Source of the DNA: Lepidodermella squamata
Lineage: Eukaryota; Animalia; Gastrotricha
Assembly: GCA_047495785.1 (NCBI GenBank)
Contig: JBLDXI010000029.1
Location: forward strand, 2,976,001-3,040,000
Direction of reading: 5' to 3'
Length of the DNA: 64,000 nucleotides
Shown piece after piece: positions 1 to 64,000 of the stretch. A program made the position numbers and the translations under genes. Every line of letters starts with the position of its first letter. Positions within the stretch are counted from its first letter, which is position 1. The notes beneath the pieces are model-generated. The model saw only the letters and a list, made by a program, of their open reading frames with translations. It was not told the origin of the DNA and made no database searches.

Positions 1-450
1 GCCTCTTCGTAGCCAGCTTCACGGCGCTGGGCCTCTTCGTAACCTGCTTCGCGGCGCTGAGCCTCTTCGTAGCCAGCTTCGCGGCGCTGGGCCTCTTCGT
101 AACCTGCTTCGCGGCGCTGGGCCTCTTCGTAACCTGCTTCGCGGCGCTGAGCCTCTTCGTAGCCTGCTTCACGGCGCTGGGCCTCTTCGTAACCTGCTTC
201 GCGGCGCTGAGCCTCTTCGTAGCCAGCTTCGCGGCGCTGAGCCTCTTCGTAGCCTGCTTCACGGCGCTGGGCCTCTTCGTAACCTGCTTCGCGGCGCTGA
301 GCCTCTTCGTAACCTGCTTCGCGGCGCTGAGCCTCTTCGTAGCCTGCTTCACGGCGCTGAGCCTCTTCGTAGCCAGCTTCACGGCGCTGGGCCTCTTCGT
401 AACCTGCTTCGCGGCGCTGAGCCTCTTCGTAGCCAGCTTCACGGCGCTGA
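1..450 (-). repeat. 30-bp coding tandem repeat, 15 copies in window (EAGYEEAQRR)
   Basis: Minus-strand unit GAA GCW GGY TAC GAA GAG GCY CAG CGC CGY, read directly. Confidence 0.97.
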
Positions 451-600
451 GCCTCACGCCTCATGGTCTCCCCGAGCGGATTCGAAAGGACCGCTGCTAC
501 CTTGTTTCAAAACAAATTTATCATTGCCATTAGTTATATGATACGCTCGTCAATCGCAGAAACTCACCAGACATGCTGCTATCGTTAGCTTGCAGATCAT
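1..600 (-). CDS. Secreted multi-copy peptide precursor (signal peptide + NPLGETM-RR-EAQ-[RR-EAGYEEAQ]n); 3' end lies outside the window
   Basis: Exon1 600-568 (MICKLTIAACL), 67-nt intron GTGAGT...AACAAG (567-501), exon2 500 to <1 (VAAVLSNPLGETMRREAQRREAGYEEAQ...). Frame is open to the window edge. Hydrophobic N-terminus; all repeat variation is at synonymous third positions. Confidence 0.85.
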
Positions 601-706
601 TTCGGGCTTGAATGAAAGGGCTGACGGAATATTTCAAAGAGGAAATTGCTTTTGATGAAACGTTGGTATTCTATGAATTTGGGAATTTTCACCATTTTCA
701 GCTACG

Positions 707-713
707 TTTTATA
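707..713 (-). promoter_or_regulatory. Putative TATA box of the peptide precursor gene
   Basis: GCC-TATAAAA-CG on the minus strand, about 107 bp upstream of the ATG at 600. Confidence 0.55.
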
Positions 714-1100
714 GGCGAGCGATGCCGATCATTTCATCAGTTGCGCTAGATTAATTGTCTATTATGCTTGCGTTCCAGGGTGCCGTTAAAGTTGGCGCAG
801 CTCCGAGCATGTTCAGCTGTCATTTCCATCACGCGCGCTCGCCGCAAAAAACCTATTTTAGCATCATAAGATTAACAATAATATTTGAATAATTATGAAT
901 AGAATATATCATCGCGCATTATTTATTTTTTAACGATGAAATTTCATTCCACACCGGCATTATCGCTTGCCCGTAATTCAACTTGCCAGCCATTCCCTTC
1001 TACGAATAACTCCTTACACAAAGCTGATATTCCTTACATATTTTCAAGACGGCAGTTCAAGATATCGTTAGCGTCGTTGAATACCTCTGATTTATGCTTG

Positions 1101-1219
1101 TTTACAACTATTTCAAGATGATAGGTGACACAAGTAAAATGTCTTTTGTCTTTGCCTCTTTATTCACATCAGAAATCCCACTTTTTACTTGTCACCTATC
1201 ACTTTGAAATAGTTGTAAA
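1101..1219. mobile_element. Small foldback/MITE-like inverted repeat
   Basis: TTTACAACTATTTCAAGATGATAGGTGACACAAGTAAAA is imperfectly mirrored by TTTTACTTGTCACCTATCACTTTGAAATAGTTGTAAA. Confidence 0.6.
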
Positions 1220-1907
1220 GAAATTTGCATGGGCCTTGCTGAAATAACACACTGGGGATCGAGAATACCAATTCATAGGTCCTGAACTGCTTGGAGCTTT
1301 CAGGTATCAATGTTTGTGGTAATTATGCGCTGGAATTTAAATTTATATAAGAATACCGTTAAATTATGTTACATCGCCATTTTTTATTGATATTCCAATT
1401 GAATGCTGGTGTGAAACGCGCCGTATCTCGCTCTTTCGAACGGTATAAAATGTATAAGAATAGGGCTAATACATCCGGAGATGATGACGGTAAAAACTTG
1501 TGAAAATAATTTTTGTTGCGCGCAAAATGACGCTTTTAATTTTACATTTTTCTCAAAATGTGAAAAAAATTATCTTTAAACGTCTATATACGCGATAACT
1601 ACGTCATTCTGAGGTATTTTGTCGAACGGTTTTCACCTATGGATTCGGGATGTCATGGCCAACAACCCCATGTACTCATCTGGAAATGTGAAAAAATTCG
1701 CCAAGATACACGTTTCACTTTGCAGCGGTCAAATGTTCAGGTCTGAAGTTGATGTTCAAAACCAAATGAAAAGTTCAAAAACGAATTTTCCCATTAAATT
1801 TCAATTTTCTTCAGTTTTCAGTGCTTGAACCATAACTTGGGAAGGTGTTTCGTCTCAATATCTCTTTTTTTAGAGAATTCAGAAAAAACAGGCGACAATT
1901 AAGAAGT

Positions 1908-4163
1908 TTAGATTTCATTTATTCTCCAAAATATAATTAAAAACATGATGCTAGAATTAATTTCCATTTTCCCAGAACAACTCGCTAAAATCGGAATTTT
2001 CGGCGCCAAAATGTCCACAGATCGCTGCTGATTTGTCGCCAATTTTCTAGTCGATGTCGTATAAAATCTCGGATAGCCACTTGAAACTTCATTATTTTGC
2101 GTTGTAGTTTCGGGAATTTCGGACGAAAATTCATAATCCAGGGGTTCTTCTGGAGAATCCATGCCGTAATTAGTCGCTGAAATAGCGTTGAAAATCGCGC
2201 TATTAAATCGCGGAACAACAATTAGGTCATTCAATTGCTGTGTCCCACTTTCAGGCGCGCACAGCGCATTATTGCGCGCACTACACCTGCAGCCAATCAG
2301 CGACGCGCCTCGGCCCAGCAAAACCTGAACCATCGCCTCGCGATCTTCACAAGCCGCCCATATAACAGCCGTTCGATTGTACAGCGAATCTCTCGCATGC
2401 AAATCCGCACCCCGAGCCAGTAATAGCTGCGCAATTGCGAGCCGACCCCATCGCGCGGCTAATATTAAGGCGGATTGTTTATAGCCGTAGTCAGGGTACA
2501 GCTCTTCCTCATTCACCGAGACGTAGCTTGAGTCGAGAAATGAGGCGACAACTTCGATCAAATCAGCTCGAATCGCGTTGAAAAATGCCGATTTTAGCGC
2601 GTAAGGATTGACCTGGTTCAAGGGACATATCGCCTGTAGGGTGCCTAGTCGAGTTAGGGTGATGAGGTAACTCGGGTCCGAACAGTCTCGAACAGCTGGT
2701 GGGAACAAAAATCGGGCGGGATTCGATGCTGATAACATAGGCGGGTAATTCGGGTAAATAACAGGTGGATAAGCATTATCATCAATTGTTCGAGTTGGAA
2801 TCGGTCTCGGGGTTGTATCAATAAATTTAATGGTTGAAATTGGCATTAAATTGCTTCGAACTGTTGCGGCTCGGGTTGAAGTTGTTTGAGGCGAATTTTG
2901 AACCCGAATTGTCGGTCGAGGGGTACTTTTTACCAATGGTCCTAAATATTGACGAATCCACGGAATAACTCGACAAATTCCTTAAAAATATGAAATTAAA
3001 TTTAAATTTAAAAAATATTCAAAATTCAAAAATTCAGTGTTCAAATTATTGAAATTTTAAAATTTTAAAAATTCAAAAATTGAATTTTAAATTTTGAAAA
3101 TTGGCTTTTTGCCAACAATAAAACATACTTGAATAAACCGAAGGCTTTTCGCCTCCAGTTTCATTACAAGCCAAATGACCGTAGGAGGTAAGTGCCAGTA
3201 GGTACGGCTGGTTATTCGACCCTAGACAAGTCAAAGGTCCGCCAGAATCGCCGCGGCACGTTTGCTGGTTCGGACCGCCAGTTGCGCATATTTTCGCATC
3301 CGTGAAGTAGTCACCCTGATAAGTGAGCGCGCACTGGAGAAACGGTGCCATGTTTAGCGAAATTTTTTTCAGCCTCATTGACATGTAATCGGATGGGCCC
3401 GTCAATCCTATTTAAAAATAAAAATTGATTATAAAAAAAGATAAAAAATTAATTCAATTAATTCAATTTTGAAATTTGAATTTTAAAATTCGAAAAAATT
3501 GAGAACTTTTATTTTTTTCAAGCCATACCCCAGCCGACTGATGTCCCTTTCCAGCATGAATCGATTGTAGACGAAAGTAGGTCATAGTCATTATCGCAGT
3601 AATTATCGGGCAAATCAATAGGTTTTATCCCCATCGAAAGCGAAACTGGGTAATTAAGGCGTAACAGGGCAAAATCGAAATCAGTATTAGCACCGGGCCG
3701 ATAGTAAGGATGCACGTGAATGTCCCTATCTGAGACTAATCTAATCGCCTCGCCTCGCTCAGTTGTACTAAGATCAGTTTTCCCGAGGATAACTCTTGAC
3801 CTAATTATTGAAATTTTATTATAAAATTAATTAATTAAAATCGAGGTCATGGTACCTAATTGCTGTTTCTCGGCCTGTTGAGACACAATGCCCGGCTGTG
3901 ATGACCCAATTGTCCGAAATTAGGGCACCGCCGCACACAAATGTGTCAACGCCTGGGACATCGCTATAAATTCGAACCTAAATTTCATAATTTAAATTTT
4001 TTAAATTTTTTAAATTTTCAATATATACCATCCATGGAAATTCGAACCGTTGAGCAAACGACCCGCCTACAACGAGCGGGCCGTAATTTGTTGTTAAATT
4101 CGACGATTGGCATTCACAAAATGAAAATAAAACAACAACTAGCCATCCAATAAAATTGATCAT
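1908..4163 (-). CDS. S1 (chymotrypsin-fold) serine protease fused to a Pro/Thr linker, about 3 ankyrin repeats and a hydrophobic C-terminus; ~626 aa
   Basis: Exons 4163-4029, 3977-3856, 3800-3529, 3407-3129, 2980-1908, all GT-AG and frame-consistent. Signal peptide, activation site L|VVGG, CGGALISDNWVITAGHC (His), DFALLRL (Asp), GDSGGPL (Ser), VYSRICRVIPWI. The last exon continues into ANK motifs (QSALILAARWGRLAIAQLLLARGAD; RTAVIWAACEDREAMVQVLLGRGAS). Confidence 0.88.
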
Positions 4164-4466
4164 AACGGCGCCTCGAAATCTCAGCAATTCTTCATCACCC
4201 CATTCTGACGTGAAATTAATAAAACATTTTTTTTTAATGATTTTTTGTGTGTGAAATTAACCAAGGTGCCAATGCGTGATAAAACTTGGAAAAACCTCGA
4301 GTGACTCTCAGAGTAGACATAATAAAAAAAAATTGCCGAGTGCTGACCGAGTTGAATTATAAAAAATTGCATTTTATTGAACGTACAAAAATCAAAATTT
4401 AAATTGTGTTTATAACATTTTGCTGGTAAATTTCATAAATTAAAACAAAAACTGGATTTTATTTTG

Positions 4467-5936
4467 TCAATTTCGCGCCTCTTGTTTGGAATAGGCTTGA
4501 AGGGTAGAAGCATTCAGGATCAGCTCGTCGTAACTCGGAGGTCGACTCGAATTCACCGCTGTTTCGCCCAGCGTCGAGGTGAAATCACCCGTTGTCGCAC
4601 CCTGGGACCTTGAAGTCATCGCCTGCGAGTCAAAGGTCGCTCCAGTTACTAAAATCATAAAAAAAGTTTATATTAAAAAAATTGACCTAATTTATGACAA
4701 ACTAACCGGTTAGTTCAGGCGGGTTATTTCTCCGCCTCGGAACAGCCGGGGAGAGACTTGACCTTAAAGCCTGGACATGCCTGCGGTTGCGATACCTCTG
4801 AACAACTTTCCAGCTCAAAATAGCCGTAGCGCAGCATGAGAAGAAAGAGAGCGCGAAAACGTATAGCACCTCGGCATTACTCGCCCTTCGACGGCGAGGC
4901 GGCCGTTGGCTGGCCTGGATCGGGGCGGTTTCGGCTGCCAACTCGAATTCGGTTGTAGTTGCCGTGGTTGTTGTTGTAGCCGGCGATGTTGGCGCAATGG
5001 TCGATTTAATCAAAGGAGTCACAACGCCTCGACAAAAATACTTTCAAAAAATGAAAGATTATTTAATAAAAATTTCAATTTCAATTTAAAAATTTTCAAT
5101 TTAAAATTCTGAAATAATTTGAAAAATTCATTTTAGATTAAAAAAATTTTTCGAATAACTGATAATTTTTCTGAAGTTTTTTGTAATTTTTTGAAATTTT
5201 CCGAAATTTTTGAAATTTTTACCTGAATCGATCGACCTGATGCGTGAAAATCGACGAAATCATCCACCTCGCCAAAGTACTCGGCACTTGCCTCCGTTTT
5301 CCGGCTAAGAAAATGCTTGGCCGACTTGCCGTCGTGAAATTGCCACGCCTTCTGCTCAACAGCGTGACTGAGCGTGAAATTTCGCTCCAGCCTCACACTA
5401 CGCCCTAGCAACGACTCGACAATTGTCTCAAAAATTGGTGAAGCGTGACGGCGTGACGTGCAACTTGTCGCAGCTCGGGCCGGCAGGGTGTTCACAGTTA
5501 GATCCGGGCGTAAAATTTCCAACGGTGAACAAGCGCCGAATAACCGCCGCGCAAAACACTGAAGCGCGAAATTCGGCAATTTTATTAAGGTGGGCTTTTT
5601 TTCGTCACGCGTAATTAAATCGCCGCACAGATAAGTCTCACGCGTATCGATTGTAAGGGCCTTGTGAATCGACTCGGCAGCTTCTGGCATCAATCTCGCG
5701 AGTAACTGCTCGAAAATTTGCGGCGATTGATCGGCAATTAGCGATAGATGACCCTCCGTTCCGCATGGCTGGCTTTCGGATAAACTGTTACGTTGAATCG
5801 AAACAATGCCGATAACATAGACAGATTTTATCGCTGAAGAAGTCGAATTTCTCGCAGATTCGGTCACGGTTGAGTTACTCGCAATAGAAATTTCGGGATG
5901 ATAAAATATCAACAATAAAAAACTGAGAAAAAGCAT
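4467..5936 (-). CDS. Uncharacterised type-I single-pass membrane protein (~409 aa): Cys-containing ectodomain, Thr-rich stalk, TM helix, cytoplasmic PPSY motif
   Basis: Exons 5936-5223, 5040-4707, 4648-4467 with canonical splice sites. Signal peptide MLFLSFLLLIFY; TM VLYVFALSFFSCCATAILSWKVV followed by basic QRYRNRR; tail RPPSYDEL. Confidence 0.8.
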
Positions 5937-6131
5937 CTTCGTAGTTGGCTCTTATTCTGTTGAAAATCCAAAATTTATTTGTCGAAAAATTTGAGAAATT
6001 TAAATTTGACTGTGGAAACACGTGTTTGAATTTCCCGCGCGTGCCCCAACATCTGGCACTCATCTGGAAATTCTGGAAACAAAATTATAGGCACACCTCA
6101 TAATTTTACATCATTAATAAACACAATAATT

Positions 6132-9100
6132 ATGATACGTTTTTTACTTTATTCTTTGTTGTTTTTTGGCGCCTCGTTAGCAGACGAATTCGACTTGAAC
6201 TATGATGACACTGATACTTCAACGACTGCAACTCATCCGGTTACGACAATAGAAATTTCCACGACCACCTTAATTACCGAAAAAATCGAGGTTTAATTTT
6301 GAAGTTGTGAATTTTCGAAATTTAATTTTTTTCAATTTAATAGCCGAAAACATGTTTTTTGCCCGCCATTGAGAATGGCGAAATTGAGTTGCAAGGCGGT
6401 AATAATGAAGGTCAAGCTGTGCAAGGTTCAATAATTCGGCTGATTTGTATTTTCGGCTTCGAATTGGTCGGAAAACGCGAATCGAAATGCGTTAATGGAA
6501 ATTTCACGCCGGCACTTGGGCAATGTGTTGAGCTTGAGACTACGACTACAACTACGATTACTGAAGCTACGACGGCTGAAGAAGCTGTGCCTGAAGTCAC
6601 GGAACCTATTTCGGCTAAAAATATCAAAGTCGAAGCCGAAAAATCTGTCAATGTAAATTTTCATAATTTTCGTCAATTTTAATCTTTTTTCATTTTTCAA
6701 AAATTTAAATTTCGAATTTTTCTTGAATTATCAGTGTGCTATGCCGCCAATTGCGAAGGGTCATTTCGAAATTGTGGGAGTTCAAACCAGTGATGAAACT
6801 CTAGAAATCAATCATGGTGTGAAAATTCGGCTAATTTGCGAGCCTGGCTACACAACTTTGGGCACGAATCTAACCGAGAGCCTGTGCTTCAACGGCGTGT
6901 TATTCCCACAACCCGGCCAATGCGTAGACGCTACGACAACAACTCTAGCTCCACCTATGGTTCGTTTTTAATTTAATTTTTTTTTAATTTTATGAAAGGT
7001 TTTACTTGATTGCATTTGCCTGAAATTTGGAATTTTTCGAAGAAATTTCAATTTTTTTTCAATTTTTTCACAAATTTTCAAATATTTCGCAAAATCAATT
7101 AATTTCAATAATTTGAATAAAAATCTTTAAATTTTAAAAAAATCTGGAAAATTTCAATTTTAATTCATTTATAGTGTCTTCATCCTGTTGTTGCTAATGG
7201 GAAACTCGAAATCCCTAATGATGCGGATTCACTAGATTACGACCTCCATAGTGATCATGAACTTCAAAGCCAACCAGAATTCGTACCAATCGGAACCAAG
7301 TTGCGACTGACCTGTTCACCCGGTTATAAATTACTCGGCGGTTCCGAGTTGCTGTGCTACAGCCTTCATCATCAGCCTTCAGCCAGCTGGTTCCCACTAC
7401 CCGGCCGATGTATCTCGATCCCGACTACAACCACCCAGCAACCGGTCGCTTGCAAATGGCCGTCGGTGAGTGGCGGCTGGTGGTTGGAAGAGGACCATCC
7501 GGATCTGCTGGAGGCAATGGGCGAGAACCACCTGTCGCCTGTCGGTACCGTTTTGGTACTTCAATGCTCGTCGGAAAATTTCGAAATTATCGGCAGCAAA
7601 CGAATTTTTTGCCGCGAGAATTCGCAATGGTTTCCTGAACCTGGAAATTGCAGCCAAGGTAAACATATTATTTTCAAAAATCAAATTGAGATTTTCCGAT
7701 TTTTTTCAAATTTTCTTCGATTTCAATTTTTCTATCCTTAAACAATAATAATTCACCATATAGCTCTGGCATATATATTTTAGCAACCTGATAACCTAAG
7801 GTATGAAGAAAATTGTTCGATGTAGGATTCCCTAACTGCTGATATCGGAAAAATCACTGATTTGTAAAATCGATAACTGGAATCGATATCGGCTTCGCAG
7901 ACTCAAGTATGACTCATAATCTGACTGCCGATAGCGCAAATTGCGCGTAATAATGAGACCTATGGGCTAAACATTCAAAATTTAAATTTGACGCAAATTT
8001 TAAAAAAATTGAAAATTAAAAATTCGAAATTTGAATTTTTAATTTTTTTTTCGAGTCATTACCACTACAACCGAATCGCCATCGACTACGCAAGAAGTTC
8101 GCTGTCAGCTGCCATCAAGCGGCATAGGAAAGCTCTCAATCGATCACTCGAATCATGAGACATTCGAAAGTGTCTCATTATACTCTGAGATCACCCTGAC
8201 CTGCCCTGATAATTACGTAATCACTGGCGCGAATCGGGTCATGTGCGTAGGCCGCAACCAGCTATTCCCCGAACTCGGCCAATGCGTACCTGAGCAGACC
8301 ACGACTACTACAACAACAACCGCTACTACTCCTACCGAAACGACGACCATTATCTATTGCTCGGTGCCGCTTGTAGAAAATGGGCGTTATGATCTGTCAA
8401 GTGAAGATGATCCTATGAGTGTGTTGCCGGGTCGGAAAATTCAACTGACTTGCAACCCAGGCTACCAACCATCTGGGCCGAGTTCTAGCTCGATTTGCAT
8501 AGCTGGTGGCAACTGGTTCCCGAAAACTGCTGATTGTGTTGAAGGTAAATTAAATTTTCTCTTAATTTCAATTTAAAATTGCAATTTTTTAAAAGTGACT
8601 ACACCCGTTCCGCAAACGACGGCTAAAATCGTGCTACCTAATGACCGACTTTCTGGCGGTGAGAAATTTTGCAATGTCCCAACTTTGTCAATTGGGCGCT
8701 TTCGTGATGCGCAATATTTCGAAATTACGGAGGAAAAGCTACCGCTGGGTACCGAGATGTCGCTGGATTGCCCGGACGGGTATGACGCAGTGGGCGCTGA
8801 TCACGTGATGTGTGCCGATGGCAATAAATGGTTCCCGCCTACAACGGAGGCGAATTGCGTGCCGAGATCTACGCCTTCGGTGAGGATTAATCCGGAAAAT
8901 GTTGGTGCGAATTTTGAGACGGAGACAGCAGGGTGCGATGTCCCAAAAATTAGTACAGGTAATAATCACGAGTGTCATCAATTTTATTAGCTGTTAATAT
9001 TTTTTATTAGTTCATTAGACTATTTAAAATCACTTGAAATTAGCCGATTTTTCGCTAGATTGCCTGACCTAATAAATTTAGCAAAATTAAAACTTGTGTG

Positions 9101-12100
9101 CGCGTTCGAAGAATTCTTAAGAATTTTTCGACGGCGCGCGCTGACGTCAAAGGGCTACTTTTGAATATTTTGGCGGTTTTCATACCAAATTAAAATTCAG
9201 AAAATTCCCTATCGATTGAATATAGGGTTCTCGCGCGAAAAAATCAATGGGAACATTTTTTACGCACACGCTAAATTTCGAGCGCGCGAAGGAATAACGC
9301 ACTTAATTGACTCACAAATTTCGAGTGCGCTTACATTTTTTCCCATTGTATTTTTCGCGCGAGAATATTCAATCCCTATACTCAATCGATAGTGAATTTT
9401 CTGAACTTCATTTTAGTATGAAAACCGACAAACTATTTGATAATTGCCCTTTGACATCATTAGCGCGCGTTGAACGTGTCGAAACCTGGTTTTTTCTTCT
9501 CAATTGATGTCATTTATTTATTTCCAAGCTAATTGTTTTGTTAAAAGGTGATATTTTTCTATATTTTTTCCTCAGGTTATTACGCGGCCGATGGAGTTGT
9601 TAAAAATGTTGCTGTTGGCACCGAGTTGCACTTGACGTGTAACGAAGGTTATGAGGTGCCTATTACACATGGAACCATCAAATGTGTCAATCACAACACG
9701 TTTTTCCCTCTACCTGGAGAGTGCGACCTGCGTAGCACTGCTGTAGCAGATAAAGTTACTGCTGAGGACTCGAAAACGATTTATTGCGACGCACCAGTGG
9801 TCGAACATGGCAAATTTGATGGATATTCAGACCATGGGGCAAGTTGAATTATTCTCTATTTTCTTATTTTTTTCCAAATTGAAAAATTGAAAATATTTGA
9901 AGTGAAGAATTGAAAATTGAAAATTTTATTTATTTTTATCAATTTTAGTATAATGATAAAATTAAACTAGGGGAATTTTCTCTTTTTTGTCCATTTAAAA
10001 TCCAGTTTATTATTTTAATTTTTTTTATTTAGGCAGAGAAATTACCTCTCGGCACTGAATTGTGGCTAAATTGCGACGAAGGTTACGTCGCTACAGGCGC
10101 GACCGAAATTCGTTGTGTTGGCGAAAATGATTGGTTCCCAAAAGCAAAAGGAACCTGCGAGGTGATAGCAACAACGACCAGGACTACTATTTCTACCCCA
10201 TGCTCGAAACCGGTAATTGAAAATGGATCCTTTAAAATCACAAAGCCGAAGGATACAACGGCGACGATCGACGATGAATCATTGCCGGCTGGTCACGTGA
10301 TTAAGATCAAATGTGACCCGGGTTATTTCAATTTCGGTGCAACGTCCAGTATCTGCCTGGATTCGGGTGACTGGTTTCCAAGCTTGGCAACTTGCCAATT
10401 GCGTAAGCAAATTTCAAATAATTTAAATTTCGAAATTTAAAATTTAAAATTTAAAAAATTTAAAAATTTTAAATTTTGATTTAAATCATTTTCGCTAAAT
10501 TTTTAAAATTTGAATTTTTTTAGTTACGACTACTTCAACTCGAAGCCCACCTACGACACAAAAGGCCTATTGTTTACTGCCCAAAGTCGAAATCGGGCAA
10601 CTTTCCCGTGATTTCAGCCCCCTTCTCCCCGAATTCACCTTAAGCGTGGATGTTGGAAGCGAAGTGTCCCTGTCATGCCCTGATGGCTACATTGTCCAAG
10701 GCTACAGTGCAGTCATGTGCGTCGCCCAAGGCCGTTATTACCCTCAGGAACTTGGCCGATGTGTGCCGAGACCTAGCCCGACTACTACACCAAAACCGAC
10801 TCGAGTTTTTTGCGTCCTACCCCAGGCTGGAAATGGCCGCGTTGTCGCAGAGGAAAATTCGGGTGAAAATCAACAAGTTGGCCAGAAAATTCGGGTGATT
10901 TGTAACGATGGTTACTTACTGTTCGGCTCTAATTCGTCAATCTGCTTACCCGATGGCAAGTGGTTTCCGGATCTTGGTCAATGCGGAGAAGCTCCTGAAG
11001 GTAAAGGAGCATTTTGATTGAAAACATTTGAAATTTGAAATTAAAAAATTTGAAAATTCAAGAAAGTGAAATTTTGTAAATAATATAAAAATAATTTAAA
11101 ATGACCATTTTCGAATTTAAAAAATTCGAATTTTGAATTTTTTAAAATTTGAAATTGAATTTGAAATGAAATTTCGAAATTTTTAATTTTTGAAATTTTA
11201 TGTCAATCTCTGATTAATTTTCAATTTTCTTTCAATTTTTACATTTCTTTGTAAATTCAGAACTCGTTCATGAGGCTTCCGAATTGAGAAATGCGATTAC
11301 TGCTGGGGAATTGAGCGATGTCAAGAACATCTTCCGACCCTCGCTAAGTCCAGATTTCGCTAAATACCTCGAAACCAGCCGAGACCACGAGCAAAACGAT
11401 GAAACTCTAACAATGCGAGCGGCTGAAAGCGGGAAACTCGACGTTTTGAAATACCTGGTCGAAGATCGCAACATCGACCCGACTACTACAGACCGGCTTG
11501 GTCGAAACGCGTTGCACATTGCGGCGAAAAATTGCGAAAATATCGAACTGTTAAAATATCTCGCTCAACGAAATCCCGAGATGATCGAGGCGAAGGACGA
11601 CGAGTCGGGCAAAACGCCGCTTATGTATTCGATTATTAACGATAAATTGAGCTGTGCTGTTGAGCTGGTCAAGCAGTTTTCGGCTGATGTTGACGCGACT
11701 GATGGCGAGAAATGGTCGCCGTTACATTTTGCGGCTCAAAATGCCTCAAAAGCTATCGTCGCCTTTTTGTTAGCAAAAGGTGAGATAATTCTGAACAATT
11801 ATTTTAAGGCGGCCTTTTTAATTTTTAATCCTAATTTTTTCAATTTTCCTCATAATTTTTGAATTTTAATTAAGGTGCTAAAACTCGAGTGAAAAATCGC
11901 GACGATGACCTTCCAATTCATATCGCGGCTAAATTTGGCAACAATGGCGTGTTAGAAATATTGCTATCTCGTGACAGTGCGTTGCTAGAAGAATCTGGGT
12001 CACACGGCGCGACGCCCCTAATTAGCGCGGCCGAATCAGGTCAACTGCGTGTGGTTCAATTGCTGCTAAACGCGCATGATGCGAATATTGAAGCGCGGGA

Positions 12101-13698
12101 TGACACGTCGAGAACGGCTTTAATTGCTGCAGCGATGACTGGCCATCTTTCTGTGGTTAAATTTCTGGTGAAGAAAGGAGCGAATTTGAAGGCGGTTGAT
12201 GCTGATGGCAACCAGGCTGTTGATCTAGCTAGGTCAGCTGGCCATGGTGACGTGGCAAATTTTCTCCAGCAACAACTTGGTAATATTGCTCAAATTGTCA
12301 TTTTACCTGAAAAATACCTTTTCCATTTTTTTCGAACAGCTCCAATCGAAATGGTGAGTATTAAGATTTTTGAAAAAATCACCAAATTGGAACCTAATTG
12401 GAACCAAAGTTCATAGTCTGGAATATCAAACTTGGAAAAAATATTCATTTTCGAATAATTTTTGTTAAATGAAAATTAGCCGTATGTTCTGAAGTTGACG
12501 ACATGCTAAAATTCACGCACAATTCATGATAATTTATTTAAATTTCCCAAATCAGTTAAAAATTGATTTGGCTCCGCATTTAACGCTTGAAACTTCTTTC
12601 TTACTAAATTTTATTCTTAATGGAATTAATTTTTATTTTTTTACTTAAATTTTAGTGCGAAGTGCCTGTTGTAGCTAACGGTGCGTTTTTCGCGATTTCC
12701 GCGCCCGGCAAAGAAAGGGAGGTCAAGAATCCGACCCGGCTCAAAACTGGTTCCAAGCTGGTTCTCAAGTGTATCATCCCACTCGTTGTTGAAGCTGAAG
12801 CTGGGCTAACCTGTGCCGGTCCCAACACTTGGCAACCCCAGCCTAGCAAATGCATCAGCGCTCCAGCAGGTAAATTTTAAAAATATTTGTAAATAATTGA
12901 ATAAATTTAAAAAAATGTGAATTTTGTAAATTTATCAGAAATTTAAATTTAAATTTAAATTTTAAATTTCATTGCGATTTTTTACATTTTTTAGAACTCA
13001 AAGCCACCATGAAATCCTTGCGTCAGGCAATCGCGGCTAAAAATCTGGCCAAGGTGAAAGAAATCCTGGAAAATCCGCAACTGGACGATTCCCGAATCCG
13101 ATATTTACTCGACAGCCGATCGGAATTATCCCCTTATCGCACCTCGTTAATGGCCGCATGCCGCATCGGCCATTTGCCCATTGTTCGGTATTTAATCGCT
13201 GAGAAATCGGCAAATTTCGAAGTTCAAGACGGCGCGAAAGGCGACACGGCTATGCACATCGCCGCCCAGGCTGGTCGTTTAGATATCGTACAATATTTAT
13301 CCACCTTAATGACGTCAGAAAAGCACTCGCTAGCCGGCGCGAAAAACGACAAGGGCGAAACGCCGCTGCATTACGCAGCTCAATCCGGCCATTTGGAGGT
13401 TGTCAAATTCCTAACCACCCTGCCCGATGGTGATGGCCGGCATTTGGTCGATGTTGAAGCAGCGGATGAGCTGGGCAGGACGCCGGTTATGTCGGCGGCC
13501 TACGCCGGTCACGTGGCTGTTGTTGAGTATTTGATTGGTGAGAAGCACGCGGATGCGATGAAGCGTGACAAGGCTGGTGATATGGCTGTTCACCTGGCGT
13601 CGTATGGCAGCAAAACGGCGGTTGTCCAATTTTTGTTCAACAAATTTCCGGATCTCAAGAATGTGAAAGGCGCGTATGACTACGTCGCCAAAGCTTGA
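6132..13698 (+). CDS. Secreted protein of ~1664 aa: signal peptide, 12 sushi/CCP domains with Thr-rich linkers, ankyrin block, 13th CCP, second ankyrin block
   Basis: 14 exons: 6132-6290, 6344-6652, 6735-6959, 7175-7658, 8056-8544, 8596-8958, 9576-9838, 10033-10402, 10524-11000, 11261-11779, 11875-12279, 12340-12353, 12656-12869, 12995-13698. Phases are consistent (4995 nt). CCP pattern C-x-x-P-x(3)-NG...L-x-C-x-x-GY...C...W-F-P-x(3-4)-C. ANK motifs such as GETPLHYAAQSGHLEVVKFL. AATAAA at ~13738; no TM segment seen. Confidence 0.88.
9128..9474. mobile_element. Long imperfect palindrome (MITE-like) in intron 6 of the CCP-ANK gene
   Basis: Arms of ~150 bp, e.g. GCGCGCTGACGTCAAAGGGC / GCCCTTTGACATCATTAGCGCGC and CTATCGATTGAATATAGGG / CCCTATACTCAATCGATAG. 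Confidence 0.75.
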
Positions 13699-14096
13699 AA
13701 TTGCTAGATTCGAGTAAACTTTGTTTGGCAATATCGAAATAAAAGTCGACAATTCGATTGTTTCGCTTTTTAGGATTCCATATTTAAAAATTGGAGAAAG
13801 CCAAACTATTCGAACCTTATAGCAAAGTGAAGATCAATCACTAAATCTTTCCGATTTTTTCCGAAAATTTACCGACTTTTTCGCCAATACTTCCGGCGAA
13901 TGCCCCACTGAAACCGAATTGTCGGATCGATAACTGAAGGACCAACGCTATGGCAATGCACATGCCAAATTTCGTTGCATTTAACATATATTTAGCTCGA
14001 ATTCACACTGAGCAAATGTCTCATGCTAAAACGACTTGCTCAGAAAATAAGAAAAGCAATTTTTCATTTTATTTGCAAAAAGCTTTCGTGGAACCT

Positions 14097-15175
14097 GCTA
14101 GTTGCTGGAGCTGCTTCGAGCGTGCGCTAGTTGCTGGAGCTGCTTCGAGCGTGCGCTAGTTGCTGGAGCTGCTTCGAGCGTGCGTGAGGAAGCTGCAGGT
14201 ATCTGTCAAGGAAGCGCACTCGGGCCATCTCTATGGCTAGTCTTCTACGGTGGCATAAGCCGATCAGTCACGCGCCCCAGTAGGGAATTGGGTTACCGGC
14301 CACCGGAGCCGTATACCTTTGCGGACGATTTTAATTTTGGCAGTGCATCACTAAGAGACGTCGATATGGCTGAAGCGAGTGCAGCACGATGGGCTCAGTC
14401 ACACCACGTATCGATGGACCCAAAAAAGCGCGTAGATACGAAATTCTCATACCCACGCTTCAACAGTGGCGCAAAAGGCAGGAAAGCTAATGCTGAGGAA
14501 GAAACGCACCATGAGGATGATCAAGTCAACATCGAAACGACGACACTCCTTGGACTAGTCTTAGACTCGAAGCTGTCGATGGAATCCTGCATCAAGCAAA
14601 AAATCGGAAGAGCAAACACGGCGATAACGCAGCTCCTGCGTCTACGACCCTTCATGTCCCTACGACAGCTCGAAAATGCATACAAAACCTATGTGTTGCC
14701 ATTCATCGAGTTTGGCATGGTCCCCTATTCGTTCGCGGCCGCCCCTTCAACACTGGAAAAACTCGATGCCGTCCAGACGAGATTTTGCAACATCACCGGA
14801 GCGAGCTTACAAACACTGGGTAGACGACGGTATGTAGGAGTAATGACCTACCTCTACAAGATAATCGTGGCGGGTCGCGGAACGAAGCAAGTCAGATCAA
14901 AATTCAGACGCATCTTTGTGAGGAAAACCGGTACCAGGGCATCGGCAGCAAAACACCACCATCAAATCTGCCTAGCGAAACCGTCAAACCAGCAGCGGAA
15001 CATCAAGCCCTACGAGAGAGTCGAGAAAATAATACAACTATGGAACGGAATACCGAAAACCTGCTTTCCGGAAATTGTTGATATTGACCTTTTCAAATGC
15101 TATATGAACGAACTAGGGATGTCGTTATAACCATCAGTACGCACCCGAAAGATTATGTAAATAAAAAAAAAAAAA
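14097..15175 (+). mobile_element. 5'-truncated non-LTR retrotransposon (C-terminal RT region) with poly(A) tail
   Basis: GICQGSALGP, YTFADD, LLGLVLDSKL, YKTYVLP and LWNGIP motifs; stop at 15130; A-run at ~15161-15175; 3x29-bp duplication at the 5' junction. Confidence 0.9.
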
Positions 15176-15307
15176 CAAATTTAAAATTGATTTTTTTTTC
15201 TATCTGGTCATTCTAATTCAATTTGCGCATTACCTAAAGTAACCTAATATAGCATGAAATGTTTCGCTCACAAAACCCGCTTCGATCAAATCTAAGATCA
15301 AAGTTTT

Positions 15308-17274
15308 TTACGCCGTGGTGGATTGGCATCGATCCAACGTGAGGCCATATGCCGATGTTGACGCATAGATCACAGTATTGGCTGCGCTACCAGCGCCAGT
15401 TCCAGCTACAAGAGCGGCACAGCAGGCTGTGTACGAGGTGAAGGCTTTCAATGAGGGGCTCGAAGTCTGAGATGAAAATGGTTGATTGAATTGATAAAAA
15501 ACGCAAACAGAACAAGATAACTTACGACCCCTGACCCTGCTTCAACATCACCGACAGCATTGGAAGTGTGCGGGAAGCGAACGCAGTTGCCAACCTTAAC
15601 GACACTTGTGGTAGCTGTAATCTTGTAAGGGATACTATCATCGGTTGATATACAGGCAAGAGCCGGAGCCACTGATGCTGTGAGGCCAGGCAGGATCTCG
15701 TAGCGAATGTTGGCGGTCAACGGTGAAGCCGGGGCTGCAGCGGCGCAGCAGTCAGGGAATGAGCTGTAGGAGTTCGGGACAGATGCAGTTGCTGTGGCTT
15801 GCTGAATACAACTTAAGTCATTCACTGCTTGAAATATCCATTCTCTATTTTACCGTGAATGTGTTAGGGCCGAAAGCAGCGGTGCAAGCCAGGCCGTTAG
15901 TAATGCACAGCTTGACAGTCTTAGAGACTGCTGTTCCAAACGTCGAGCCCGTGCATAGCTGAAACGTTTGCTGTTGCATAATGAAACATTTTAGGTTCTA
16001 GGAATTAACTATTCATGGGCAGGGGTGCAAAATCTGCAAAAATGGCGCAGTGGCTGCGCGGGAAATTTTTACGCGCAGCGGGAAATTTTTGGGAAATAGA
16101 GTTGTGAAAATGCTCAGAAATCGCCAAAAATCAGCGGGAAATAAGGGAAATCAGCGGGAAATCTAACAAGTAATTAATCTTCCGCCGATAATTAATTTCA
16201 ATAATTAAGTGATTGAACTAATTAGCAATTCACGAATGACTTTTCTATCTAATTCCAATAATAACTTCTGTTTAACTAACGCGAAATCGGTGATAATAAC
16301 GGTTAGAAATTTCAAAAAACAAATTAGATATTCCGATTCAGCGTAAAAAGTTGGGTATTCCTGCCAAGTTGCGCGCAGCTGTGTTTGAAAATGAGGGAGA
16401 AATGCGGACTGAAAGTTTGCTTGTAACTGTGTGCGCGCACAAATCAGCGAGCGCGCGCGCACAACAGCGCACAACTGCGCGATTTCCTCGCGTTGAAAAG
16501 TGAAGGGGAGCGGGCGAGTGCGAGTGAGCGAATTTTTGTGGAGCACACACGCACGCACACGCGCGCGCACACGTGCAAAAATTGAAATTTGTTTCCGCCT
16601 ATTTCTCAACCAATTTTCACGATAACTGTGCGCAAATTTACAGGGCGGGGTAACTTTTCGCGCTGAATCCGAATATCTAATTTGTTTTTTGAAATTCCTG
16701 AAATTGAAAAACTTGGTTTATCTGCGTAATTAAGAATGTTAGGGTAATTACGATATTTAGCCACAAGTTTTTGGTTACCCCTAAATATGTGAATTATACT
16801 AGTATCAAGCCGTATGAAATGCGAAATCTGGCCACCAATTTAGGCCTAAAAATGTTTATACAAATTTAAAAATGTGCCGAATCGAGTATTTTCAGACATT
16901 TTCTCACTCCAAAATACTGATGTTTCTTACAATTTTTGCGCCGCGCGGGGCTTTGCAAGAAATAACCCACAGAAATACATTCCGCGAGCGAGCGCAGCGA
17001 GCGAGCGGGTTTTTCGGGAAATTAAAATCACTGCGCGGGAAGTTCTGCAGATTTTGCAGCCTTGTGCAGAATTTACCGCTGTGGAGCACGCCTGGGTGCC
17101 TTGGCATTGAGTTCCGGTTTTGCTGATGCAGTTTTTGGTTGACGTATCGCAGTTGTTCGACGTAGCAACACACGATTGGCCAGAAGGGCAAGCGCTCGAG
17201 CTAGTCGTTGTGGCCGGGCAAGCCATAACGGCACTGCAGGCAGCGGCAAGAACAGCCAGAGTTGAAAAGGTCAT
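15308..17274 (-). CDS. Secreted Cys-rich family protein, copy A (intact, ~249 aa)
   Basis: Exons 17274-17077, 15970-15854, 15801-15526, 15466-15308, all phase 0 and GT-AG. Signal peptide MTFSTLAVLAAACSAVMA|C; motifs QTFQLCTG, FPDCC, NIRYEILPG, GNCVRFP, YTACC, YGLTLDRCQS. Confidence 0.85.
16020..17064. mobile_element. Non-autonomous DNA element in intron 1 of copy A, with a nested inverted-repeat element (~16290-16705)
   Basis: TIR-like ends CAGGGGTGCAAAATCTGCA / TGCAGATTTTGCAGCCTTG and GCGGGAAA subterminal repeats. Internal inverted pair AAACAAATTAGATATTCCGATTCAGCG / CGCTGAATCCGAATATCTAATTTGTTT. The equivalent intron in copy E is only 64 nt. Confidence 0.75.
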
Positions 17275-17327
17275 TGGCGGCGAAGTCGAAGTCGGAAAAT
17301 GGATGCTCTGACAGAAATTTCGGCTGG

Positions 17328-17334
17328 TTTTATA
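17328..17334 (-). promoter_or_regulatory. TATA box of copy A (equivalents at 20053-20059, 24253-24259, 36964-36970)
   Basis: TATAAA(A/T) located 50-75 bp upstream of the ATG in four paralogues. Confidence 0.65.
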
Positions 17335-17759
17335 GCCTCAAATGTCAGAATGACCTAACATTTTCGCACCCGTTCTACTTTTTTGTAATTAAAAACACCA
17401 AAGTCGGCCTGCTGATTGGCATTTTAGCTACGACAACAAGTACGTTCTGATAACGAGAACTCGATTAGGATGATTTGCTGCATAATTGCTGCTAAACGAG
17501 TTGGAGTGTTAACGTCTGAGGTCTGAGGAAAACACAAAAGCTTGTCGAGTCAATTATCTTTACGCATATATTCCATATTCCTTGATGATACGTGGTATGC
17601 AAACAAAAGGAGTTCTCATTATTATAACTTTCCAGTGGCGACGTGATGTTTGGAAGCTTTTTAAGGGGATTTTTTAAGGGTGTCAGCATTATAGGAGCGT
17701 TGGCGTGTTTGAGAAATTTGTTTTTTTTCATCCTATATTTCTTCTATTATAAAATAAAA

Positions 17760-18012
17760 TGCACACAACAACACGACAGTCTGTAGGCGGGGTTCGACCA
17801 GAGCGAGTTTGCTACGCTTGCATAGATGTGATCATCTAAAGGTTCAGCCGTAATTATTGGCTAGGTAATGGGCTTTTATGGTTTAGAATTATCAGTTAAG
17901 ATACAAGCAAGAGCCGGGGCCGTGATGCCTGATGGCAGGATCTCGTAGCGAATGTCAGCTGCGTTCGGTGCATTCATCGCTGCGACGGCACAACAGTCTG
18001 CAAACGAGTTGA
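17760..18012 (-). pseudogene. Degenerate exon-3/4 fragment of the Cys-rich family
   Basis: FNSFADCCAVAAMNAPNAADIRYEILPSGITAPALACILTD, then a stop; no exons 1-2. Confidence 0.75.
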
Positions 18013-18017
18013 ATTGC

Positions 18018-19010
18018 ATTTTCAAACAGCTCCAATTGAAATGGTGAGTACTGAAGCCCTTAGAAAATGGCAAAATTCTTAAAAATCAGGCAAACTTTCA
18101 TGGTTACATCATAGAGAAAAAAATGACCAGAGGGTGAGCAAAGAAGCTAACATTTTGGAATTTCCATCTTTATTCTGCCCGTTCACCAAATTTTGCATGC
18201 ATAAAGAACGCGAGCTGTTCTTTCACGTTGCTCTTTCACGTGGCAACCCAGCCGTATTAATTCACACGATACAAGAAAGCAAAAAACGATACCACGTGAA
18301 AGAGCAGCTCGCATGCGAAATTCGGTGAACAACGGAGATATCCGATTTGAGAAAGTCAACTTTGAATAAAGATGGAGATTCCAAAATTTTAGCTTGAGTG
18401 CTCACTTTGGTTATTTTTGTCTCTATGTCTCTTACATAATATTCATGTCGATTTTCTAAAATAATCCAGAAATTCCTAAAATTCTCCAATTAATTTGGTT
18501 CCGCATTAAAGTTCTTTCTACCCAATTTCAGTCTTAATGGAATTTATTTTTGTTAGAAAATTGCAAATATTTCGAAGTGCATTATTCCATTGGCTGTTGA
18601 AGCTGAAGCTGGGCTCACTTGAACCGGTACCAACAATTGGCAACCACAGCTCCAGCACGGCTATGCATATCGCCGATGTTGAAGCGGCGTATGAGCTGGG
18701 TATGAGCCCTGTTATGTCGGCGGCTCTAACCGGTCACGTGACTGTTCTTGAGTTTTTGGTTTATGAGAAGCACGTGCATGCGATGAAGCGCGACAAGGCT
18801 GGCGATATGACTGTTCGTAAGGCGGTTGTTCACTTTTTGTTCACTAAATTTCCGAATATTAAAACTGTGAAAGGCACTTATAACTACGTTGCCATAGATT
18901 CGACTTAACTTCGGTTGGCAATGTCGAAAATACAACGCAATTCGATTGTTTTGCTTGTTAGGCTTTATTTTAAAAAATTGTAGGAATTCCAACAATTTGA
19001 ACCTTTGCAA
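18018..19010 (+). pseudogene. Duplicated, internally deleted 3' end of the CCP-ANK gene (micro-exon, part of CCP13, last ANK repeats, 3'UTR)
   Basis: CAGCTCCAATTGAAATGGTGAGT matches 12337-12359; GCTGAAGCTGGGCT...GGCAACC matches exon 13; PVMSAALTGHV...KRDKAGDM matches 13480-13700. Confidence 0.85.
18110..18427. mobile_element. Palindromic MITE (ends CATAGAGA.../...TCTCTATG); same family as 32612-33163
   Basis: Long inverted arms; absent from the parental intron at 12354-12655. Confidence 0.8.
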
Positions 19011-19056
19011 TGTTAATATCAGTCCATGAGTCGACGCTCTTTTGCTCAAAGCTCTT

Positions 19057-19982
19057 TCAAGGGCCAGCGCTGCACATTTCAATTGTCAGTCCGTAGAGGG
19101 AAACTGTTTCAGGTGTCTTGGCATTTGGGTTGTTGCTAATGGAAAAGCAGCAAGCAGCGTAGGTTAAATAGCTAGAGCCTGGCATTCTTTTGGCCTGTTA
19201 AAGTGAAAGCGGTTGATAATGAGAAGAAATCAGGTCTTAAAATGTCTTACGAAATCGGAATTTGAGTTTAAGGCGTCTGTTGGCACTGAAGCCGTGTTCG
19301 GGAAGCGTACGCAGGTACCCTTCGAAGCGGTGGCACAAGGTGGGGCTGTTATTGCGTATGGATTATTAATCGTTGCCCCGACACAAATCGTCGTTGGAGG
19401 AGATCCTGTAATAACAGCTGGCTCGTAAAAGACATTAGCACCCGTTTGTGCGCAGCACAAGGCGAAAGTGCCGAAAGTGCTGGGTGAACTCGAAAATGAC
19501 TATGAAACATGAAAATTAAGCATTACCAACTCAACATGAATGGTTATACTGTGCCACCGGTCAACAGGTCGCAGGATCCGGCGTTGGCGAGGCAAAATTT
19601 AGTTCCCGGCGTGCCAACTCCTGGACCGCCAATCGTATCGATTTGACATAGATTGAAAACAGGCTACATTGTAAAAATAAAATTAAGAATTTCCTGAAAT
19701 TGTTTAGATCCTAACCGCGGTCATGCAAGATTTAGTCGCATCGGTACAGGCCTGGGATGACGTAACACACACGTTTGGCGATGGGCAAGTGTTGGCTGAA
19801 GTAACGCAGCTTGAACCAGGCGAGCATGTTGGCGACGGGCTAGGCGAGTTGGATGCTGGTACAGAAGGGCATGGCGTTGTAGTAGTGGTCGTCGTTGTTG
19901 TTGTTGCTACTGTTGATGATGCTGGGCAAGCGCTGCCATCGGCGAATATGACCAGGAAAACGGCGAAACTAAGAATTAACAT
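19057..19982 (-). CDS. Secreted Cys-rich family protein, divergent subfamily, copy B1 (intact, ~255 aa)
   Basis: Exons 19982-19716, 19663-19550, 19499-19251, 19194-19057, all phase 0. Signal peptide ending DGSA|C; poly-Thr; FALCC, GTCVRFPNT, YAACC, YGLTIEMC. Confidence 0.85.
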
Positions 19983-21529
19983 TTGCGCTGTAATTTATTG
20001 AGTTTAGAAAGGCAGAAAAGAAAAGATGATGTAAAAGGAAAAATAAGGCTGCTTTTATAGGCAAAGGCAGCATGCTTCTGTCGACCGCAGTAATTACTAC
20101 CGTATCTCGTTCAACTCGAATGTTGCAGCTCCATGCAAAACGAATCACTCGCATAGACTTTACCGAAGGGAACTAGCTGTATCTGCCCAGATTGAATGAT
20201 TCACTGATACCTGAGCTGAAATTATGGGTAGGCTTCCAGCCGCGGCTACCTTGAGGTCTTGTCGAGTAAATACGCCTCGAAAACATGGCCGCGACTTCAA
20301 AGCCCTAACACGTGGTAAGCATAATATCAAATCAATGGGTTGTACGTTAATTATCTGAGTTTTTTCTCTTGAGGTCATAGAGAATGTCTATGCTTAAGGC
20401 CTGCTGCAGTCACGGGCGTTTGTTGCGTTGACTATCTGTGCCTTCAAAGCCAGAGGTAAGCACTACAGTATCATAACAATGAGCTGCAGCCTAATTATCC
20501 GAGATTTTTCTTGAAGCCTGCCACAGCCACCGGCGTTTGATGGTGTAGCGGGAGTATATCAACTGACGGATTTAATCGGTTTGCTCGTTGCCTCTACGCA
20601 GGCGTTTGCTGCTAAAGTCACGTGTGAAGCGCATACACCGTGGCGAAACGATGCTCAACTTCGTTACGATGAAACAGTGTCCAGAGGGTGTTGCTATAAT
20701 TTCACGCGGTTTGAGGCTTAAGCAAATGAGCAACGCCGTATCACGCCTTGTTTAGCAGGATTCTTTCTTCATCCTCAGTTTTTAGGCGAACATTATTCAC
20801 TTTCGAGTAGGAGTGCTGCAGGATTTTGTATTATATACAGTTCCAGCTTGAAGTTGCCGAGGCTAAACCATAGGCCAAAAGCAGCAATAATGTACTTTCT
20901 TTAGTCACTAAGGTTAGAGGTGCAAAATTCTCTCGCAGCTCGCAGTTTTAACTCCGAAAAATAATCTGCTTGAACTTGCTAACTTGAAATGGGTCACCGA
21001 AGCGGTAAAAACTGTGCAGTATCTCGACTCATGTAACAAACTATACACCTTTTTATCTTTAGAAACCTGCTGGTTGTTTTGCGAACCTCTGCTATGTCAC
21101 GATTCTGCATTGTAAGAACTGTCAATCCTGGATGATACGCCAAAATCTCTGATACCCCTGATTACGAGGCTCCGTAGCTCTGAACCGCGCAAATCTGCCT
21201 CGGCATATCACTGCAGCGCAAATCATTTAGCTGCATTCCTCTCGCCGCCTCCAGCCGATAGCGATCCTCATGTCGTTGTCCAGTGGACTCGACAATATGG
21301 CGAAAAATTAAATACAAAGCTGTTCTCAAATGAGGCGAGGAGAAAGATCCTTACCCTCACAGTGCGTACAATTTCGAAATCATGCACCCTGCAAGGAAGA
21401 GAAAAAGGGCAACCTCTGCCTCAAAATCGAAACAATACTAAAGATTACTATATCCTTTCCATAATCTATGTCAATTTTAGCAGTTGCGTTTTCACGGTCT
21501 TTATTTCAAGCTTGAGAGCTGCAAGGGCA

Positions 21530-22150
21530 AAAACGTAAGAAAACAAGACAACTTATGACTCCTGGCCCTGCTTCAACATCACCGACAACATTGGAAGTGT
21601 GTGGGAAGTTAACACAGTTGCCAACATTTGTAGATGGCCCGTTGCTATAGTTGCAGTAATCTCGTATGTGGCAGAATCATCAGCTCCGATGCAGGCTAGA
21701 GCCGGACAAACAGTTTCCGTCTTGGCAGGAAGGCCTGGCAGGATCTCGTAGCGAAATTTAGCGGTATTAGGCGCAGTCGGGGCTGCAGCGGTGCAGAGGT
21801 GTAGGAGTTCGGAGCAGTTGGAGTTGCCGGGGCTTGCTGAAACAACATGTGCTATTCACAGCTTGATCTCGATTCTCTATCTTACCGTGAAGGTGCTGGG
21901 GCTGAAAGCGACGTTGCACGCCAGGCCGATAGAAATACACAGCTTGACAGTCTTGGAGACAGCTTAGAGACCGAAGGTCGAGCCAGTGCACAGTTGAAAG
22001 GTTTGCTGTAGCATAATGAACAATTTCAAGTTCCGATAAACGATAAATCTTTCTTCAGACATTGAGTTTTTGTTTGGTTGCGTTTTTGGTTTGCGAATGC
22101 TACCCAGACATTCGGCGAGCTGCAAGACGGCATGACTCGGCCGCATGACT
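21530..22150 (-). pseudogene. Cys-rich family pseudogene (exons 2-3 with indels, CC motif deleted, no exon 4)
   Basis: QTFQLCTGSTFG followed by an indel; KFRYEILPG and GNCVNFPHTSN retained; its upstream region 22330-22470 matches 31865-31970. Confidence 0.75.
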
Positions 22151-22791
22151 CAATTTCCATGTTTGAAGGCTAATGAGCAAGTAACTTTTTCGTCGATGTT
22201 CGATGTGAAAGGGCTCCTGAAAGGGAACTGCTTTTAACTTTCAAAGCCTCAGGAGCATTTTGCTCTCGCAATGATTATCATGAATCCACCCCTATGTATC
22301 TCTTGCGCCCTATCAGGGAACCTAGAGGTGTTGTGAATCCATGCATATAAGCAAGCCATCTCGTGGTTTCCAAATTCGAGTAAACAAACAACCAAATTCG
22401 AGTAAACACCTACATCAGAGTTGTAATGTATATCATTTAACGTGACTACTACTATCATTCTCCTTCGCGTAAAGAAAATACATAATTTGCTCAAATGCAC
22501 ATTGAGCTCATGTCGCAAGCCAAAACGACTTTCGGTGTATTGTCGACTGTTTAAAATTGATCTGCTAAAGAGTCGCTGCTGAATAGTCGAGGCACTGAAG
22601 TAGCGGATGCTGTAGTGTCGTCTGCTGCAATATAGCGGCTGTTTAACTGCCGCATGCTCAAATCCAAATCTCGTGCCAAATCGATGAAAGCTCATAACTA
22701 AAATAGAACGTTCAAATTTAAATTGCCCGCGTCTCATTTGAATGAACCATTCGAAGAACGAACGTCTTCTCGGCCAAAAGTGATCACATCA

Positions 22792-23140
22792 CGTCGGCAG
22801 CTCTAACCGGTCACATGGCTGTTGTTGAGCATTTGGTTGATGAGTGATGAGAAGCATGCGGATGCTATGAAGCATGACAAGGCTAGTGATAAGGCTGTTC
22901 ACCTGGCGTCGTATGGCAGCAAAACGGCGGCTGTCCAGTTTTTGTTCAACAAATTTGCGGATCTCAAGAATGTGAAAGGCGCGTATGACTACGTCGCTAA
23001 TGCTTGAAATTGCTTGAAACGATTTTTAGGTTTGATTGACAATATCGAAAATAAAGAGCAATTGGATTGTTTCGCTTTTCACGCTTTTACTTTAACAAAA
23101 TGTAGGAATTCCAATTATTTGAACCATTGCAATATTAAAA
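22792..23140 (+). pseudogene. Second duplicated 3' fragment of the CCP-ANK gene
   Basis: EKHADAMKHDKASDKAVHLASYGSKTAAVQFLFNKFADLKNVKGAYDYVANA is nearly identical to the C-terminus encoded at 13540-13698, followed by 3'UTR similarity. Confidence 0.88.
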
Positions 23141-23183
23141 TCATTCCATGAGTCGATGCATCGCTCCTTTGTTCAAAGCTCTT

Positions 23184-24181
23184 TCAAGGGCCAGCGCTGC
23201 ATATTTCAATTGTCAGTCCGTAGAGGGAAACTGTTGCAGGTGACTGGACTTTTTGATTGAAGCTAATGGAGTAGCAGCAATCAGCATAGCTTGGAAAGCT
23301 ACTGATATACGATCTTTTGATCTGTTAAAGGGAAAGCGGTTAATAATGAGAAGACAGGTTAATAACAGTCTAAGAATCATCTTACGAAATTCATGCTTGA
23401 GTTTATGACGTCTGTTGACACTGAAGCCGTGTTAGGGAAGCGTACGCAGGTACCCTTTGTTTCAGCACTAGATGGGCCTGTTAGCCTGTATGGATTATTG
23501 GTCGTTGCTCCGACACAAATCATCGAATAAGTTGGAGGAGATCCTGTAATAACAGCTGGCTCGTAAAAGACATTAGCACCCGTTTGTGCGCAGCACAAGG
23601 CGAAAGTGCCGAAAGTGCTGGGTGACCCAGAGACTTGCTATGAAACATGAAGATTAAGTAGTACCAACTAAACATGGATAGTTTTACATTGCCGCCGGTC
23701 AACTGGTTGCAGGCTCCGGCGTTGGCCAGACAAAATTTAGTTCCCGGCGTGCCAACTCCTGGACCGCCAATCGTATCGATTTGACATAGATTGAAAACAG
23801 GCTACATTGTAAAAACAAAATTAAGAATTTCGATATGATTCCTGAAATTTTTTAGATCCTAACCGCGGTCATGCAAGATTTAGTCGCATCGGTACAGGCC
23901 TGGGATGACGTAACACACACGTTTGGCGATGGGCAGCTGTTGGCTGCAGGAACACACACGTTCGGTGATGGGCAAGTGTTGGCGGAAGTGACGCAGCTTG
24001 AACCAGGCGAGCATGTTGGCGACGGGCTAGGCGACAGGCTAGGCGAGTTGGATGCTGGTACAGAAGGGCATGGCGTTGTAGTAGTGGTCGTTGTTGTTGT
24101 TGTTGCTATTGTTGATGATGCTGGGCAAGCGCTGCCATCTGCGAGTATGGCAAGAAGAATGGCGCAACTAAGTATGAACAT
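23184..24181 (-). CDS. Secreted Cys-rich family protein, copy B2 (intact, ~273 aa; LINE inserted in the proximal promoter)
   Basis: Exons 24181-23864, 23801-23688, 23637-23386, 23321-23184, all phase 0. Paralogue of B1 with an extra CPSPNVCV unit in exon 1. Confidence 0.85.
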
Positions 24182-24294
24182 TCGTCCGAATGAAGTTTAA
24201 AGTTTAACAAGACAGAAAAAAGAAGATGATGAAGAAGGAAAAACGAGGCTGCTTTTATAGGCAAAGTCAGCATGCTTCTGTCGACCGTAATTAC

Positions 24295-26917
24295 AATTGG
24301 AATCTTCTTAACCCGAAGGTTGCAGAGGCGATGAAGGAAGTTTTTAATGACTTTGGCCTGCATCCGGCCTATGCTAACTTGGTAACACGTCCTGCTTCTG
24401 GAAAGTGCCTGGATCATTTCTGGTCAAACGTTCCTGACTCGGAAGTGGCAATGGCTGGGACAGTAGTCGGGCTCAGCGACCATTACGGAACGACAATGGT
24501 TCTTGAAAACAGTGGCGTTACTGAAACGAAAAATGCAGATGTTCGCGTAATACGTGACCTGCGCAACATTGACTCGAATCGTTTAAATTGCATTCTGGGA
24601 GCTAAATTAGATTCGATCGATCAGAAGGCATTTCATGACTGTGAAAGCTATTGGAAAATTATCAAAGCCTACATACTGGAAGCGGTCAACGAAGTTGCCC
24701 CGTTGATTGTGAAGAAGCCCAATCAACCAAACAAAAAGCGGAAGCCCAGTGTTGACCCGACCCTATCACAGCGTGAAAGGAAAAGAATACGTCGAAAAAT
24801 GCGTCGAGAAAAATATCACAAGCGTCTGACTGAAGGAGGTCGAGATCCGCGCAAAATATGGCGCGTGATAAATGATTTCAGACCGAAACCCAAACGCGGT
24901 GGACCCTTTCAAGAGCTCGGTGGAAATGAGTCATTGGAAAAGGCAAATGCTTTCAATGTATTTTTCGCGCAAGCCGGCGCGAAAGTTGCTCAAACATTAG
25001 CGGCGAGCCTCAGCTTTGTTAGGCGCCGAAAAAAGTATCCTAAACTCGAATTTCGGTCTGTCTCGCTAGCTGAAGTGGAGGCAGCTATCGATAAACTATC
25101 CTACAAAGCGACAACTGGCTATGACGGCATACCTGAGTGCGTTGTAAAGATGACCAAATCCACAATCTCCTGTCATCTGGCGAGATTATTCAACATGGGA
25201 ATCGCGGAAGGAGTCTTTGTTTCAGACTGGAAGATTTCGATCGTGTCTCCTCTTCACAAATCGGGAAACCGTACTGACCTAAGCAATTATCGTCCCATAT
25301 CAATAACATCACCGATCGCACGTACATTTGAGCGATGCTTGTCATTCCAACTAAAAAAGCATCTTTTCGAATTCTGGACACCGGCACAGCATGGATTTAG
25401 GGAGAAGCATTCCACAGACACCTGTGTCGGCGAATTCACTGAGGACTGGAGACGTTCTATGTGTGAAGGCAAGGTCGTTGGTGCCATTTCAATCGACCTA
25501 TCAAAGGCATTCGATACGTTGAACCATGGTGGCATCATCGAGTCATTCAAAAGTGCGGGTCTTTCAACAAGCGCCCTGAATCTACTGAGTAACTACCTGA
25601 GCGATCGCCGCCAGGCTACAAAGATTAACAGCGCACTATCTGCCTTCGAAGAAATTCACCATGGTGTGCCTCAGGGCTCAGTTTTAGGGCCACTTATGTT
25701 TACAGTGTACGTAAATGAACTATCACTCGTCGTTACGCGCTGCGGAATCAAACAATACGCAGACGATATAACAATTTATTTCGCCAGTCGGAACGTCAAC
25801 GAACTCAGATCGGTTCTTCAACAGGAAATCAATCGGGTTTGTTGCTGGTTGAAATCCAACTCCTTGCAGGTTAACGGTAAAAAGTCGCAATTTTTGATAT
25901 TGAAATGCGCGATGCCTACGGCTCCGGATTTCTGTATTAAAATCGGCGACGCAATTGTTAAGCCGTCAAGTGCAATGGTAACACTTGGCTTTACGATCGA
26001 CAATAAACTGTCTTTCAAGAAGCACATAAATGGTGCCAAAAGCAAAGCAAGAAGAGGTTTGTTTGCTCTCAAGCTGGCCTCGAAGTTCGTAAGTCGTAGG
26101 ACTGCTATCTTAATGGCCAATGGTTTGATATTTAGTCACTTGAATTACGGTGACCTGACCTTGGGCCAAGCTGCCCCGACCACACTGGCCAGGCTTCAAT
26201 CGACGCAAGACCGAGCAGTTCGAGTTATTTGTGGCGCTCATCCGCTCGCTGATGCTCAACCACTGCGACATCGCCTTGGCTGGGTTGACGTGGAACAAAA
26301 ACACGCCATCCACCTGGCCACCTTCATATGGAAGTGCCTTAACAAGCAAGCACCGGCTGCAATGCAAGCGCTTTTTTGTCTGAACCCGCCTCCCCGATAC
26401 GAGGTTCGAAATTCCGAACCCATGTTCAAGCCGAAATGCGACTCAAAACGAGAAATGCTTAGTCTGAGTTACAGAGGTCCCGAACTGTGGAATCAACTGC
26501 CTATTGAGGCACGGCAGGCCGAGTCAGCTGACATATGCCGTTCAATTGCTCACGCTTTTTTCTACAACAAAAATGCCTCTAGTTTAGCACTTTAATAAAT
26601 TGATTGCACTCTATTTTTTTACTGTTGTGAAGCTATTATGAGCTGCTACTGCCTTTCATGAAGTTGTTGAGATTTTGTTTTAATATTATCTTTATTATTT
26701 TTACACACTATGTACTACTGATCCAAATTGTTGACTGATCACTGCTACATATTAAAACGATGAATGGTCCAAACCTTTGTTTCGTCTCACTGTGTTCACT
26801 TTTCCTGTACTAAATCTGAACCTGTCCTGAAATTATCTGTTGCTTTTTCCTTCAAACATTGTCAAGCTGCCCTCTCTTGGGTGTCATAGCTTCTAAATAA
26901 ATAAATAAATAAATAAA
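24295..26917 (+). mobile_element. 5'-truncated LINE (CR1/L2-group-like; end of APE domain plus uninterrupted RT ORF) with (TAAA)n tail
   Basis: NWNLL, LDHFW and GLSDH (APE); NYRPISI, QHGFR, IDLSKAFD, GVPQGSVLGP and YADD (RT); stop at 26595; tail ~26895-26917. The empty site is visible in the paralogous B1 promoter (TAATTAC|TACCGTA, ~20091-20104). The first ~23 aa of the track ORF are host flank. Confidence 0.93.
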
Positions 26918-27945
26918 TACCGTAACATTCAACATTCGAAAATGTCAGCCAAACCCTAAAAAATTCATTTGCTTAGTCTTATCGAAAGAAACTAACTTCA
27001 TCTCGCAAAATGGGATGATTCACTGTCTCTGAACGGAATTCAGCGGTCTCCTTCCAGCCGCGGCTACCTTGAGGTCTTGTCGAGTAAATACGCCTCGAAA
27101 ACATGGCCGTGACTTCAAAGCCTAACACGTGGTAAGCATAATATCAAATCCATGGGTTGTACGTTAATTATCTGAGTTTTTTTCATGAGGCAATAGATAT
27201 CGTAGCGCGAGGGGAGCCACAGTCACGGGCGTTTAATTTTCTTGCGTTGACTATCCGTGCCTGAGAAGAGGCAAGCACTGCAGTATCATAACAATGAGCT
27301 GTAGCGTAATATACAAGATTTTTCTTGAAGCCTGCCACGGCCACCGGCGTTTGATGGTGTAGCGGGAGTATATCAGCTGATGGATTTAATCGGTTTGCTC
27401 GTTGCCGCTAAAGTCACGTGTGTAAAGAGCATGCACCGTGGTGAAACGATGCTCAAATTTCGTTACGATGAAACACTGTCCAGAGCGTGGGTGCTATACT
27501 TTCACGGTTTGTTTTGTTTGAGGCAAAAGATGAGCAACGCCGTTTCACCTGGCGTCTTTCTTCATCGTCGGAACCATCAGTTTTTTAGGCGAACACATTT
27601 GAGCAGGGGGGCTACAGCATTTTTCATTATATAAATGTCTAGAGCTTGAAGCTGCCGAGGCTAAACCATGGTCACAAAGTAGCAGTACTATACTTTCTTT
27701 TGTCACTAAGGTGTAAAATGTTCTCGATGATTCAACTCCGGAACAAATCTGCTTGAACTTGCTGACTTGAAATTGGTCACAGAAGCGGTAAAACTAATTA
27801 GTATCTCGTCTCATACTATATTCTATTGTTCCTGTTCATCCTGGACGATACTGCAAAATCTCTGACGCAACGGAATATGAGTTCCCTAAATATCAACTAC
27901 GCAAGACGGCCTCGGCAAATCACTGCATCGCAAACCACTCAGCTG

Positions 27946-28048
27946 AAAATTTCTGAAAAACGTAAGGGTCCCCCCTGTTTATTTGCCAATTTTGGGCTCA
28001 AAATGGCTCTATTTACCCCCCTCAGAGCTGGACCTAGTCGGATCACTG
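27946..28048. mobile_element. hAT-type MITE lacking its left end, with 8-bp TSD CTCAGCTG
   Basis: Matches the right two-thirds of 32743-32896; TSD at 27938-27945 and 28049-28056; empty site at ~21225. Confidence 0.8.
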
Positions 28049-29266
28049 CTCAGCTGCATTCCTCTCGCCGCCTCGAGCTCGATAGTGATCCTCATGTTGT
28101 TATCCAGTTGTCCAGTGTATCTCGGATGGCACGGAATACAGAAAAACTTTTCCTGCACGAATGACCGTAGGAATCGAGGCTGCGAAGCATAGAGCGAAGT
28201 AGGACCGCAGAACTGGTAGGGACCAGAAAAATCGGCATAAGGGTCCCCCTTTGGTCTTTGAATGAGCTCACCGTAAGGACCGATGGAACTGGTAGGGATG
28301 ACCATCCCTAGCTGTACTTCGCTCTCTGCTGCGAAGTAATCGAACACTGTGTGGAGATTGAAGCCAAGACGTTTTCTTCATAACTTCCATCCAAATTGTT
28401 TTTGAATGGCAGGTGGCCAAAGGTGATTGGAGTGAGAATTGAATACTGGGAAATAACATAAACAGTCCATATGTTAATGTCCCTCATATATTCTCATAGA
28501 ATACCAGAATGCCATTATTCATAAACCAGGGTGAATTTTACTTCAAGTTTACTTCAAACTCAACCGCATCTTGAAAGAAATCTTGAAGAGAAAGGTTCTA
28601 GTGGCTTTTATTATTAGGCCTGTTGCGGCGATCATCCAACTTATGCCGTAATACAGCCAATGGAGGTCCGAGGTCCGAGTGCGAAGCCACTTTCAACTAA
28701 TCTTTTTGATGTTCTCAAAGCTGTGGCTTATCGGGTTTTTTTTTACTTCTGGAAGGTGGAAGGAAGCTAATTCAACCTTTGTTGATCTCGTAATAAGGGC
28801 GATGGTAAATACAAAGACAAAGGCACCGCTGAAGACAACATGGATTCAATTTATGCAGCGAGCTAGGCCTCTCCTTGTTACACACCCTTAAGTGCCTTAA
28901 CCCTTTTAGTCCAGATACGCTGCATCGGTGAAGATTGAAACGAACCAATGATGATTAATAGACGCGCATTCAGAGTTAAGCAAACCATTGAGCTGAAAAT
29001 CGCAATTTCAATGAAATTTGCACGCAATTCTCTGAAGGCGGTCCCAGTCGAATTACGTTGGAAACCCGATCAAAATAGCATCTGTAGAATTTACACATCA
29101 CATTGAAGTTTGCATGGACGTAGGTGTTCAAAGTTGTACCGGATTACGGTATAACAGTTGAAGTTTCGCTCACAAATATCACTACGATCAAGTTGAAAGA
29201 TCGAAGTTTTTTTATTAGGGAGAGGTGGATTGGCATCGCTCCAAAGTGAGACCATACGCCGATGTT

Positions 29267-30358
29267 CCCACATGGTTGGTTATTTTTTGCTTCAATGGAA
29301 AATGTGATTCCGCCCGGTGTTTCCGCCCGGTGATTCCGCCCGCTCACGCGTTTTAAGGTGGATCTTTTATTATTAATTTCGGTTAAAATCCAAATCATTG
29401 AATTACTGGGCGAACCAGACTCCATTTAGGGATTGGACTAGCAAAGCAAAAATTTGAACCAAAATAAAGCATTTTAACAAAAACCATTTTTATTGAACAA
29501 TAATACTGTGGGAGAGCTTATAAACAATAGTCAGTTCTGGATGTGACATGCACCGTGCAGTAAATTACTTGACAACTGGCGTCGACCGTGAAATGGCGTG
29601 ATTCAAACCGGTTCTTCAGGCTTAACAGGATCACAGCCCAACAATGCCAATGCCGTCGCTTCGCATAGAGATTTTCCACCGAAAGTCGTTGAACAGCATA
29701 GTCGGCGTATCGTTTCCTGGAATTTTGCACCGTGCCAATTGTCTCAAGCGCCAATTCTCCGATGTATTGTTGCAGTTATTCAGCAACGCCTTCAAAGTCA
29801 TCGCCGTCATCGCCGTCGGATTGAACACTGGATTGAACACTGAACATCGGCGAAGAGGAAATTCGGGCTTTTGCTATAGCAGCTCGATATCTTGAGCATT
29901 GCGGTTTTCACGAGCTGATTGGTGTCGCTCAGACTGCAACAGCCATATCCATTTGGTTAGAATCGACTGCGTTTCCGAGGATTAAATCGCCGATGCTGTG
30001 CGTGGTTTCAACCAACAAAGAATTCAGTGCAAAAATTGATTTAAAAAAGGAATGAAACAATTAGAATTTGTTAATCGATTTTTTAAGGTTGATTTTTTAA
30101 TTTCAACAATATTAATTTAGTCAGACACAGTGGGTATGAGTGTTTAGGCATTTTATCCAGATTTCCAGTGGAAAATTGGGTTTTTATTCAGAAAATAACC
30201 AACAATGTGGGAACAGGAATCCTAAACTTGTGTTTCGGGCAAAAACTCGATTTCAGCCCTTGAAAATACCCTCGGGCTTCGCTTCGCTACGCCCTCGGGC
30301 ATTTTCAGCGGGCCGAAATCTCGTTTCTGCCCTCAACACCGTTAAGGATTCCTTAATT
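29267..30358. mobile_element. Helentron/DINE-1-like non-autonomous insertion at a TT site
   Basis: Empty site GATGTT|GTCGCATA in copy E. Terminal CCCACATGGTTGGTTATTTT is inverted subterminally at ~30190-30210, followed by a ~140-bp terminal hairpin (30214-30354). No TSD other than TT. Confidence 0.6.
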
Positions 30359-31186
30359 GTCGCATAGTTCACAGTATTGGGGGCGTTACCAATGCTAGTT
30401 CCAGCTACCAGAGCAGCACAACAAGCTGTGTACGACGTGAAGGCTTTTAATGAAGGGCTCGGCTTCTGAGATGGTAATGGTTGATTTGCAATTAATAAAA
30501 ATTAATAAAATTAATAAAAAAGAAGAAGGTTACTTACGACTCCTGGTCCTGCTTCAACGTCAGCGACAGCATTGGCAGTGTGCGGGAATCGAACACAGTT
30601 GCCAACTTTGACGTCGATAGCAACAGCTGTGACCTTGTATGGCGTTGAATCATCAGTTCCGATGCAAGCCAGAGCTGGAGCTACAGCGGCTGTGAGGCCT
30701 GGAAGAATTTCGTAGCGAATGTTAGCAGCGTTCGGCGGAGCAGGGGCTGCCGCGGCGCAGCAGTCTGGGAACGAGCTGAAGGAGAATAGCGCAATTGGAG
30801 TTGCAGGGGTTTGCTGAGGAAACAACGAATGCTATTCACTGCTCGATCGTGATGTCTCTATCATCATACTCTATCATACCGTGAATGTCGATGGGTTAAA
30901 TGCGGCGGCGCAAGCCAGGCCGTTGGCAATGCACAGCTTGACAGTCTTAGAAATGGCTGTGCCAAAGGTCATCCCAGTGCATAATTGGAAAGTTTGCTGT
31001 TGCATAATGAATAATATTGAGTATTGAGTTAGCAAGAAGTCCGGATTTCCAAAAGCTTACCCACAGGCTTATAAAATTTAGAGAGGGGGAAGCAAGGGGG
31101 GAGGGGGACTTGCATGAAAAATATTTTGGGCTCATAGGCAACTCGAGTTCGCAATATAACCGCTTTTTCAGCGGCTTTGGATGTGC

Positions 31187-31422
31187 AATTGGGTCACATG
31201 GGTCGCTTGAACAGGTAAACGGGTCAAAATCTCAAGTGATGGAAATTCCATGGGGTGAAGGTACCTACCGATTATTGACAAATTTCACAAAATCGCATGA
31301 CAAATAGCTCAAATAACTTCGCTATCGCGCAGAATTACTAAATTTGCCGTGCAATTCTGTGAAATTTTAAATTTGGGATGTAGACCCGTTTACCTGTTCA
31401 AGTAGACCAACGTGACCTAATT
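31187..31422. mobile_element. MITE-like inverted repeat in intron 1 of copy C
   Basis: AATTGGGTCACATGGGTCGCTTGAACAGGTAAACGGGTC / GACCCGTTTACCTGTTCAAGTAGACCAACGTGACCTAATT. Confidence 0.65.
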
Positions 31423-32611
31423 TTCAATGATTCAAATGTTGTGTTTTTCGCCCACTAGGTATTATTTCTTCGCGTTTACTCTTCAGAGGAGCATCTTGCG
31501 ACAATGATCACCTGTGAAAGTGAGGTCATAAATTTACCGTGGTTTGGCAACTCTGACTTGCCGGGCAAGGATTTACCTTTGGCATTTGGCACACAGCTTT
31601 TCGTCAACATATCGCAAATATTTGCCGTCGGCACGCATGGGCAAGATGGTGTGACAGGCGGCGGTGTAAACGGAACGAACTGGGGGCCACCGGTCGCTTC
31701 CGAAGCGGTCGATGAACACGCACTGGTCAATTTTAGAAATAATGATGATGATAACATTAAGTAAATCAGTCGAGATTTCAAGCCAGTTATTAAAGGCGAC
31801 AGAGAAGCTATCAGAACCTGGTTCCCGCGTGGAATTGTGAAATGATTTCTCGACTTTGAAAATCTATGCACGTACGCCATCTCGTGGTTACAACAAAACG
31901 AAAACACAACTGACAGCTTCAATGTGTATATGTTAACGTGACCACTACTGTCATTTTCCTTCATCGCGGGAAGCGAAATAACGTTCACATAGGTACTTTA
32001 ATTCTTGTTAATTTTATTTCTTTTACATTAAAAATCAGAACGAGCAAATAAGACATCAGTGCGAGGCAAGGTGCGCAAAGGGGAAAAGATCATTTTATGC
32101 GGCGCTATGGAACGTGAATAATATGTTCTCAGCCCATCCTTACCCTTCACAGCCATTCCCAGCCCATATCAACCAATCAGGAGCCTCGGAGCCATCAGGA
32201 AAAAAGATAGGAATCGTTTGGTCTTCCATTACTGATGATGAAAGTCGAGATGTCCACAATGAGGGCAACTTAAAATACTTTAAAGTCTACCAAATACCGA
32301 ATCTCAATTTGTCGTTTTTAAATGTTTTGTTTCACTTTGCCAACAACGTCATCCGAAACGTCTGTAACGGAGAGTAAGGCAGGGCGAAATTCGAGCGTTC
32401 ATCTGTATAACGTTTATGAAACCCTAGAATAATTAGGTAATCTTCAACTTCAATTCATTAGCAATTTTCGAATTTCAAAAACTCAATACTGAATTAGTTT
32501 AAATATGGGCTATTTTGTTATCCATTTTCGAATTTTCAAATCGATCATTTGTAATTTTCAGGTATTTTTCCACAATTGCTCATCGATTTCTATCATTTAT
32601 TATAATTTATT

Positions 32612-33163
32612 CATAGAGAAAAAAGTGACCAGCACTCAAGCTAAAAATTTGGTCTGCTTTATTAAATGAGTGCTTTCTCAAAACGGATATATCTGTTTTT
32701 CACCAACTTTTGAATGCCTATAGAACGCGAGCTGCTCTTTCACAGTGCTCCGAGTACGGGGGGAAGGGGGTAAATAACCCCCCCTGGCCCTCGAAAATTT
32801 CTGAAATACGTAAGGGTCCCCCCTGTTGATTTGCTAATTTTGGGCTCAAAATGGCTCTATTTACCCCCCTCAGAGCTGGACCTAGTCGGATCACTGCTCT
32901 TTCACGTGGTATAAGATTTGAGGTGGGCCGTTGTTACGATACAAAAACCTCTTTTTCACTATGGTTTCATCTGTTTTGATGAGATCAAGACTGATCAGCA
33001 ATTGCCCACCTCAAATCTTATACCAAATCTTATACCACTTATACCATATAGGCATTCAAAAGTTGGTGAAAAACAGATATATCCGTTTTGAGAAAGCACT
33101 CATTTAATAAAGCAGATCAAAATTTTAGCTTGAGTGCTTACTCTGGTCACTTTTTTCTCTATG
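32612..33163. mobile_element. Palindromic MITE (CATAGAGAAAAAA family) carrying nested insertions
   Basis: Inverted arms of ~110 bp. Contains a hAT MITE and a further inverted repeat TGGTATAAGATTTGAGGTGGGC / GCCCACCTCAAATCTTATACCA (~32907-33025). Confidence 0.8.
32743..32896. mobile_element. 154-bp hAT-type MITE with 8-bp TSD CTCTTTCA
   Basis: TIRs CAGTGCTCCGAGTA / TAGTCGGATCACTG; exact TSD at 32735-32742 and 32897-32904. Confidence 0.88.
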
Positions 33164-33497
33164 CATTTATTATAATTTTCGTTACTTACGACTCTTGGTA
33201 AGAGTCCTGTAAGATCATTTTAAATTCGTTCATTTTCAGAGCTGGTATTGCCAACTCAAGATCTCACGACTGTCGAAGGTGTTCAGAGGGGACTACTCCA
33301 AACCAAAATAAAAGCTACCATAACAGCCAAACTTTTCGATTGTTGCGCAACGAGAACAATCGGATTTTTTTGGCTGTTTTGGTCTCTTTCGTTTTGTCTT
33401 GGGTGTTTTGGAGTAGTCCCGTTCAGAGCGTTGTAACAATGTTGGCTGCTTCCTCAGTCCTATCGCCTTTCTTACTCTCGACAAAGTATCAGCTAAT

Positions 33498-33860
33498 CGG
33501 TTCATTGTTTAATGATCTCATGAATTACGTGTCATTTTGTTATTATTTTTTACTATACAAACTACACAAATGTGAAATTGACGCAGCTATTATCCAGCGC
33601 TAACTCATTACAAGCTACGTGAGTTTTTTCATCGTGATCCTGATACATTTGTAATAATTGAATAAGTTGTAATAACACTACAGTGATAATCAAGTGACTG
33701 ATGTGATAAATAAAATACACTTGAGGCAACACTTTTCATGTATTGTTGACGATGTCGCAAACTATTTGCGATTAGGTTGGCTCACCAACGCCTTGCTCAA
33801 AAATGGTTAAAAACAATCTCGAACCTCGAGCTCATAAAAAAACATGTTGGCGATAATTAA
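33498..33860 (+). repeat. Dispersed/duplicated non-coding block (copies at ~37881-38245 and partially at ~41000-41120)
   Basis: CGGTTCATTGTTTAATGATCTCATGAAT...CTCGAGCTCATAAAAAAA is shared between copies. Confidence 0.75.
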
Positions 33861-34224
33861 TCTGGTTTTTATTTCCAAACCCTTAATCTCAGGTCAACGA
33901 ATACCATGCTCTCACCTAAGATATTAATACTGACATCCCGTGTATCAACATATCGATTTTGCATCATTAATTATTAGCAAACGGGTTTTTATTAACAGGA
34001 TCGAATTTTCTCAATTAAAAAAATCAAAATCGCATAATTAACGGTAGAAGATTGAAATGTTGCTACGGTTTAGTATTTTGTTTGCTTTCACGGAACAACT
34101 TATACATGAATTTTGTTTACCCGGTCCTTCGGCATTCGGCATCAATTTGTGCGACGGAAATTATAATATAGCATGGAAATGTTTCGCTCACAAAGCTTCG
34201 ATCAAGCTCGAGGTCTAAGTTTCT

Positions 34225-35499
34225 TTACTGCGAGGGGGATTTGCATTGCTCCAACGTGAGGCCATAGGCCGATGTTGTCGCATACGTCAGTGCTTCTCAA
34301 CCTTCATTTTTCGGGCCGCATGCGGCCCGCAGCCCGATTTTGTGCGGCCCGGCACTCAACTAGGTAACTTGTATTGGCTGCGGCCCGCAAGCCTTGTTAT
34401 CAATCATTTTTAAATGGCTGCAAGGTCCAATCGATGCCCGGAAGTCCAACTACAGGGTTCCTATAAATCATCCATATTTTAATGCATTTTTAGCCAATTT
34501 TCGGGTCGAAAATGTACAAAAAAGCGTCAGCTAAAGCTAGCTTCGCTCGCGAATTGATTTTTCAAGTAGTGATTTTGGCCGCAAAAGTTTCCGAGGCCGA
34601 TGGTGAACAATTATCATTATTAAACAAAAATCTCGGCTACCCCAATTAGCTTAACGCAGTTTATACCATTAATAAAGCCACTCAATCCTTTATTCGTTCA
34701 TTTACGCTAATCAATTTTCTCAAATGCACTCAAGGCCCGTTCTTGAACATTTTGTTTAAATAAATTCCAGTCATGATTTTCTAGTTTCTTTTCGCGATAA
34801 GCGGAAATGACAGCTCATAATAGTTGCTCATAAAAATTGATACTTATTTGATTATTATTAATTAATATTAACTTATTTGATAATTATTAATACATACACT
34901 CAATACTTACTTGTGAATGTCCAATTTTGTTAAATTTTTTGTGTTTCAAATTTCATGGCAATAAAATTAGCGACTACACAGCAACAATATCTGTTGAATT
35001 TCGCTCCCATTATGAACATGCGGCCCGCTGTGTTCTTTCAATACAGTGGTAGCGGCCCGCAGGGATGAAAAATGAGTTAGAAAATTAGGCGCAGCAGTCT
35101 GGGAACGAGCTGAAGGAGTTCGGGGCAGTTGCTTGATCGCATTACCTTATCTTACCGTGAATGTGTTAGGGCCGAAAGCAGCGGTGCAAGCCAGGCCGTT
35201 AGAAATGCACAGCTTGACAGTCTTCGAGACTGCTGTTCCATAGTCGAGCCAGTGCATAGTTGAAACGTTTGCTGTTGCGCAATGAACATTTGTTAGTCCC
35301 GAGAAATGATAATCAAAGATTTTACTGCTGTCGAGCACGCCTGATTGCCTTGGCATTGAGTTCCGGTCTTGTCGACGCAGTTTTTCGACGATGTATCGCA
35401 GTTTTTCAACGAAGCGTAACAAGATTGGCCGGAAGGGAAAGCGGTCGAACCGGTCGGGCACGGCGTCGAAGAGGCTGGGCAAGCTACAACGGCACTCAT
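34225..35499 (-). pseudogene. Cys-rich family copy D: signal peptide truncated, 1-nt deletion in exon 2, most of exons 3-4 replaced by a hAT element
   Basis: SAVVACPASSTPCPTG...ACSTA closely matches copy E; TCGACTATGGAACA is 1 nt shorter than TCGACGTTTGGAACA in copy A; only the 3' end of exon 4 remains (34225-34287). Confidence 0.8.
34288..35085 (+). mobile_element. Non-autonomous hAT-type element with its right TIR deleted
   Basis: Begins CAGTGCTTCTCAACCTT and has GCGGCCCG subterminal repeats; colinear with 49940-50710. Confidence 0.85.
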
Positions 35500-35984
35500 T
35501 TTCAAGGTGGAAGGAGGCAAATGAAAAGTAATTTGTTTTTGCCTCTTTATTCACGTAAAATACTTGCAATCTTTCACTTTGAAACTGACGTAAACAAAGC
35601 TAAATCGGAGTTATTCAACGTCGCTAACGATAATAATATGTAACAGTTGTTCCACGCAAGCTTTTTGCAAATAAAATACTAACCCGTTCAGCAACATTTT
35701 GATGTTGTATCAATAACTATACCTGCATATTTTTGTCAAACAAGACAGATTTTGAATTGTCTCCTGTTTTTAACAAATAAATTGTTGATACAAGACAGGA
35801 TCGAAAAATGGAAGTCGGTAAAGAATTAATTGTTTATTTGGTGAGAAATAAGTCTTACAGTGCGGTGGGTTCCACGTTATTTATTTGTGGTATATTGAAT
35901 ATTTGTGCTGCGGGAGAAATTAATGTATATAGCATGGAAATGTTTCGTTCACAGAAGTTACTACGACTCGAGATCGAAGTATTT

Positions 35985-36915
35985 TTACGCCGAGGTGGAT
36001 TGGCATCGGTCCAACATGAGCCCATAAGCCGATGTTGTCGCATAAGTCACAACATTGGGGGTACCTGAAGAAACGCCACCTTTCAGAGCTAAACAGCATT
36101 CTGTGTACGAAGTGGAGGCCTTGGTTGCGGCGACCTGCGATGGCAATGAATGAGTTTGAAATTAAGGCGTCAATTATCCGCGATTTACTTACGACACCGA
36201 TGCCAGCAATAGAATCAGTGTCAGTATTTGCCGTATGTGGGAAGCGAACGCAGTTGCCAACTTTCTCAGTGAGAAGGCTCGAAGCCGCTGTGACCTTGTA
36301 TGGGGTGGAATCATCAGTTGAGATGCATGCAAGAGCCGGAGCTACTGATGCTGTTAGGCCTGGCAAGATTTCGTAGCGAATGTTAGCGGCGTTCGGTGCA
36401 GCCGGGGCTGCGGCGGCGCAACAGTCTGGAAACGAGCTGTAGGAGTTAGGGACAGTTGCAGTTGCTGTAGCTTGCTGAAAACAGCAATTGACATTCACTG
36501 CTTAATCACGATTCTTTATTGTACCTTGAATGTGTTGGGGCCGAAAGCAGCGGTACAATCCAGACCGTTAGAAATGCATAGCTTGACAGTCTTACTGACG
36601 ATTGAACCAAAAGTTGCACCTGTACACAATTGAAAGGTTTGCTGTTGCAAAAGGAGCATTTCGTTCGGTTAGTGTTCGGTTAGTTATATAAGCACAAAAG
36701 TTTACCGCTTTAGAGCACGCCTGAGTGCCTTGGCATTGAGTTCCGGTCTTGTCGACGCAGTTTTTCGACGATGTATCACAGTTGTTCGACGAAGCATAAC
36801 ACGCTTGGCCGGAAGGGCAAGCGGCCGAACCGGTCGGGCATGACGTCGAAGAGGCTGGACAAGCTACAACGGCACTGCAGGCAGCGGCAAGAACGGTCAG
36901 AGCTAAGAAGGTCAT
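35985..36915 (-). CDS. Secreted Cys-rich family protein, copy E (intact, ~252 aa)
   Basis: Exons 36915-36706, 36641-36525, 36474-36193, 36134-35985, all phase 0, introns 50-64 nt; TATA box upstream. Confidence 0.88.
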
Positions 36916-38278
36916 TTTCCGCGAGCTTTAAGAAATGGAAGCTCTGACAGAAAATTCGGCCGAATTTATAGCCTCGAATCCGCATGTTGGAATGCAGTTT
37001 GATACTTTCGCACCCGGTCAACTTTGCGTCTTCGCCAGCTAGGTCGGCCGTATTAGTATGATATTAGCAATATAACAACGCCGGCAACAGATACGCTCAG
37101 ACAAAAAAGAAGGCAATGACTAATATAAGTATACTGCTTGCCTAGCTCGATTGCCTTTTTTCTAATTTCCACGAGTTGGAGCTTCAACCTAGAAACCTAC
37201 CTAGAAGTGAGCAAAAAAGTCGGCCGAGTCAATTATCCGTATACATTAAAGATGCGTGGTGTTAGAGAAAATTATGCTCTTGTCAACCCTCTAACAGCTA
37301 CATGGTGGTTGAAAGTTTTCCAGGTCGAAATAACGGGTTGTGGGCGAAAAGAAAAAGGTCAGCAATTTGAGAGCGAAAATGATGGAAAATTACAAGGAGC
37401 AATAATTAAACAATCGGCTAGGGAAAATTTAATGAAATGTCGCGTTATTTTGGTATTATTGTTTAATAATACATACTTTATGCTAACTACATGGTGTTAT
37501 TGGTGCCCCTGCTGATGAATGGTGTTATTGAGCCCGAAAAATTTGGCTGGTTGGCAGTTGGTTTTTGAAGTTGAAGTTGAAGCCGCTATATATGTATTAT
37601 ACCTCGTCAGCTCACGCAAACGACATGAGCTTTGCCAACCCAATCGTGACAAATTGATAATAATGCATAATATAACCAATTAAAATTAATGTATATTTAT
37701 ATAACTAAGCAAGACTATGATTAACCTTTTTCAGGGCCGAGCTTGAGAACAATATTAGGCAATTTCTTGAAGTTTTCAATAATCGTGATCCCGATTTTGT
37801 AACTCGAAGGATTTTGAAGATTATTATTTTTTAATTTTTGCATGAATTGTGCGACAAGTGGTCATAATCACCCAGCTCACCGGTTCATTGTTTAATGATC
37901 TCATGAATATCGTGTTAGTTTGTTATAGTTTTTTACTATACAAACTATACAAATGTGAAATTGACGCGGCTATTATCCATCGCTAACTCATACAAGTGAC
38001 GTGAGTTTTTTCGCCGTGATCCTGATAAATTTGTAACAATATGTAATAACGTTACAGTGATAGTAGTATTAACTGACCGAGTAATGAATAAAATAAAATT
38101 GTGGCAAAACTTTTCATTTACTGTTAGGGAAGTCTCAAAATATTTGCGGTTTGGTGGGCTAACAAACGCCTTGTTAAAAACTTGTTAAAAACCATACAAT
38201 TGGATGTCTCGAGCTCATAAAAAAATCATGTTGGCGATAATGAATCGAGCTTTCATCAAGTTCGAGATCTAAGCTTCT

Positions 38279-38915
38279 TTACTGCGTAGTGGATTGGCAA
38301 CGCTCCAACGTGAGGCCATACGCCGTTGTGATATATGTGTCAGACTGTGTGTAACTTACCACTCCGGATGCGCTTGAAAGGGCAACATCACTGTTCGTAT
38401 TGGAAGCGTGCGGGAAGCGAACGCAGTTGCCGACCTTCGTACCGATTGCGTTTGCAGTAGCTGTAATCTTGTATGGGTTAGCATCATCAGTGCTGATGCA
38501 GGCGAGAGCCGGAGCTACACTTCCCGTGAAGCCTGGAAGGATCTCGTAGCAAATGTTATTAGCGTTCGGCGGGGCCGGGGCGGCAGCTGCGCAACAGTCT
38601 GTGAAAGATGGGAACGAATTCGGGCATTAGGAGTCGCAGCGGCTTGCTGAAGAAAACCGATGTTATTCGCTGTTCAAAATCGCGATGTTTTTATTTTACC
38701 GAGAATGTACCGGGGAGGAAAGCAGCGGCGCAAGCTAGACCGTTAGAAATGCACAGCTTGACTGTCTTAGAAATAGATGAACCCTGAGTCGAGCCAGTGC
38801 ATAATTGAAAATTTTGCTGTTGTATAATGAACAAATTGGAGTTCTGAGGAATCATTATTTATAGACATTGAATTTACCACTGTGGCGCACTCCTTGCCCA
38901 CTGGACATTGAGGGT
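38279..38915 (-). pseudogene. Cys-rich family copy F: exons 2-3 present, exon 4 mostly deleted, exon 1 truncated by a repeat element
   Basis: PQCPVGKECATV|GTAAAT, then QNFQLCTGS..., ISTDDANPYKIT...GNCVRFP; only YGLTLERCQSTTQ* remains of exon 4. Confidence 0.78.
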
Positions 38916-38919
38916 CGAT

Positions 38920-39635
38920 GCGGGATGAGTGCGGTAAACTGCGAGACAGGTGCCAATGCAGTGCGGGAGGACTGCGGGATGAATGCGGGATAAACTGATG
39001 CGGGGTGCGGAACAGACCCACAGCGTATATCCCGCAGGGATGCGGGATGGCAACATGCGGGTAATGATGCGACATTGAACTTGAGCATCACCACAAATAA
39101 ACAAACACGTATTTCACGAAGCATGGCGTTTCCCGCCATTAATATAACCGCGAAATTTCGAGCAGGCTGAGTCAGTTCACTTGTGACAATTTCACTTAAC
39201 AATCCCTAAATTTACTTGATTCTCAGTTGTGCAAACTATTCGTTGCTAAATCGATTTATTCGTGACTGTTATTCAAGCGGAACCAGTGGTGCAATCGATT
39301 CGATTGCGGGTGTTGGGCGAGTGGCCACTGGTTCAATGCTCACAACTGCTCCGTGTAGTTTTCATGAAATGCTGATGCCTGATGCGGGACGCGGTAGTGC
39401 GGGATCCGTCCGCAGTGTTGCGGGGCGGATCCCGCACTGCCGTCGCAGCTGTAATACATCATCCCGCATCTGACCCGCATATGTGCGGGATTGTGCGGGA
39501 CTAGTGCGGGACCAGCAGCTAGTGGAGCGATCCCGCATAGTATCCCGCACTTGTGCGGGTCAAAACTTGAAGAGTGCGGGGCCGGCTTAAAACATTGTAT
39601 CCCGCACCATCCCGCACCGAGTGCGGGAAGATGGA
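38920..39635. mobile_element. DNA-transposon-like element rich in TGCGGGA/TCCCGCA repeats
   Basis: Many GCGGGA motifs in both orientations at both ends; replaces the 5' part of copy F. Confidence 0.6.
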
Positions 39636-39867
39636 CTAACGCATGGGCACAGCGGGATTTTACTAACAATTTCAGAATGATAATTGGGGCTTCCTTCGGT
39701 CGCATGAATATTACAGTTTGCAAGAGTTCGCCGTATTTTGATTGCAAGAACTTTCCAGGAACAGTAATTTAATGGTTTTTTACCCGGTCGTTCGGCGCCA
39801 AATTGTGCAACAGAATTAAGCATTAAGCTATTTCGGATGGCATGGAATACAGAAACACTTTTCCTGG

Positions 39868-40500
39868 GTGTGGCGACAAGTGAGCAAACGACTATTCAAC
39901 ATGCGACAGCTCGGGACGACCATTCCACAAACGTCAACTCGGCATCAAAAATTTAGAGGACCGAAAACGACAATTCGGCAAATGAATATTGAGCAGAATG
40001 TCCAGTTTCGACAATTCGGCAAAACGACAGCTCGACGTGATGAAAATCACTAATATGGAGAAACGACAACTCGGCAAGAATACATTTCTGCCACGTTTAA
40101 GAAAGATTGATAACACTTGAGAACGCAACAAAATTCAATGTCCTAGATTGAGCAAGAATATCAAGGGTAAGAAGGCTATGCGAGCGGAGCGAGCATGCCT
40201 ATTCCAACCCTGGTTTTTCCGACAGGCTTGAAAAGTGTATCTGACGGTTATTTTATGCGTGATGTGGCTCTCAACACTTCCCAATCTATAGCTAATGTTG
40301 AGTTGTCGTTATAGTTTTAGTGAATTGTCGAGTTGTCTTCTGCCGAATTGTCGCTGAAGGGTACGATGAATTTTCACTGCCGAGTAGTCGATTGCCGAGT
40401 TTTCGTTTTCGATCGTATAAAAAAATATTGCCGAATTGACGTTTGCTGAATTGTCGCTGTCGAATAGTCGTATTCCCAATTTTCGTTGCTCAGTTGTCAT
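39868..40500. mobile_element. MITE-like element with inverted arrays of CGACAA(T/C)TCGGCAA
   Basis: Left arm has CGACAATTCGGCAA repeats; right arm has TTGCCGAATTG/TTGTCG repeats. Confidence 0.65.
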
Positions 40501-41617
40501 ACAACCACTTTTTCCTGCAGTGTTTCTGGATGGAGTTAGAATCCAATATTGCTTTTCTCACGCCCGCATTCATCTTTCGGAACCTCGATTCAAGCAGTCT
40601 TTCGTGCAGGAGAAGTATTTCTGCATTCTGAGCCATCGAAGATTCCTTAAATCCATCTTAAAAAAGTGTTTCACCTATGTATTCTTAGAGTATTTCTGAA
40701 TCGTTTATCCATCAATAACAGGAGGAATTGTAATACTGTAATCCAGTACAAGTTTGAACATTTCACGCAATTCAGCTTTTTCTCTAAAACCACTTGGGAA
40801 TTTTATTGAATATAGGTCTCGTTGAGATCTATCATTCCAACCGAACGGCATCAACACAGCCTCCACAGTCTCTCCCGAAAAAACGGCGTTTTTCGCCTTC
40901 TAGGAAGTGTTGCCCTGCGATATCCGCAGATAGCAGATACATATTCGCGTGGTCCAACTTGGTGAATTCAAGTTGATACCCTGCTGAAGAAGTAGCCATG
41001 TCGTCGTGATCCTGGTAAATTTGTGATAAAATTCAATAGTATTACAGTGATAGTATTATTAACTGACAATTTATTGAATAAAATATACTTGCGGCAAAAC
41101 TTGTCATGTATTCTTGGCACTATCGCTAGGAGCTCGAGCCCAATCGTCCTCTGCTTTCCCATATTTTTGGATAGGCACCCTAGATCTTCTTAACCAACCA
41201 ACAAGGCCACCGGTTTTATTCTGTTCGCTCTCTTTTATTGTACGTTGTACTCAACAGCCATAACTATCAGTGTGATTTCATTCGCAAGCTATCTCTCTTT
41301 CAGTCTCTTTCCAACCTTTCAATCCAACCTTCCAACTTCCGTAAAAGACTTCAAAAAATGTCTCCGTCTCTAAAGAACGATCAACAAGTGTCCGAATCGA
41401 TGGCAGATTTAGTGTTTTGTTAGTCTTGCAAATCAAGATAGAATTCGACTGCTTCTTCATACAGATCATCGCCTAGTTTCCGGGAGAGAGCACACTCCGC
41501 CGTTGCAATGCAAGCCTCCATGTTGATATCCAGACTCTCACATGCCAACTCTTGCTCTTCGATCGCTGTTTTCGGCGAAACTCCTCAGTCGCGTCAAAAC
41601 CCAAATAGATAATATTA

Positions 41618-42313
41618 CACTTGAAAAAATAGCTCCTAGTCATTACTATAGCTGATCAGGGGGTAATATGCACCCTGATCAGGGGTTATATTGAAATGAA
41701 CCCTAATCAGCTCACCCTGATCAGGGGTCATTTTGCTTCCAATATTTGCTGATAATAATCACCTGTAGCGCCCCTGATCAGCTGCTGATCAGCAAATTCA
41801 GTAAAATTTCAAATTTTTTAGGAAAATGGCAGCCCTTTTCATTTATTATTTTTATATTATTTTTTTGAATAGCCGGTTGATCAAGATCCGCCCACCCTGG
41901 TGCCATCCATGATATCGGTGTTATGGTATGCCACCGGACGCGGCAACTACCTAAACATGGCAGGGTCTCATGATGGCACTTGGTAGAGCCACTTGTTAGA
42001 GAGAGAAGGACTTATTGCTAAGTTAACAGCTGAAGTAATAGAGTTCGCGTGTGAAACATTACGATTTTTTGAAAATATGGACCTTCCGACGCAAGCCTGA
42101 ATTGAACATGCAGCCTAATTTGCATATGCACGCTTGGCTAATTAGCGAATGCACACTTTTGACCCCTGATCAGCAAAGTCATGGTGATCAGCCTGAAATG
42201 ACATGGATTATCAGCTGGCGACAGTTGATTATCAGGGGTTGTCCCTTTTTCGTCCTGATCAGCAAAATGGTGTAAACAGCTGACCCCTGATCAGGGGTTA
42301 ATTTTTTCTAGTG
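41618..42313. mobile_element. Non-autonomous DNA element with CACT(T/A)GAAAAAAT TIRs and many CTGATCAG subterminal palindromes (CACTA-like ends)
   Basis: CACTTGAAAAAAT at the left end and ATTTTTTCTAGTG at the right; repeated CCCTGATCAGGGG; no exact TSD. Confidence 0.65.
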
Positions 42314-43139
42314 TTCATGGTGGCGATCTAGTTTCCTCCGAACTGAGTCTAATGATTTGCAATTTTCCCATAGACGAAAAGCAGGAATAGCTGAATCCTG
42401 TTTGTCGAGAAACTTCTTCGGGTCTCTGAAACTATTAAGTAGCAACAATGCAAGCCGCGAAAAGGGCTCTAAGTTTGTCAGCGACTGAATCAAAGCAACG
42501 ATCTGGAAGTCGAGGGCCGAGGCTGGAACTCAATGACATTTTGTGATGTGCTCTAAATTATTGTGATACGCTCAAATCGACGAACGAATTCGGTCCAAGA
42601 GAGCCCCGTGCGGAGATTAACGAATGTGTATCGTTGACTCCGGAGCATTGAAGCACACGGTTTCTGAACGAGCTGCCCCGCACAACTTCATTGCAATATC
42701 AATGAGGGTGTTGCGGCGATTAGTTTGAAGGATCTTGTTTTCCGCAATCGCCTGTACGTCAGTCGGGCTATTTCGGTGAATCAGCACTGCCTTTCAGGAC
42801 ATACAAGTCAGTAAAGCGACGTCGGACGTGGGTTAATTTCGGATTTCGTCTGCGGCACGGCTCGACTGATTGGCAACAGCAGCAACAGTAGCGCCGGGAG
42901 AACCAATTTGACATCTTTCTCTGAATTCAAACAGTGTATTGTGTATTGTTTACACTGTTACGTGGATAAAATTGTTATTTATGAGTCGTTAGACGAGTAA
43001 ACTCAATAAAGGTGCCTTCGAGTTCAACTGCGGCAAACTTTGTATTACGTCCAGGGCAGCTCGTTCAGAAACGATGTGCTTCGATGGTCTGTTGTCGACG
43101 ATACATTTTTGTGGTCCGAATTAGACTCGATCCCAACAA

Positions 43140-46100
43140 ATGAGGCTTTCCTCGACAGTCGGAGCCGCAATTCGGCGCCTAGAATTCGGCTTGTTTCCTA
43201 GCTGCATGGTTGTCCCAGAACTCCAGAGCCTCCGGAAAACCCGTGGACTCCGGAGCATGGAAGGTTTAGGAATTCAAAGAAAGGTGTCAAATGGGTTCCC
43301 CCGGCGCTACTGTAGCAGCTATGCTGCTGCTGTTGCCAATTGTCGGAGATATGAGATACTTGGACAATTTTAAATGTTCAAATTCTCAATGGAAACGATG
43401 CCTGACACGCGAGCAACACTCGCTGGCACACGACTGGATTGACACATACGACGTCAGAACGCTCACTACTACGGCAACAGCAACATGTGGTTTGTATGAA
43501 TGGGAGACGGGGTTTAATCTGGACCCGGCACGTGCCACCTGGATCGCCTTTCTCATCACACCTGTCGACAAATATAGGCGGACTAGAACATCATCCCCAA
43601 GGCTGTTACTAACCATTCTTCTCCTGATGCTATGTGGCGATGTTGATCCGAATCCGGGTCCGGCATTGCCTCACGATAAAATCGTACCAACGCTACCTTT
43701 CGAAAAGATCGTACCTCTGACACTGAACGATAGATCCATCATACACCTATCGCACTGCAATACAAATGGCCTGCGTTCTAAACACTGGTCACTCGGCAGC
43801 TATGCTGGGCAAATGGAACCTGACGCTATACTGATCTCCGAAACGAAAATCCCCGAAGGCTGCGTTCCAGAAAAAGTTGAAAAATCATTCCCTAACTATG
43901 ACTTCAGGTGGAAAGGTCGAACTAAGGCAAAATACTCGGATAAGCTTGCTCAAGGGGGTGGTGTAGGATTATTGGTTCACAAACGACTGGAAATCGTAGA
44001 CGTGAAATTTGTGGAATCAAAAATTGAAAACTTGATAAGTCTTGTTAGGCTTCCGTCCGGCAAACTCGCGATGATCATAGCAGCCTATCGGCCGCCAGAG
44101 TCATGCGACATCGATGACCTGGATCGATTTCTTCTCGACATCTCAACAATATTCCCTCAGGCCCATTCGCGCACCATTGGCGGTGACCTAAACTGGAATT
44201 TACTCGACAACGAAACTCGCTCGCAGCTGAACGACGCTTTCTCAACATTCGGTTACTAGCATGCTTTTCCTCCGACAGTCACACGTCGGAAGTCCTTGAC
44301 GCACCTGGATCACTTTTGGACCACGACGCCCATAGAGCAGATGACTGCAGCAGGGTCAACGCCTGGGGTTAGCGATCACTTTGGAATCGCTATGCTCTTC
44401 AAGGATGAAGCTCCAACACAAAGCAATGAAGTTCCAACCAAGGTTCGCCAATACAGAAATTTCAAGGGCATCAAAGAGGATCGATTCCGAAACGATCTGA
44501 GTAAAAACCTTCTGCCTCTAGAACGATTCAAGCAATTGAATGGTGAAGGGCAGCTGTTGAGTCTGCTCATGCAATCTCGAAGACCGTTGATCAGCATGCA
44601 CCGATAATCACTACAAAACCGGAGCGAAACCGGCCCAAAAAGTCGATAGACCCAGCACACTCAGCAGAAACGAGCTTGAGAACAAAACAGCGCGCACAAC
44701 GAAAGAAAGCAAGGAAACGCTATCGTAATATGGTTGAAGAAGCTGTCTCGAACCCTGGAAAGCAATGGAAGATTGTGAAGGAATTCTGCCCATCGAAAAA
44801 GCGAGACGCTCCGTTTAGCAAACTCGTGCCGAAAGCCATGAAGGAAATGGCTAACAATTTCAACAAGTTTTTTGTAAGCTCTAGTCAAACAATTGCTAAC
44901 CAGCTAAAAAGCAGCCTGGATTTCACGAGGAAAGCTAGGAAACCACCGAAGAGCTTTAGATTCCGAACAATTAAAACCGAAGATACAACGGCAGCGCTCA
45001 GCAAGCTAAGCTCAAAAGCTACAACCGGCTTCGACTGCCTTCCTGAGTGCATACTGAAGATGGCGAAGGGAGCGGTTATCAATCATCTCACCATACTCTT
45101 CAACACTATTCTACGAGAAAGGTCAGTACCACAAGTTTTGAAAATTAGCATCGTCAGTCCGATTCATAAATCTGGCGCGAAAGAAGAAGTCGGTAACTAT
45201 ATGCCAGTCTCAATCCTATCGCCTCTGTATCGTACTTTCGAAAGAATATTAGCTGAACAGATCAAGAAACACCTGAATAAAATAGGATTTCTTTCGCCAA
45301 GTCAGTTCGGTTTCCGTCAATACCATTCTTGCGATACGTGTCTCTGTAAAATCACCGAAGACTGGCGAATGGCAATCGACAGGGGCGACACTGTAGTCGC
45401 GGTCGCCATCGATTTAAGCAAAGCGTTCGACACCCTCGATCCGGATGGTGTCGAAGAATCACTGGAAAGCGCCGGCTTCGACGAACAATCTCGGCAAATG
45501 ATGGGAAGTTTAAAAAAAAACCGCTATCAAATAACCAAACTAAACAAGTCTCATTCCGATAGCCTACCGGTCCAGTATGGCGTCCCCCAAGGCAGCGTGC
45601 TCGGCCCTCTCTTGTTTGTGATTTACATCAACGAGGTTGCGTCAGTGCCCCTCAAAAGCATTGTCGCCCAATATGCCGACGACACTACTTTGTACAGCAT
45701 TCATCCTGATCCCATCGAAGCTGCTCGTCTTCTCCAAATCGATGTCGACTTAGTTGGCTCGTGGCTAAGTAAGAATAGTCTAAAGGTCAATGGCAAGAAG
45801 TCGCAACTGATGGTACTCGGTCCCCACGCGGAAAGCCAGGTCACGGTATCTGTCGACGGTGTACCTCTTACGGCCGGGAGCAAATTGGAAATTCTGGGTT
45901 TTATCTTGGATAATAAACTGATCTTCAAAGAACAGATTCAGGTCATCCGAAATCGAGCACGCCGGGGCTTATACGCGCTAAAACTGGCTGCGAAGCACTT
46001 GGACAGAAACACACTAAAGATGATGGCCAATGGGATCGTCTTCAGCCACCTTGGGTATGCTGACAATGTGCTAGCACAATCGGCCGATACAAATCTGCAG

Positions 46101-46672
46101 CCACTTCAGGCTGTCCAAGATAATGCTGTGCGTGTTATCATGAAAGTGCATAGCCGCTCGGATCCCGAACCTCTACGAAAACAACTGCAATGGCTCTCTC
46201 TCTCAGCAATAAACGCAAGGTTCACTTGGCTACTTTGGTCTGGCGAGCGATCAACGGGGAAGCGCCAGAGGCAATAAAAAACCTCTTTAGTCTGAAGACG
46301 CTCGGAGCTAATAAACGGCTTACACGCAGCTTCTTTAGCAATGTGCTTGAGGTTCCGGCATTATCCTCATTCCAAGGTCAAAAAACACTCGCCTACAGAG
46401 GTGCAATTCTATTTAACCTTCTGCCACAAGAGGCTCAAAACGCGCAAACCGCTCATGCTTGCCGGCAAGCCACCTACCAGTTCTTGCTGACGAGCGGGCC
46501 CTTCGAATTCAGCAACAAGTAGACCACAGGACATCGAATGGAACTGAACTAATATGACGAGACTCTGAACGGACAACTGTGATATGCCCATTTTTTTCCT
46601 CTAACTTTGCTCGTGCTTCCTCATTGGATTCAGACTCGCTAAATAAATAAAATAAAATAAATAAATAAATAA
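43140..46672 (+). mobile_element. Near-complete ORF2 LINE (2A-like motif + APE + RT), inactivated by a stop and frameshifts; (TAAA)n tail; related to the 24.3-kb element
   Basis: GDVDPNPGP; CNTNGL, ISETK, GGGVG, YRPP, GGDLN, SDH (APE); TAG at 44257-44259; frame changes near 44560 and 46205; AIDLSKAFD, GVPQGSVLGP, YADD. The 5' boundary is approximate. Confidence 0.92.
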
Positions 46673-47889
46673 GATACCGATATACGGCGACAATACAGCT
46701 TTCGGAGTAGAGACAAGAGACAAAACCAAAGGCGAAAGAGGCAACATCGGAGATCTCCGAATCGCAGAGGCACCATTGAGGACTGAAAAATAATATAGGA
46801 AGGAGACTCACAGTTATTTTCGAATAAATCGAAGGAAACCTCCAAGAACACGAGGGGTACTTGCATCGTCAGTTGTGACAGTAGGAAGCATTAACTTCTT
46901 CAACAAACCTGCCGATCCAAGACTGTGATTTGACAGCAAGTAAAAATCTAGAGATACATTTCAAAAAGTAGAAACAAAGAGGTAAACACATCATGCCTGC
47001 TTGAAATGCATCATGTATGGTTCTGTGATTAACTTTGATCTGTGATAATTTGTAACACTTATAAGCAACCATCCGATAAGAAAATGCTTCATGGCAGAAC
47101 TAACGCTGAACTGGCGAAACTAGCGTGACAGCAGGCGTGCTTCAGATTGGTGACAATAATTATCAAATGACCGCGCGCTCTCGCGCTATTTATTCAACAA
47201 CCAACTCGCTACAAGATTGTCTTCATTCTTCCTCGCCGACGAAAAAACCCTAACCTCTCGACAGTTTCATTGTATCTGAAATAATACGACATTTCGTTAT
47301 AGCGAAAGAATACATCGATAAGACGTAAGTGCCGTTGTGAGGGTTTGACTAATTTATTAAATATCTTATAAAATTTCGTTTTTATTGGAAATAAGCACTT
47401 TGATAGCTGAACGGGGTCGCCTATGGTTCCTACATCTCCTCATTCACCTCTCAACATTTCAAGAACATTTACATTTCAAGATGAAATATCGCAATAAAAA
47501 TAAGTTGAATTTTCAAGCTCAATAATTGTCTCATTCTCATCACTTTCTTTTTCTTAATAAAGAAGACAAAAACGTTAATGAGCGCCCCGCTAAACATCGT
47601 TAAGAGATAGCAATGATGCCATTTTGATGAGGCTGCAATAAAAAAGCTATGTTCGTATTCCAATGAGCCCATAAACATATAACTGTTGGGCATATAATTT
47701 TGAAACGCACTGTAGTATATTTAATAAACAATTAAAAATAAATGTGACAGCCGTTGCGGATTTTTGGCTTGCAATATGGGCAGCGATGACGTTGCCGACA
47801 GCATGTGCAAAAATGAGCAGCGATCAACCGAAAACAGTTGCCTATTTTGAAAGTGAAAAAGCTCAAATAGCGTCATAAGCGATGGGACT

Positions 47890-48175
47890 TGAGCAATGAT
47901 ATAAGAGCAAAACGAGATGAGAGCAACGAGATGAGAGCAGAACGACGACAGACGCGACTTGTTTTTTCTTCTTCGAACAGACAATTGAATCTCGACCCAT
48001 TAAGTATCTCGAATTGCTGTTAAACCGCTCCGCTAATCACTTGATAATGATGAAGAAAAAACAAGTCACGTGCCACTATTTTTTCGTGATTTATCATTAA
48101 TAATTGCTCTTTCGTCGTTCTGCTCTCATCTCGTTGCTCTCATCTCGTTCTGCTCTTATATCATTGCTCATATCT
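47890..48175. repeat. Inverted GAGCAACGAGATGA arrays (MITE-like; duplicated at +8279)
   Basis: TGAGCAATGATATAAGAGCA...GCAGAACGACGA is mirrored by TCGTCGTTCTGC...TGCTCTTATATCATTGCTCA. Confidence 0.65.
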
Positions 48176-48486
48176 CATTGCTCTAATTTCGCTTGCTTTT
48201 TTCGCACACAACCTAATATTTTATGTCCACAAAAATCTCATGAACATTTTTTCAATCACTTCTGGATTTTTTATGCAATATTTGAAAAGTTCACTCCTCT
48301 TTTTAGTAATGATTCATTCAGCAATTTAGCGTGTCAGATCTTCTGATAATATACCAGCCTGATCAAAAGGCAGACGGGTTTAGAGCCCTATCAAAAATTG
48401 CCGTTTTTTCAACGGCCTCTTTGTAAGGAACTCGGGAACATAGTTAAGTTTATTTTCCTTCCACTGTGATTATGCCTTGAATACGT

Positions 48487-48869
48487 CATTATAGGGCGAC
48501 TTTGCAGTCACGGGATTTAGGGGTCGCTTGTTTTGCTGGTCTGAGTCGCTTATTCGCGAGGTCGTTGTGGTGGGGCGGTCGTGTAAAAATTTCTCGCTAA
48601 AAAACGAGAGTGAAAAAATGATGCACCACCAGGAGTCGAACTAAGGATGCTGGAATATAAAGCCATGTTTTGATCCACTACGCCACCAATTCATAGTAAC
48701 TATGAGTTTCTATCAGTGGATCGATTGACAGCAATATGGGTGTAAATATTTTCCCGGCTTTTTACACGACCGCCCCACCACACGACCTCGCGAACAAAAG
48801 CGACCCAGACCAGCAAAACATAGGCGGACTTTGCTCTTAATCCCGTGACTGCTAAGTCGCCCTATAATG
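48487..48869. mobile_element. MITE with ~100-bp TIRs enclosing a degenerate tRNA-like A/B-box segment (copy at 56766-57148)
   Basis: CATTATAGGGCGACTTTGCAGTCACGGGATT / AATCCCGTGACTGCTAAGTCGCCCTATAATG; minus-strand TGGCGTAGTGG ... GTTCGACTCC within 48621-48688. Confidence 0.75.
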
Positions 48870-48997
48870 GTATTGCGTTGTTGTTGATACGCACGCCATC
48901 GTTCGGTCTTTTTAACAAAGATCTTGCTTGTATCATTTTGATCATTCTGGTTATTTTCAGCTAGTAAACCCAGTTTTTTTTCCTAGTGAGGTTTTGT

Positions 48998-51900
48998 TTA
49001 CGGCGTGGTGGATTGGCATCGTTCCAATGTGAGGCCATAAGCAAATGATGTTGTTGTCATTATAACAGTATTTGGAGCACTTCCTGTAAGAAGTGCGCAG
49101 CAGGCTGTGTATGATGTAGCTGCATAGGTGTTGGCAGGGCTGGTGACCTACGATTGCAATTATTGATCATTAATAAACGTGTGTGATATACGCGTCAGAC
49201 TATGTGTAACTTACGACTCCGGATCCGGCTGTAAGGGCAGCATCACTGACGAGATTGGAAGTATGCGGGAAGCGAACGCAGTTGCCGACCTTCGTATTAA
49301 ATACGCTTGAAGTAATCTTGTATGGATTAGCATCATCAGTGCTGATGCATGCGAGAGCCGGAGCTACTGATACTGATCCTGGGAGGATCTCGTAGCGAAT
49401 GTTAGCAGCGTTCGGCGGGGCCGGGGCTGCAGCTGCGCAACAGTCTGGGAAAGACGTGAACGAATTCGGGGCAGAAGGAGTCGCAATGGCTTGCTGAATA
49501 AAACCGATGTTATTCGCTGTTTATAATCGCGATTTTTCATCTTACTGTGAATGTGCTGGGAGAGCCGAAAGCGGCGGTGCAAGCCAGGCCGTTAGAAATG
49601 CACAGCTTGACAGTCTTAGAGACTGCTGTTCCAAAGGTCGAGCCAGTGCATAATTGGAAGGTTTGCTGTTGCATGATGAAGAATATTGAGTTCGAGCATG
49701 GAGTAAGGTTTGCTAACATTTTACCCGAGCTATAAGATGTTACGTTGGGGGCTTGTATCAAGAATATTCGCATCAATATAACCGATATTTCTGCGGCTTG
49801 GGTGAGGCAACAATCAACAATTTTCAACGGGACCCGTGAAAATTATCTCGCTTCCAATTAGATCAGGAATGCTCATCTCTCCCTTATACTTTAACCATAT
49901 TGCCCTTCTTTTCTATTTTTTACAGCGTGTCCTATGATCCAGTGCTTCTCAACCTTCATTTTTCGGGCCACATGCGGCCCGCAGCCAGATTTTGTGCGGC
50001 CCGGCACTCAACTAGGTAACTTGTATTGGTTGCGGCCCGCTAGCCTTGTTATCAATCATTTTTAAATAGCTTTAAGGTACAAGCGATGCCCGGAAGTCCA
50101 ACTACAGGGTTCATATGAATCATCCCTATTTTAGTGCATTTTTAGCCAACTTTCGGGTTGAAAATGCCCGAAAAAGCGTCAGCTAAAGCTCGCTTCGCTC
50201 GCGAATTGATTTGCAAGTAGTTTTTAACCGCAAACTTTTCGAGGCCGAGCGTTAAAAATTATCACCCCCACACCAAAATCCTGACTACCCTACTGAGTTT
50301 AACGCAGTTTATACCATTAATAAAGCCACTCATTCCCTTATTCCTTATTCGTTCATTTACGCTAATAAATTTTTTCAAATGCCCTCAAGGCCCGTTCTTG
50401 AACATTTTGCGTAAATAAATTCCAGTTATGATTTTCCAGTTTCTATTTGCGATGAGCGGAAATGACATTGCGAGGTCATAAAAAATGCTCATAAAACTTG
50501 ACAATTCTTTTGCTTTTTGACAATTCCTAACACATACTCAATACCTACTCATGAATGCTCAATTTTTGTTAAATTTTTTGTTTCAAATTTCATGGCAATA
50601 AAATTAGCGACTAAACAGCAATAATATCTGTTGAATTTCGCTCACATTATAAACATGCGGACAGCTGTGTTCTTACAATAAAATGTTAGCGGCCCGCAGG
50701 GATGGAAAATACTCATACTCATACTCATACTCATACTCAAATCGTAATGAACAGTTAGCAAATGGTAAATTGATGATCAGCAGTATGTGATTTCGAGGCG
50801 CCTCACCGCAGATGTTACATGTTTATCAAATAGAGCAGAATTATGTTTAATATAGTTGCAGAACGCTTGATGAGAATTATTTACGACAACAGAAGACAGA
50901 CGGTTCCACGCAGCACGAACACGCCTAGAGAAGCAGAATTTATAGCTTAGGTTATTTCTACACGCGCTCATCTTCACAGAGTGAGGAGGTAGGCGAGGAT
51001 TCCGGCAGATTTCAAAGAAATCAGAGAAATCAATGTCAACTAATCCCTGATACATTTTATGCATCAAAATCAAATCATGTTGGAGGCGGCGAACTTCAAG
51101 CGTCGTTAAACCCAGTTTTTTCAGACGATCTTCGTAAGAGGCACCTTCGACCGATTTGTGGTATGCGCTTCGATAAAGTAGGCGTTTCGTAAAACGTTTC
51201 TGTACCGACTCCAGGTCATCGATGTCCTGCAGGTTAAACGGCGAATACACGGCAGGGCAAAAGTCCAGACGAGACAGCGTATATGTCTTATACGCTCTGA
51301 ATCGGAGAGTTTTAGAAGAGAAAGACTTCCTTATCATACCGTTGATGCGATGGCATTTGGCGGCGAGAGACTGACAGTGTTCTGAAAGTGATAGTTTTGA
51401 GTCGATGATAACGCCCAGGCTTCACGCTTCACGGAGTTTACCGTCTGTAGCTCCACACCTTTGATGTCGAATTTAAACGGAAACTCGTTCTTGCCCATTT
51501 TCAGAACCACGCATTTCTTCGAATTTACAGCTAACTCATTTGTATCGAACCAATTGATAAGCCGATTTAGGTCTTCCTGTAGTTCGGAGCAGTCTGCGAG
51601 GCTTCGAATGACCTTGTACAATTTTGTGTCGTCCGCAAATAATTTCATGATCGAATTCAGAATACACGAGTTCACATCCGATGTGAATATAAGGAACAGT
51701 ATTGGGCCCTGGACCGAGCCCTGAGGTACCCCTGATGTCACCGGGGACCATTCCGAATTTTTCGAGTTGACAGTCACGCGAAAGAAGCGATCTGAAAGAA
51801 AAAATCTGACCCAGTTGAGAAGCGCACCACAAACGTTGATGTCAAGAAGCTTTGCTAATAACAACGATATCGGAACAGTGTCAAATGCCTTGGATAAATC

Positions 51901-54900
51901 AAGGTAAATAACTACTACATCAAGAAGCTGGTCTAGAAATTTTAGCCAGTCATTTGTACAGGAAAGAAGCTGCGTCTCACAACACCTACGCGATAAGAAG
52001 CCGAATTGATTTTCTGGTAACAGGTTATTCTTGTATAGATAATTCAACAGGTTGTCTTTCACGAGGGTTTCTTGGATTTTACATAGAATGCAAGTCAGAC
52101 TAACAGGCCTATAATTCCCCGCAGATGAGACATCACCGCTCTTTTTATAGATAGGTGCCACATTAGCATACTTCCACACAATAGGAATTTCACCAGTTTG
52201 AAACGAAATTTGAAAAAGCAGACATAGCGGAGTGCAAAGTGATCGAGCTAATTTTTTAATCCGAACTGGTAGGTTGTCTACGCCTCCCACAGGCTTTTCC
52301 TTGATTCCACATGCATAATTATATACCGATTCAGCATTAAAGTCGATAGTTTGCAAGCAGTCATTGACAGTCTTAAAGTTAGATGGAGATGAGAACGATT
52401 TGTTGTTGTAGGCTTCAGCGAATTGTTTTCTAAAAACTTCAGCCTTCCCTGAGTCATCCACAATGCTAATATCGTTAGAGACAAGAGCTGGTATTGCCGG
52501 ACGAGATTTGAAACGTAGAGAGAAGTAGTTATACAGATCATCAATGTTATTTGCAGAAAGCAGTTTATCCTCGTATTCGCGTCTGGCTTTACGATTTTCA
52601 CAATCATACAATAAGCAGGCTTTTTTTATAACGAAGATGGTCGGAGGATAATTTACCACCTGCGACCCATTGGCGATAGAGGCGACTTTTCTTGTTGGAA
52701 AGTCGCTGAATGTACGCGCTCACCCAAGGCATCCTCCCTTTCTTACGTTTGCGAGTCTTCCGGCGCGGTACGAACAACAAAATACCACGATAGAGGGTGT
52801 GCAGAAACCGAGAGTAACACATATCCATGGTGCAATTTGAAAACATTTCAGCCCAGTTTATCGACTCCACATAGTTTCCAAATTTGACGTAGTCGCATTT
52901 TCGAAAATTAAAAGCGCTTAAGACATGCGAGTTAGTGCTCGATGAACGAAATTTCACATTAATCCTGAATCTAACAATGCTATGATCACATGTGATTGCG
53001 AGCGGTTCATCGACGACAACACAAGGTATGATATTAGGAATATTAGATATGACCAAATCTAGAATATTATCACCACGCGTTGGTTTATCAACATATTGAG
53101 TCAGATTGTTTTTTAGAAAAAACTCGGTGAAACAAGAGTATAATAAATTGTTCGGATTTGTAAAGGTCACCCAGTTGAAGTCAGGTAAATTAAAATCACC
53201 CACCATCACACACGGCTCAGTAGTATCGACTTGCTTTTGCAAATAATTCACAAGATCTCGAATGGATTCTATAGGCGAGTTGGGCGAACGATAAACAATA
53301 ACTACCCTTAAAGAAATTCCATTAACCTTAAAGAACCCTTAAAGAAAATGAGTTAGAAAATGGCCCACTACGCAAAAAGGTTGAGAAGCACTGCTATGAT
53401 CAACCAAAACAAATCCTCTATACCTATACTCAATGGGTTTCTAAAATCGAGTTCTAAGTTCCAAGTCTTGGCCAGAGACAGTTGAAATAACATGCCATAC
53501 CTGCAACCTCGGTTTAACTTTACAACGAAGGCCTCTGTGATCTGTGATAACTGATTCAATTAAACGATTTGTTAAGCTTACAGGGCTGTGATCAGCAGAG
53601 TAATACATTTGTTTTTGTTAAACAACGCTAATATAAACGCTATGTAATATAAATCGCTCGCGCTATGTACTGCAAAAAATACTGCCGTTTTTTTATGCTG
53701 TTCATCTAGCTCTAATATTGTTAAACTGTCACGTTATTCCCGTCATTTGGGCCATTTCCTTCATTCGATCTGCCCTTCCGGTCTGCATAACCGATGGCAT
53801 CGGGACAATGCTCAAATTCTTTATTAACACTAGGAAGCTAGTTCCAACAATTTCTGACGAGAAAACATCGTCATTCAAGTCGCATTTTTTGTGCCACAAG
53901 CTACCTCTACCAGCAGCTGATGCCTTCCTATTGTGACTGAAATCACAAGCCAGTCTCCCAGGTTCCCCAGGTTGACAAATTTACCTTCTCGCGTCTTTTC
54001 TGGCAAAATATTCTAGTGCCCCGCTGATAGCTTTCAAGTCATCGGACAATTGTGTGCACTATTTTGTGTGGCACTACCTGTGATTTAAACCACAACTAGA
54101 CTAACCCGTTAATTTATTTAGAATTCATTCGATCATGATCCAATCACGACTCTGTTTCGGTCTTCACGCGGCTTGGAAGATATCTCGACCAAGTCGATAT
54201 GAACGCGATACTAAATCCCTTTGGCTGTGATAGGTTGACCTCTGGGAAAGCTTTGGGATCGGTCGCTATGCTTCGCTGAACGGAAGCAATTGGGCATTTC
54301 GAATTGAGAAAATTATGAAATTATGAACATCAGGCTTGAAATAAAAGCTTAGTCGGGCGAGGCGTGTGTCTTGGCGCGTACCGTAAATTCCGAAATACAA
54401 GCCCAGGCGGCGCTCTTTGTCGGCACTTTGATGTTCTTTGTAGTGTCGCCTGGGCTTGTATTTGAATATTTACGGTATCTGTCTTCGATCTAGCGGGATT
54501 GCTCATTACGCTAGATTTTTAACATGGGGCAAAAAATCTGGGTTTAGGAGCAAATTGGTCTAAAAATGGTCTAAAATCTAGGTTTTAATCCAATATACAA
54601 TTTGCTCTTTGTACGTCATATCTTTATCTTATCGGAAAAAACACTACTTACTGAGGGTGCAGGACAGGGACTGGCTATTGGCTGGCAAGATTTCGATGGA
54701 TCCGAGCACAGGTTAGTGGTTGGTACGCATATTTGACTGCTTGGGCAAGTAAGAGGGGCTATTGGCTGGCAAGATTTCGATGGATCTGTGCACAGGTTAT
54801 TTGCTGGCACGCACACCTGACTGCTTGGGCAACCATTATATGAAGGCGGACTGGTAAATGGTACGAAGCTTGATGGAGGCGATGGCGAAGTGCAAGCTTG

Positions 54901-54942
54901 GCTAGTTGTCAATAAAATTGATAAAATTGCAGTTATCAGCAT
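48998..54942 (-). CDS. Secreted Cys-rich family protein, copy G (probably intact, ~279 aa; 5-kb TE-filled intron 1)
   Basis: Exons 54942-54652, 49665-49546, 49493-49215, 49147-48998, phase 0. Signal peptide MLITAILSILLTTSQA|C; two CPSSQxCVPxxNLCxDPSKSCQPIA units. The exon1-exon2 join is inferred, and exon 1 lacks the last Cys seen in copies A and E. Confidence 0.68.
49940..53393 (+). mobile_element. Complete non-autonomous hAT element, 8-bp TSD CTATGATC, interrupted by a CR1-like LINE
   Basis: 17-bp TIR CAGTGCTTCTCAACCTT / AAGGTTGAGAAGCACTG; TSD at 49932-49939 and 53394-53401. Confidence 0.93.
50711..53343 (-). mobile_element. 5'-truncated, frameshifted CR1-like LINE with (TGAGTA)n tail; probable TSD GAAAAT
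   Basis: VYRSP, VGDFN, PTRGDNILDLV and CDH (APE); NYRPVSLT, YLDLSKAFD, GVPQGS and LFADDTK (RT); LESVQKRFTK and FSRRVRAAWN C-terminal motifs; split over three ORFs. Confidence 0.92.
54381..54475. mobile_element. ~95-bp Tc1/mariner-type MITE flanked by TA (copy at 62660-62754)
   Basis: TA|CCGTAAATTCCGAAATACAAGCCCAGGCG ... CGCCTGGGCTTGTATTTGAATATTTACGG|TA. Confidence 0.75.
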
Positions 54943-57276
54943 TAGATGATTCCAATTGCAAGGCAACATATTCGTTGAGACTATATAAGAGTAGTGGATA
55001 CTGCAGTGAGTGTAAATAGATGCGCTTTGCTGTTTTTGTTTAAACTGCCACAAGCGTCTTCAAAACATGCTAAGCTTCTCACGTTAACTAGCCAACGATG
55101 AAGCAGTATAAGTGCTTGTTTGAAACCGGATGTTATCCATCAAGTCAGGGCCGGATTAACGCATGGGCACAGCGGCATTTTACTAATAATTTCAGAACGA
55201 TTATTGGGCCTTCCTTCGGTCGCATAATTATGTTGAAATGTAACTACGAGGTAGTGTTTTGTTTGCAAGAACTTTCGAGGAACAAGTTTTATATGGTTTT
55301 TTTTACCTGGTCGTATTTATTCGGCATCAATTTGCGCTACGGATTTAATTAGAAACTTGGAATATCTTCATGGCAGAACTAACGCTGAACTGGCGAAACT
55401 AGCGTGACAGCAGGCGTGCTTCAGATTGGTGACAATAATTATCAAATGACCGCGCGCTCTCGCGCTATTTATTCAACAACCAACTCGCTACAAGATTGTC
55501 TTCATTCTTCCTCGCCGACGAAAAAACCCTAACCTCTCGACAGTTTCATTGTATCTGAAATAATACGACATTTCGTTATAGCGAAAGAATACATCGATAA
55601 GACGTAAGTGCCGTTGTGAGGGTTTGACTAATTTATTAAATATCTTATAAAATTTCGTTTTTATTGGAAATAAGCACTTTGATAGCTGAACGGGGTCGCC
55701 TATGGTTCCTACATCTCCTCATTCACCTCTCAACATTTCAAGAACATTTACATTTCAAGATGAAATATCGCAATAAAAATAAGTTGAATTTTCAAGCTCA
55801 ATAATTGTCTCATTCTCATCACTTTCTTTTTCTTAATAAAGAAGACAAAAACGTTAATGAGCGCCCCGCTAAACATCGTTAAGAGATAGCAATGATGCCA
55901 TTTTGATGAGGCTGCAATAAAAAAGCTATGTTCGTATTCCAATGAGCCCATAAACATATAACTGTTGGGCATATAATTTTGAAACGCACTGTAGTATATT
56001 TAATAAACAATTAAAAATAAATGTGACAGCCGTTGCGGATTTTTGGCTTGCAATATGGGCAGCGATGACGTTGCCGACAGCATGTGCAAAAATGAGCAGC
56101 GATCAACCGAAAACAGTTGCCTATTTTGAAAGTGAAAAAGCTCAAATAGCGTCATAAGCGATGGGACTTGAGCAATGATATAAGAGCAAAACGAGATGAG
56201 AGCAACGAGATGAGAGCAGAACGACGACAGACGCGACTTGTTTTTTCTTCTTCGAACAGACAATTGAATCTCGACCCATTAAGTATCTCGAATTGCTGTT
56301 AAACCGCTCCGCTAATCACTTGATAATGATGAAGAAAAAACAAGTCACGTGCCACTATTTTTTCGTGATTTATCATTAATAATTGCTCTTTCGTCGTTCT
56401 GCTCTCATCTCGTTGCTCTCATCTCGTTCTGCTCTTATATCATTGCTCATATCTCATTGCTCTAATTTCGCTTGCTTTTTTCGCACACAACCTAATATTT
56501 TATGTCCACAAAAATCTCATGAACATTTTTTCAATCACTTCTGGATTTTTTATGCAATATTTGAAAAGTTCACTCCTCTTTTTAGTAATGATTCATTCAG
56601 CAATTTAGCGTGTCAGATCTTCTGATAATATACCAGCCTGATCAAAAGGCAGACGGGTTTAGAGCCCTATCAAAAATTGCCGTTTTTTCAACGGCCTCTT
56701 TGTAAGGAACTCGGGAACATAGTTAAGTTTGTTTTCCTTCCACTGTGATTATGCCTTGAATACGTCATTATAGGGCGACTTTGCAGTCACGGGATTTAGG
56801 GGTCGCTTGTTTTGCTGGTCTGAGTCGCTTATTCGCGAGGTCGTTGTGGTGGGGCGGTCGTGTAAAAATTTCTCGCTAAAAAACGAGAGTGAAAAAATGA
56901 TGCACCACCAGGAGTCGAACTAAGGATGCTGGAATATAAAGCCATGTTTTGATCCACTACGCCACCAATTCATAGTAACTATGAGTTTCTATCAGTGGAT
57001 CGATTGACAGCAATATGGGTGTAAATATTTTCCCGGCTTTTTACACGACCGCCCCACCACACGACCTCGCGAACAAAAGCGACCCAGACCAGCAAAACAT
57101 AGGCGGACTTTGCTCTTAATCCCGTGACTGCTAAGTCGCCCTATAATGGTATTGCGTTGTTGTTGATACGCACGCCATCGTTCGGTCTTTTTAACAAAGA
57201 TCTTGCTTGTATCATTTTGATCATTCTGGTTATTTTCAGCTAGTAAACCCAGTTTTTTTTCCTAGTGAGGTTTTGT

Positions 57277-60200
57277 TTACGGCGTGGTGGATTGGCATCG
57301 TTCCAATGTGAGGCCATAAGCAAATGATGTTGTTGTCATTATAACAGTATTTGGAGCACTTCCTGTAAGAAGTGCGCAGCAGGCTGTGTATGATGTAGCT
57401 GCATAGGTGTTGGCAGGGCTGGTGACCTACGATTGCAATTATTGATCATTAATAAACGTGTGTGATATACGCGTCAGACTATGTGTAACTTACGACTCCG
57501 GATCCGGCTGTAAGGGCAGCATCACTGACGAGATTGGAAGTATGCGGGAAGCGAACGCAGTTGCCGACCTTCGTATTAAATACGCTTGAAGTAATCTTGT
57601 ATGGATTAGCATCATCAGTGCTGATGCATGCGAGAGCCGGAGCTACTGATACTGATCCTGGGAGGATCTCGTAGCGAATGTTAGCAGCGTTCGGCGGGGC
57701 CGGGGCTGCAGCTGCGCAACAGTCTGGGAAAGACGTGAACGAATTCGGGGCAGAAGGAGTCGCAATGGCTTGCTGAATAAAACCGATGTTATTCGCTGTT
57801 TATAATCGCGATTTTTCATCTTACTGTGAATGTGCTGGGAGAGCCGAAAGCGGCGGTGCAAGCCAGGCCGTTAGAAATGCACAGCTTGACAGTCTTAGAG
57901 ACTGCTGTTCCAAAGGTCGAGCCAGTGCATAATTGGAAGGTTTGCTGTTGCATGATGAAGAATATTGAGTTCGAGCATGGAGTAAGGTTTGCTAACATTT
58001 TACCCGAGCTATAAGATGTTACGTTGGGGGCTTGTATCAAGAATATTCGCATCAATATAACCGATATTTCTGCGGCTTGGGTGAGGCAACAATCAACAAT
58101 TTTCAACGGGACCCGTGAAAATTATCTCGCTTCCAATTAGATCAGGAATGCTCATCTCTCCCTTATACTTTAACCATATTGCCCTTCTTTTCTATTTTTT
58201 ACAGCGTGTCCTATGATCCAGTGCTTCTCAACCTTCATTTTTCGGGCCACATGCGGCCCGCAGCCAGATTTTGTGCGGCCCGGCACTCAACTAGGTAACT
58301 TGTATTGGTTGCGGCCCGCTAGCCTTGTTATCAATCATTTTTAAATAGCTTTAAGGTACAAGCGATGCCCGGAAGTCCAACTACAGGGTTCATATGAATC
58401 ATCCCTATTTTAGTGCATTTTTAGCCAACTTTCGGGTTGAAAATGCCCGAAAAAGCGTCAGCTAAAGCTCGCTTCGCTCGCGAATTGATTTGCAAGTAGT
58501 TTTTAACCGCAAACTTTTCGAGGCCGAGCGTTAAAAATTATCACCCCCACACCAAAATCCTGACTACCCTACTGAGTTTAACGCAGTTTATACCATTAAT
58601 AAAGCCACTCATTCCCTTATTCCTTATTCGTTCATTTACGCTAATAAATTTTTTCAAATGCCCTCAAGGCCCGTTCTTGAACATTTTGCGTAAATAAATT
58701 CCAGTTATGATTTTCCAGTTTCTATTTGCGATGAGCGGAAATGACATTGCGAGGTCATAAAAAATGCTCATAAAACTTGACAATTCTTTTGCTTTTTGAC
58801 AATTCCTAACACATACTCAATACCTACTCATGAATGCTCAATTTTTGTTAAATTTTTTGTTTCAAATTTCATGGCAATAAAATTAGCGACTAAACAGCAA
58901 TAATATCTGTTGAATTTCGCTCACATTATAAACATGCGGACAGCTGTGTTCTTACAATAAAATGTTAGCGGCCCGCAGGGATGGAAAATACTCATACTCA
59001 TACTCATACTCATACTCAAATCGTAATGAACAGTTAGCAAATGGTAAATTGATGATCAGCAGTATGTGATTTCGAGGCGCCTCACCGCAGATGTTACATG
59101 TTTATCAAATAGAGCAGAATTATGTTTAATATAGTTGCAGAACGCTTGATGAGAATTATTTACGACAACAGAAGACAGACGGTTCCACGCAGCACGAACA
59201 CGCCTAGAGAAGCAGAATTTATAGCTTAGGTTATTTCTACACGCGCTCATCTTCACAGAGTGAGGAGGTAGGCGAGGATTCCGGCAGATTTCAAAGAAAT
59301 CAGAGAAATCAATGTCAACTAATCCCTGATACATTTTATGCATCAAAATCAAATCATGTTGGAGGCGGCGAACTTCAAGCGTCGTTAAACCCAGTTTTTT
59401 CAGACGATCTTCGTAAGAGGCACCTTCGACCGATTTGTGGTATGCGCTTCGATAAAGTAGGCGTTTCGTAAAACGTTTCTGTACCGACTCCAGGTCATCG
59501 ATGTCCTGCAGGTTAAACGGCGAATACACGGCAGGGCAAAAGTCCAGACGAGACAGCGTATATGTCTTATACGCTCTGAATCGGAGAGTTTTAGAAGAGA
59601 AAGACTTCCTTATCATACCGTTGATGCGATGGCATTTGGCGGCGAGAGACTGACAGTGTTCTGAAAGTGATAGTTTTGAGTCGATGATAACGCCCAGGCT
59701 TCACGCTTCACGGAGTTTACCGTCTGTAGCTCCACACCTTTGATGTCGAATTTAAACGGAAACTCGTTCTTGCCCATTTTCAGAACCACGCATTTCTTCG
59801 AATTTACAGCTAACTCATTTGTATCGAACCAATTGATAAGCCGATTTAGGTCTTCCTGTAGTTCGGAGCAGTCTGCGAGGCTTCGAATGACCTTGTACAA
59901 TTTTGTGTCGTCCGCAAATAATTTCATGATCGAATTCAGAATACACGAGTTCACATCCGATGTGAATATAAGGAACAGTATTGGGCCCTGGACCGAGCCC
60001 TGAGGTACCCCTGATGTCACCGGGGACCATTCCGAATTTTTCGAGTTGACAGTCACGCGAAAGAAGCGATCTGAAAGAAAAAATCTGACCCAGTTGAGAA
60101 GCGCACCACAAACGTTGATGTCAAGAAGCTTTGCTAATAACAACGATATCGGAACAGTGTCAAATGCCTTGGATAAATCAAGGTAAATAACTACTACATC

Positions 60201-63200
60201 AAGAAGCTGGTCTAGAAATTTTAGCCAGTCATTTGTACAGGAAAGAAGCTGCGTCTCACAACACCTACGCGATAAGAAGCCGAATTGATTTTCTGGTAAC
60301 AGGTTATTCTTGTATAGATAATTCAACAGGTTGTCTTTCACGAGGGTTTCTTGGATTTTACATAGAATGCAAGTCAGACTAACAGGCCTATAATTCCCCG
60401 CAGATGAGACATCACCGCTCTTTTTATAGATAGGTGCCACATTAGCATACTTCCACACAATAGGAATTTCACCAGTTTGAAACGAAATTTGAAAAAGCAG
60501 ACATAGCGGAGTGCAAAGTGATCGAGCTAATTTTTTAATCCGAACTGGTAGGTTGTCTACGCCTCCCACAGGCTTTTCCTTGATTCCACATGCATAATTA
60601 TATACCGATTCAGCATTAAAGTCGATAGTTTGCAAGCAGTCATTGACAGTCTTAAAGTTAGATGGAGATGAGAACGATTTGTTGTTGTAGGCTTCAGCGA
60701 ATTGTTTTCTAAAAACTTCAGCCTTCCCTGAGTCATCCACAATGCTAATATCGTTAGAGACAAGAGCTGGTATTGCCGGACGAGATTTGAAACGTAGAGA
60801 GAAGTAGTTATACAGATCATCAATGTTATTTGCAGAAAGCAGTTTATCCTCGTATTCGCGTCTGGCTTTACGATTTTCACAATCATACAATAAGCAGGCT
60901 TTTTTTATAACGAAGATGGTCGGAGGATAATTTACCACCTGCGACCCATTGGCGATAGAGGCGACTTTTCTTGTTGGAAAGTCGCTGAATGTACGCGCTC
61001 ACCCAAGGCATCCTCCCTTTCTTACGTTTGCGAGTCTTCCGGCGCGGTACGAACAACAAAATACCACGATAGAGGGTGTGCAGAAACCGAGAGTAACACA
61101 TATCCATGGTGCAATTTGAAAACATTTCAGCCCAGTTTATCGACTCCACATAGTTTCCAAATTTGACGTAGTCGCATTTTCGAAAATTAAAAGCGCTTAA
61201 GACATGCGAGTTAGTGCTCGATGAACGAAATTTCACATTAATCCTGAATCTAACAATGCTATGATCACATGTGATTGCGAGCGGTTCATCGACGACAACA
61301 CAAGGTATGATATTAGGAATATTAGATATGACCAAATCTAGAATATTATCACCACGCGTTGGTTTATCAACATATTGAGTCAGATTGTTTTTTAGAAAAA
61401 ACTCGGTGAAACAAGAGTATAATAAATTGTTCGGATTTGTAAAGGTCACCCAGTTGAAGTCAGGTAAATTAAAATCACCCACCATCACACACGGCTCAGT
61501 AGTATCGACTTGCTTTTGCAAATAATTCACAAGATCTCGAATGGATTCTATAGGCGAGTTGGGCGAACGATAAACAATAACTACCCTTAAAGAAATTCCA
61601 TTAACCTTAAAGAACCCTTAAAGAAAATGAGTTAGAAAATGGCCCACTACGCAAAAAGGTTGAGAAGCACTGCTATGATCAACCAAAACAAATCCTCTAT
61701 ACCTATACTCAATGGGTTTCTAAAATCGAGTTCTAAGTTCCAAGTCTTGGCCAGAGACAGTTGAAATAACATGCCATACCTGCAACCTCGGTTTAACTTT
61801 ACAACGAAGGCCTCTGTGATCTGTGATAACTGATTCAATTAAACGATTTGTTAAGCTTACAGGGCTGTGATCAGCAGAGTAATACATTTGTTTTTGTTAA
61901 ACAACGCTAATATAAACGCTATGTAATATAAATCGCTCGCGCTATGTACTGCAAAAAATACTGCCGTTTTTTTATGCTGTTCATCTAGCTCTAATATTGT
62001 TAAACTGTCACGTTATTCCCGTCATTTGGGCCATTTCCTTCATTCGATCTGCCCTTCCGGTCTGCATAACCGATGGCATCGGGACAATGCTCAAATTCTT
62101 TATTAACACTAGGAAGCTAGTTCCAACAATTTCTGACGAGAAAACATCGTCATTCAAGTCGCATTTTTTGTGCCACAAGCTACCTCTACCAGCAGCTGAT
62201 GCCTTCCTATTGTGACTGAAATCACAAGCCAGTCTCCCAGGTTCCCCAGGTTGACAAATTTACCTTCTCGCGTCTTTTCTGGCAAAATATTCTAGTGCCC
62301 CGCTGATAGCTTTCAAGTCATCGGACAATTGTGTGCACTATTTTGTGTGGCACTACCTGTGATTTAAACCACAACTAGACTAACCCGTTAATTTATTTAG
62401 AATTCATTCGATCATGATCCAATCACGACTCTGTTTCGGTCTTCACGCGGCTTGGAAGATATCTCGACCAAGTCGATATGAACGCGATACTAAATCCCTT
62501 TGGCTGTGATAGGTTGACCTCTGGGAAAGCTTTGGGATCGGTCGCTATGCTTCGCTGAACGGAAGCAATTGGGCATTTCGAATTGAGAAAATTATGAAAT
62601 TATGAACATCAGGCTTGAAATAAAAGCTTAGTCGGGCGAGGCGTGTGTCTTGGCGCGTACCGTAAATTCCGAAATACAAGCCCAGGCGGCGCTCTTTGTC
62701 GGCACTTTGATGTTCTTTGTAGTGTCGCCTGGGCTTGTATTTGAATATTTACGGTATCTGTCTTCGATCTAGCGGGATTGCTCATTACGCTAGATTTTTA
62801 ACATGGGGCAAAAAATCTGGGTTTAGGAGCAAATTGGTCTAAAAATGGTCTAAAATCTAGGTTTTAATCCAATATACAATTTGCTCTTTGTACGTCATAT
62901 CTTTATCTTATCGGAAAAAACACTACTTACTGAGGGTGCAGGACAGGGACTGGCTATTGGCTGGCAAGATTTCGATGGATCCGAGCACAGGTTAGTGGTT
63001 GGTACGCATATTTGACTGCTTGGGCAAGTAAGAGGGGCTATTGGCTGGCAAGATTTCGATGGATCTGTGCACAGGTTATTTGCTGGCACGCACACCTGAC
63101 TGCTTGGGCAACCATTATATGAAGGCGGACTGGTAAATGGTACGAAGCTTGATGGAGGCGATGGCGAAGTGCAAGCTTGGCTAGTTGTCAATAAAATTGA

Positions 63201-63221
63201 TAAAATTGCAGTTATCAGCAT
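57277..63221 (-). CDS. Cys-rich family copy G' (duplicate of G)
   Basis: Same exons as G shifted by 8279 bp. Confidence 0.65.
58219..61672 (+). mobile_element. Duplicate of the hAT element containing the nested LINE
   Basis: Same TIRs and CTATGATC TSD as 49940-53393. Confidence 0.92.
58990..61622 (-). mobile_element. Duplicate of the CR1-like LINE
   Basis: ORFs identical to those at 50777-53251. Confidence 0.92.
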
Positions 63222-63740
63222 TAGATGATTCCAATTGCAAGGCAACATATTCGTTGAGACTATATAAGAGTAGTGGATACTGCAGTGAGTGTAAATAGAT
63301 GCGCTTTGCTGTTTTTGTTTAAACTGCCACAAGCGTCTTCAAAACATGCTAAGCTTCTCACGTTAACTAGCCAACGATGAAGCAGTATAAGTGCTTGTTT
63401 GAAACCGGATGTTATCCATCAAGTCAGGGCCGGATTAACGCATGGGCACAGCGGCATTTTACTAATAATTTCAGAACGATTATTGGGCCTTCCTTCGGTC
63501 GCATAATTATGTTGAAATGTAACTACGAGGTAGTGTTTTGTTTGCAAGAACTTTCGAGGAACAAGTTTTATATGGTTTTTTTTACCTGGTCGTATTTATT
63601 CGGCATCAATTTGCGCTACGGATTTAATTAGAAACTTGGAATATCTGTGATTGAATATTAAATTTTCTGAGGTTGTTCTTTTACGTTAAAATTGTTGGTG
63701 ATCATCTGTGCTATTCAGCGACGCATTACTTACTGATTAT

Positions 63741-64000
63741 ATGGCTGAAAACGGCAGACCGCCCTCCGGTCGCCGCCGGGGGCGTTCAGCAGAAGTCAAA
63801 ACCGGACCCACCGTCGTCTGCCACTGACGGCGCGAAGCTGCCGAAGAAACTCAATGTGAAGCAGGGCCTCTCGGCCGCTGCCATCGCCGAGGTCCAAGCA
63901 CTCATCCTACAGCACCGCAGTGCCGATGCCTCCCCCTCGTCCTCCGTCGACCGCATGGATGCCGACGCCGATTTTCCTGTGCTCCGGGCGTCGTCGTCCT
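63741..64000 (+). other. GC-rich coding-like segment, possibly the start of a LINE ORF1/gag-like ORF; runs off the window
   Basis: Abrupt GC rise; open frame DGAKLPKKLNVKQGLSAAAIAEVQALILQHR...DADFPVLRASSS; the upstream ATG at 63741 is in another frame. Confidence 0.3.

Follow-up and report, generated by a model that had tools for sequence, protein, structure and literature searches.

A spliced gene within an apparent 30-bp satellite of a gastrotrich encodes a candidate multi-copy secreted peptide precursor

Precursors of the FMRFamide type, of Antho-RFamide and of TRH have a signal peptide and many identical short peptide copies set apart by dibasic separators, and their transcripts can be abundant. 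Their copies end in Gly ahead of the basic pair and so become amidated, a C-terminal Gly for amidation being common, though not obligatory, in animal neuropeptides. In gastrin/CCK, sulfakinin and plant PSK a Tyr is surrounded by Glu and preceded by a small residue, which is the usual tyrosylprotein sulfotransferase context. Kex2-processed repeat proteins (KEPs) are defined by a signal peptide, an internally repeated sequence and dibasic sites that separate the repeats, and alpha-factor carries a KR-EA/DA signature that is trimmed by Ste13 (PMC6339444). The honeybee apidaecin and ant hymenoptaecin precursors have a signal and pro sequence followed by repeats that are bounded by RR plus an EAEP-type (E-A/E-P) spacer, and the maturation proposed for them, by a Kex2-like endoprotease, a Kex1-like carboxypeptidase and a dipeptidyl aminopeptidase, amplifies one product (PMC3415428). 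The locus described here is a two-exon gene for a secreted tandem-repeat pre-pro-protein which, on balance though only just, we think probably acts as a multi-copy peptide precursor. All three of the features that define such precursors are found in it, the signal peptide by heuristic.

The window is the whole 64,000-nucleotide stretch of Lepidodermella squamata DNA that was analysed. The gene is read on its minus strand at the left edge, with the following features (positions are those of the window, with the basis of each in brackets).

713-707, minus strand: TATAAAA box, preceding the ATG by 107-113 nt, a putative promoter element (sequence read)
601..617, minus strand: stretch of 5' UTR lying under transcript contigs (run X2, depth about 5,400 in bin 585-617)
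600-598, minus strand: ATG start codon in good context, with A at -3 (gaaATGa)
568..600, minus strand: coding part of exon 1 (MICKLTIAACL), which gives the n-region and the initial half of the predicted signal peptide (translation, X2 depth)
501..567, minus strand: intron of 67 nt, GTGAGT...AACAAG (sequence read and X2 joints)
483..500, minus strand: start of exon 2, VAAVLS, the remainder of the predicted signal peptide (translation)
456..482, minus strand: pro-piece NPLGETM, then the first RR (translation)
441..455, minus strand: truncated first unit EAQ, then RR (translation)
21..440, minus strand: 14 complete units of EAGYEEAQ plus RR, 30 nt each (TRF and translation)
1..20, minus strand: fifteenth unit (EAGYEE plus 2 nt), cut by the window edge (translation)

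Exon 1 supplies 33 coding bases and exon 2 runs from position 500 to the left window edge, its translation reading VAAVLSNPLGETM-RR-EAQ-RR and then (EAGYEEAQ-RR)n. The gene extends leftward beyond this edge, so that the C-terminus, the 3' end and the total copy number lie outside the window, and because it both runs off the edge and is split by an intron it is absent from the ORF lists. The intron, with donor GTGAGT at 567-562 and acceptor AG at 502-501, has 34% GC and a CTAAT branch-like motif, and its phase 0 position splits the signal peptide. Once spliced, the N-terminus MICKLTIAACLVAAVLS has a Lys in the n-region and a 12-residue hydrophobic core, the Kyte-Doolittle nine-residue mean peaking at 2.9 over LTIAACLVAAVL. 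The -3,-1 rule predicts a signal peptidase site after Ser17 (between V-L-S and N-P), and by this heuristic the N-terminus is signal-peptide-like. A search within the window for a second copy of the leader exon found none, and an Rfam scan of the window gave zero matches. The window also carries ankyrin, trypsin-like and Sushi/CCP-type exons with very short introns, and several reverse-transcriptase ORFs. The exact products of three window ORFs had no match on record, homologue searches with two neighbouring ORFs yielded no protein above 34% identity, and the Atlas matches of one reverse-transcriptase ORF indicated no particular phylum.

The non-repetitive portion of the locus served as query against public sequencing runs, and the matching contigs were placed on positions 420-1400, depths being summed contig word depths and thus a rough guide only. 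Run X1 (organism A) covers exons, intron and upstream sequence alike, and so behaves as DNA. Run X2 (organism B, 2015) carries the label 'RNA?', which is a guess; it is taken as cDNA because of its exon-only coverage pattern and a SMART-type cDNA primer remnant present in one of its contigs. Word depth in X2 is about 75,000 over the repeat, about 10,000 and then about 2,200 over the unique start of exon 2 (range 2,000-10,000), 0 in the bin 519-551 that lies wholly within the intron, and 5,400-6,100 over exon 1 together with the 17 nt of 5' UTR next to the ATG. It is 0 in all bins from 618 to 1046, and farther upstream than 1046 there is a trace depth of at most 12, over a repeated element. The X2 joints skip exactly 67 nt, joining 500 to 568, and their ends, CT..AC on the plus strand and hence GT..AG on the minus strand, are those of the predicted 501-567 intron. 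Depths in the thousands on the exons and of 0 in the intron and upstream, with exact joints, show that this is a genuine gene with the predicted splicing and abundant transcripts. Mature mRNA is represented by spliced X2 contigs at high depth, even though the RNA label of this run is a guess. The preliminary description had proposed that the apparent 30-bp satellite is a spliced gene with a TATA box, that a signal peptide is followed by NPLGETM-RR-EAQ-RR-EAGYEEAQ-RR, and that RNA should confirm an intron at 501-567, the lack of a spliced transcript counting against it. TATA box, ATG, intron and in-frame array are all read at the locus, the translation agrees, with the signal peptide assigned by heuristic, and the transcripts are spliced, the X2 contigs removing the intron exactly.

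The same contigs reveal variation. Two further X2 joint variants differ by a few letters; both change the first codon of exon 2, in the signal peptide, from Val to Ile, and one of the two also has tgc-ctt in place of tgt-ctg (568-571), which is synonymous, Cys-Leu being retained. Another variant, common to both runs, combines a silent Val codon change at 489 with an E to G change at 469 in the pro-piece, the sole replacement noted in exon 2 beyond the signal peptide. Several alleles or paralogues thus exist, in which leader and peptides are kept and the spacer varies. The replacement falls in the pro-piece, and the leader codon changes are synonymous or V to I, a pattern that fits a peptide under constraint and a spacer that is freer to change. 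Depth over the repeat exceeds that over the unique exon about 8-14 times in X2 and roughly 8-35 times in X1, which suggests that the array is not vastly longer than the approximately 15 units seen.

At the 5' end of the transcript X2 coverage stops at 617, leaving only 17 nt ahead of the ATG. From the TATA box a transcription start near 683 would be expected. At 629-621 there is an acceptor-like ttccgtcag, and one 131-nt X2 contig continues for 21 letters past 617 with sequence unlike the genome. The stop could reflect a 5' UTR that has diverged in organism B, an upstream non-coding exon, or a trans-spliced leader.

TRF finds in the array, at 1-455, a period of 30 nt with 15.2 copies and 91% matches. 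The back-translated AGYEEAQ pattern has 14 complete copies, every one of them in the array, where 0 are expected by chance; the 'at least 15' copies of the preliminary description hold if the copy at the edge is counted, and do not hold for complete copies, of which there are 14. These 14 units fall into five DNA types and encode one single peptide. The variable columns of the 30-nt unit are 6, 12, 15 and 27, all at codon position 3 and all synonymous, which confirms the earlier reading of four synonymous third-position sites and an invariant peptide. Among the 90 possible single substitutions in the unit 20 are synonymous, so that four out of four synonymous changes have a p of about 0.0024, a value which presumes independent sites. 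Read in the two remaining minus-strand frames, this variation gives five differing units, and one of these frames has stops, as does one plus-strand frame. The array, as read, shows the EAGYEEAQ copies to be held constant, evidently by purifying selection at the level of the protein. RR is present at every unit boundary and after the pro-piece, with Glu as P1', a residue that alpha-factor has there too. Each unit ends in Ala-Gln before RR, where a Gly for amidation is not present. The peptide EAGYEEAQ has a net charge of -3, and the calculated monoisotopic masses are 895.356 Da for EAGYEEAQ and 695.276 Da for GYEEAQ, with 79.957 Da to be added for the sulfated forms.

If the protein is a precursor, its maturation can be outlined. 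Signal peptidase would cut after Ser17, and a subtilisin-like convertase (PC1/3, PC2 or Kex2-like) would cut after each Arg-Arg in the late secretory pathway, these sites being of the plain-dibasic type and not the furin type R-x-K/R-R because P4 is Ala. An enzyme of the carboxypeptidase E/D or Kex1 type would strip the two C-terminal Arg, with release of NPLGETM, EAQ and about 15 or more EAGYEEAQ per translated molecule. A dipeptidyl aminopeptidase of the DPP-IV/Ste13 type may trim Glu-Ala and stop at Gly-Tyr, leaving GYEEAQ, and O-sulfation in the trans-Golgi may act on the Tyr, which has Gly at -1 and Glu at -3, +1 and +2. As there is no Gly before RR the product would not be amidated. The many copies would provide stoichiometric amplification of one small acidic secreted peptide, be it a signal, a pheromone or a defence or secretion product. 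It is by analogy with described precursors that cleavage at RR, removal of Glu-Ala, sulfation of the Tyr and a role as neuropeptide or pheromone are put forward.

By sequence the gene stands apart. A full-text literature search with EAGYEEAQ, GYEEAQ and sub-strings found no relevant paper, and a word-indexed protein search with the 166-aa exon-2 product, covering proteins of 91-290 aa, found no candidate. An exhaustive HMMER search of 1.84 billion representative proteins gave 1,485 hits, of which 0 carry the peptide. Those that score highest, with identities of 17-54%, are Decapeptide-repeat proteins or repeat proteins otherwise rich in E/A/R, and nearly all of the strong hits fall into the single Pfam family PF25296. 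Back-translated DNA patterns had 0 matches in metagenome contigs (two scans) and in prokaryote genome contigs. A Pfam 'Bradykinin' match of 21.4 bits was rejected as a sum of weak repeat matches in which no single stretch is significant, and the best ESM Atlas feature score, 0.79, was uninformative. The PDB sequence search returned DotG/IcmE and designed pentapeptide-repeat proteins only, both being set aside on the same grounds as the Decapeptide-repeat matches considered below. The preliminary description had not recognised the sequence and had named a match to an already described precursor as a ground for refutation, and the literature and protein searches gave none. Our verdict is that the gene is an orphan by sequence, and that its layout is of a well-known precursor kind and no new kind of system.

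One formal database match speaks against a precursor, as the protein passes the Pfam threshold for the Decapeptide repeat (PF25296), which includes Legionella DotG/IcmE and many bacterial and protist proteins. Were it a true member it would form a folded repeat domain, perhaps horizontally acquired. The hmmscan score is 71.8 bits (E 4.5e-20) at a curated cut-off of 45 bits, phmmer to such proteins reaches 1e-146 (7.9e-50 for IcmE in the PDB), and the two share a 10-residue period and an A-G-Y core, together with a basic residue at position 2 and Gln/Glu at position 10; the unit of P0126 (LRSAGYSAAQ) agrees with RREAGYEEAQ at six of the ten positions. However, compared with the family consensus L-K-x-A-G-[FY]-[ST]-A-x-[EDQ], derived from 2,304 periodic units in 127 hits, RREAGYEEAQ misses all three of the most conserved non-anchor positions, having Arg at position 1 (Leu 83%, Arg 0.2% in the family), Glu at position 7 (Ser/Thr 78%, Glu 1.2%) and Glu at position 8 (Ala 59%, Glu 1.0%). 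Per residue the score comes to about 0.5 bit, where a true member has about 1.4, and it is inflated by the 15 identical copies. In single-sequence AlphaFold2 models P0126 is predicted as six-residue helices alternating with four-residue turns, whereas under the same settings the window protein is predicted as one unbroken helix, residues 8-165. Genuine PF25296 members vary from unit to unit and are without dibasic boundaries, while the window protein has identical units and a putative signal peptide, and no similar DNA was present among the prokaryote genome or metagenome contigs searched. Because the conserved positions are missed, the predicted fold differs and the units are identical and RR-bounded, we judge the match to be convergent, a four-to-six-residue coincidence multiplied by 15 identical copies, and true membership to be very unlikely. 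A transcribed, non-coding satellite in which open frame, ATG and splice sites all coincide by chance is extremely improbable. It would be in keeping with a 30-bp tandem array at the window edge and with two of the three minus-strand frames being open, but once the GT..AG intron is precisely removed, a hydrophobic leader that starts with ATG and the array form one reading frame, the variation is synonymous-only in one frame, and the paralogue or allele variants preserve the leader through synonymous changes.

The protein could instead be secreted and stay uncleaved, as a charged single alpha-helix or a polyampholyte rod or coil with a structural, matrix, mucus, adhesive, egg-coat or cation-binding role, RR then serving charge balance; this we consider rather unlikely, though by no means negligible. 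AlphaFold2 predicts a single continuous helix over residues 8-165 with a mean pLDDT of 92.3, and Glu7 and Glu8 of one unit precede Arg1 and Arg2 of the following unit by exactly four residues, the i to i+4 salt-bridge pattern being that of ER/K single alpha-helices. A polyampholyte unit with this spacing of Glu-Glu and Arg-Arg makes such a rod physically plausible in the model, which counts against the precursor, and the very high transcript depth would suit a bulk secreted product. Tyr-bearing perfect tandem decapeptides are known, moreover, from secreted adhesives, e.g. mussel foot protein 1. Known ER/K helices are, however, mostly intracellular, a Gly-Tyr in each unit is atypical of them, and approximately 16 exposed RR sites would need to evade the convertases of the secretory pathway. 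Identical units, synonymous-only change, RR at the boundaries and an RR-ended pro-piece are traits of a precursor, and genuine solenoid repeats vary, whereas here all units are identical and RR-bounded. It is also conceivable that the 3' part, being outside the window, encodes a different functional C-terminal domain, and that the acidic repeat is a mere pro-region or linker array for an active domain or cationic peptide placed there, a reading which we regard as improbable. Anionic pro-pieces ending in Arg neutralise and escort the C-terminal mature peptide in antimicrobial and venom precursors, and Glu-containing quadruplet motifs flank anionic linkers in the complex precursors of spiders. 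The units here, starting R-E-A-G and ending E-A-Q-R, recall Glu-containing quadruplet processing motifs, and the gene does run off the window with its C-terminus outside. Yet at least 15 identical, constrained copies would be unusual for a discarded spacer, as spacers normally drift, and the replacement is found instead in the short N-terminal pro-piece. No peptides lie between the supposed linkers, and the X2 depth ratio of 8-14, though silent on the tail, suggests an array little longer than that seen.

The multi-copy precursor is the reading we prefer, against which it also has to be set that the units are without the C-terminal Gly of most animal neuropeptides. An extension of it, that the gene is the founder of an unseen, lineage-restricted family of non-amidated, possibly Tyr-sulfated acidic hexa-/octapeptide signals (hormone, pheromone or secretion cue), which would follow an alpha-factor-like RR/Glu-Ala route in an animal, have its own receptor and be one among several precursor families missed by gene prediction, we hold to be unlikely. 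A stretch annotated as satellite is among the more abundantly transcribed secreted-protein genes of the animal, and EAGYEEAQ/GYEEAQ is an exact peptide that is readily checked by two masses, each in a sulfated and an unsulfated form. Should release of the peptides occur, animal signalling or secretion biology would gain an orphan family of acidic, non-amidated peptides, and there would be an animal case of the RR plus Glu-Ala layout best known from alpha-factor and the hymenopteran antimicrobial precursors. Repeat masking, intron-split signal peptides and k-mer assembly conceal genes of this kind from proteomes, which would explain why nothing similar is seen in 1.84 billion representative proteins.

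Comparison with the described systems places the gene among several of them. With the precursors of the FMRFamide type, Antho-RFamide and TRH it shares a putative signal peptide and many identical, dibasic-separated short copies, and differs in that Gln-Arg-Arg permits no amidation and the peptide is strongly acidic. It resembles gastrin/CCK, sulfakinin and PSK in the probable secretory route and in a Tyr set among Glu with Gly at -1, but has no sequence relationship to them, and the Arg-Arg at -4/-5 would, before cleavage, be mildly unfavourable to sulfation. Closer in layout are the apidaecin and hymenoptaecin precursors, which are likewise animal RR plus Glu-Ala multipeptide precursors. Their mature peptides, of 18-97 aa, are cationic or Pro-rich, in contrast to the anionic 6-8-mer here, and there is no sequence similarity; as only an anionic 6-8-mer would remain after trimming, an antimicrobial role of the apidaecin type is unlikely. 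With MFalpha1 and the KEPs the gene has in common the predicted signal peptide, a short pro-region, tandem short peptides each preceded by a dibasic site, Glu-Ala after that site and, as expected here, products that are like theirs unmodified and non-amidated (PMC6339444). The KEPs and MFalpha1 are fungal whereas this gene is animal, they have no sequence similarity to it, and the copy numbers differ, an 8-mer with one Glu-Ala being present 15 times or more here, whereas alpha-factor has its 13-mer, with (Glu/Asp-Ala)2-3, in 2-4 copies. The likeness to alpha-factor is best seen as an analogy of mechanism, not as membership of a family.

About 500 nt upstream of the start codon of the proposed precursor gene, the two-exon minus-strand gene encoding the RR-flanked EAGYEEAQ array, lies an element with inverted arms:

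1098-1222, MITE-like element, arms of 33 nt each, 91% complementary and separated by 59 nt

Part of this element is present in very many genomic copies, as depth in X1, a DNA-like public run labelled as organism A, reaches approximately 25,000-27,000 in bins 1047-1112, compared with 90-400 nearby. One X1 contig jumps across positions 1089-1179, which are missing from it.

In X2, a cDNA-like run labelled as organism B that covers only the exons of the precursor gene, transcript contigs of this gene end at 617 (minus strand, window 601-629), and in one of them the end is followed by 21 letters without likeness to the genome. An acceptor-like ttccgtcag, its last base at 621 on the minus strand, lies upstream of the ATG. 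The contig end and the divergent 21 letters could together reflect a leader added by trans-splicing, a 5' UTR exon located further upstream, or a UTR that has diverged in the other organism. Within the coding region a two-letter variant haplotype at window 469 and 489, comprising an E to G change in the pro-piece (NPLGETM-RR, between predicted signal peptide and peptide array) and a synonymous Val change, is common to X1 and X2 despite their different organism labels. The sharing of this haplotype suggests that the two runs have a paralogue or allele in common, or that their labels denote close relatives.

At the other end of the window, 48000-64000 contains a direct duplication with a spacing of 8,279 nt, in which 48000-48299 and 56279-56578, the sole 300-nt pair reported by the repeat comparison, are 100% identical. 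Two further features recur at the same spacing:

50777-53251 and 59056-61530, three reverse-transcriptase-type ORFs
54673-54832 and 62952-63111, an 84-nt tandem repeat

The duplication is either a very recent tandem event or an assembly artefact.

Between these regions the window carries the following:

within 1908-3405, minus strand, trypsin-like exon (GDSGGP) adjoining ankyrin repeats
7301-13698, plus strand, Sushi/CCP-like Cys-containing exons with Thr-rich linkers, then ankyrin-repeat exons
14097-14184, perfect 29-nt tandem repeat (three copies, 100% identity), located where a degenerate reverse-transcriptase ORF begins
16927-17274, minus strand, ATG-initiated ORF of 115 aa

Introns are very short throughout both ankyrin-containing exon runs. 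The 115-aa ORF, with its signal-peptide-like start (MTFSTLAVLAAACSAVMA) and a body rich in Cys, Thr and Ser, possibly encodes a small secreted Cys-rich protein.

Follow-up and report, generated by a model that had tools for sequence, protein, structure and literature searches.

The window (the whole stretch of 64,000 nucleotides that was analysed) contains on its minus strand, at 4163-1908, an intact five-exon gene of 626 codons, in which an S1A serine protease domain and an ankyrin-repeat (ANK) module are joined within a single exon. It probably encodes one protein of the secretory pathway, that is, an S1A protease carrying, on a flexible Pro/Thr tether, a C-terminal, cysteine-flanked module of three ankyrin repeats. 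All features listed by an earlier sequence-only reading of this DNA were recovered where it had placed them (Table 1); the specificity of the protease, its activation site, and the cysteines of the ANK module are described here in addition.

Table 1. Features of the protease-ANK gene; catalytic and S1A cysteine residues carry trypsin-type numbering.
Feature	Position	Strand	Remarks
Exon 1	4163-4029	-	ATG at 4163; signal-peptide-like N-terminus, propeptide, new N-terminus VVGG; collinear with P0071 33-51
Exon 2	3977-3856	-	Pfam Trypsin 2e-08, profile positions 24-46; 61.5% identity to P0071 52-90
Catalytic His57	3890-3888 (codon)	-	TAGHC, exon 2; Cys42-Cys58 pair also there
Exon 3	3800-3529	-	Pfam Trypsin 5.5e-08, profile positions 51-111; 43.6% identity to P0071 94-187
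Catalytic Asp102	3676-3674 (codon)	-	DFALL, exon 3; Cys128 and Cys136 also there
Exon 4	3407-3129	-	Pfam Trypsin 6.5e-10, profile positions 136-210; 53% identity to P0071 191-279
Gln189	3264-3262 (codon)	-	Exon 4, by alignment to TMPRSS13 chain 6kd5_B
Catalytic Ser195	3246-3244 (codon)	-	GDSGGP, exon 4; Cys168, 182, 191, 201, and 220 also there
Exon 5	2980-1908	-	Protease end, linker, ANK module, Ser/Thr stretch, and tail; collinear with P0071 281-486
Last 13 protease residues	2980-2940	-	ICRVIPWIRQYLG, with Cys232; start of exon 5; aligns to P0071 from 281
Pro/Thr/Ser linker	2939-2694	-	Exon-5 residues 14-95 (82 residues); P 20%, T 13%, S 9%
ANK module	2693-2259	-	Exon-5 residues 96-240; Pfam Ank_2 1.8e-13
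Ser/Thr/Pro-rich post-ANK stretch	2258-1974	-	Exon-5 residues 241-335; disordered, poorly conserved
C-terminal tail	1973-1908	-	Exon-5 residues 336-356; TAA at 1910-1908

Gene structure, orthologue, and protease domain

The four introns (51, 55, 121, and 148 nt) all have GT-AG borders, and their GC content is 8-18% compared with 40-51% in the exons. Exon 5 is a single open frame of 357 codons with 46% GC; in 60-nt windows from 1950 to 2940 its GC content stays above the intron level throughout, so that it contains no hidden intron. The end of the protease domain, the linker, and the ANK repeats all lie in this one frame, as the sequence-only reading had claimed, and the same architecture is found in one intron-free ORF of an orthologue, P0071; from these two facts it follows that the fusion does not result from a wrong gene model.

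P0071 is a protein of 563 amino acids, encoded by an uninterrupted 563-codon ORF on four ENA metagenome contigs; its loci are the full-length L001, L003, and L004 and the truncated allele L005. Pfam assigns Trypsin to residues 38-288 (4.5e-43, 148 bits, profile positions 2-220) and Ank_2 to residues 390-481 (2e-15). Like the window gene, P0071 has in the same order the N-terminus, the activation site, the S1A domain with Gln189, the linker, the ANK module, the Ser/Thr stretch, and a hydrophobic C-terminus; unlike it, P0071 is free of introns, has a shorter linker and a shorter post-ANK stretch, and carries a C-terminal hydrophobic run of 14 instead of 8 residues. Since the five exons are collinear with P0071 and the split codons R, G, and R correspond to R92, G188, and R280 of the orthologue, all four splice junctions can be taken as validated at the sequence level. 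The identity of the exons to P0071 is 38-62% (best BLAST segment) and reaches 74% in exon 1, where 19 residues align. A neighbouring gene is also common to the window and P0071 (tblastx 6.6e-26), in inverted orientation relative to P0071.

Among the four P0071 alleles, 20 codons differ only synonymously, 8 change the amino acid, and 1 is nonsense, and the pairwise dN/dS values of 0.07-0.20 demonstrate, at the level of allele comparison, purifying selection on the orthologue gene. For the ANK module alone, the counts are small (4 synonymous, 2 amino-acid-changing, 1 nonsense). In L005 the stop is at codon 413, directly before the conserved ANK repeats, implying either that a protease-only product exists in nature or that the assembly is in error there.

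Exons 2, 3, and 4 cover successive parts of the Pfam Trypsin profile (PF00089, length 220) and score 34.8, 33.3, and 39.6 bits, respectively, each above the gathering cut-off of 20.6. The catalytic triad, which had been called intact, is complete over these exons, with His57, Asp102, and Ser195 each in its typical motif. The Ser195 motif aligns to TMPRSS13 and NGF-gamma, and the closest PDB sequence matches of exon 4 are TMPRSS13, kallikreins, and factor XI. Both the window gene and P0071 contain the ten canonical S1A cysteines, for which the pairing of trypsin is predicted (42-58, 136-201, 168-182, 191-220, and 128-232); Cys168, 182, 191, 201, and 220 were placed by alignment and the others by reading. 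In the alignment to TMPRSS13, Q-T-C is found where trypsins have D-S-C. Thus, with Gln189-Thr190 in place of the Asp189 of the trypsin-like subgroup in both the window gene and P0071, the specificity would not be trypsin-like, and "Trypsin" is here, as judged from the aligned pocket residues, the name of a fold only. Gln189, together with Gly216 and Ser/Gly226, may confer a non-tryptic specificity, perhaps a chymotrypsin- or elastase-like one. The presence of Gln189 in the S1 pocket had been passed over in the earlier reading.

The signal peptide proposed in that reading has its counterpart in a hydrophobic, signal-peptide-like N-terminus encoded by exon 1, with a core of 11 residues (IGWLVVVLFSF) followed by CECQ/SS. 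A short propeptide ends in YGPL, and the new N-terminus would be VVGG, its first codon, V31, being located at 4073-4071. The same layout is seen in P0071, where a hydrophobic N-terminus precedes YGWL and LVGG. With regard to zymogen activation, for which a [IV]-[IV]-G-G N-terminus and Asp194 are typical, the window gene has VVGG and P0071 has LVGG; Asp194 is found as well. In both proteins the P1 residue of the activation site, about which the earlier reading was silent, is Leu and not Arg or Lys, which speaks for an activator that is not trypsin-like. The zymogen would be opened by cleavage after this Leu in the conserved YG[PW]L / [VL]VGG site and, given the non-tryptic specificity assumed above, the enzyme could even activate itself.

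Linker, ankyrin module, and C-terminal tail

The space between protease and ANK module is filled by the Pro/Thr linker, for which AF2 predicts disorder (pLDDT <50 over exon-5 residues 11-95) and which is 26% identical to that of P0071, with indels. It would serve as a flexible tether of about 80 residues that is probably O-glycosylated. The ANK module proper, in exon-5 numbering, starts with a helical cap carrying Cys99 and Cys118, continues with three ankyrin repeats, whose helix pairs in the AF2 model comprise residues 125-149, 165-188, and 199-222 and which include Cys210 and an NRT sequon at 201-203, and ends in a C-terminal hairpin with the pattern CxC(x7)C at 230, 232, and 240. Three ANK families (PF12796, PF00023, and PF13606) were tested with Pfam; on exon 5, Ank_2 scores 51.3 bits over residues 141-226 (cut-off 27.3), Ank 39.3 bits (21.1), and Ank_3 26.6 bits (22.3). 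Only ANK families were detected there by Pfam at E up to 1, and no CCP/Sushi module was found. In the AF2 model, a check suggested in the sequence-only reading, pLDDT values over the module are 57-88 with an ordered core. The structures that match it best are without exception ANK proteins or DARPins (Z 10.7-8.0); one of them is 1n0q, a designed protein with three repeats (Z 9.5, rmsd 2.6 over 81 residues).

Repeat 2, with 70% identity, is the best-conserved stretch between the window gene and P0071; in repeat 3 the value is 44%. Six cysteines of the module and the NRT sequon are likewise common to both proteins, while in generic ANK proteins Cys is found at these module positions in 3-15% of alignments. 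These six conserved cysteines did not appear in the sequence-only reading. They would form disulfides by which the ANK fold is stabilised outside the cell.

A transmembrane segment between protease and ANK repeats had been stated to be absent, and outside the N-terminus no 19-residue window reaches the hydrophobicity of a membrane span, the best value (1.52) belonging to an ANK helix. From the hydrophobic N-terminus, the ten protease cysteines, and the lack of a membrane span before the ANK repeats, it is deduced that the disulfide-rich S1A domain and the ANK module are almost certainly located in one and the same compartment. The hydrophobic N-terminal segment would send the protein into the ER, so that protease and ANK module would both face the extracellular space or a lumen.

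The region behind the ANK repeats is predicted to be disordered (pLDDT <50 over residues 234-341), and its Ser/Thr/Pro-rich stretch shows 17% identity to that of P0071, 45 positions being gapped. The tail consists of ASCSG, a spacer of 7 residues, the hydrophobic IMFLIIFW, and RINEI before the stop; the last codons overlap with an AATAAA at 1923-1918, and a stop occurs in each of the three frames within about 15 nt. The hydrophobic C-terminus noted earlier is therefore real, but the run is short, with 8 residues followed by RINEI. Its best 9-residue Kyte-Doolittle window is 2.58, and no 15- or 19-residue window qualifies; in the AF2 model, residues 335-355 form a helix (pLDDT 61-66). In P0071 the hydrophobic C-terminus is longer (LFAYLVSLLIVLSF, with a run of 14 residues) and closes with SKYCHH. 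The short hydrophobic end may additionally attach the protein to the membrane, either as a GPI signal or as an anchor, which by comparison of the two tails is more credible for P0071 than for the window gene.

Occurrence of the architecture

In searches of protein databases, one of them exhaustive, the combination of Trypsin and Ank was encountered only in P0071, which is the single true relative obtained. The architecture is therefore rare, as the sequence-only reading requires. Searches with the window gene were performed exon by exon. Among the 150 leading representative matches (all compared by blastp with the protease exons, 37 of them also by Pfam) P0071 alone has a protease. A word search with exon 5, covering proteins of 196-623 amino acids, a range below the 626 residues of the full-length protein, returned generic ANK proteins only, and in the ESM Atlas exon 5 matched generic ANK clusters only. 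Two further proteins, P0003 and P0001, were discarded as relatives, their ANK similarity being at the repeat level only, as was L002, the only locus from the scan of metagenome DNA by alignment with exon 5 and P0071, which is a generic ANK match on an AT-rich contig. Within the window itself, tblastn yielded no sequences of the trypsin-CCP-ANK type, nor did any turn up in the databases searched, and a weak exon-2-like match at 19308-19397 proved on inspection not to be a protease. In the literature searched, no description of a trypsin-ANK fusion was found, the Lepidodermella genome paper is silent on both ankyrin and trypsin, and the phrase "extracellular ankyrin" is used only by a review on latrotoxins.

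Role of the ankyrin module and related systems

ANK repeats, which rank with the commonest binding scaffolds, normally work inside cells, and very few natural examples that work outside are known. The proposal of the sequence-only reading that the ANK module would act as an extracellular targeting or substrate-binding module gains support from the conservation of repeat 2. Mechanistically, the ANK groove would act as an exosite on a tether, keeping a substrate or docking partner close to the active site. Alternatively, the ANK module might be regulatory and removable, serving in autoinhibition, folding, or sorting before it is cut off in the linker to leave the protease alone as the mature enzyme. 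An 82-residue disordered linker between the domains, the natural L005 allele ending before the conserved repeats, and the fact that many S1A zymogens shed non-catalytic parts are all in line with such a role, which is nevertheless judged unlikely: repeat 2 is conserved above any protease exon (44-62%), as would be expected of a specific binding surface more than of a region that can be discarded, and on reading the linker no dibasic or other recognisable processing site was seen. The protein might also work within an internal compartment, for instance in secretory or digestive granules, in lysosome-like organelles, or in the gut lumen of a digestive cell, with the ANK module binding a lumenal partner. 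The evidence for entry into the secretory pathway applies equally to this scenario, secretion and lumenal retention are not separated by the sequence, and many invertebrate S1A enzymes are digestive. It is still considered improbable, since a KDEL-type ending is missing and the Ser/Thr stalk and hydrophobic C-terminus, which are more distinct in P0071, together resemble a surface-tethering layout.

Such tethering would result if the C-terminus were a working GPI signal, or in P0071 a single-pass anchor, making the product a membrane-tethered protease. This is a tentative possibility, given clearly less weight than a secretory-pathway protease with a tethered ANK module, with which it could be combined. 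A GPI-anchored protein has a signal peptide and, at its end, small omega-site residues, a polar spacer, and a terminal stretch of about 10-20 hydrophobic residues. Towards the C-terminus of both orthologues, small residues are followed by a spacer and a hydrophobic run, although the two tails are only 10% identical; in P0071 the 14-residue run lies beyond a Ser/Thr-rich stalk, and the window tail is helical in the AF2 model. On the other hand, the 8-residue run of the window gene is too short for a membrane span and weak as a GPI signal, both tails finish in 5-6 polar or charged residues (RINEI and SKYCHH), which is unusual for GPI signals, and GC content is as low as 23-25% in the final 42 nt, which overlap the AATAAA, so that the hydrophobic codons may simply reflect base composition. 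That protease and ANK repeats are on separate transcripts, that the ANK frame is open by chance, or that the gene is a decaying pseudogene would be conceivable for a gene model built from the DNA sequence. These options are close to refuted, however, by the 357-codon frame of 46% GC beside introns of 8-18%, by the strength of the Ank_2 match, by an orthologue with the same fusion in one intron-free ORF under purifying selection, and by exact collinearity at four of four junctions.

Going beyond the secretory-pathway protease with its tethered ANK module, the ANK fold might in this lineage have been adapted to the outside of the cell, its cap and hairpin stapled by disulfides and its binding loop bearing a sequon, and might serve as a recognition module coupled directly to serine proteases. 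There would then be one diversified recognition-plus-effector system, for example, in defence or in the handling of prey or microbes. This is speculative and rather doubtful; if true, the system would resemble complement and its MASPs in logic, albeit built from ANK repeats. From a secreted ANK module that evolved in nature, one could learn how this fold is stabilised in an oxidising, glycosylating environment. The module described here has conserved cysteines, is carried on a protease, and would be kept by purifying selection in two divergent organisms; it has a bearing on the rules of domain shuffling, on how protease exosites evolve, and on the engineering of DARPins.

Among known systems, the vertebrate S1A proteases prostasin (PRSS8) and testisin (PRSS21) are GPI-anchored; in each, one S1A domain is combined with a signal peptide and a hydrophobic signal at the C-terminus. 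They have the trypsin-like Asp189 and no ANK module. Compared with them, the tail of the window gene is much weaker and is placed about 340 residues past the protease domain. The mosaic proteases of complement and coagulation (MASP, C1r/C1s, factor XI, and the TMPRSS family) likewise combine S1A with non-catalytic binding modules that act as exosites, but there the modules (CUB, CCP, apple, LDLa, and SRCR) are N-terminal and classic extracellular ones, whereas here the ANK module is C-terminal. Long ANK arrays acting outside cells are known from the latrotoxins of spider venom, which are not known to have a classical signal peptide. They have about 20 repeats and no protease domain, and their likeness to the window gene is confined to the ANK fold, alpha-latrocrustotoxin (7ptx) being among the structural matches to the ANK module with a Z score of 8.5.

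Gene model and intron-free orthologue

Read on the minus strand, the region 1800-4400 yields a compact gene of five exons (E1 to E5, see the table), which together comprise 1881 nt or 626 codons. Its four introns, of 51, 55, 121 and 148 nt, are all bounded by GT and AG, and their GC content is 8-18% as compared with 40-51% for the exons. The first in-frame ATG is found at 4163; the two ATGs shortly upstream (4203 and 4195) each run into a stop within a few codons. Within E5, none of the 60-nt windows from 1950 to 2940 has an intron-like GC content, from which it follows that the last exon is free of a hidden intron. The exon map can be traced from the 60-nt GC profile alone, which could be used for modelling other genes of the same genome.

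Searches with the gene were run one exon at a time. In an exhaustive search of representative sequences, the best 150 matches to E5 are dominated by long multi-repeat ankyrin (ANK) proteins. The one true relative among them is P0071, a 563-amino acid protein encoded on metagenome contigs, which is aligned in one continuous match with E5 query residues 22-234 (43% identity). On contig L001 it is a single unbroken ORF of 563 codons, so that the protease-ANK fusion is independent of splicing there. E1 residues 27-45 map to P0071 residues 33-51, E2 1-39 to 52-90, E3 2-90 to 94-187, E4 3-92 to 191-279, and E5 1-232 to 281-486. The exons are collinear with P0071, no residues are lost or gained at the junctions, and the intron-split codons specify Arg, Gly, and Arg, identical to P0071 residues 92, 188, and 280. 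By this sequence comparison, the gene model can be regarded as validated without RNA, and the intron-free orthologue as independent confirmation of the predicted protease-ANK join. The assertion of the sequence-only reading that the fusion is not a gene-model artefact is thereby upheld, by E5 as well as by P0071.

The 408-amino acid ORF beside P0071 matches the neighbouring gene at 4488-5828 of the window (tblastx, 6.6e-26); this shared neighbour implies that the two loci are orthologous. The two-gene locus covers L001 3162-6692 and L004 4044-7574, the latter on another contig with a P0071 allele, versus 1908-5936 in the window. The orientation of the neighbour relative to the protease gene is inverted between the relative and the window. 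Both genes of the relative are intronless, while in the window the protease gene has four introns and the neighbour, judging from the ORF gaps, about two. The window neighbour, orthologue of the 408-amino acid ORF, contains a hydrophobic segment, and its N-terminus is signal-like; for the 408-amino acid ORF no Pfam match is on record.

Features of the protease-ANK gene, its orthologue P0071 and the upstream neighbour (window positions unless stated otherwise)
Feature	Position	Strand	Remark
Exon E1	4163-4029	-	
Exon E2	3977-3856	-	
Exon E3	3800-3529	-	
Exon E4	3407-3129	-	
Exon E5	2980-1908	-	357 codons
Protease end	E5 residues 1-13		last 13 residues
Linker	E5 residues 14-95		82 residues, 41% Pro+Thr+Ser; disordered in AF2
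Ordered core	E5 residues 96-233		helical cap and three helix pairs; AF2 pLDDT 57-88
Ser/Thr/Pro stretch, then terminal helix	E5, C-terminal to core		stretch disordered (AF2)
P0071 hydrophobic N-terminus			
P0071 Trypsin	residues 38-288		4.5e-43
P0071 Pro-rich linker			
P0071 Ank_2	residues 390-481		2e-15
P0071 Ser/Thr stalk and hydrophobic C-terminus			C-terminus of 14 residues
Upstream neighbour, ORF pieces	5133-5936, 4702-5022, 4467-4658	-	

Protease domain and ANK module

In Pfam, E2, E3, and E4 match successive parts of the Trypsin profile (PF00089; 24-46, 51-111, and 136-210 of 220), all above the gathering score. The motifs TAGHC, DFALL, and GDSGGP are intact in these exons, in agreement with the catalytic triad claimed earlier, and ten cysteines match the trypsin pair positions 42-58, 128-232, 136-201, 168-182, and 191-220. 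In an alignment with TMPRSS13, the protease contains Gln-Thr-Cys where trypsins have Asp189-Ser-Cys; the enzyme has a trypsin fold and is predicted to lack trypsin specificity. The predicted new N-terminus is VVGG, preceded by Leu instead of Arg or Lys.

Residues 141-226 of E5 match Ank_2 (1.8e-13; 51 bits versus a cut-off of 27.3), and Ank and Ank_3 likewise exceed their own cut-offs; neither Sushi/CCP nor any further module is found on E5 in Pfam at E up to 1. The top structural matches of the core are all ankyrin proteins or DARPins (Z 10.7-8.0), among them 1n0q, a designed protein of three repeats (Z 9.5; 81 residues superposed at rmsd 2.6). The motif SA[FI]FNAI[RS]A occurs twice in E5 (residues 130-138 and 259-267; window 2570-2600 and 2180-2210, minus strand): the first copy coincides with the first ANK helix, and the second lies in the otherwise disordered stretch behind the module, in an insertion absent from P0071. 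It may be left over from a partial duplication or from a fourth repeat that was lost.

Constraint and rarity of the architecture

Identity to P0071 is 70% in ANK repeat 2, 44% in repeat 3, 44-62% in the protease exons, 26% in the linker, and 17% in the post-ANK stretch, indicating that constraint on the ANK module is no weaker than on the enzyme. Six module cysteines are common to both proteins: the N-cap contributes two, repeat 3 a single one, and a CxC(x5-7)C hairpin three, while generic ANK proteins have Cys at those positions in only 3-15% of alignments. Also common to both is an NRT sequon at the ANK consensus G-x-T position. Three more P0071 alleles with at least 90% identity are found on contigs L003, L004, and L005. 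Relative to P0071, 20 codons differ by synonymous changes only, 8 change the amino acid, and one is a nonsense codon; pairwise dN/dS among the alleles is 0.07-0.20. The nonsense codon (GAA to TAA, codon 413) lies in the L005 allele (7596-9290), whose protein would end just before the conserved ANK repeats. Since the sequence downstream is otherwise nearly unchanged, the change would be either recent or an assembly error; unless it stems from such an error, the allele is a genuine protease-only variant or a null allele. It is the chief evidence that the ANK part may be dispensable; that the ANK part is a removable regulatory region is considered quite improbable.

The literature search yielded no description of a trypsin-ANK fusion, and neither ankyrin nor trypsin is mentioned in the Lepidodermella squamata genome paper. 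A word-index search with E5, over a size range excluding 626 amino acids, returned generic ANK proteins only. Among the best 150 representative matches, P0071 alone contains a protease part (protease-exon blastp on all 150, Pfam on 37). Likewise, PF00089 and ANK families are combined only in P0071 among the 83 matches of whole P0071 against 5.8 billion clusters (E up to 1e-20) and among the 14 matches of its C-terminal region 289-563. The searches run thus speak against an architecture common in databases and show rarity, not demonstrable uniqueness, as more distant relatives could rank below 150 or fall outside the word index. The metagenome contig L002 (1-2123), AT-rich and with a generic ANK match and a multi-pass membrane ORF, was set aside as unrelated. 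Its frames are full of in-frame TAA and TAG, and it may use an alternative genetic code.

Topology and proposed mode of action

The N-terminus contains an 11-residue hydrophobic core, and the hydrophobicity scan detects no membrane-span segment elsewhere in the protein, consistent with the claimed lack of a transmembrane segment between protease and ANK. The natural reading of this core and of an S1A domain rich in disulfides is that the protein enters the secretory pathway, which would put the ANK module on the same side; action in the lumen instead of outside the cell appears rather unlikely. The hydrophobic C-terminus noted earlier is present as a run of eight residues. Its interpretation as a GPI-type signal is weakened, since the run is short, is followed by RINEI, and is encoded by AT-rich DNA overlapping AATAAA. 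The tail of P0071 is longer and likewise ends in six polar residues; both tails are hydrophobic with almost no common sequence. Membrane attachment is considered less likely than not for this gene, and a genuine GPI tether is a tentative option.

In the scheme considered most likely, the protein would be exported as a zymogen and opened after Leu in the conserved YG.L/[VL]VGG site, perhaps by itself, given the non-tryptic pocket. The small ANK module, probably disulfide-stabilised and carried on a flexible, probably glycosylated tether, would serve as an exosite that positions either a substrate or a docking partner at the active site.

Sushi and ANK ORFs are also seen about 2 kb from the protease-ANK gene, in a gene at 6132-13698. 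An ANK-like ORF at 18537-18908 (plus strand) is close to the last ANK exon of this sushi-ANK gene (13009-13698) and is probably a duplicated fragment.

Follow-up and report, generated by a model that had tools for sequence, protein, structure and literature searches.

A gene for a predicted secretory protein with sushi modules and two ankyrin blocks in the gastrotrich Lepidodermella squamata

The gene and its transcripts

The gene lies at 6132-13698 on the forward strand of the 64,000-nucleotide stretch analysed (the window; positions 2,976,001 to 3,040,000 of contig JBLDXI010000029.1, assembly GCA_047495785.1), and all coordinates are those of the window. The 14-exon model has a single open frame from the ATG at 6132 to the TGA at 13696-13698 (4995 nt, 1664 aa), with all introns GT/GC..AG, and the encoded product is of about 178 kDa before glycosylation. 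The domain order is a signal peptide, 12 CCP (sushi) modules with Thr-rich spacers, about nine ankyrin repeats, a thirteenth CCP module (CCP13) and about six further ankyrin repeats. A divergent gene start lies 195 nt upstream of the ATG, and a secreted trypsin-ankyrin gene (1911-4256) is found 1.9 kb upstream on the opposite strand, in agreement with an earlier note on this DNA, which spoke of a first extracellular ankyrin fusion within 3 kb.

Database searches and folding were run exon by exon, and the joined 1664-aa model was used locally for frame, hydropathy, cysteine count and dN/dS. X1 and X3 are public runs from two studies that are not recorded as RNA and are called RNA-like here from their behaviour; X2 is a DNA run. 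The features are as follows.

6132..6290, + strand: exon 1; start codon (the frame's first ATG), signal peptide 6132-6182 (17 aa, ...GASLA/DE) and, behind it, an acidic stretch rich in Thr; without read coverage
6344..6652, + strand: exon 2; CCP1 (6353-6526) and a 42-aa Thr/Glu-rich spacer; Pfam Sushi E=0.004, just below the gathering score; four Cys align with other CCPs; without read coverage
6735..6959, + strand: exon 3; CCP2 (6735-6923) and a Thr-rich spacer; no Pfam match, 1.4e-18 with the gene's own CCP profile; four Cys kept; without read coverage
7175..7658, + strand: exon 4; CCP3 (7175-7411) and CCP4 (7451-7651); Pfam Sushi 3.6e-08
8056..8544, + strand: exon 5; CCP5 (8103-8285) and CCP6 (8358-8537); Pfam Sushi 2.8e-09; RNA-like depth in X1 and X3
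8596..8958, + strand: exon 6; CCP7 (8670-8858) and start of CCP8 (from 8934); Pfam Sushi 7.1e-05; joint 8958/9576 (GT..AG) in X1 and X3
9576..9838, + strand: exon 7; remainder of CCP8 (to 9724) and start of CCP9 (from 9785); Pfam Sushi 3.6e-05; joint 9838/10033 in X1 and X3
10033..10402, + strand: exon 8; remainder of CCP9 (to 10158) and CCP10 (10201-10395); Pfam Sushi 2.6e-12; joint 10402/10524 (GT..AG) in X1 and X3
10524..11000, + strand: exon 9; CCP11 (10571-10762) and CCP12 (10811-10984), ending ...CGEAPE in phase 1; Pfam Sushi 2.5e-14; joint 11000/11261 (GT..AG)
11261..11779, + strand: exon 10; ankyrin block 1, N-cap and repeats 1-5; Pfam Ank_2 1e-22; joint 11779/11875 in X1 and X3, 157 letters each side
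11875..12279, + strand: exon 11; ankyrin block 1, repeats 6-9 and C-cap; Pfam Ank_2 5.8e-22; joint from 12279 in X1 and X3
12340..12353, + strand: exon 12; frame-keeping 14-nt micro-exon (..APIEM); X1 and X3 contigs have 13 letters between 12279 and 12655, unique in the window at 12340, with flanks AG and GTGAGT
12656..12869, + strand: exon 13; CCP13 (12656-12853), between the ankyrin blocks; four Cys and Trp in register; pLDDT 90.6; 12869/12995 joined by loose ends of X1 and X3 contigs
12995..13698, + strand: exon 14; ankyrin block 2 (about six repeats), stop 13696-13698; Pfam Ank_2 4.8e-57; pLDDT 89.3, pTM 0.88
13699..13757, + strand: 3' UTR; AATAAA-type signal near 13737, poly(A) site at about 13757, given by the 22 A that an X3 contig carries beyond this position

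With regard to splicing, the depth of X1 and X3 is zero in introns at 9000-9199 and 11000-11199, where the DNA run is deep, and the contig joints, at 8958/9576, 9838/10033, 10402/10524, 11000/11261, 11779/11875 and from 12279 through the micro-exon to 12656, fall exactly at the predicted sites. Loose ends of RNA-like contigs join 7658/8056, where an X1 contig ending before 8054 carries the end of exon 4, and likewise 12869/12995; the junction 8544/8596 is missing from the joints listed in the read contigs. The micro-exon bridges ankyrin block 1 and CCP13 and was absent from the first reading; since the RNA-like contigs show it, 12280-12413 is ruled out as read-through coding sequence. For exons 1-3, including the signal peptide, the basis is splice signals and conservation: comparison with a second copy of the gene shows conservation falling at the GTAAAT donor that ends exon 2, and a step between exon and intron at exon 3. 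The intron 9839-10032 is GC-AG, and its GCAAGT donor is also kept in the second copy.

All three sushi/ankyrin junctions are crossed by RNA-like contigs from X1 and X3, the one from CCP12 to block 1 (11000/11261) by a single X1 contig whose shorter arm is of 26 letters. The junctions 11000/11261 and 12869/12995 that had been proposed from the sequence are thus correct, and the CCP and ankyrin exons, which might have belonged to separate transcripts, are spliced together. The read contigs shown are of 622 nt or less and none runs from the sushi array through the two ankyrin blocks, but from the chain of junctions we infer that all of these are on one transcript. The poly(A) site about 60 nt past the stop leaves no downstream membrane exon. 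A 3'-UTR intron or further exon past 13719 was also considered and is ruled out, as the loose end there comes from the other copy, whose UTR is divergent, and is unmatched elsewhere in the window.

The second copy, on another contig (C40), is intact and has the same layout at about 5% divergence. Identity is 94.8% in exons and 89.6% in introns, which also have many indels, and in the DNA run each of the two forms has half the depth. All 35 of the listed variant letters in the read contigs match C40, and as those carried by X1 and X3 contigs span exons 8, 9 and 14, the second copy is transcribed too. Between the copies 159 codons differ synonymously and 74 non-synonymously, giving dN/dS of 0.137 overall, 0.07 for ankyrin block 1, 0.06 for block 2 and 0 for CCP13, in which there is no amino-acid change. 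The ankyrin blocks and CCP13 are the most conserved parts between the copies, and the ankyrin blocks are under strong purifying selection. The locus is one expressed gene, as seen in its structure, splicing, domain identity and selection and in the transcription of both copies.

Sushi modules and ankyrin blocks

Sushi modules (also CCP or SCR) have about 60 residues with four invariant cysteines, a proline after the first and an aromatic residue, usually Trp, between the third and fourth; the disulfides are Cys1-Cys3 and Cys2-Cys4. The product has 55 cysteines, exactly four in each of 13 CCP-like modules of 58-79 aa and three in the ankyrin blocks. C, P, G, C, C, P, C are invariant across the 11 single-exon modules aligned, and Trp is present in 8 of the 13, with Phe, Tyr or Leu in the others. 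Pfam Sushi (PF00084) was found in seven stop-free stretches in 6344-11014, six over the gathering score and one, 6344-6679, just under it. Against the threshold of 20.7 bits the six exons holding CCP3-12 score 23.6-53.8, while the CCP1 exon (17.9) and CCP13 (13.7, E=0.088) are below it and CCP2 has no match. CCP13 nevertheless aligns with the other modules at C, P, G, C, C, W, P, C, and its AlphaFold2 model, made with an alignment of the gene's own CCPs, is all-beta with pLDDT 90.6. Nearly all of its top 50 PDB matches are CCP modules (CD46, CR2, factor H 19-20), with TM 0.56-0.68 and probability 0.99-1.00. The spacers are Thr-rich and of 12-42 residues, and most are 30-67% Thr+Ser+Pro.

Ankyrin repeats (PF12796, PF00023) are helix-turn-helix units of 33 residues in tandem. 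Pfam Ank families are strong in 11218-11859, 11874-12413 and 12901-13695, where Ank_2 (PF12796; cut-off 27.3 bits) scores 80.9, 78.5 and 191; the repeats, counted by eye, are about nine in block 1 and about six in block 2. The AlphaFold2 model of block 2 (pLDDT 89.3, pTM 0.88) has paired helices throughout and is best matched in the PDB by the ankyrin domains of FEM1B and FEM1C and by DARPins (TM 0.70-0.75, 25-32% identity). This is resemblance at the level of the fold and implies no orthology; FEM1 works in the cytosol as a ubiquitin-ligase receptor, and DARPins, which are engineered, show that the ankyrin fold can bind targets outside cells. The cysteines of the ankyrin blocks, an odd number (aa 1138, 1178 and 1486), are all outside the conserved columns of the cassette alignment. 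The repeats of this gene have no conserved Cys pairs, and the blocks carry one N-x-S sequon.

The similar junctions before the two blocks had led to the suggestion that a CCP and ankyrin cassette was duplicated within the gene. This is not borne out, as the blocks are 29% identical to each other while block 2 is 31-38% identical to ankyrin cassettes of other genes in the genome, and CCP13 is 19-29% identical to the gene's other CCPs. Given these low identities, the shared junction has the look of a cassette boundary common to the family, or else of a very old event. There is no close paralogue among the matches listed in the genome (best 150 scored), with identity at most 38% for block 2 and at most 37% for block 1 (about 30% over the full-length match). 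The regions upstream of the nine cassettes closest to block 2 are mostly without a CCP within 3-9 kb, so these cassettes are not specifically linked to sushi; the partners seen, in one case each, are a RING finger on the same strand, Trypsin_2, and exons for fibrinogen-C, PAN and a CCP-like module, the shared transcripts being putative. The genome has at least 1734 Sushi candidates, and the best 150 scored Sushi and ankyrin matches barely overlap.

Searches outside the genome gave generic ankyrin proteins. An exhaustive search of representative proteins with block 2 had 143,611 matches. The best 150 are without exception giant ankyrin proteins of many repeats (29-47% identity) and do not include the product of this gene, and the search is uninformative on architecture or origin. 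A word-index search with exon 14 found only generic ankyrin proteins (300-378 aa in length, 27-35% identical), under a length filter of 128-408 aa that hides full-length relatives. A feature search of the ESM Atlas gave no lead, only ankyrin clusters of a generic kind spread over several domains of life.

Export and topology

The signal peptide is of 17 aa with a canonical n/h/c layout, as judged by eye, and exon 1 has one synonymous change in 159 bases relative to the second copy while the adjoining intron diverges immediately. By Kyte-Doolittle analysis there is no plausible membrane span across the 1664 aa, and none between CCP12 and ankyrin block 1; the top 19-residue mean is 1.67, inside a CCP13 strand bearing charged residues. 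The C-terminus is hydrophilic, with no GPI-type tail. Signal peptide, CCP modules and ankyrin repeats are thus all present in one gene product without a membrane span, and open frame, Pfam and hydropathy agree with the single phase-consistent architecture of the earlier note.

As the product lacks a membrane span and has a disulfide-type module between the blocks, both ankyrin blocks should be in the same oxidising compartment, luminal or extracellular. The earlier note had put them there also, and the spliced CCP and ankyrin exons, the canonical signal peptide and the absence of a further exon all support this placing.

Possible role of the protein

Like the secreted CCP-array proteins factor H, C4BP, CR1, Hikaru genki and LEV-9, the product has a signal peptide and then a long row of four-cysteine CCPs, but we know of none of these with ankyrin repeats. 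Complement regulators of the factor H or CD46 type bind thioester proteins such as C3b and C4b. In them the CCPs are contiguous with linkers of a few residues, and the present protein, with its Thr-rich spacers, is of a different build from factor H, C4BP and CR1. Notch-type receptors also combine disulfide-rich extracellular modules with ankyrin repeats in one polypeptide, but there the two are separated by a membrane span, whereas here there is no span and a CCP lies between two ankyrin blocks. The likeness to latrotoxins drawn in the earlier note is a loose one. Long ankyrin arrays outside the producing cell (predicted for this protein) are shared, but latrotoxins are not known to have a classical signal peptide or CCPs and they carry a helical pore-forming part at the N-terminus, whereas here there are a signal peptide and sushi modules and the latrotoxin-type N-terminal part was not detected, Pfam giving only Sushi and Ank. 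Wide prior description of the architecture would have counted against its being new, and no description of it was found in the searchable literature.

We think it probable that the product is a soluble secretory protein, exported and glycosylated, that acts as an extracellular adaptor or as a component of matrix, mucus or cuticle. The cleavable signal peptide would direct it into the ER, and the 12 disulfide-bonded CCPs with their spacers, probably O-glycosylated, would form a long flexible stalk. At its far end two ankyrin solenoids flanking CCP13 may be the ligand-binding ends, by which the protein would hold fixed partners. Such a role is suggested by the ankyrin blocks and CCP13 being the most conserved parts of a gene with no close paralogue among the matches listed, and the same two observations speak more for an extracellular adaptor with a fixed ligand than for an immune receptor that diversifies.

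The protein might instead be a pattern-recognition or regulatory part of a TEP/C3-like defence, with CCPs used as in factor H, CR1 and C4BP and the ankyrin coils for recognition, alongside protease-ankyrin genes such as that at 1911-4256. CCP arrays are a hallmark of complement regulators, a secreted trypsin-ankyrin gene adjoins the locus, and the genome has about a dozen TED/A2M-type loci in addition to its many Sushi candidates. However, these loci do not separate C3 from alpha-2-macroglobulin-type proteins and so permit the role without indicating it, and the spacers are mucin-like where complement regulators have short linkers. The dN/dS of the ankyrin blocks is unlike that of diversifying recognition molecules, and with no close paralogue listed it argues against such a role, which we consider unlikely.

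We think it distinctly improbable that an internal start gives, besides or instead of the full form, an ankyrin-only cytosolic protein without the signal peptide. The short contigs are compatible with internal starts, and a related cassette (L017) is in an apparently cytosolic context, with a RING finger just upstream on the same strand and a coiled-coil-like stretch in its open frame. However, RNA-like contigs link CCP12 to block 1 and CCP13 to both blocks, depth is similar over sushi and ankyrin exons (contig depth being a poor measure), and CCP13, which with its four cysteines would be misplaced in the cytosol, is the most conserved part of all.

There is very little to be said for a gland product, adhesive, prey-directed or venom-like, whose ankyrin part targets another organism's cells in a manner loosely like that of latrotoxins. 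The secreted layout and mucin-like spacers would fit, and latrotoxins are the best-known other extracellular ankyrin arrays, but no pore or enzyme domain was detected by Pfam, protease domains included, and strong purifying selection is atypical of toxins. That separate sushi and ankyrin genes were wrongly fused, in the gene prediction or in the assembly, is largely refuted, for although the assembly is from amplified DNA and amplification can create chimeras, the same layout is on a second contig, the DNA run has both forms and RNA-like contigs from two other studies span the domain junctions.

Returning to the extracellular adaptor, a broader reading, to which we give an even chance, is that the ankyrin solenoids are genuine binding modules outside the cell, the natural equivalent of DARPins, much as jawless fish have receptors built on LRRs. 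The gene would then belong to the core of a far larger repertoire of secreted ankyrin proteins, as a conserved member with a fixed ligand. Its topology would be the clearest proof of such modules, since behind the signal peptide, and with no membrane span, the two ankyrin blocks have a disulfide-bonded sushi module spliced between them.

Few protein-binding folds are more common than ankyrin repeats, and to our knowledge those of animals are treated as cytosolic or nuclear almost without exception. The domain junctions at this locus are now backed by transcript-like data, and if the reading is true, evolution has put the ankyrin fold to use outside cells. It would supply natural templates for secreted ankyrin binders, and, in a phylum that has had very little study, it raises the question of what ligands this genome's many secreted proteins of the sushi-ankyrin and protease-ankyrin kinds have.

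Gene structure and transcription

The sushi-ankyrin gene lies at 6132-13698 (+), where there are 13 phase-consistent stop-free stretches on the + strand; short introns typify the animal DNA of the window. Pfam was run on each stretch separately. Sushi (PF00084) was matched in seven stretches within 6344-11014, six of them above the gathering score and 6344-6679 slightly below it, and 12656-12877 had a marginal Sushi score (E=0.088). Strong matches to ankyrin families were at 11218-11859, 11874-12413 and 12901-13695. The gene model was built by enumerating frame-keeping GT/GC..AG pairs and then refined with read evidence, giving 14 exons with 4995 nt of coding sequence for 1664 aa and zero internal stops.

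Exons of the sushi-ankyrin gene
6132-6290, +, exon 1
6344-6652, +, exon 2
6735-6959, +, exon 3
7175-7658, +, exon 4
8056-8544, +, exon 5
8596-8958, +, exon 6
9576-9838, +, exon 7
10033-10402, +, exon 8
10524-11000, +, exon 9
11261-11779, +, exon 10
11875-12279, +, exon 11
12340-12353, +, exon 12, a 14-nt micro-exon
12656-12869, +, exon 13
12995-13698, +, exon 14

Three public runs contain the stretch. X2 is of DNA type and covers introns, while X1 and X3, from two other studies, have no RNA label on record and were judged by their behaviour. We take them as RNA because their depth is zero in introns at 9000-9199 and 11000-11199, where X2 is deep, because their contigs skip the predicted introns exactly, and because an X3 contig ends at 13757 and is followed there by 22 A.

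Splice junctions and their evidence
6290/6344, 6652/6735, 6959/7175: splice signals and conservation; outside read coverage
7658/8056: an X1 loose end equals the end of exon 4
8544/8596: absent from the list of joints
8958/9576: X1 and X3
9838/10033: X1 and X3; GC-AG, donor kept in the second copy
10402/10524: X1 and X3
11000/11261 (CCP12 to ankyrin block 1): X1 only, shorter side 26 letters
11779/11875: X1 and X3
12279 to 12656: X1 and X3, with 13 letters in between
12869/12995: X1 and X3; the unique matches of the loose ends (13 and 15 letters) lie where exon 14 starts and where exon 13 ends

The 13 letters within the 12279-12656 joint have a single match in the window, at 12340, flanked by AG and GTGAGT, and are therefore assigned to the micro-exon. 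A splice after 13719 was considered and rejected, as the loose end there belongs to the other copy, whose 3' UTR diverges; the transcript thus ends 60 nt past the stop codon, without a downstream membrane exon. The RNA-like contigs are displayed at up to 622 nt, and we infer one molecule spanning the gene from the chain of junctions.

The gene had been proposed from the sequence in an earlier note, and that observation is borne out and refined by the 14-exon open frame and the Pfam Sushi and ankyrin matches. The note's continuous model joined CCP (sushi) and ankyrin exons and had no membrane span: RNA-like contigs cross the domain junctions 11000/11261, 12279-12656 and 12869/12995, and the transcript end at 13757 agrees with the second point.

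Two features adjoin or interrupt the gene. At 9000-9400, in intron 6, DNA-run depth is 1126-3362, 10-30 times the level of about 100, and loose ends are numerous, which indicates a high-copy repeat. A divergent gene at 4705-5951 (-), with 195 nt between the two start codons, encodes a signal-peptide-like start, 250 aa without a Pfam match, a stretch rich in Thr, a single hydrophobic span and a basic tail.

The protein

By eye, residues 1-17 have the layout of a cleavable signal peptide: a single Arg, a hydrophobic core of 13 residues and a small-x-small site (SLA/DE). The protein has 13 modules, each 58-79 residues long and alignable to the CCP consensus (C-x-P, G, C-x-x-G-Y, C, W-x-P, C); every module holds exactly four Cys, which accounts for all but three of the 55. 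Spacers of 12-42 residues separate the modules. Most of them are 30-67% Thr+Ser+Pro, so that they resemble mucin-type linkers and differ from the short linkers of complement regulators.

C-terminal part of the protein
aa 1047-1354: ankyrin block 1 (ANK1), N-cap and about 9 repeats
aa 1360-1425: CCP13, preceded by five micro-exon residues
aa 1431-1664: ankyrin block 2 (ANK2), about 6 repeats

The CCP13 model, for which the alignment was of the gene's other CCPs, is all-beta (pLDDT 90.6), and nearly all of its best PDB hits are to CCP modules, among them those of CD46, CR2, factor H 19-20 and DAF. For ANK2 (pLDDT 89.3, pTM 0.88) the best matches are FEM1B/C ankyrin domains and DARPins. No membrane span was found by 19-residue hydropathy across the 1664-aa model, the top mean (1.67) being in a CCP strand that bears charged residues, and the hydrophilic C-terminus has no GPI tail. 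DNA and RNA evidence gives good support to the extracellular topology proposed for the ankyrin blocks.

Second copy, relatives and the ankyrin cassette

Another contig, C40, carries the same gene intact, again with 13 CCPs and both ankyrin blocks. Identity between the copies is 94.8% in exons and 89.6% in introns, which have many indels; a drop in conservation marks the donors of exons 2 and 3, and a single synonymous change separates the copies over the 159 bases of exon 1. In the DNA run variant letters are at about half depth wherever both forms are present, and all 35 of the 35 listed are C40 letters, so the copies are haplotypes or very recent duplicates. Both are transcribed, since RNA-like contigs carry C40 letters across exons 8, 9 and 14. 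By the Nei-Gojobori method dN/dS between copies is 0.137 for the whole protein, 0.20 for the CCP1-12 region, 0.07 for ANK1, 0.06 for ANK2 and 0 for CCP13, so that constraint is strongest at the ankyrin end of the protein.

In the genome searched (121.2 Mb, 151 contigs), the best match to ANK2 besides C40 has 36% identity over full length (E 2.8e-33), with others up to 38%; for the first half of ANK1 the full-length best is about 30%, with shorter matches up to 37%. Outside this genome, searches with single exons as query, which are blind to architecture, gave only generic ankyrin proteins. ANK1 and ANK2 are 29% identical, in register from the N-cap, and alignment reveals a six-repeat cassette common to ANK2, the first half of ANK1 and nine other cassettes. 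Each is a single exon with its acceptor just ahead of the N-cap, and some of the others lie downstream of a RING finger, a Trypsin_2 domain or fibrinogen-C/PAN/CCP-like exons. The similar CCP/ANK junctions had been read as internal duplication of a CCP+ANK cassette, which the 29% identity and the other genomic contexts do not support; because the single-exon cassette is found behind varied domains, the junctions resemble the edge of a mobile ankyrin cassette more than a recent internal duplication.

Two loci on contig C46 illustrate the contexts. At L017 (G000:C46:607000-616999; + strand, 7950-9646) a RING finger is just upstream on the same strand, and a single open frame holds both a coiled-coil-like stretch and a cassette of the same type; such a cassette thus apparently also serves in a protein of cytosolic type. 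At L018 (G000:C46:184000-193999, +) a cassette 34% identical to ANK2 is preceded, at a distance of 2-5 kb, by fibrinogen-C, PAN and CCP-like exons. L019 is a near-identical sister of L018, a candidate for a further extracellular ankyrin mosaic.

Other features of the window
1-600, -: 30-nt periodic coding-like repeat, RR-flanked EAGYEEAQ units
1911-4256, -: the earlier note's "first" extracellular ankyrin fusion; signal-peptide-like start 3981-4256, Trypsin exons 3076-3826, ankyrin repeats 1911-2981
18019-19021, +: decayed partial copy of the gene's 3' end with an internal deletion, keeping pieces of the micro-exon region, CCP13 and ANK2 end at 74-94% identity; retroelement fragments around it
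22793-23079, +: decayed partial copy, last 200 nt of coding sequence and UTR, 86% identity; retroelement fragments around it
15451-15849, 21556-21855, 30514-30831, 35923-36501, 38282-38626, 49203-49520 and 57482-57799, -: recurring open frame (...FPDCCAAAAPA..NIRYEILPG...ALACI..DD..PYK.TA...), a dispersed repeat or gene family; small signal-peptide, poly-Thr and Cys-rich frames nearby, e.g. 19707-19994 and 23855-24196
47724-55059 and 56003-63338: 8.3-kb tandem duplication, open frames identical, with a reverse-transcriptase/endonuclease-type element and small Cys/Pro/Ser-rich secreted-looking frames

Possible function

The sushi-ankyrin layout is undescribed in the full-text literature searched, in which there was no paper on secreted ankyrin with sushi or on ankyrin and sushi in gastrotrichs; extracellular ankyrin led only to a latrotoxin review, and broader combinations to unrelated papers. 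The published L. squamata assembly (122 Mb, 157 contigs) is described in a paper that mentions neither ankyrin nor sushi (PMC11660948).

A complement-like role is possible, given that the genome has about a dozen loci with thioester domains and is very rich in sushi modules, and given the secreted trypsin-ankyrin gene 1.9 kb upstream on the opposite strand. The features of the protein suggest that it would be exported through the ER, with its CCPs disulfide-bonded and spacers O-glycosylated, and that the two ankyrin solenoids would be carried on the far end of a flexible stalk, making it an extracellular adaptor that may hold protein ligands in the ankyrin grooves. As the ankyrin end is tightly conserved, CCP13 is invariant and close paralogues are absent, the data would favour an adaptor with fixed partners, in matrix, cuticle or mucus or as a gland product, rather than a diversifying immune receptor.

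Follow-up and report, generated by a model that had tools for sequence, protein, structure and literature searches.

The locus considered here raises the question of whether a tandem set of cysteine-rich gene copies in the genome of Lepidodermella squamata constitutes a genuine gene family and, if so, whether that family has already been described and what its products might do. The window analysed consists of 64,000 nt of contig JBLDXI010000029.1, and all coordinates are window positions. An earlier note on this DNA had described about 11 same-strand copies. Searches with exon peptides (tblastn) located exactly 11 loci of one four-exon gene within 15308-63221, all on the minus strand, and no copy in positions 1-15000 or on the plus strand of the window (Table 1). 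Copies A, F, B1, B2, H, and H' are intact and the other five of the 11 are broken. The array count is 10 or 11, depending on the H/H' duplication.

Table 1. Features of the array and its surroundings (window positions; exons in order of transcription).
Feature	Position	Strand	Description	Exons
Copy A	15308..17274	-	intact, 249 aa; all borders AG/GT, phase 0	17274-17077, 15970-15854, 15801-15526, 15466-15308
A-type relic	17873..18016	-	exon 3 part only, in-frame stop	
Copy B1	19057..19982	-	intact, 255 aa	19982-19716, 19663-19550, 19499-19251, 19194-19057
Copy C	21557..22005	-	pseudogene, exons 2 and 3 left	
Copy B2	23184..24181	-	intact, 273 aa	24181-23864, 23801-23688, 23637-23386, 23321-23184
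LINE reverse-transcriptase ORF	24226..26595	+	789 aa; between B2 and D; RVT_1, E = 4e-31	
Copy D	29218..31757	-	pseudogene	
Copy E	34231..35496	-	pseudogene	
Copy F	35985..36915	-	intact, compact, 252 aa	36915-36706, 36641-36525, 36474-36193, 36134-35985
Copy G	38285..38816	-	pseudogene	
Head-to-tail duplication	47080..63646		8288-bp unit (47080-55367 / 55360-63646); carries H and H'	
Copy H	48998..54942	-	intact coding sequence, 279 aa	54942-54652, 49665-49546, 49493-49215, 49147-48998
Copy H'	57277..63221	-	coding sequence identical to H	

The two duplicated units are 99.96 % identical, with only two mismatches and one gap, and the duplication is thus either very recent or an artefact of assembly. 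A loose end at 55366 in the Logan DNA unitigs, which are short, matches the unique flank to the left of 47086 with small differences, as would be expected at the left edge of the first H unit.

Spliced models of A, F, H, B1, and B2 bear out the four-exon structure that had been proposed, with canonical AG/GT borders and three introns, all of them in phase 0. Intron 2 (50-52 nt) and intron 3 (56-67 nt) are short in all five models, and intron 1 measures 52-64 nt in F, B1, and B2, 1,106 nt in A, and 4,986 nt in H, where it contains a LINE (50777-53251). Conserved TATA boxes are located 55-77 nt upstream of A, F, B1, and B2 (for instance, at -60 in A, -77 in B1, and -55 in F), and an AATAAA signal is present downstream of the stop codon of F. 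An Rfam scan of the window gave no match. An RNA run of Lepidodermella squamata was looked for and none was found; the sole run that contains the sequence is a DNA run.

The five copies that had been called disabled each carry stops, frameshifts, deletions, or insertions. All that is left of the relic at 17873-18016 is a partial exon 3 with a stop inside it. In copy C, exons 1 and 4 are absent, exon 2 contains a stop, and exon 3 is frameshifted. In copy D, exon 1 is frameshifted, and an insertion of about 1.09 kb separates exon 4 into halves at 30322-30462 and 29218-29283. Copy E no longer has its start and is frameshifted in exon 2, and a repeat (34288-35073) now stands where exon 3 ended and exon 4 began. 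Finally, copy G retains an intact exon 2 but is damaged on either side of it: the 5' part of exon 1 has been replaced, with the surviving 3' end upstream of 38816, and exon 3 is frameshifted where it begins and, through a deletion, now runs into the final third of exon 4.

Comparative analyses separate the copies into the two subfamilies that had been recognised earlier, A/C/D/E/F/G/H and B1/B2, which are about 32 % identical and are split in the tree with 100/100 support. Purifying selection acts on the conserved C-terminal domain (hereafter the head), for which dN/dS is 0.22-0.25 among A, F, and H, and exon 2 gives values of 0.06-0.13. Exon 4 evolves fastest, with omega of 0.67 for A/F and 1.95 for B1/B2. 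The latter value reflects 17 replacements vs 3 silent changes, an excess that alone is not significant; as this ratio is near the neutral expectation, relaxed constraint may explain it.

The copies also differ widely in age. Synonymous divergence (dS) is 0 between H and H', 0.15 between B1 and B2, and 0.6-1.0 among A, F, and H, and it is saturated between the A and B types. Transposable elements (TEs) are found inside genes of the array, and the spacers are TE-rich. Same-strand tandem paralogues of varied age are thus accompanied by pseudogenes and by diverged, interleaved subfamilies, which is the pattern of birth-and-death evolution, and the turnover that the earlier note had put forward is seen in the five dead copies among 11, in the TEs within genes, and in duplicates that range from dS = 0 to saturation. 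The array probably grows by unequal crossing-over or segmental duplication, as seen in a 4-kb block that combines a B-type gene with A-type and ankyrin relics and in the 8.3-kb H unit, and it is eroded by TE insertions, deletions, and frameshifts. These 48 kb show every stage of the birth-and-death process, with one near-identical duplicate, a young pair whose loop evolves fast, old subfamilies, and copies killed by TEs.

The spliced proteins have a common order, in which a signal peptide is followed by a Ser/Thr/Pro-rich linker with cysteines (the stalk) and then by the head, a domain of 166-183 aa. The head has ten invariant cysteines in the order C-C-C / CC-C-C / CC-C. The claimed motifs of exon 2 (F-x-L-C ... 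(L/F)-C ... C), exon 3 (F-x-x-CC ... YE ... C ... PY ... G-x-CVRFP-x-T), and exon 4 (Y-x-x-CC ... YGL-x-x-x-x-C) are all present, and they are invariant across both subfamilies. All six N-termini are hydrophobic (mean Kyte-Doolittle hydropathy of 1.6-2.5 over residues 3-17), the residues at -3 and -1 are small, and the mature chain starts with Cys-Pro (+1); by inspection, cleavage would take place in the contexts VMA|C, VVA|C, GSA|C, SQA|C, and AQG|C. Inspection of the intact proteins revealed no hydrophobic C-terminal tail or other membrane anchor. These are the features of classical secretory proteins, and secretion of the products is predicted from them. The stalk contains 36-64 % Ser, Thr, and Pro, with a T10 run and SPSP runs, an in-frame 84-bp repeat present in 1.9 copies, and cysteines of its own in C-x5-C-x6-C units. 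It looks mucin-like and may be O-glycosylated. The head is rich in Ala, Thr, Ser, and Gly, with only 7-11 % charged residues and a GRAVY of +0.12 to +0.35. The cysteine count is odd in the mature A and B1 proteins, which would make intermolecular cross-links possible.

If the family had already been described, then a confident match to a known domain might be expected, and the earlier note could assign none. The best Pfam match has E = 0.16, far below the cut-offs, a sequence profile search of the PDB gave no match at E <= 10, and the best ESM Atlas scores (0.62 and 0.71) are at chance level. The leads among the Atlas results (uncharacterised diatom proteins at 0.68-0.71, CPW_WPC, Kunitz, and galaxin) are far below a meaningful level and were set aside. 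A literature search on the family motif found nothing relevant.

An exhaustive phmmer search of 1.84 billion cluster representatives identified a single true homologue, P0001, a 227-aa ORF on a 929-nt Logan contig from run SRR30674226. With 39-41 % identity, it keeps all ten cysteines and shares the CVRFP and YGL motifs. Its ORF runs unbroken across all three intron positions and its contig ends 12 nt past an AATAAA signal; P0001 is thus very likely derived from a spliced mRNA. Its GC content and codon usage are the same as those of the window genes, so it may come from a remote paralogue in the same species or in a sister species, in which case it would not show that the family extends further. 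A second candidate, P0002 (E = 5e-4), was rejected as a chance match: ordinary bacterial genes surround it on a 65-kb bacterial metagenome contig. Word-indexed protein searches, for which A, P0001, and a seven-row profile served as queries, yielded nothing beyond P0001 itself, and of 12 pattern matches to the CVRFP block among JGI metagenome contigs, none was confirmed by tblastn. The suggested restriction to one lineage therefore holds across these searches. The ten cysteines are fixed between subfamilies that are only 32 % identical, and in P0001 as well, as would be expected of the disulfide-rich scaffold that had been proposed.

Overall, the array is a real, taxonomically restricted multigene family of cysteine-rich, predicted secreted proteins, which probably act as glycoproteins of an extracellular coat or matrix. 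The role in a coat or matrix is the most likely one to judge from composition and architecture. Each intact gene encodes about 250 aa, which make up a cleavable signal peptide, a stalk, and a head stapled by five presumed disulfides from the ten invariant cysteines. The stalk, the length of which changes through in-frame repeats, may present the compact, cross-linkable head in the coat or matrix, and the exon 4 loop that separates the second CC pair from the YGL motif would be its variable surface.

Taxonomically restricted, secreted, cysteine-rich families in tandem birth-and-death arrays are a general class in invertebrate genomes, and secreted families confined to one lineage are common in poorly sampled animals. 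The array resembles this class in its signal peptide, invariant cysteine scaffold, same-strand tandem copies, interleaved subfamilies, pseudogenes, TE-rich spacers, and lack of homologues outside a narrow lineage. However, none of the described families matches its 166-183 aa, ten-cysteine domain with CVRFP and YGL, and, unlike those families, the array proteins carry an N-terminal mucin-like stalk with cysteines. If confirmed, this would be a new extracellular disulfide-rich domain family, and a candidate Pfam entry, from a poorly sampled animal lineage. The array by itself opens no long-standing question.

The turnover of the array could also be read as the trace of an arms race with microbes or parasites, in which the head is a recognition or defence effector that binds its target and the exon 4 loop diversifies. 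Birth-and-death dynamics and two old subfamilies are consistent with this, as is the behaviour of exon 4, which is replacement-dominated in B1/B2 and fastest in A/F while its cysteines and YGL stay fixed; in addition, the array adjoins genes for secreted ankyrin/sushi and ankyrin-protease proteins. Yet overall omega is not elevated (0.22-0.28), the exon 4 excess is statistically indistinguishable from neutrality, a hydrophobic and charge-poor head is unusual in soluble binders, and the Pfam searches gave no lectin, Ig, toxin, or antimicrobial-peptide signatures. A role in defence is thus possible but rather unlikely.

The family could instead be a described one that sequence methods miss, such as a galaxin-like, a chitin-binding (peritrophin-type), or another cysteine-rich extracellular domain. 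Galaxin-like proteins (PF24748) are likewise secreted invertebrate proteins with CC pairs tens of residues apart and lineage-specific expansions, and in the array CC pairs recur, each followed by a single cysteine 30 residues on. A 15-column motif common to the starts of exons 3 and 4 (hhalign P = 1.4e-4) hints at a repeat architecture. The array proteins have only two CC pairs, however, and these are in a non-repetitive ten-cysteine domain. Peritrophins (CBM14 with Ser/Thr-rich linkers) share the signal peptide, a Ser/Thr/Pro-rich, repeat-variable segment, and a disulfide-stapled globular domain, but the stalk of the array proteins is N-terminal with C-x5-C-x6-C units, and there is no CBM14 signature or match. 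Searches with A, P0001, and single exons gave no match to Galaxin_repeat, CBM_14, or the hydrophobins at E <= 10, the PDB profile search was empty, and the Atlas galaxin cluster scored 0.46, at chance level. AlphaFold models of A (pLDDT 33.8, two-row alignment) and P0001 (pLDDT 37.4, seven-row alignment) are both unusable, and a kinship at the level of the fold could thus have gone unnoticed. Nevertheless, membership in a described family appears improbable.

Hydrophobins are proteins of about 100 aa with eight cysteines at spacings of X5-10, X11-44, X8-23, X5-9, and X6-18. The array proteins resemble the fungal hydrophobins (PF01185 and PF06766) in predicted secretion, positive GRAVY, and low charge, and the last eight of their ten cysteines follow the same order (C-CC-C-C-CC-C), with two further cysteines preceding; still, a surface-active protein that self-assembles at interfaces in this manner is improbable, with three of the five spacings in copy A (27, 30, 22, 33, and 30) out of range (27, 33, and 30 vs 5-10, 5-9, and 6-18), a ten-cysteine head of about twice the size (183 aa in A), four-exon genes, an animal host, and no Pfam hydrophobin match at E <= 10.

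A bolder reading would make the head a new fold that arose when a "CC-helix plus beta-hairpin" unit, now encoded by exons 3 and 4, was duplicated in the distant past, and would make it a self-assembling, hydrophobin-like coat protein of an animal, carried on a glycosylated stalk. This is a speculative proposal with a small chance of being correct. In the internal repeat comparison, exon 2 had no similarity to exon 3 or exon 4. When paralogue exons were supplied to MAFFT as separate rows, exon 4 was placed onto the similar start of exon 3.

Exactly eleven loci of the family were located in the window by tblastn, which was queried first with peptides from each of the first copy's four exons and later with the exons of five copies and of P0001, a homologue from outside the window; all eleven are minus-strand loci within 15308-63224. 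These loci and the minus-strand gene models agree with an earlier note, which had described about eleven same-strand copies with four exons and phase-0 introns; the span it had claimed ends exactly at the stop codon of A and the ATG of H', the second copy of H. Complete four-exon models were obtained for A (249 aa), F (252 aa), H (279 aa), B1 (255 aa), and B2 (273 aa). In these five, exons are bordered by AG and GT throughout, all introns are in phase 0, and the second and third introns span 50-67 nt. For intron 1, the lengths are 52-64 nt (F, B1, B2), 1106 nt (A), and 4986 nt (H); the H intron contains a LINE whose domains include an endonuclease and an RT. The DNA of the window is animal (~43% GC, LINE elements, short introns). 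Upstream of the ATG, A and F have in common a TATA box at 55-60 nt, embedded in conserved sequence, and another TATA box, at -77, is common to B1 and B2. Additionally, a conserved 3'-UTR block (TTTGTGAGCGAAACATTTC..ATGCTATAT) lies 30-60 nt past the stop in copies of the A-type subfamily (A and C through H), and may be a regulatory element or reflect mere shared ancestry.

The family is constrained, of secretion type, and built on a Cys scaffold. Among A, F, and H, the dN/dS of the head (the domain encoded by exons 2-4) is 0.22-0.25 at dS 0.7-0.8, and exon 2 is the most constrained (0.06-0.13). The fixed Cys scaffold and two subfamilies of the earlier note were both recovered: ten Cys of the head (C-C-C, CC-C-C, CC-C) are invariant, as are the blocks YE, CVRFP-x-T, and YGL, and the A-type and B-type (B1 and B2) copies are ~32% identical and separate with 100/100 support. 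B1 and B2 are a young pair (dS 0.15) whose differences are concentrated in exon 4, with 17 replacements versus 3 silent changes (omega about 1.95), a pattern that, at so few changes, is indistinguishable from the relaxed constraint of a loop. Exon 4 is likewise the fastest exon between A and F (omega 0.67).

Every intact copy opens with a hydrophobic signal peptide with small residues at -3 and -1, after which the mature chain starts with Cys-Pro. The remainder of exon 1, the stalk, is 36-64% Ser/Thr/Pro, has 5-9 Cys in C-x5-C-x6-C-like units, and varies in length through in-frame repeats. For instance, the stalks of B1 and B2 contain a T10 run and SPSP, B2 has an additional CPSPNVCV unit, and the stalk of H contains an 84-bp unit 1.9 times. 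Ala, Thr, Ser, and Gly abound in the head (166-183 aa), of which charged residues make up only 7-11%; its GRAVY is positive, and it is nearly devoid of N-glycosylation sequons. At their starts, exons 3 and 4 have a short motif in common, S-x-P..S-Y-x-S-F-x-x-CC-A-A (hhalign P = 1.4e-4), and in each a further Cys stands 30 residues beyond the CC pair; hhalign found no such similarity in exon 2. This likeness is a weak hint of what might be an old internal duplication. AlphaFold models of A and P0001 have low pLDDT (33.8 and 37.4, respectively); both place a short helix at each CC pair and a beta-hairpin across YGL, an agreement that carries no evidential weight.

As the earlier note had stated, no known domain could be assigned: Pfam searches with A, P0001, and single exons gave nothing near significance and no confident match to a described family, a PDB sequence profile search gave nothing at E ≤ 10, and ESM Atlas scores were at chance level. 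An exhaustive phmmer search of 1.84 billion representatives with the head returned two proteins. One, P0002, lies on a bacterial metagenome contig and was rejected as a chance match. The other, P0001 (E = 9e-10), is a true relative: it is 39-41% identical across the whole head, is likewise built of signal peptide, stalk, and head, and keeps all ten Cys, with one extra pair. Its ORF runs without a break on a Logan contig (run SRR30674226) that is 929 nt long, has 45 nt of leader and 200 nt of trailer, and ends 12 nt past an AATAAA. The contig is thus very probably a spliced mRNA, which would support the predicted exon joins and indicate that some member of the family is transcribed somewhere. 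In GC content and codon usage, P0001 agrees with the genes of the window, so that its source may be the same species or a close relative, and it is no proof that the family is widespread. Searches seeded with P0001 or a seven-row profile added nothing, and a scan of JGI metagenome contigs found no family member. By sequence, then, the domain falls in no described family and represents a new one, although an orphan secreted Cys-rich tandem array is itself a familiar kind of system.

The ten invariant Cys would form five disulfides, the stalk is probably O-glycosylated, and an extracellular role is likely. The head is hydrophobic and poor in charge, the stalk is mucin-like, and mature A and B1 have an odd number of Cys; together these features favour, by a narrow margin, a putative coat or matrix glycoprotein. 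Almost as probable is a role in recognition or defence for the variable loop of exon 4. That the protein acts as a hydrophobin-like surfactant is improbable: the last eight of the ten Cys follow the hydrophobin order, with two further Cys ahead of them, but spacing and size differ from those of hydrophobins and there is no HMM match.

The family expands by segmental duplication and erodes through TEs and indels. H and H' have identical coding sequences and lie, as assembled, in two head-to-tail units of an apparent 8288-bp duplication that differ by 2 mismatches and 1 gap; the sole public run with window DNA consists of short unitigs, which neither support nor contradict this duplication. Similarly, a 4-kb block comprising an A-type relic, an ankyrin-gene relic, and a B-type gene is present twice. 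Both ankyrin relics are ~80-84% identical at the DNA level to the 3' end of the ankyrin-repeat gene ending at 13698, and 18915-19805 matches 23036-23953 at 84%. Since the relics adjoin B1 and B2, the block was duplicated as a unit.

Five of the eleven copies, the number that the earlier note had considered disabled, are dead through stops, frameshifts, deletions, or insertions. One is an exon-3 relic. C is reduced to exons 2 and 3, which carry a stop and a frameshift. In D, exon 1 is frameshifted and exon 4 is split by a clean insertion that occurs nowhere else in the window and contains no recognised domain. E no longer has its start and is frameshifted in exon 2, and a repeat, the same as that in H intron 1, takes the place of its last part of exon 3 and first part of exon 4; copies of this repeat are 85% identical and without recognisable ORF. 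In G, the 5' part of exon 1 was lost and replaced by another block, ~160 bp of which recur at 55153-55314 and 63432-63593, exon 3 starts with a frameshift, and a deletion has fused this exon with the exon-4 tail.

Features in and beside the array
Feature	Position	Strand	Remarks
LINE-type copy	14102-15130	+	
LINE-type copy	24226-26595	+	uninterrupted 789-aa ORF
LINE-type copy	43291-46522	+	
LINE-type copy	50777-53251	-	
3'-UTR block	15230-15300; about 35910-35960		also downstream of D and E
Exon-3 relic	17873-18016	-	carries stop
Ankyrin-gene 3'-end relics	18537-18908; 22822-23007	+	inside array, adjoining B1 and B2
D exon-4 insertion	29284-30321		~1.09 kb, in copy D
Non-autonomous repeat, ~790 bp	34288-35073		E exons 3/4
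Non-autonomous repeat, ~790 bp	49940-50710		H intron 1
Non-autonomous repeat, ~790 bp	58219-58989		H' intron 1
Block upstream of G	38855-39800		open in several frames; His/Pro/Cys-rich low-complexity peptides

At least four LINE-type retroelement copies with RVT_1, one also with Exo_endo_phos_2, lie in or beside the array. The neighbouring genes upstream, at 1908-13698, encode sushi/CCP repeats, ankyrin repeats, and, in one exon, a trypsin-like GDSGGP; the array may or may not have a functional link with these secreted-protein neighbours. A 30-bp tandem repeat occupies the start of the window (1-455).
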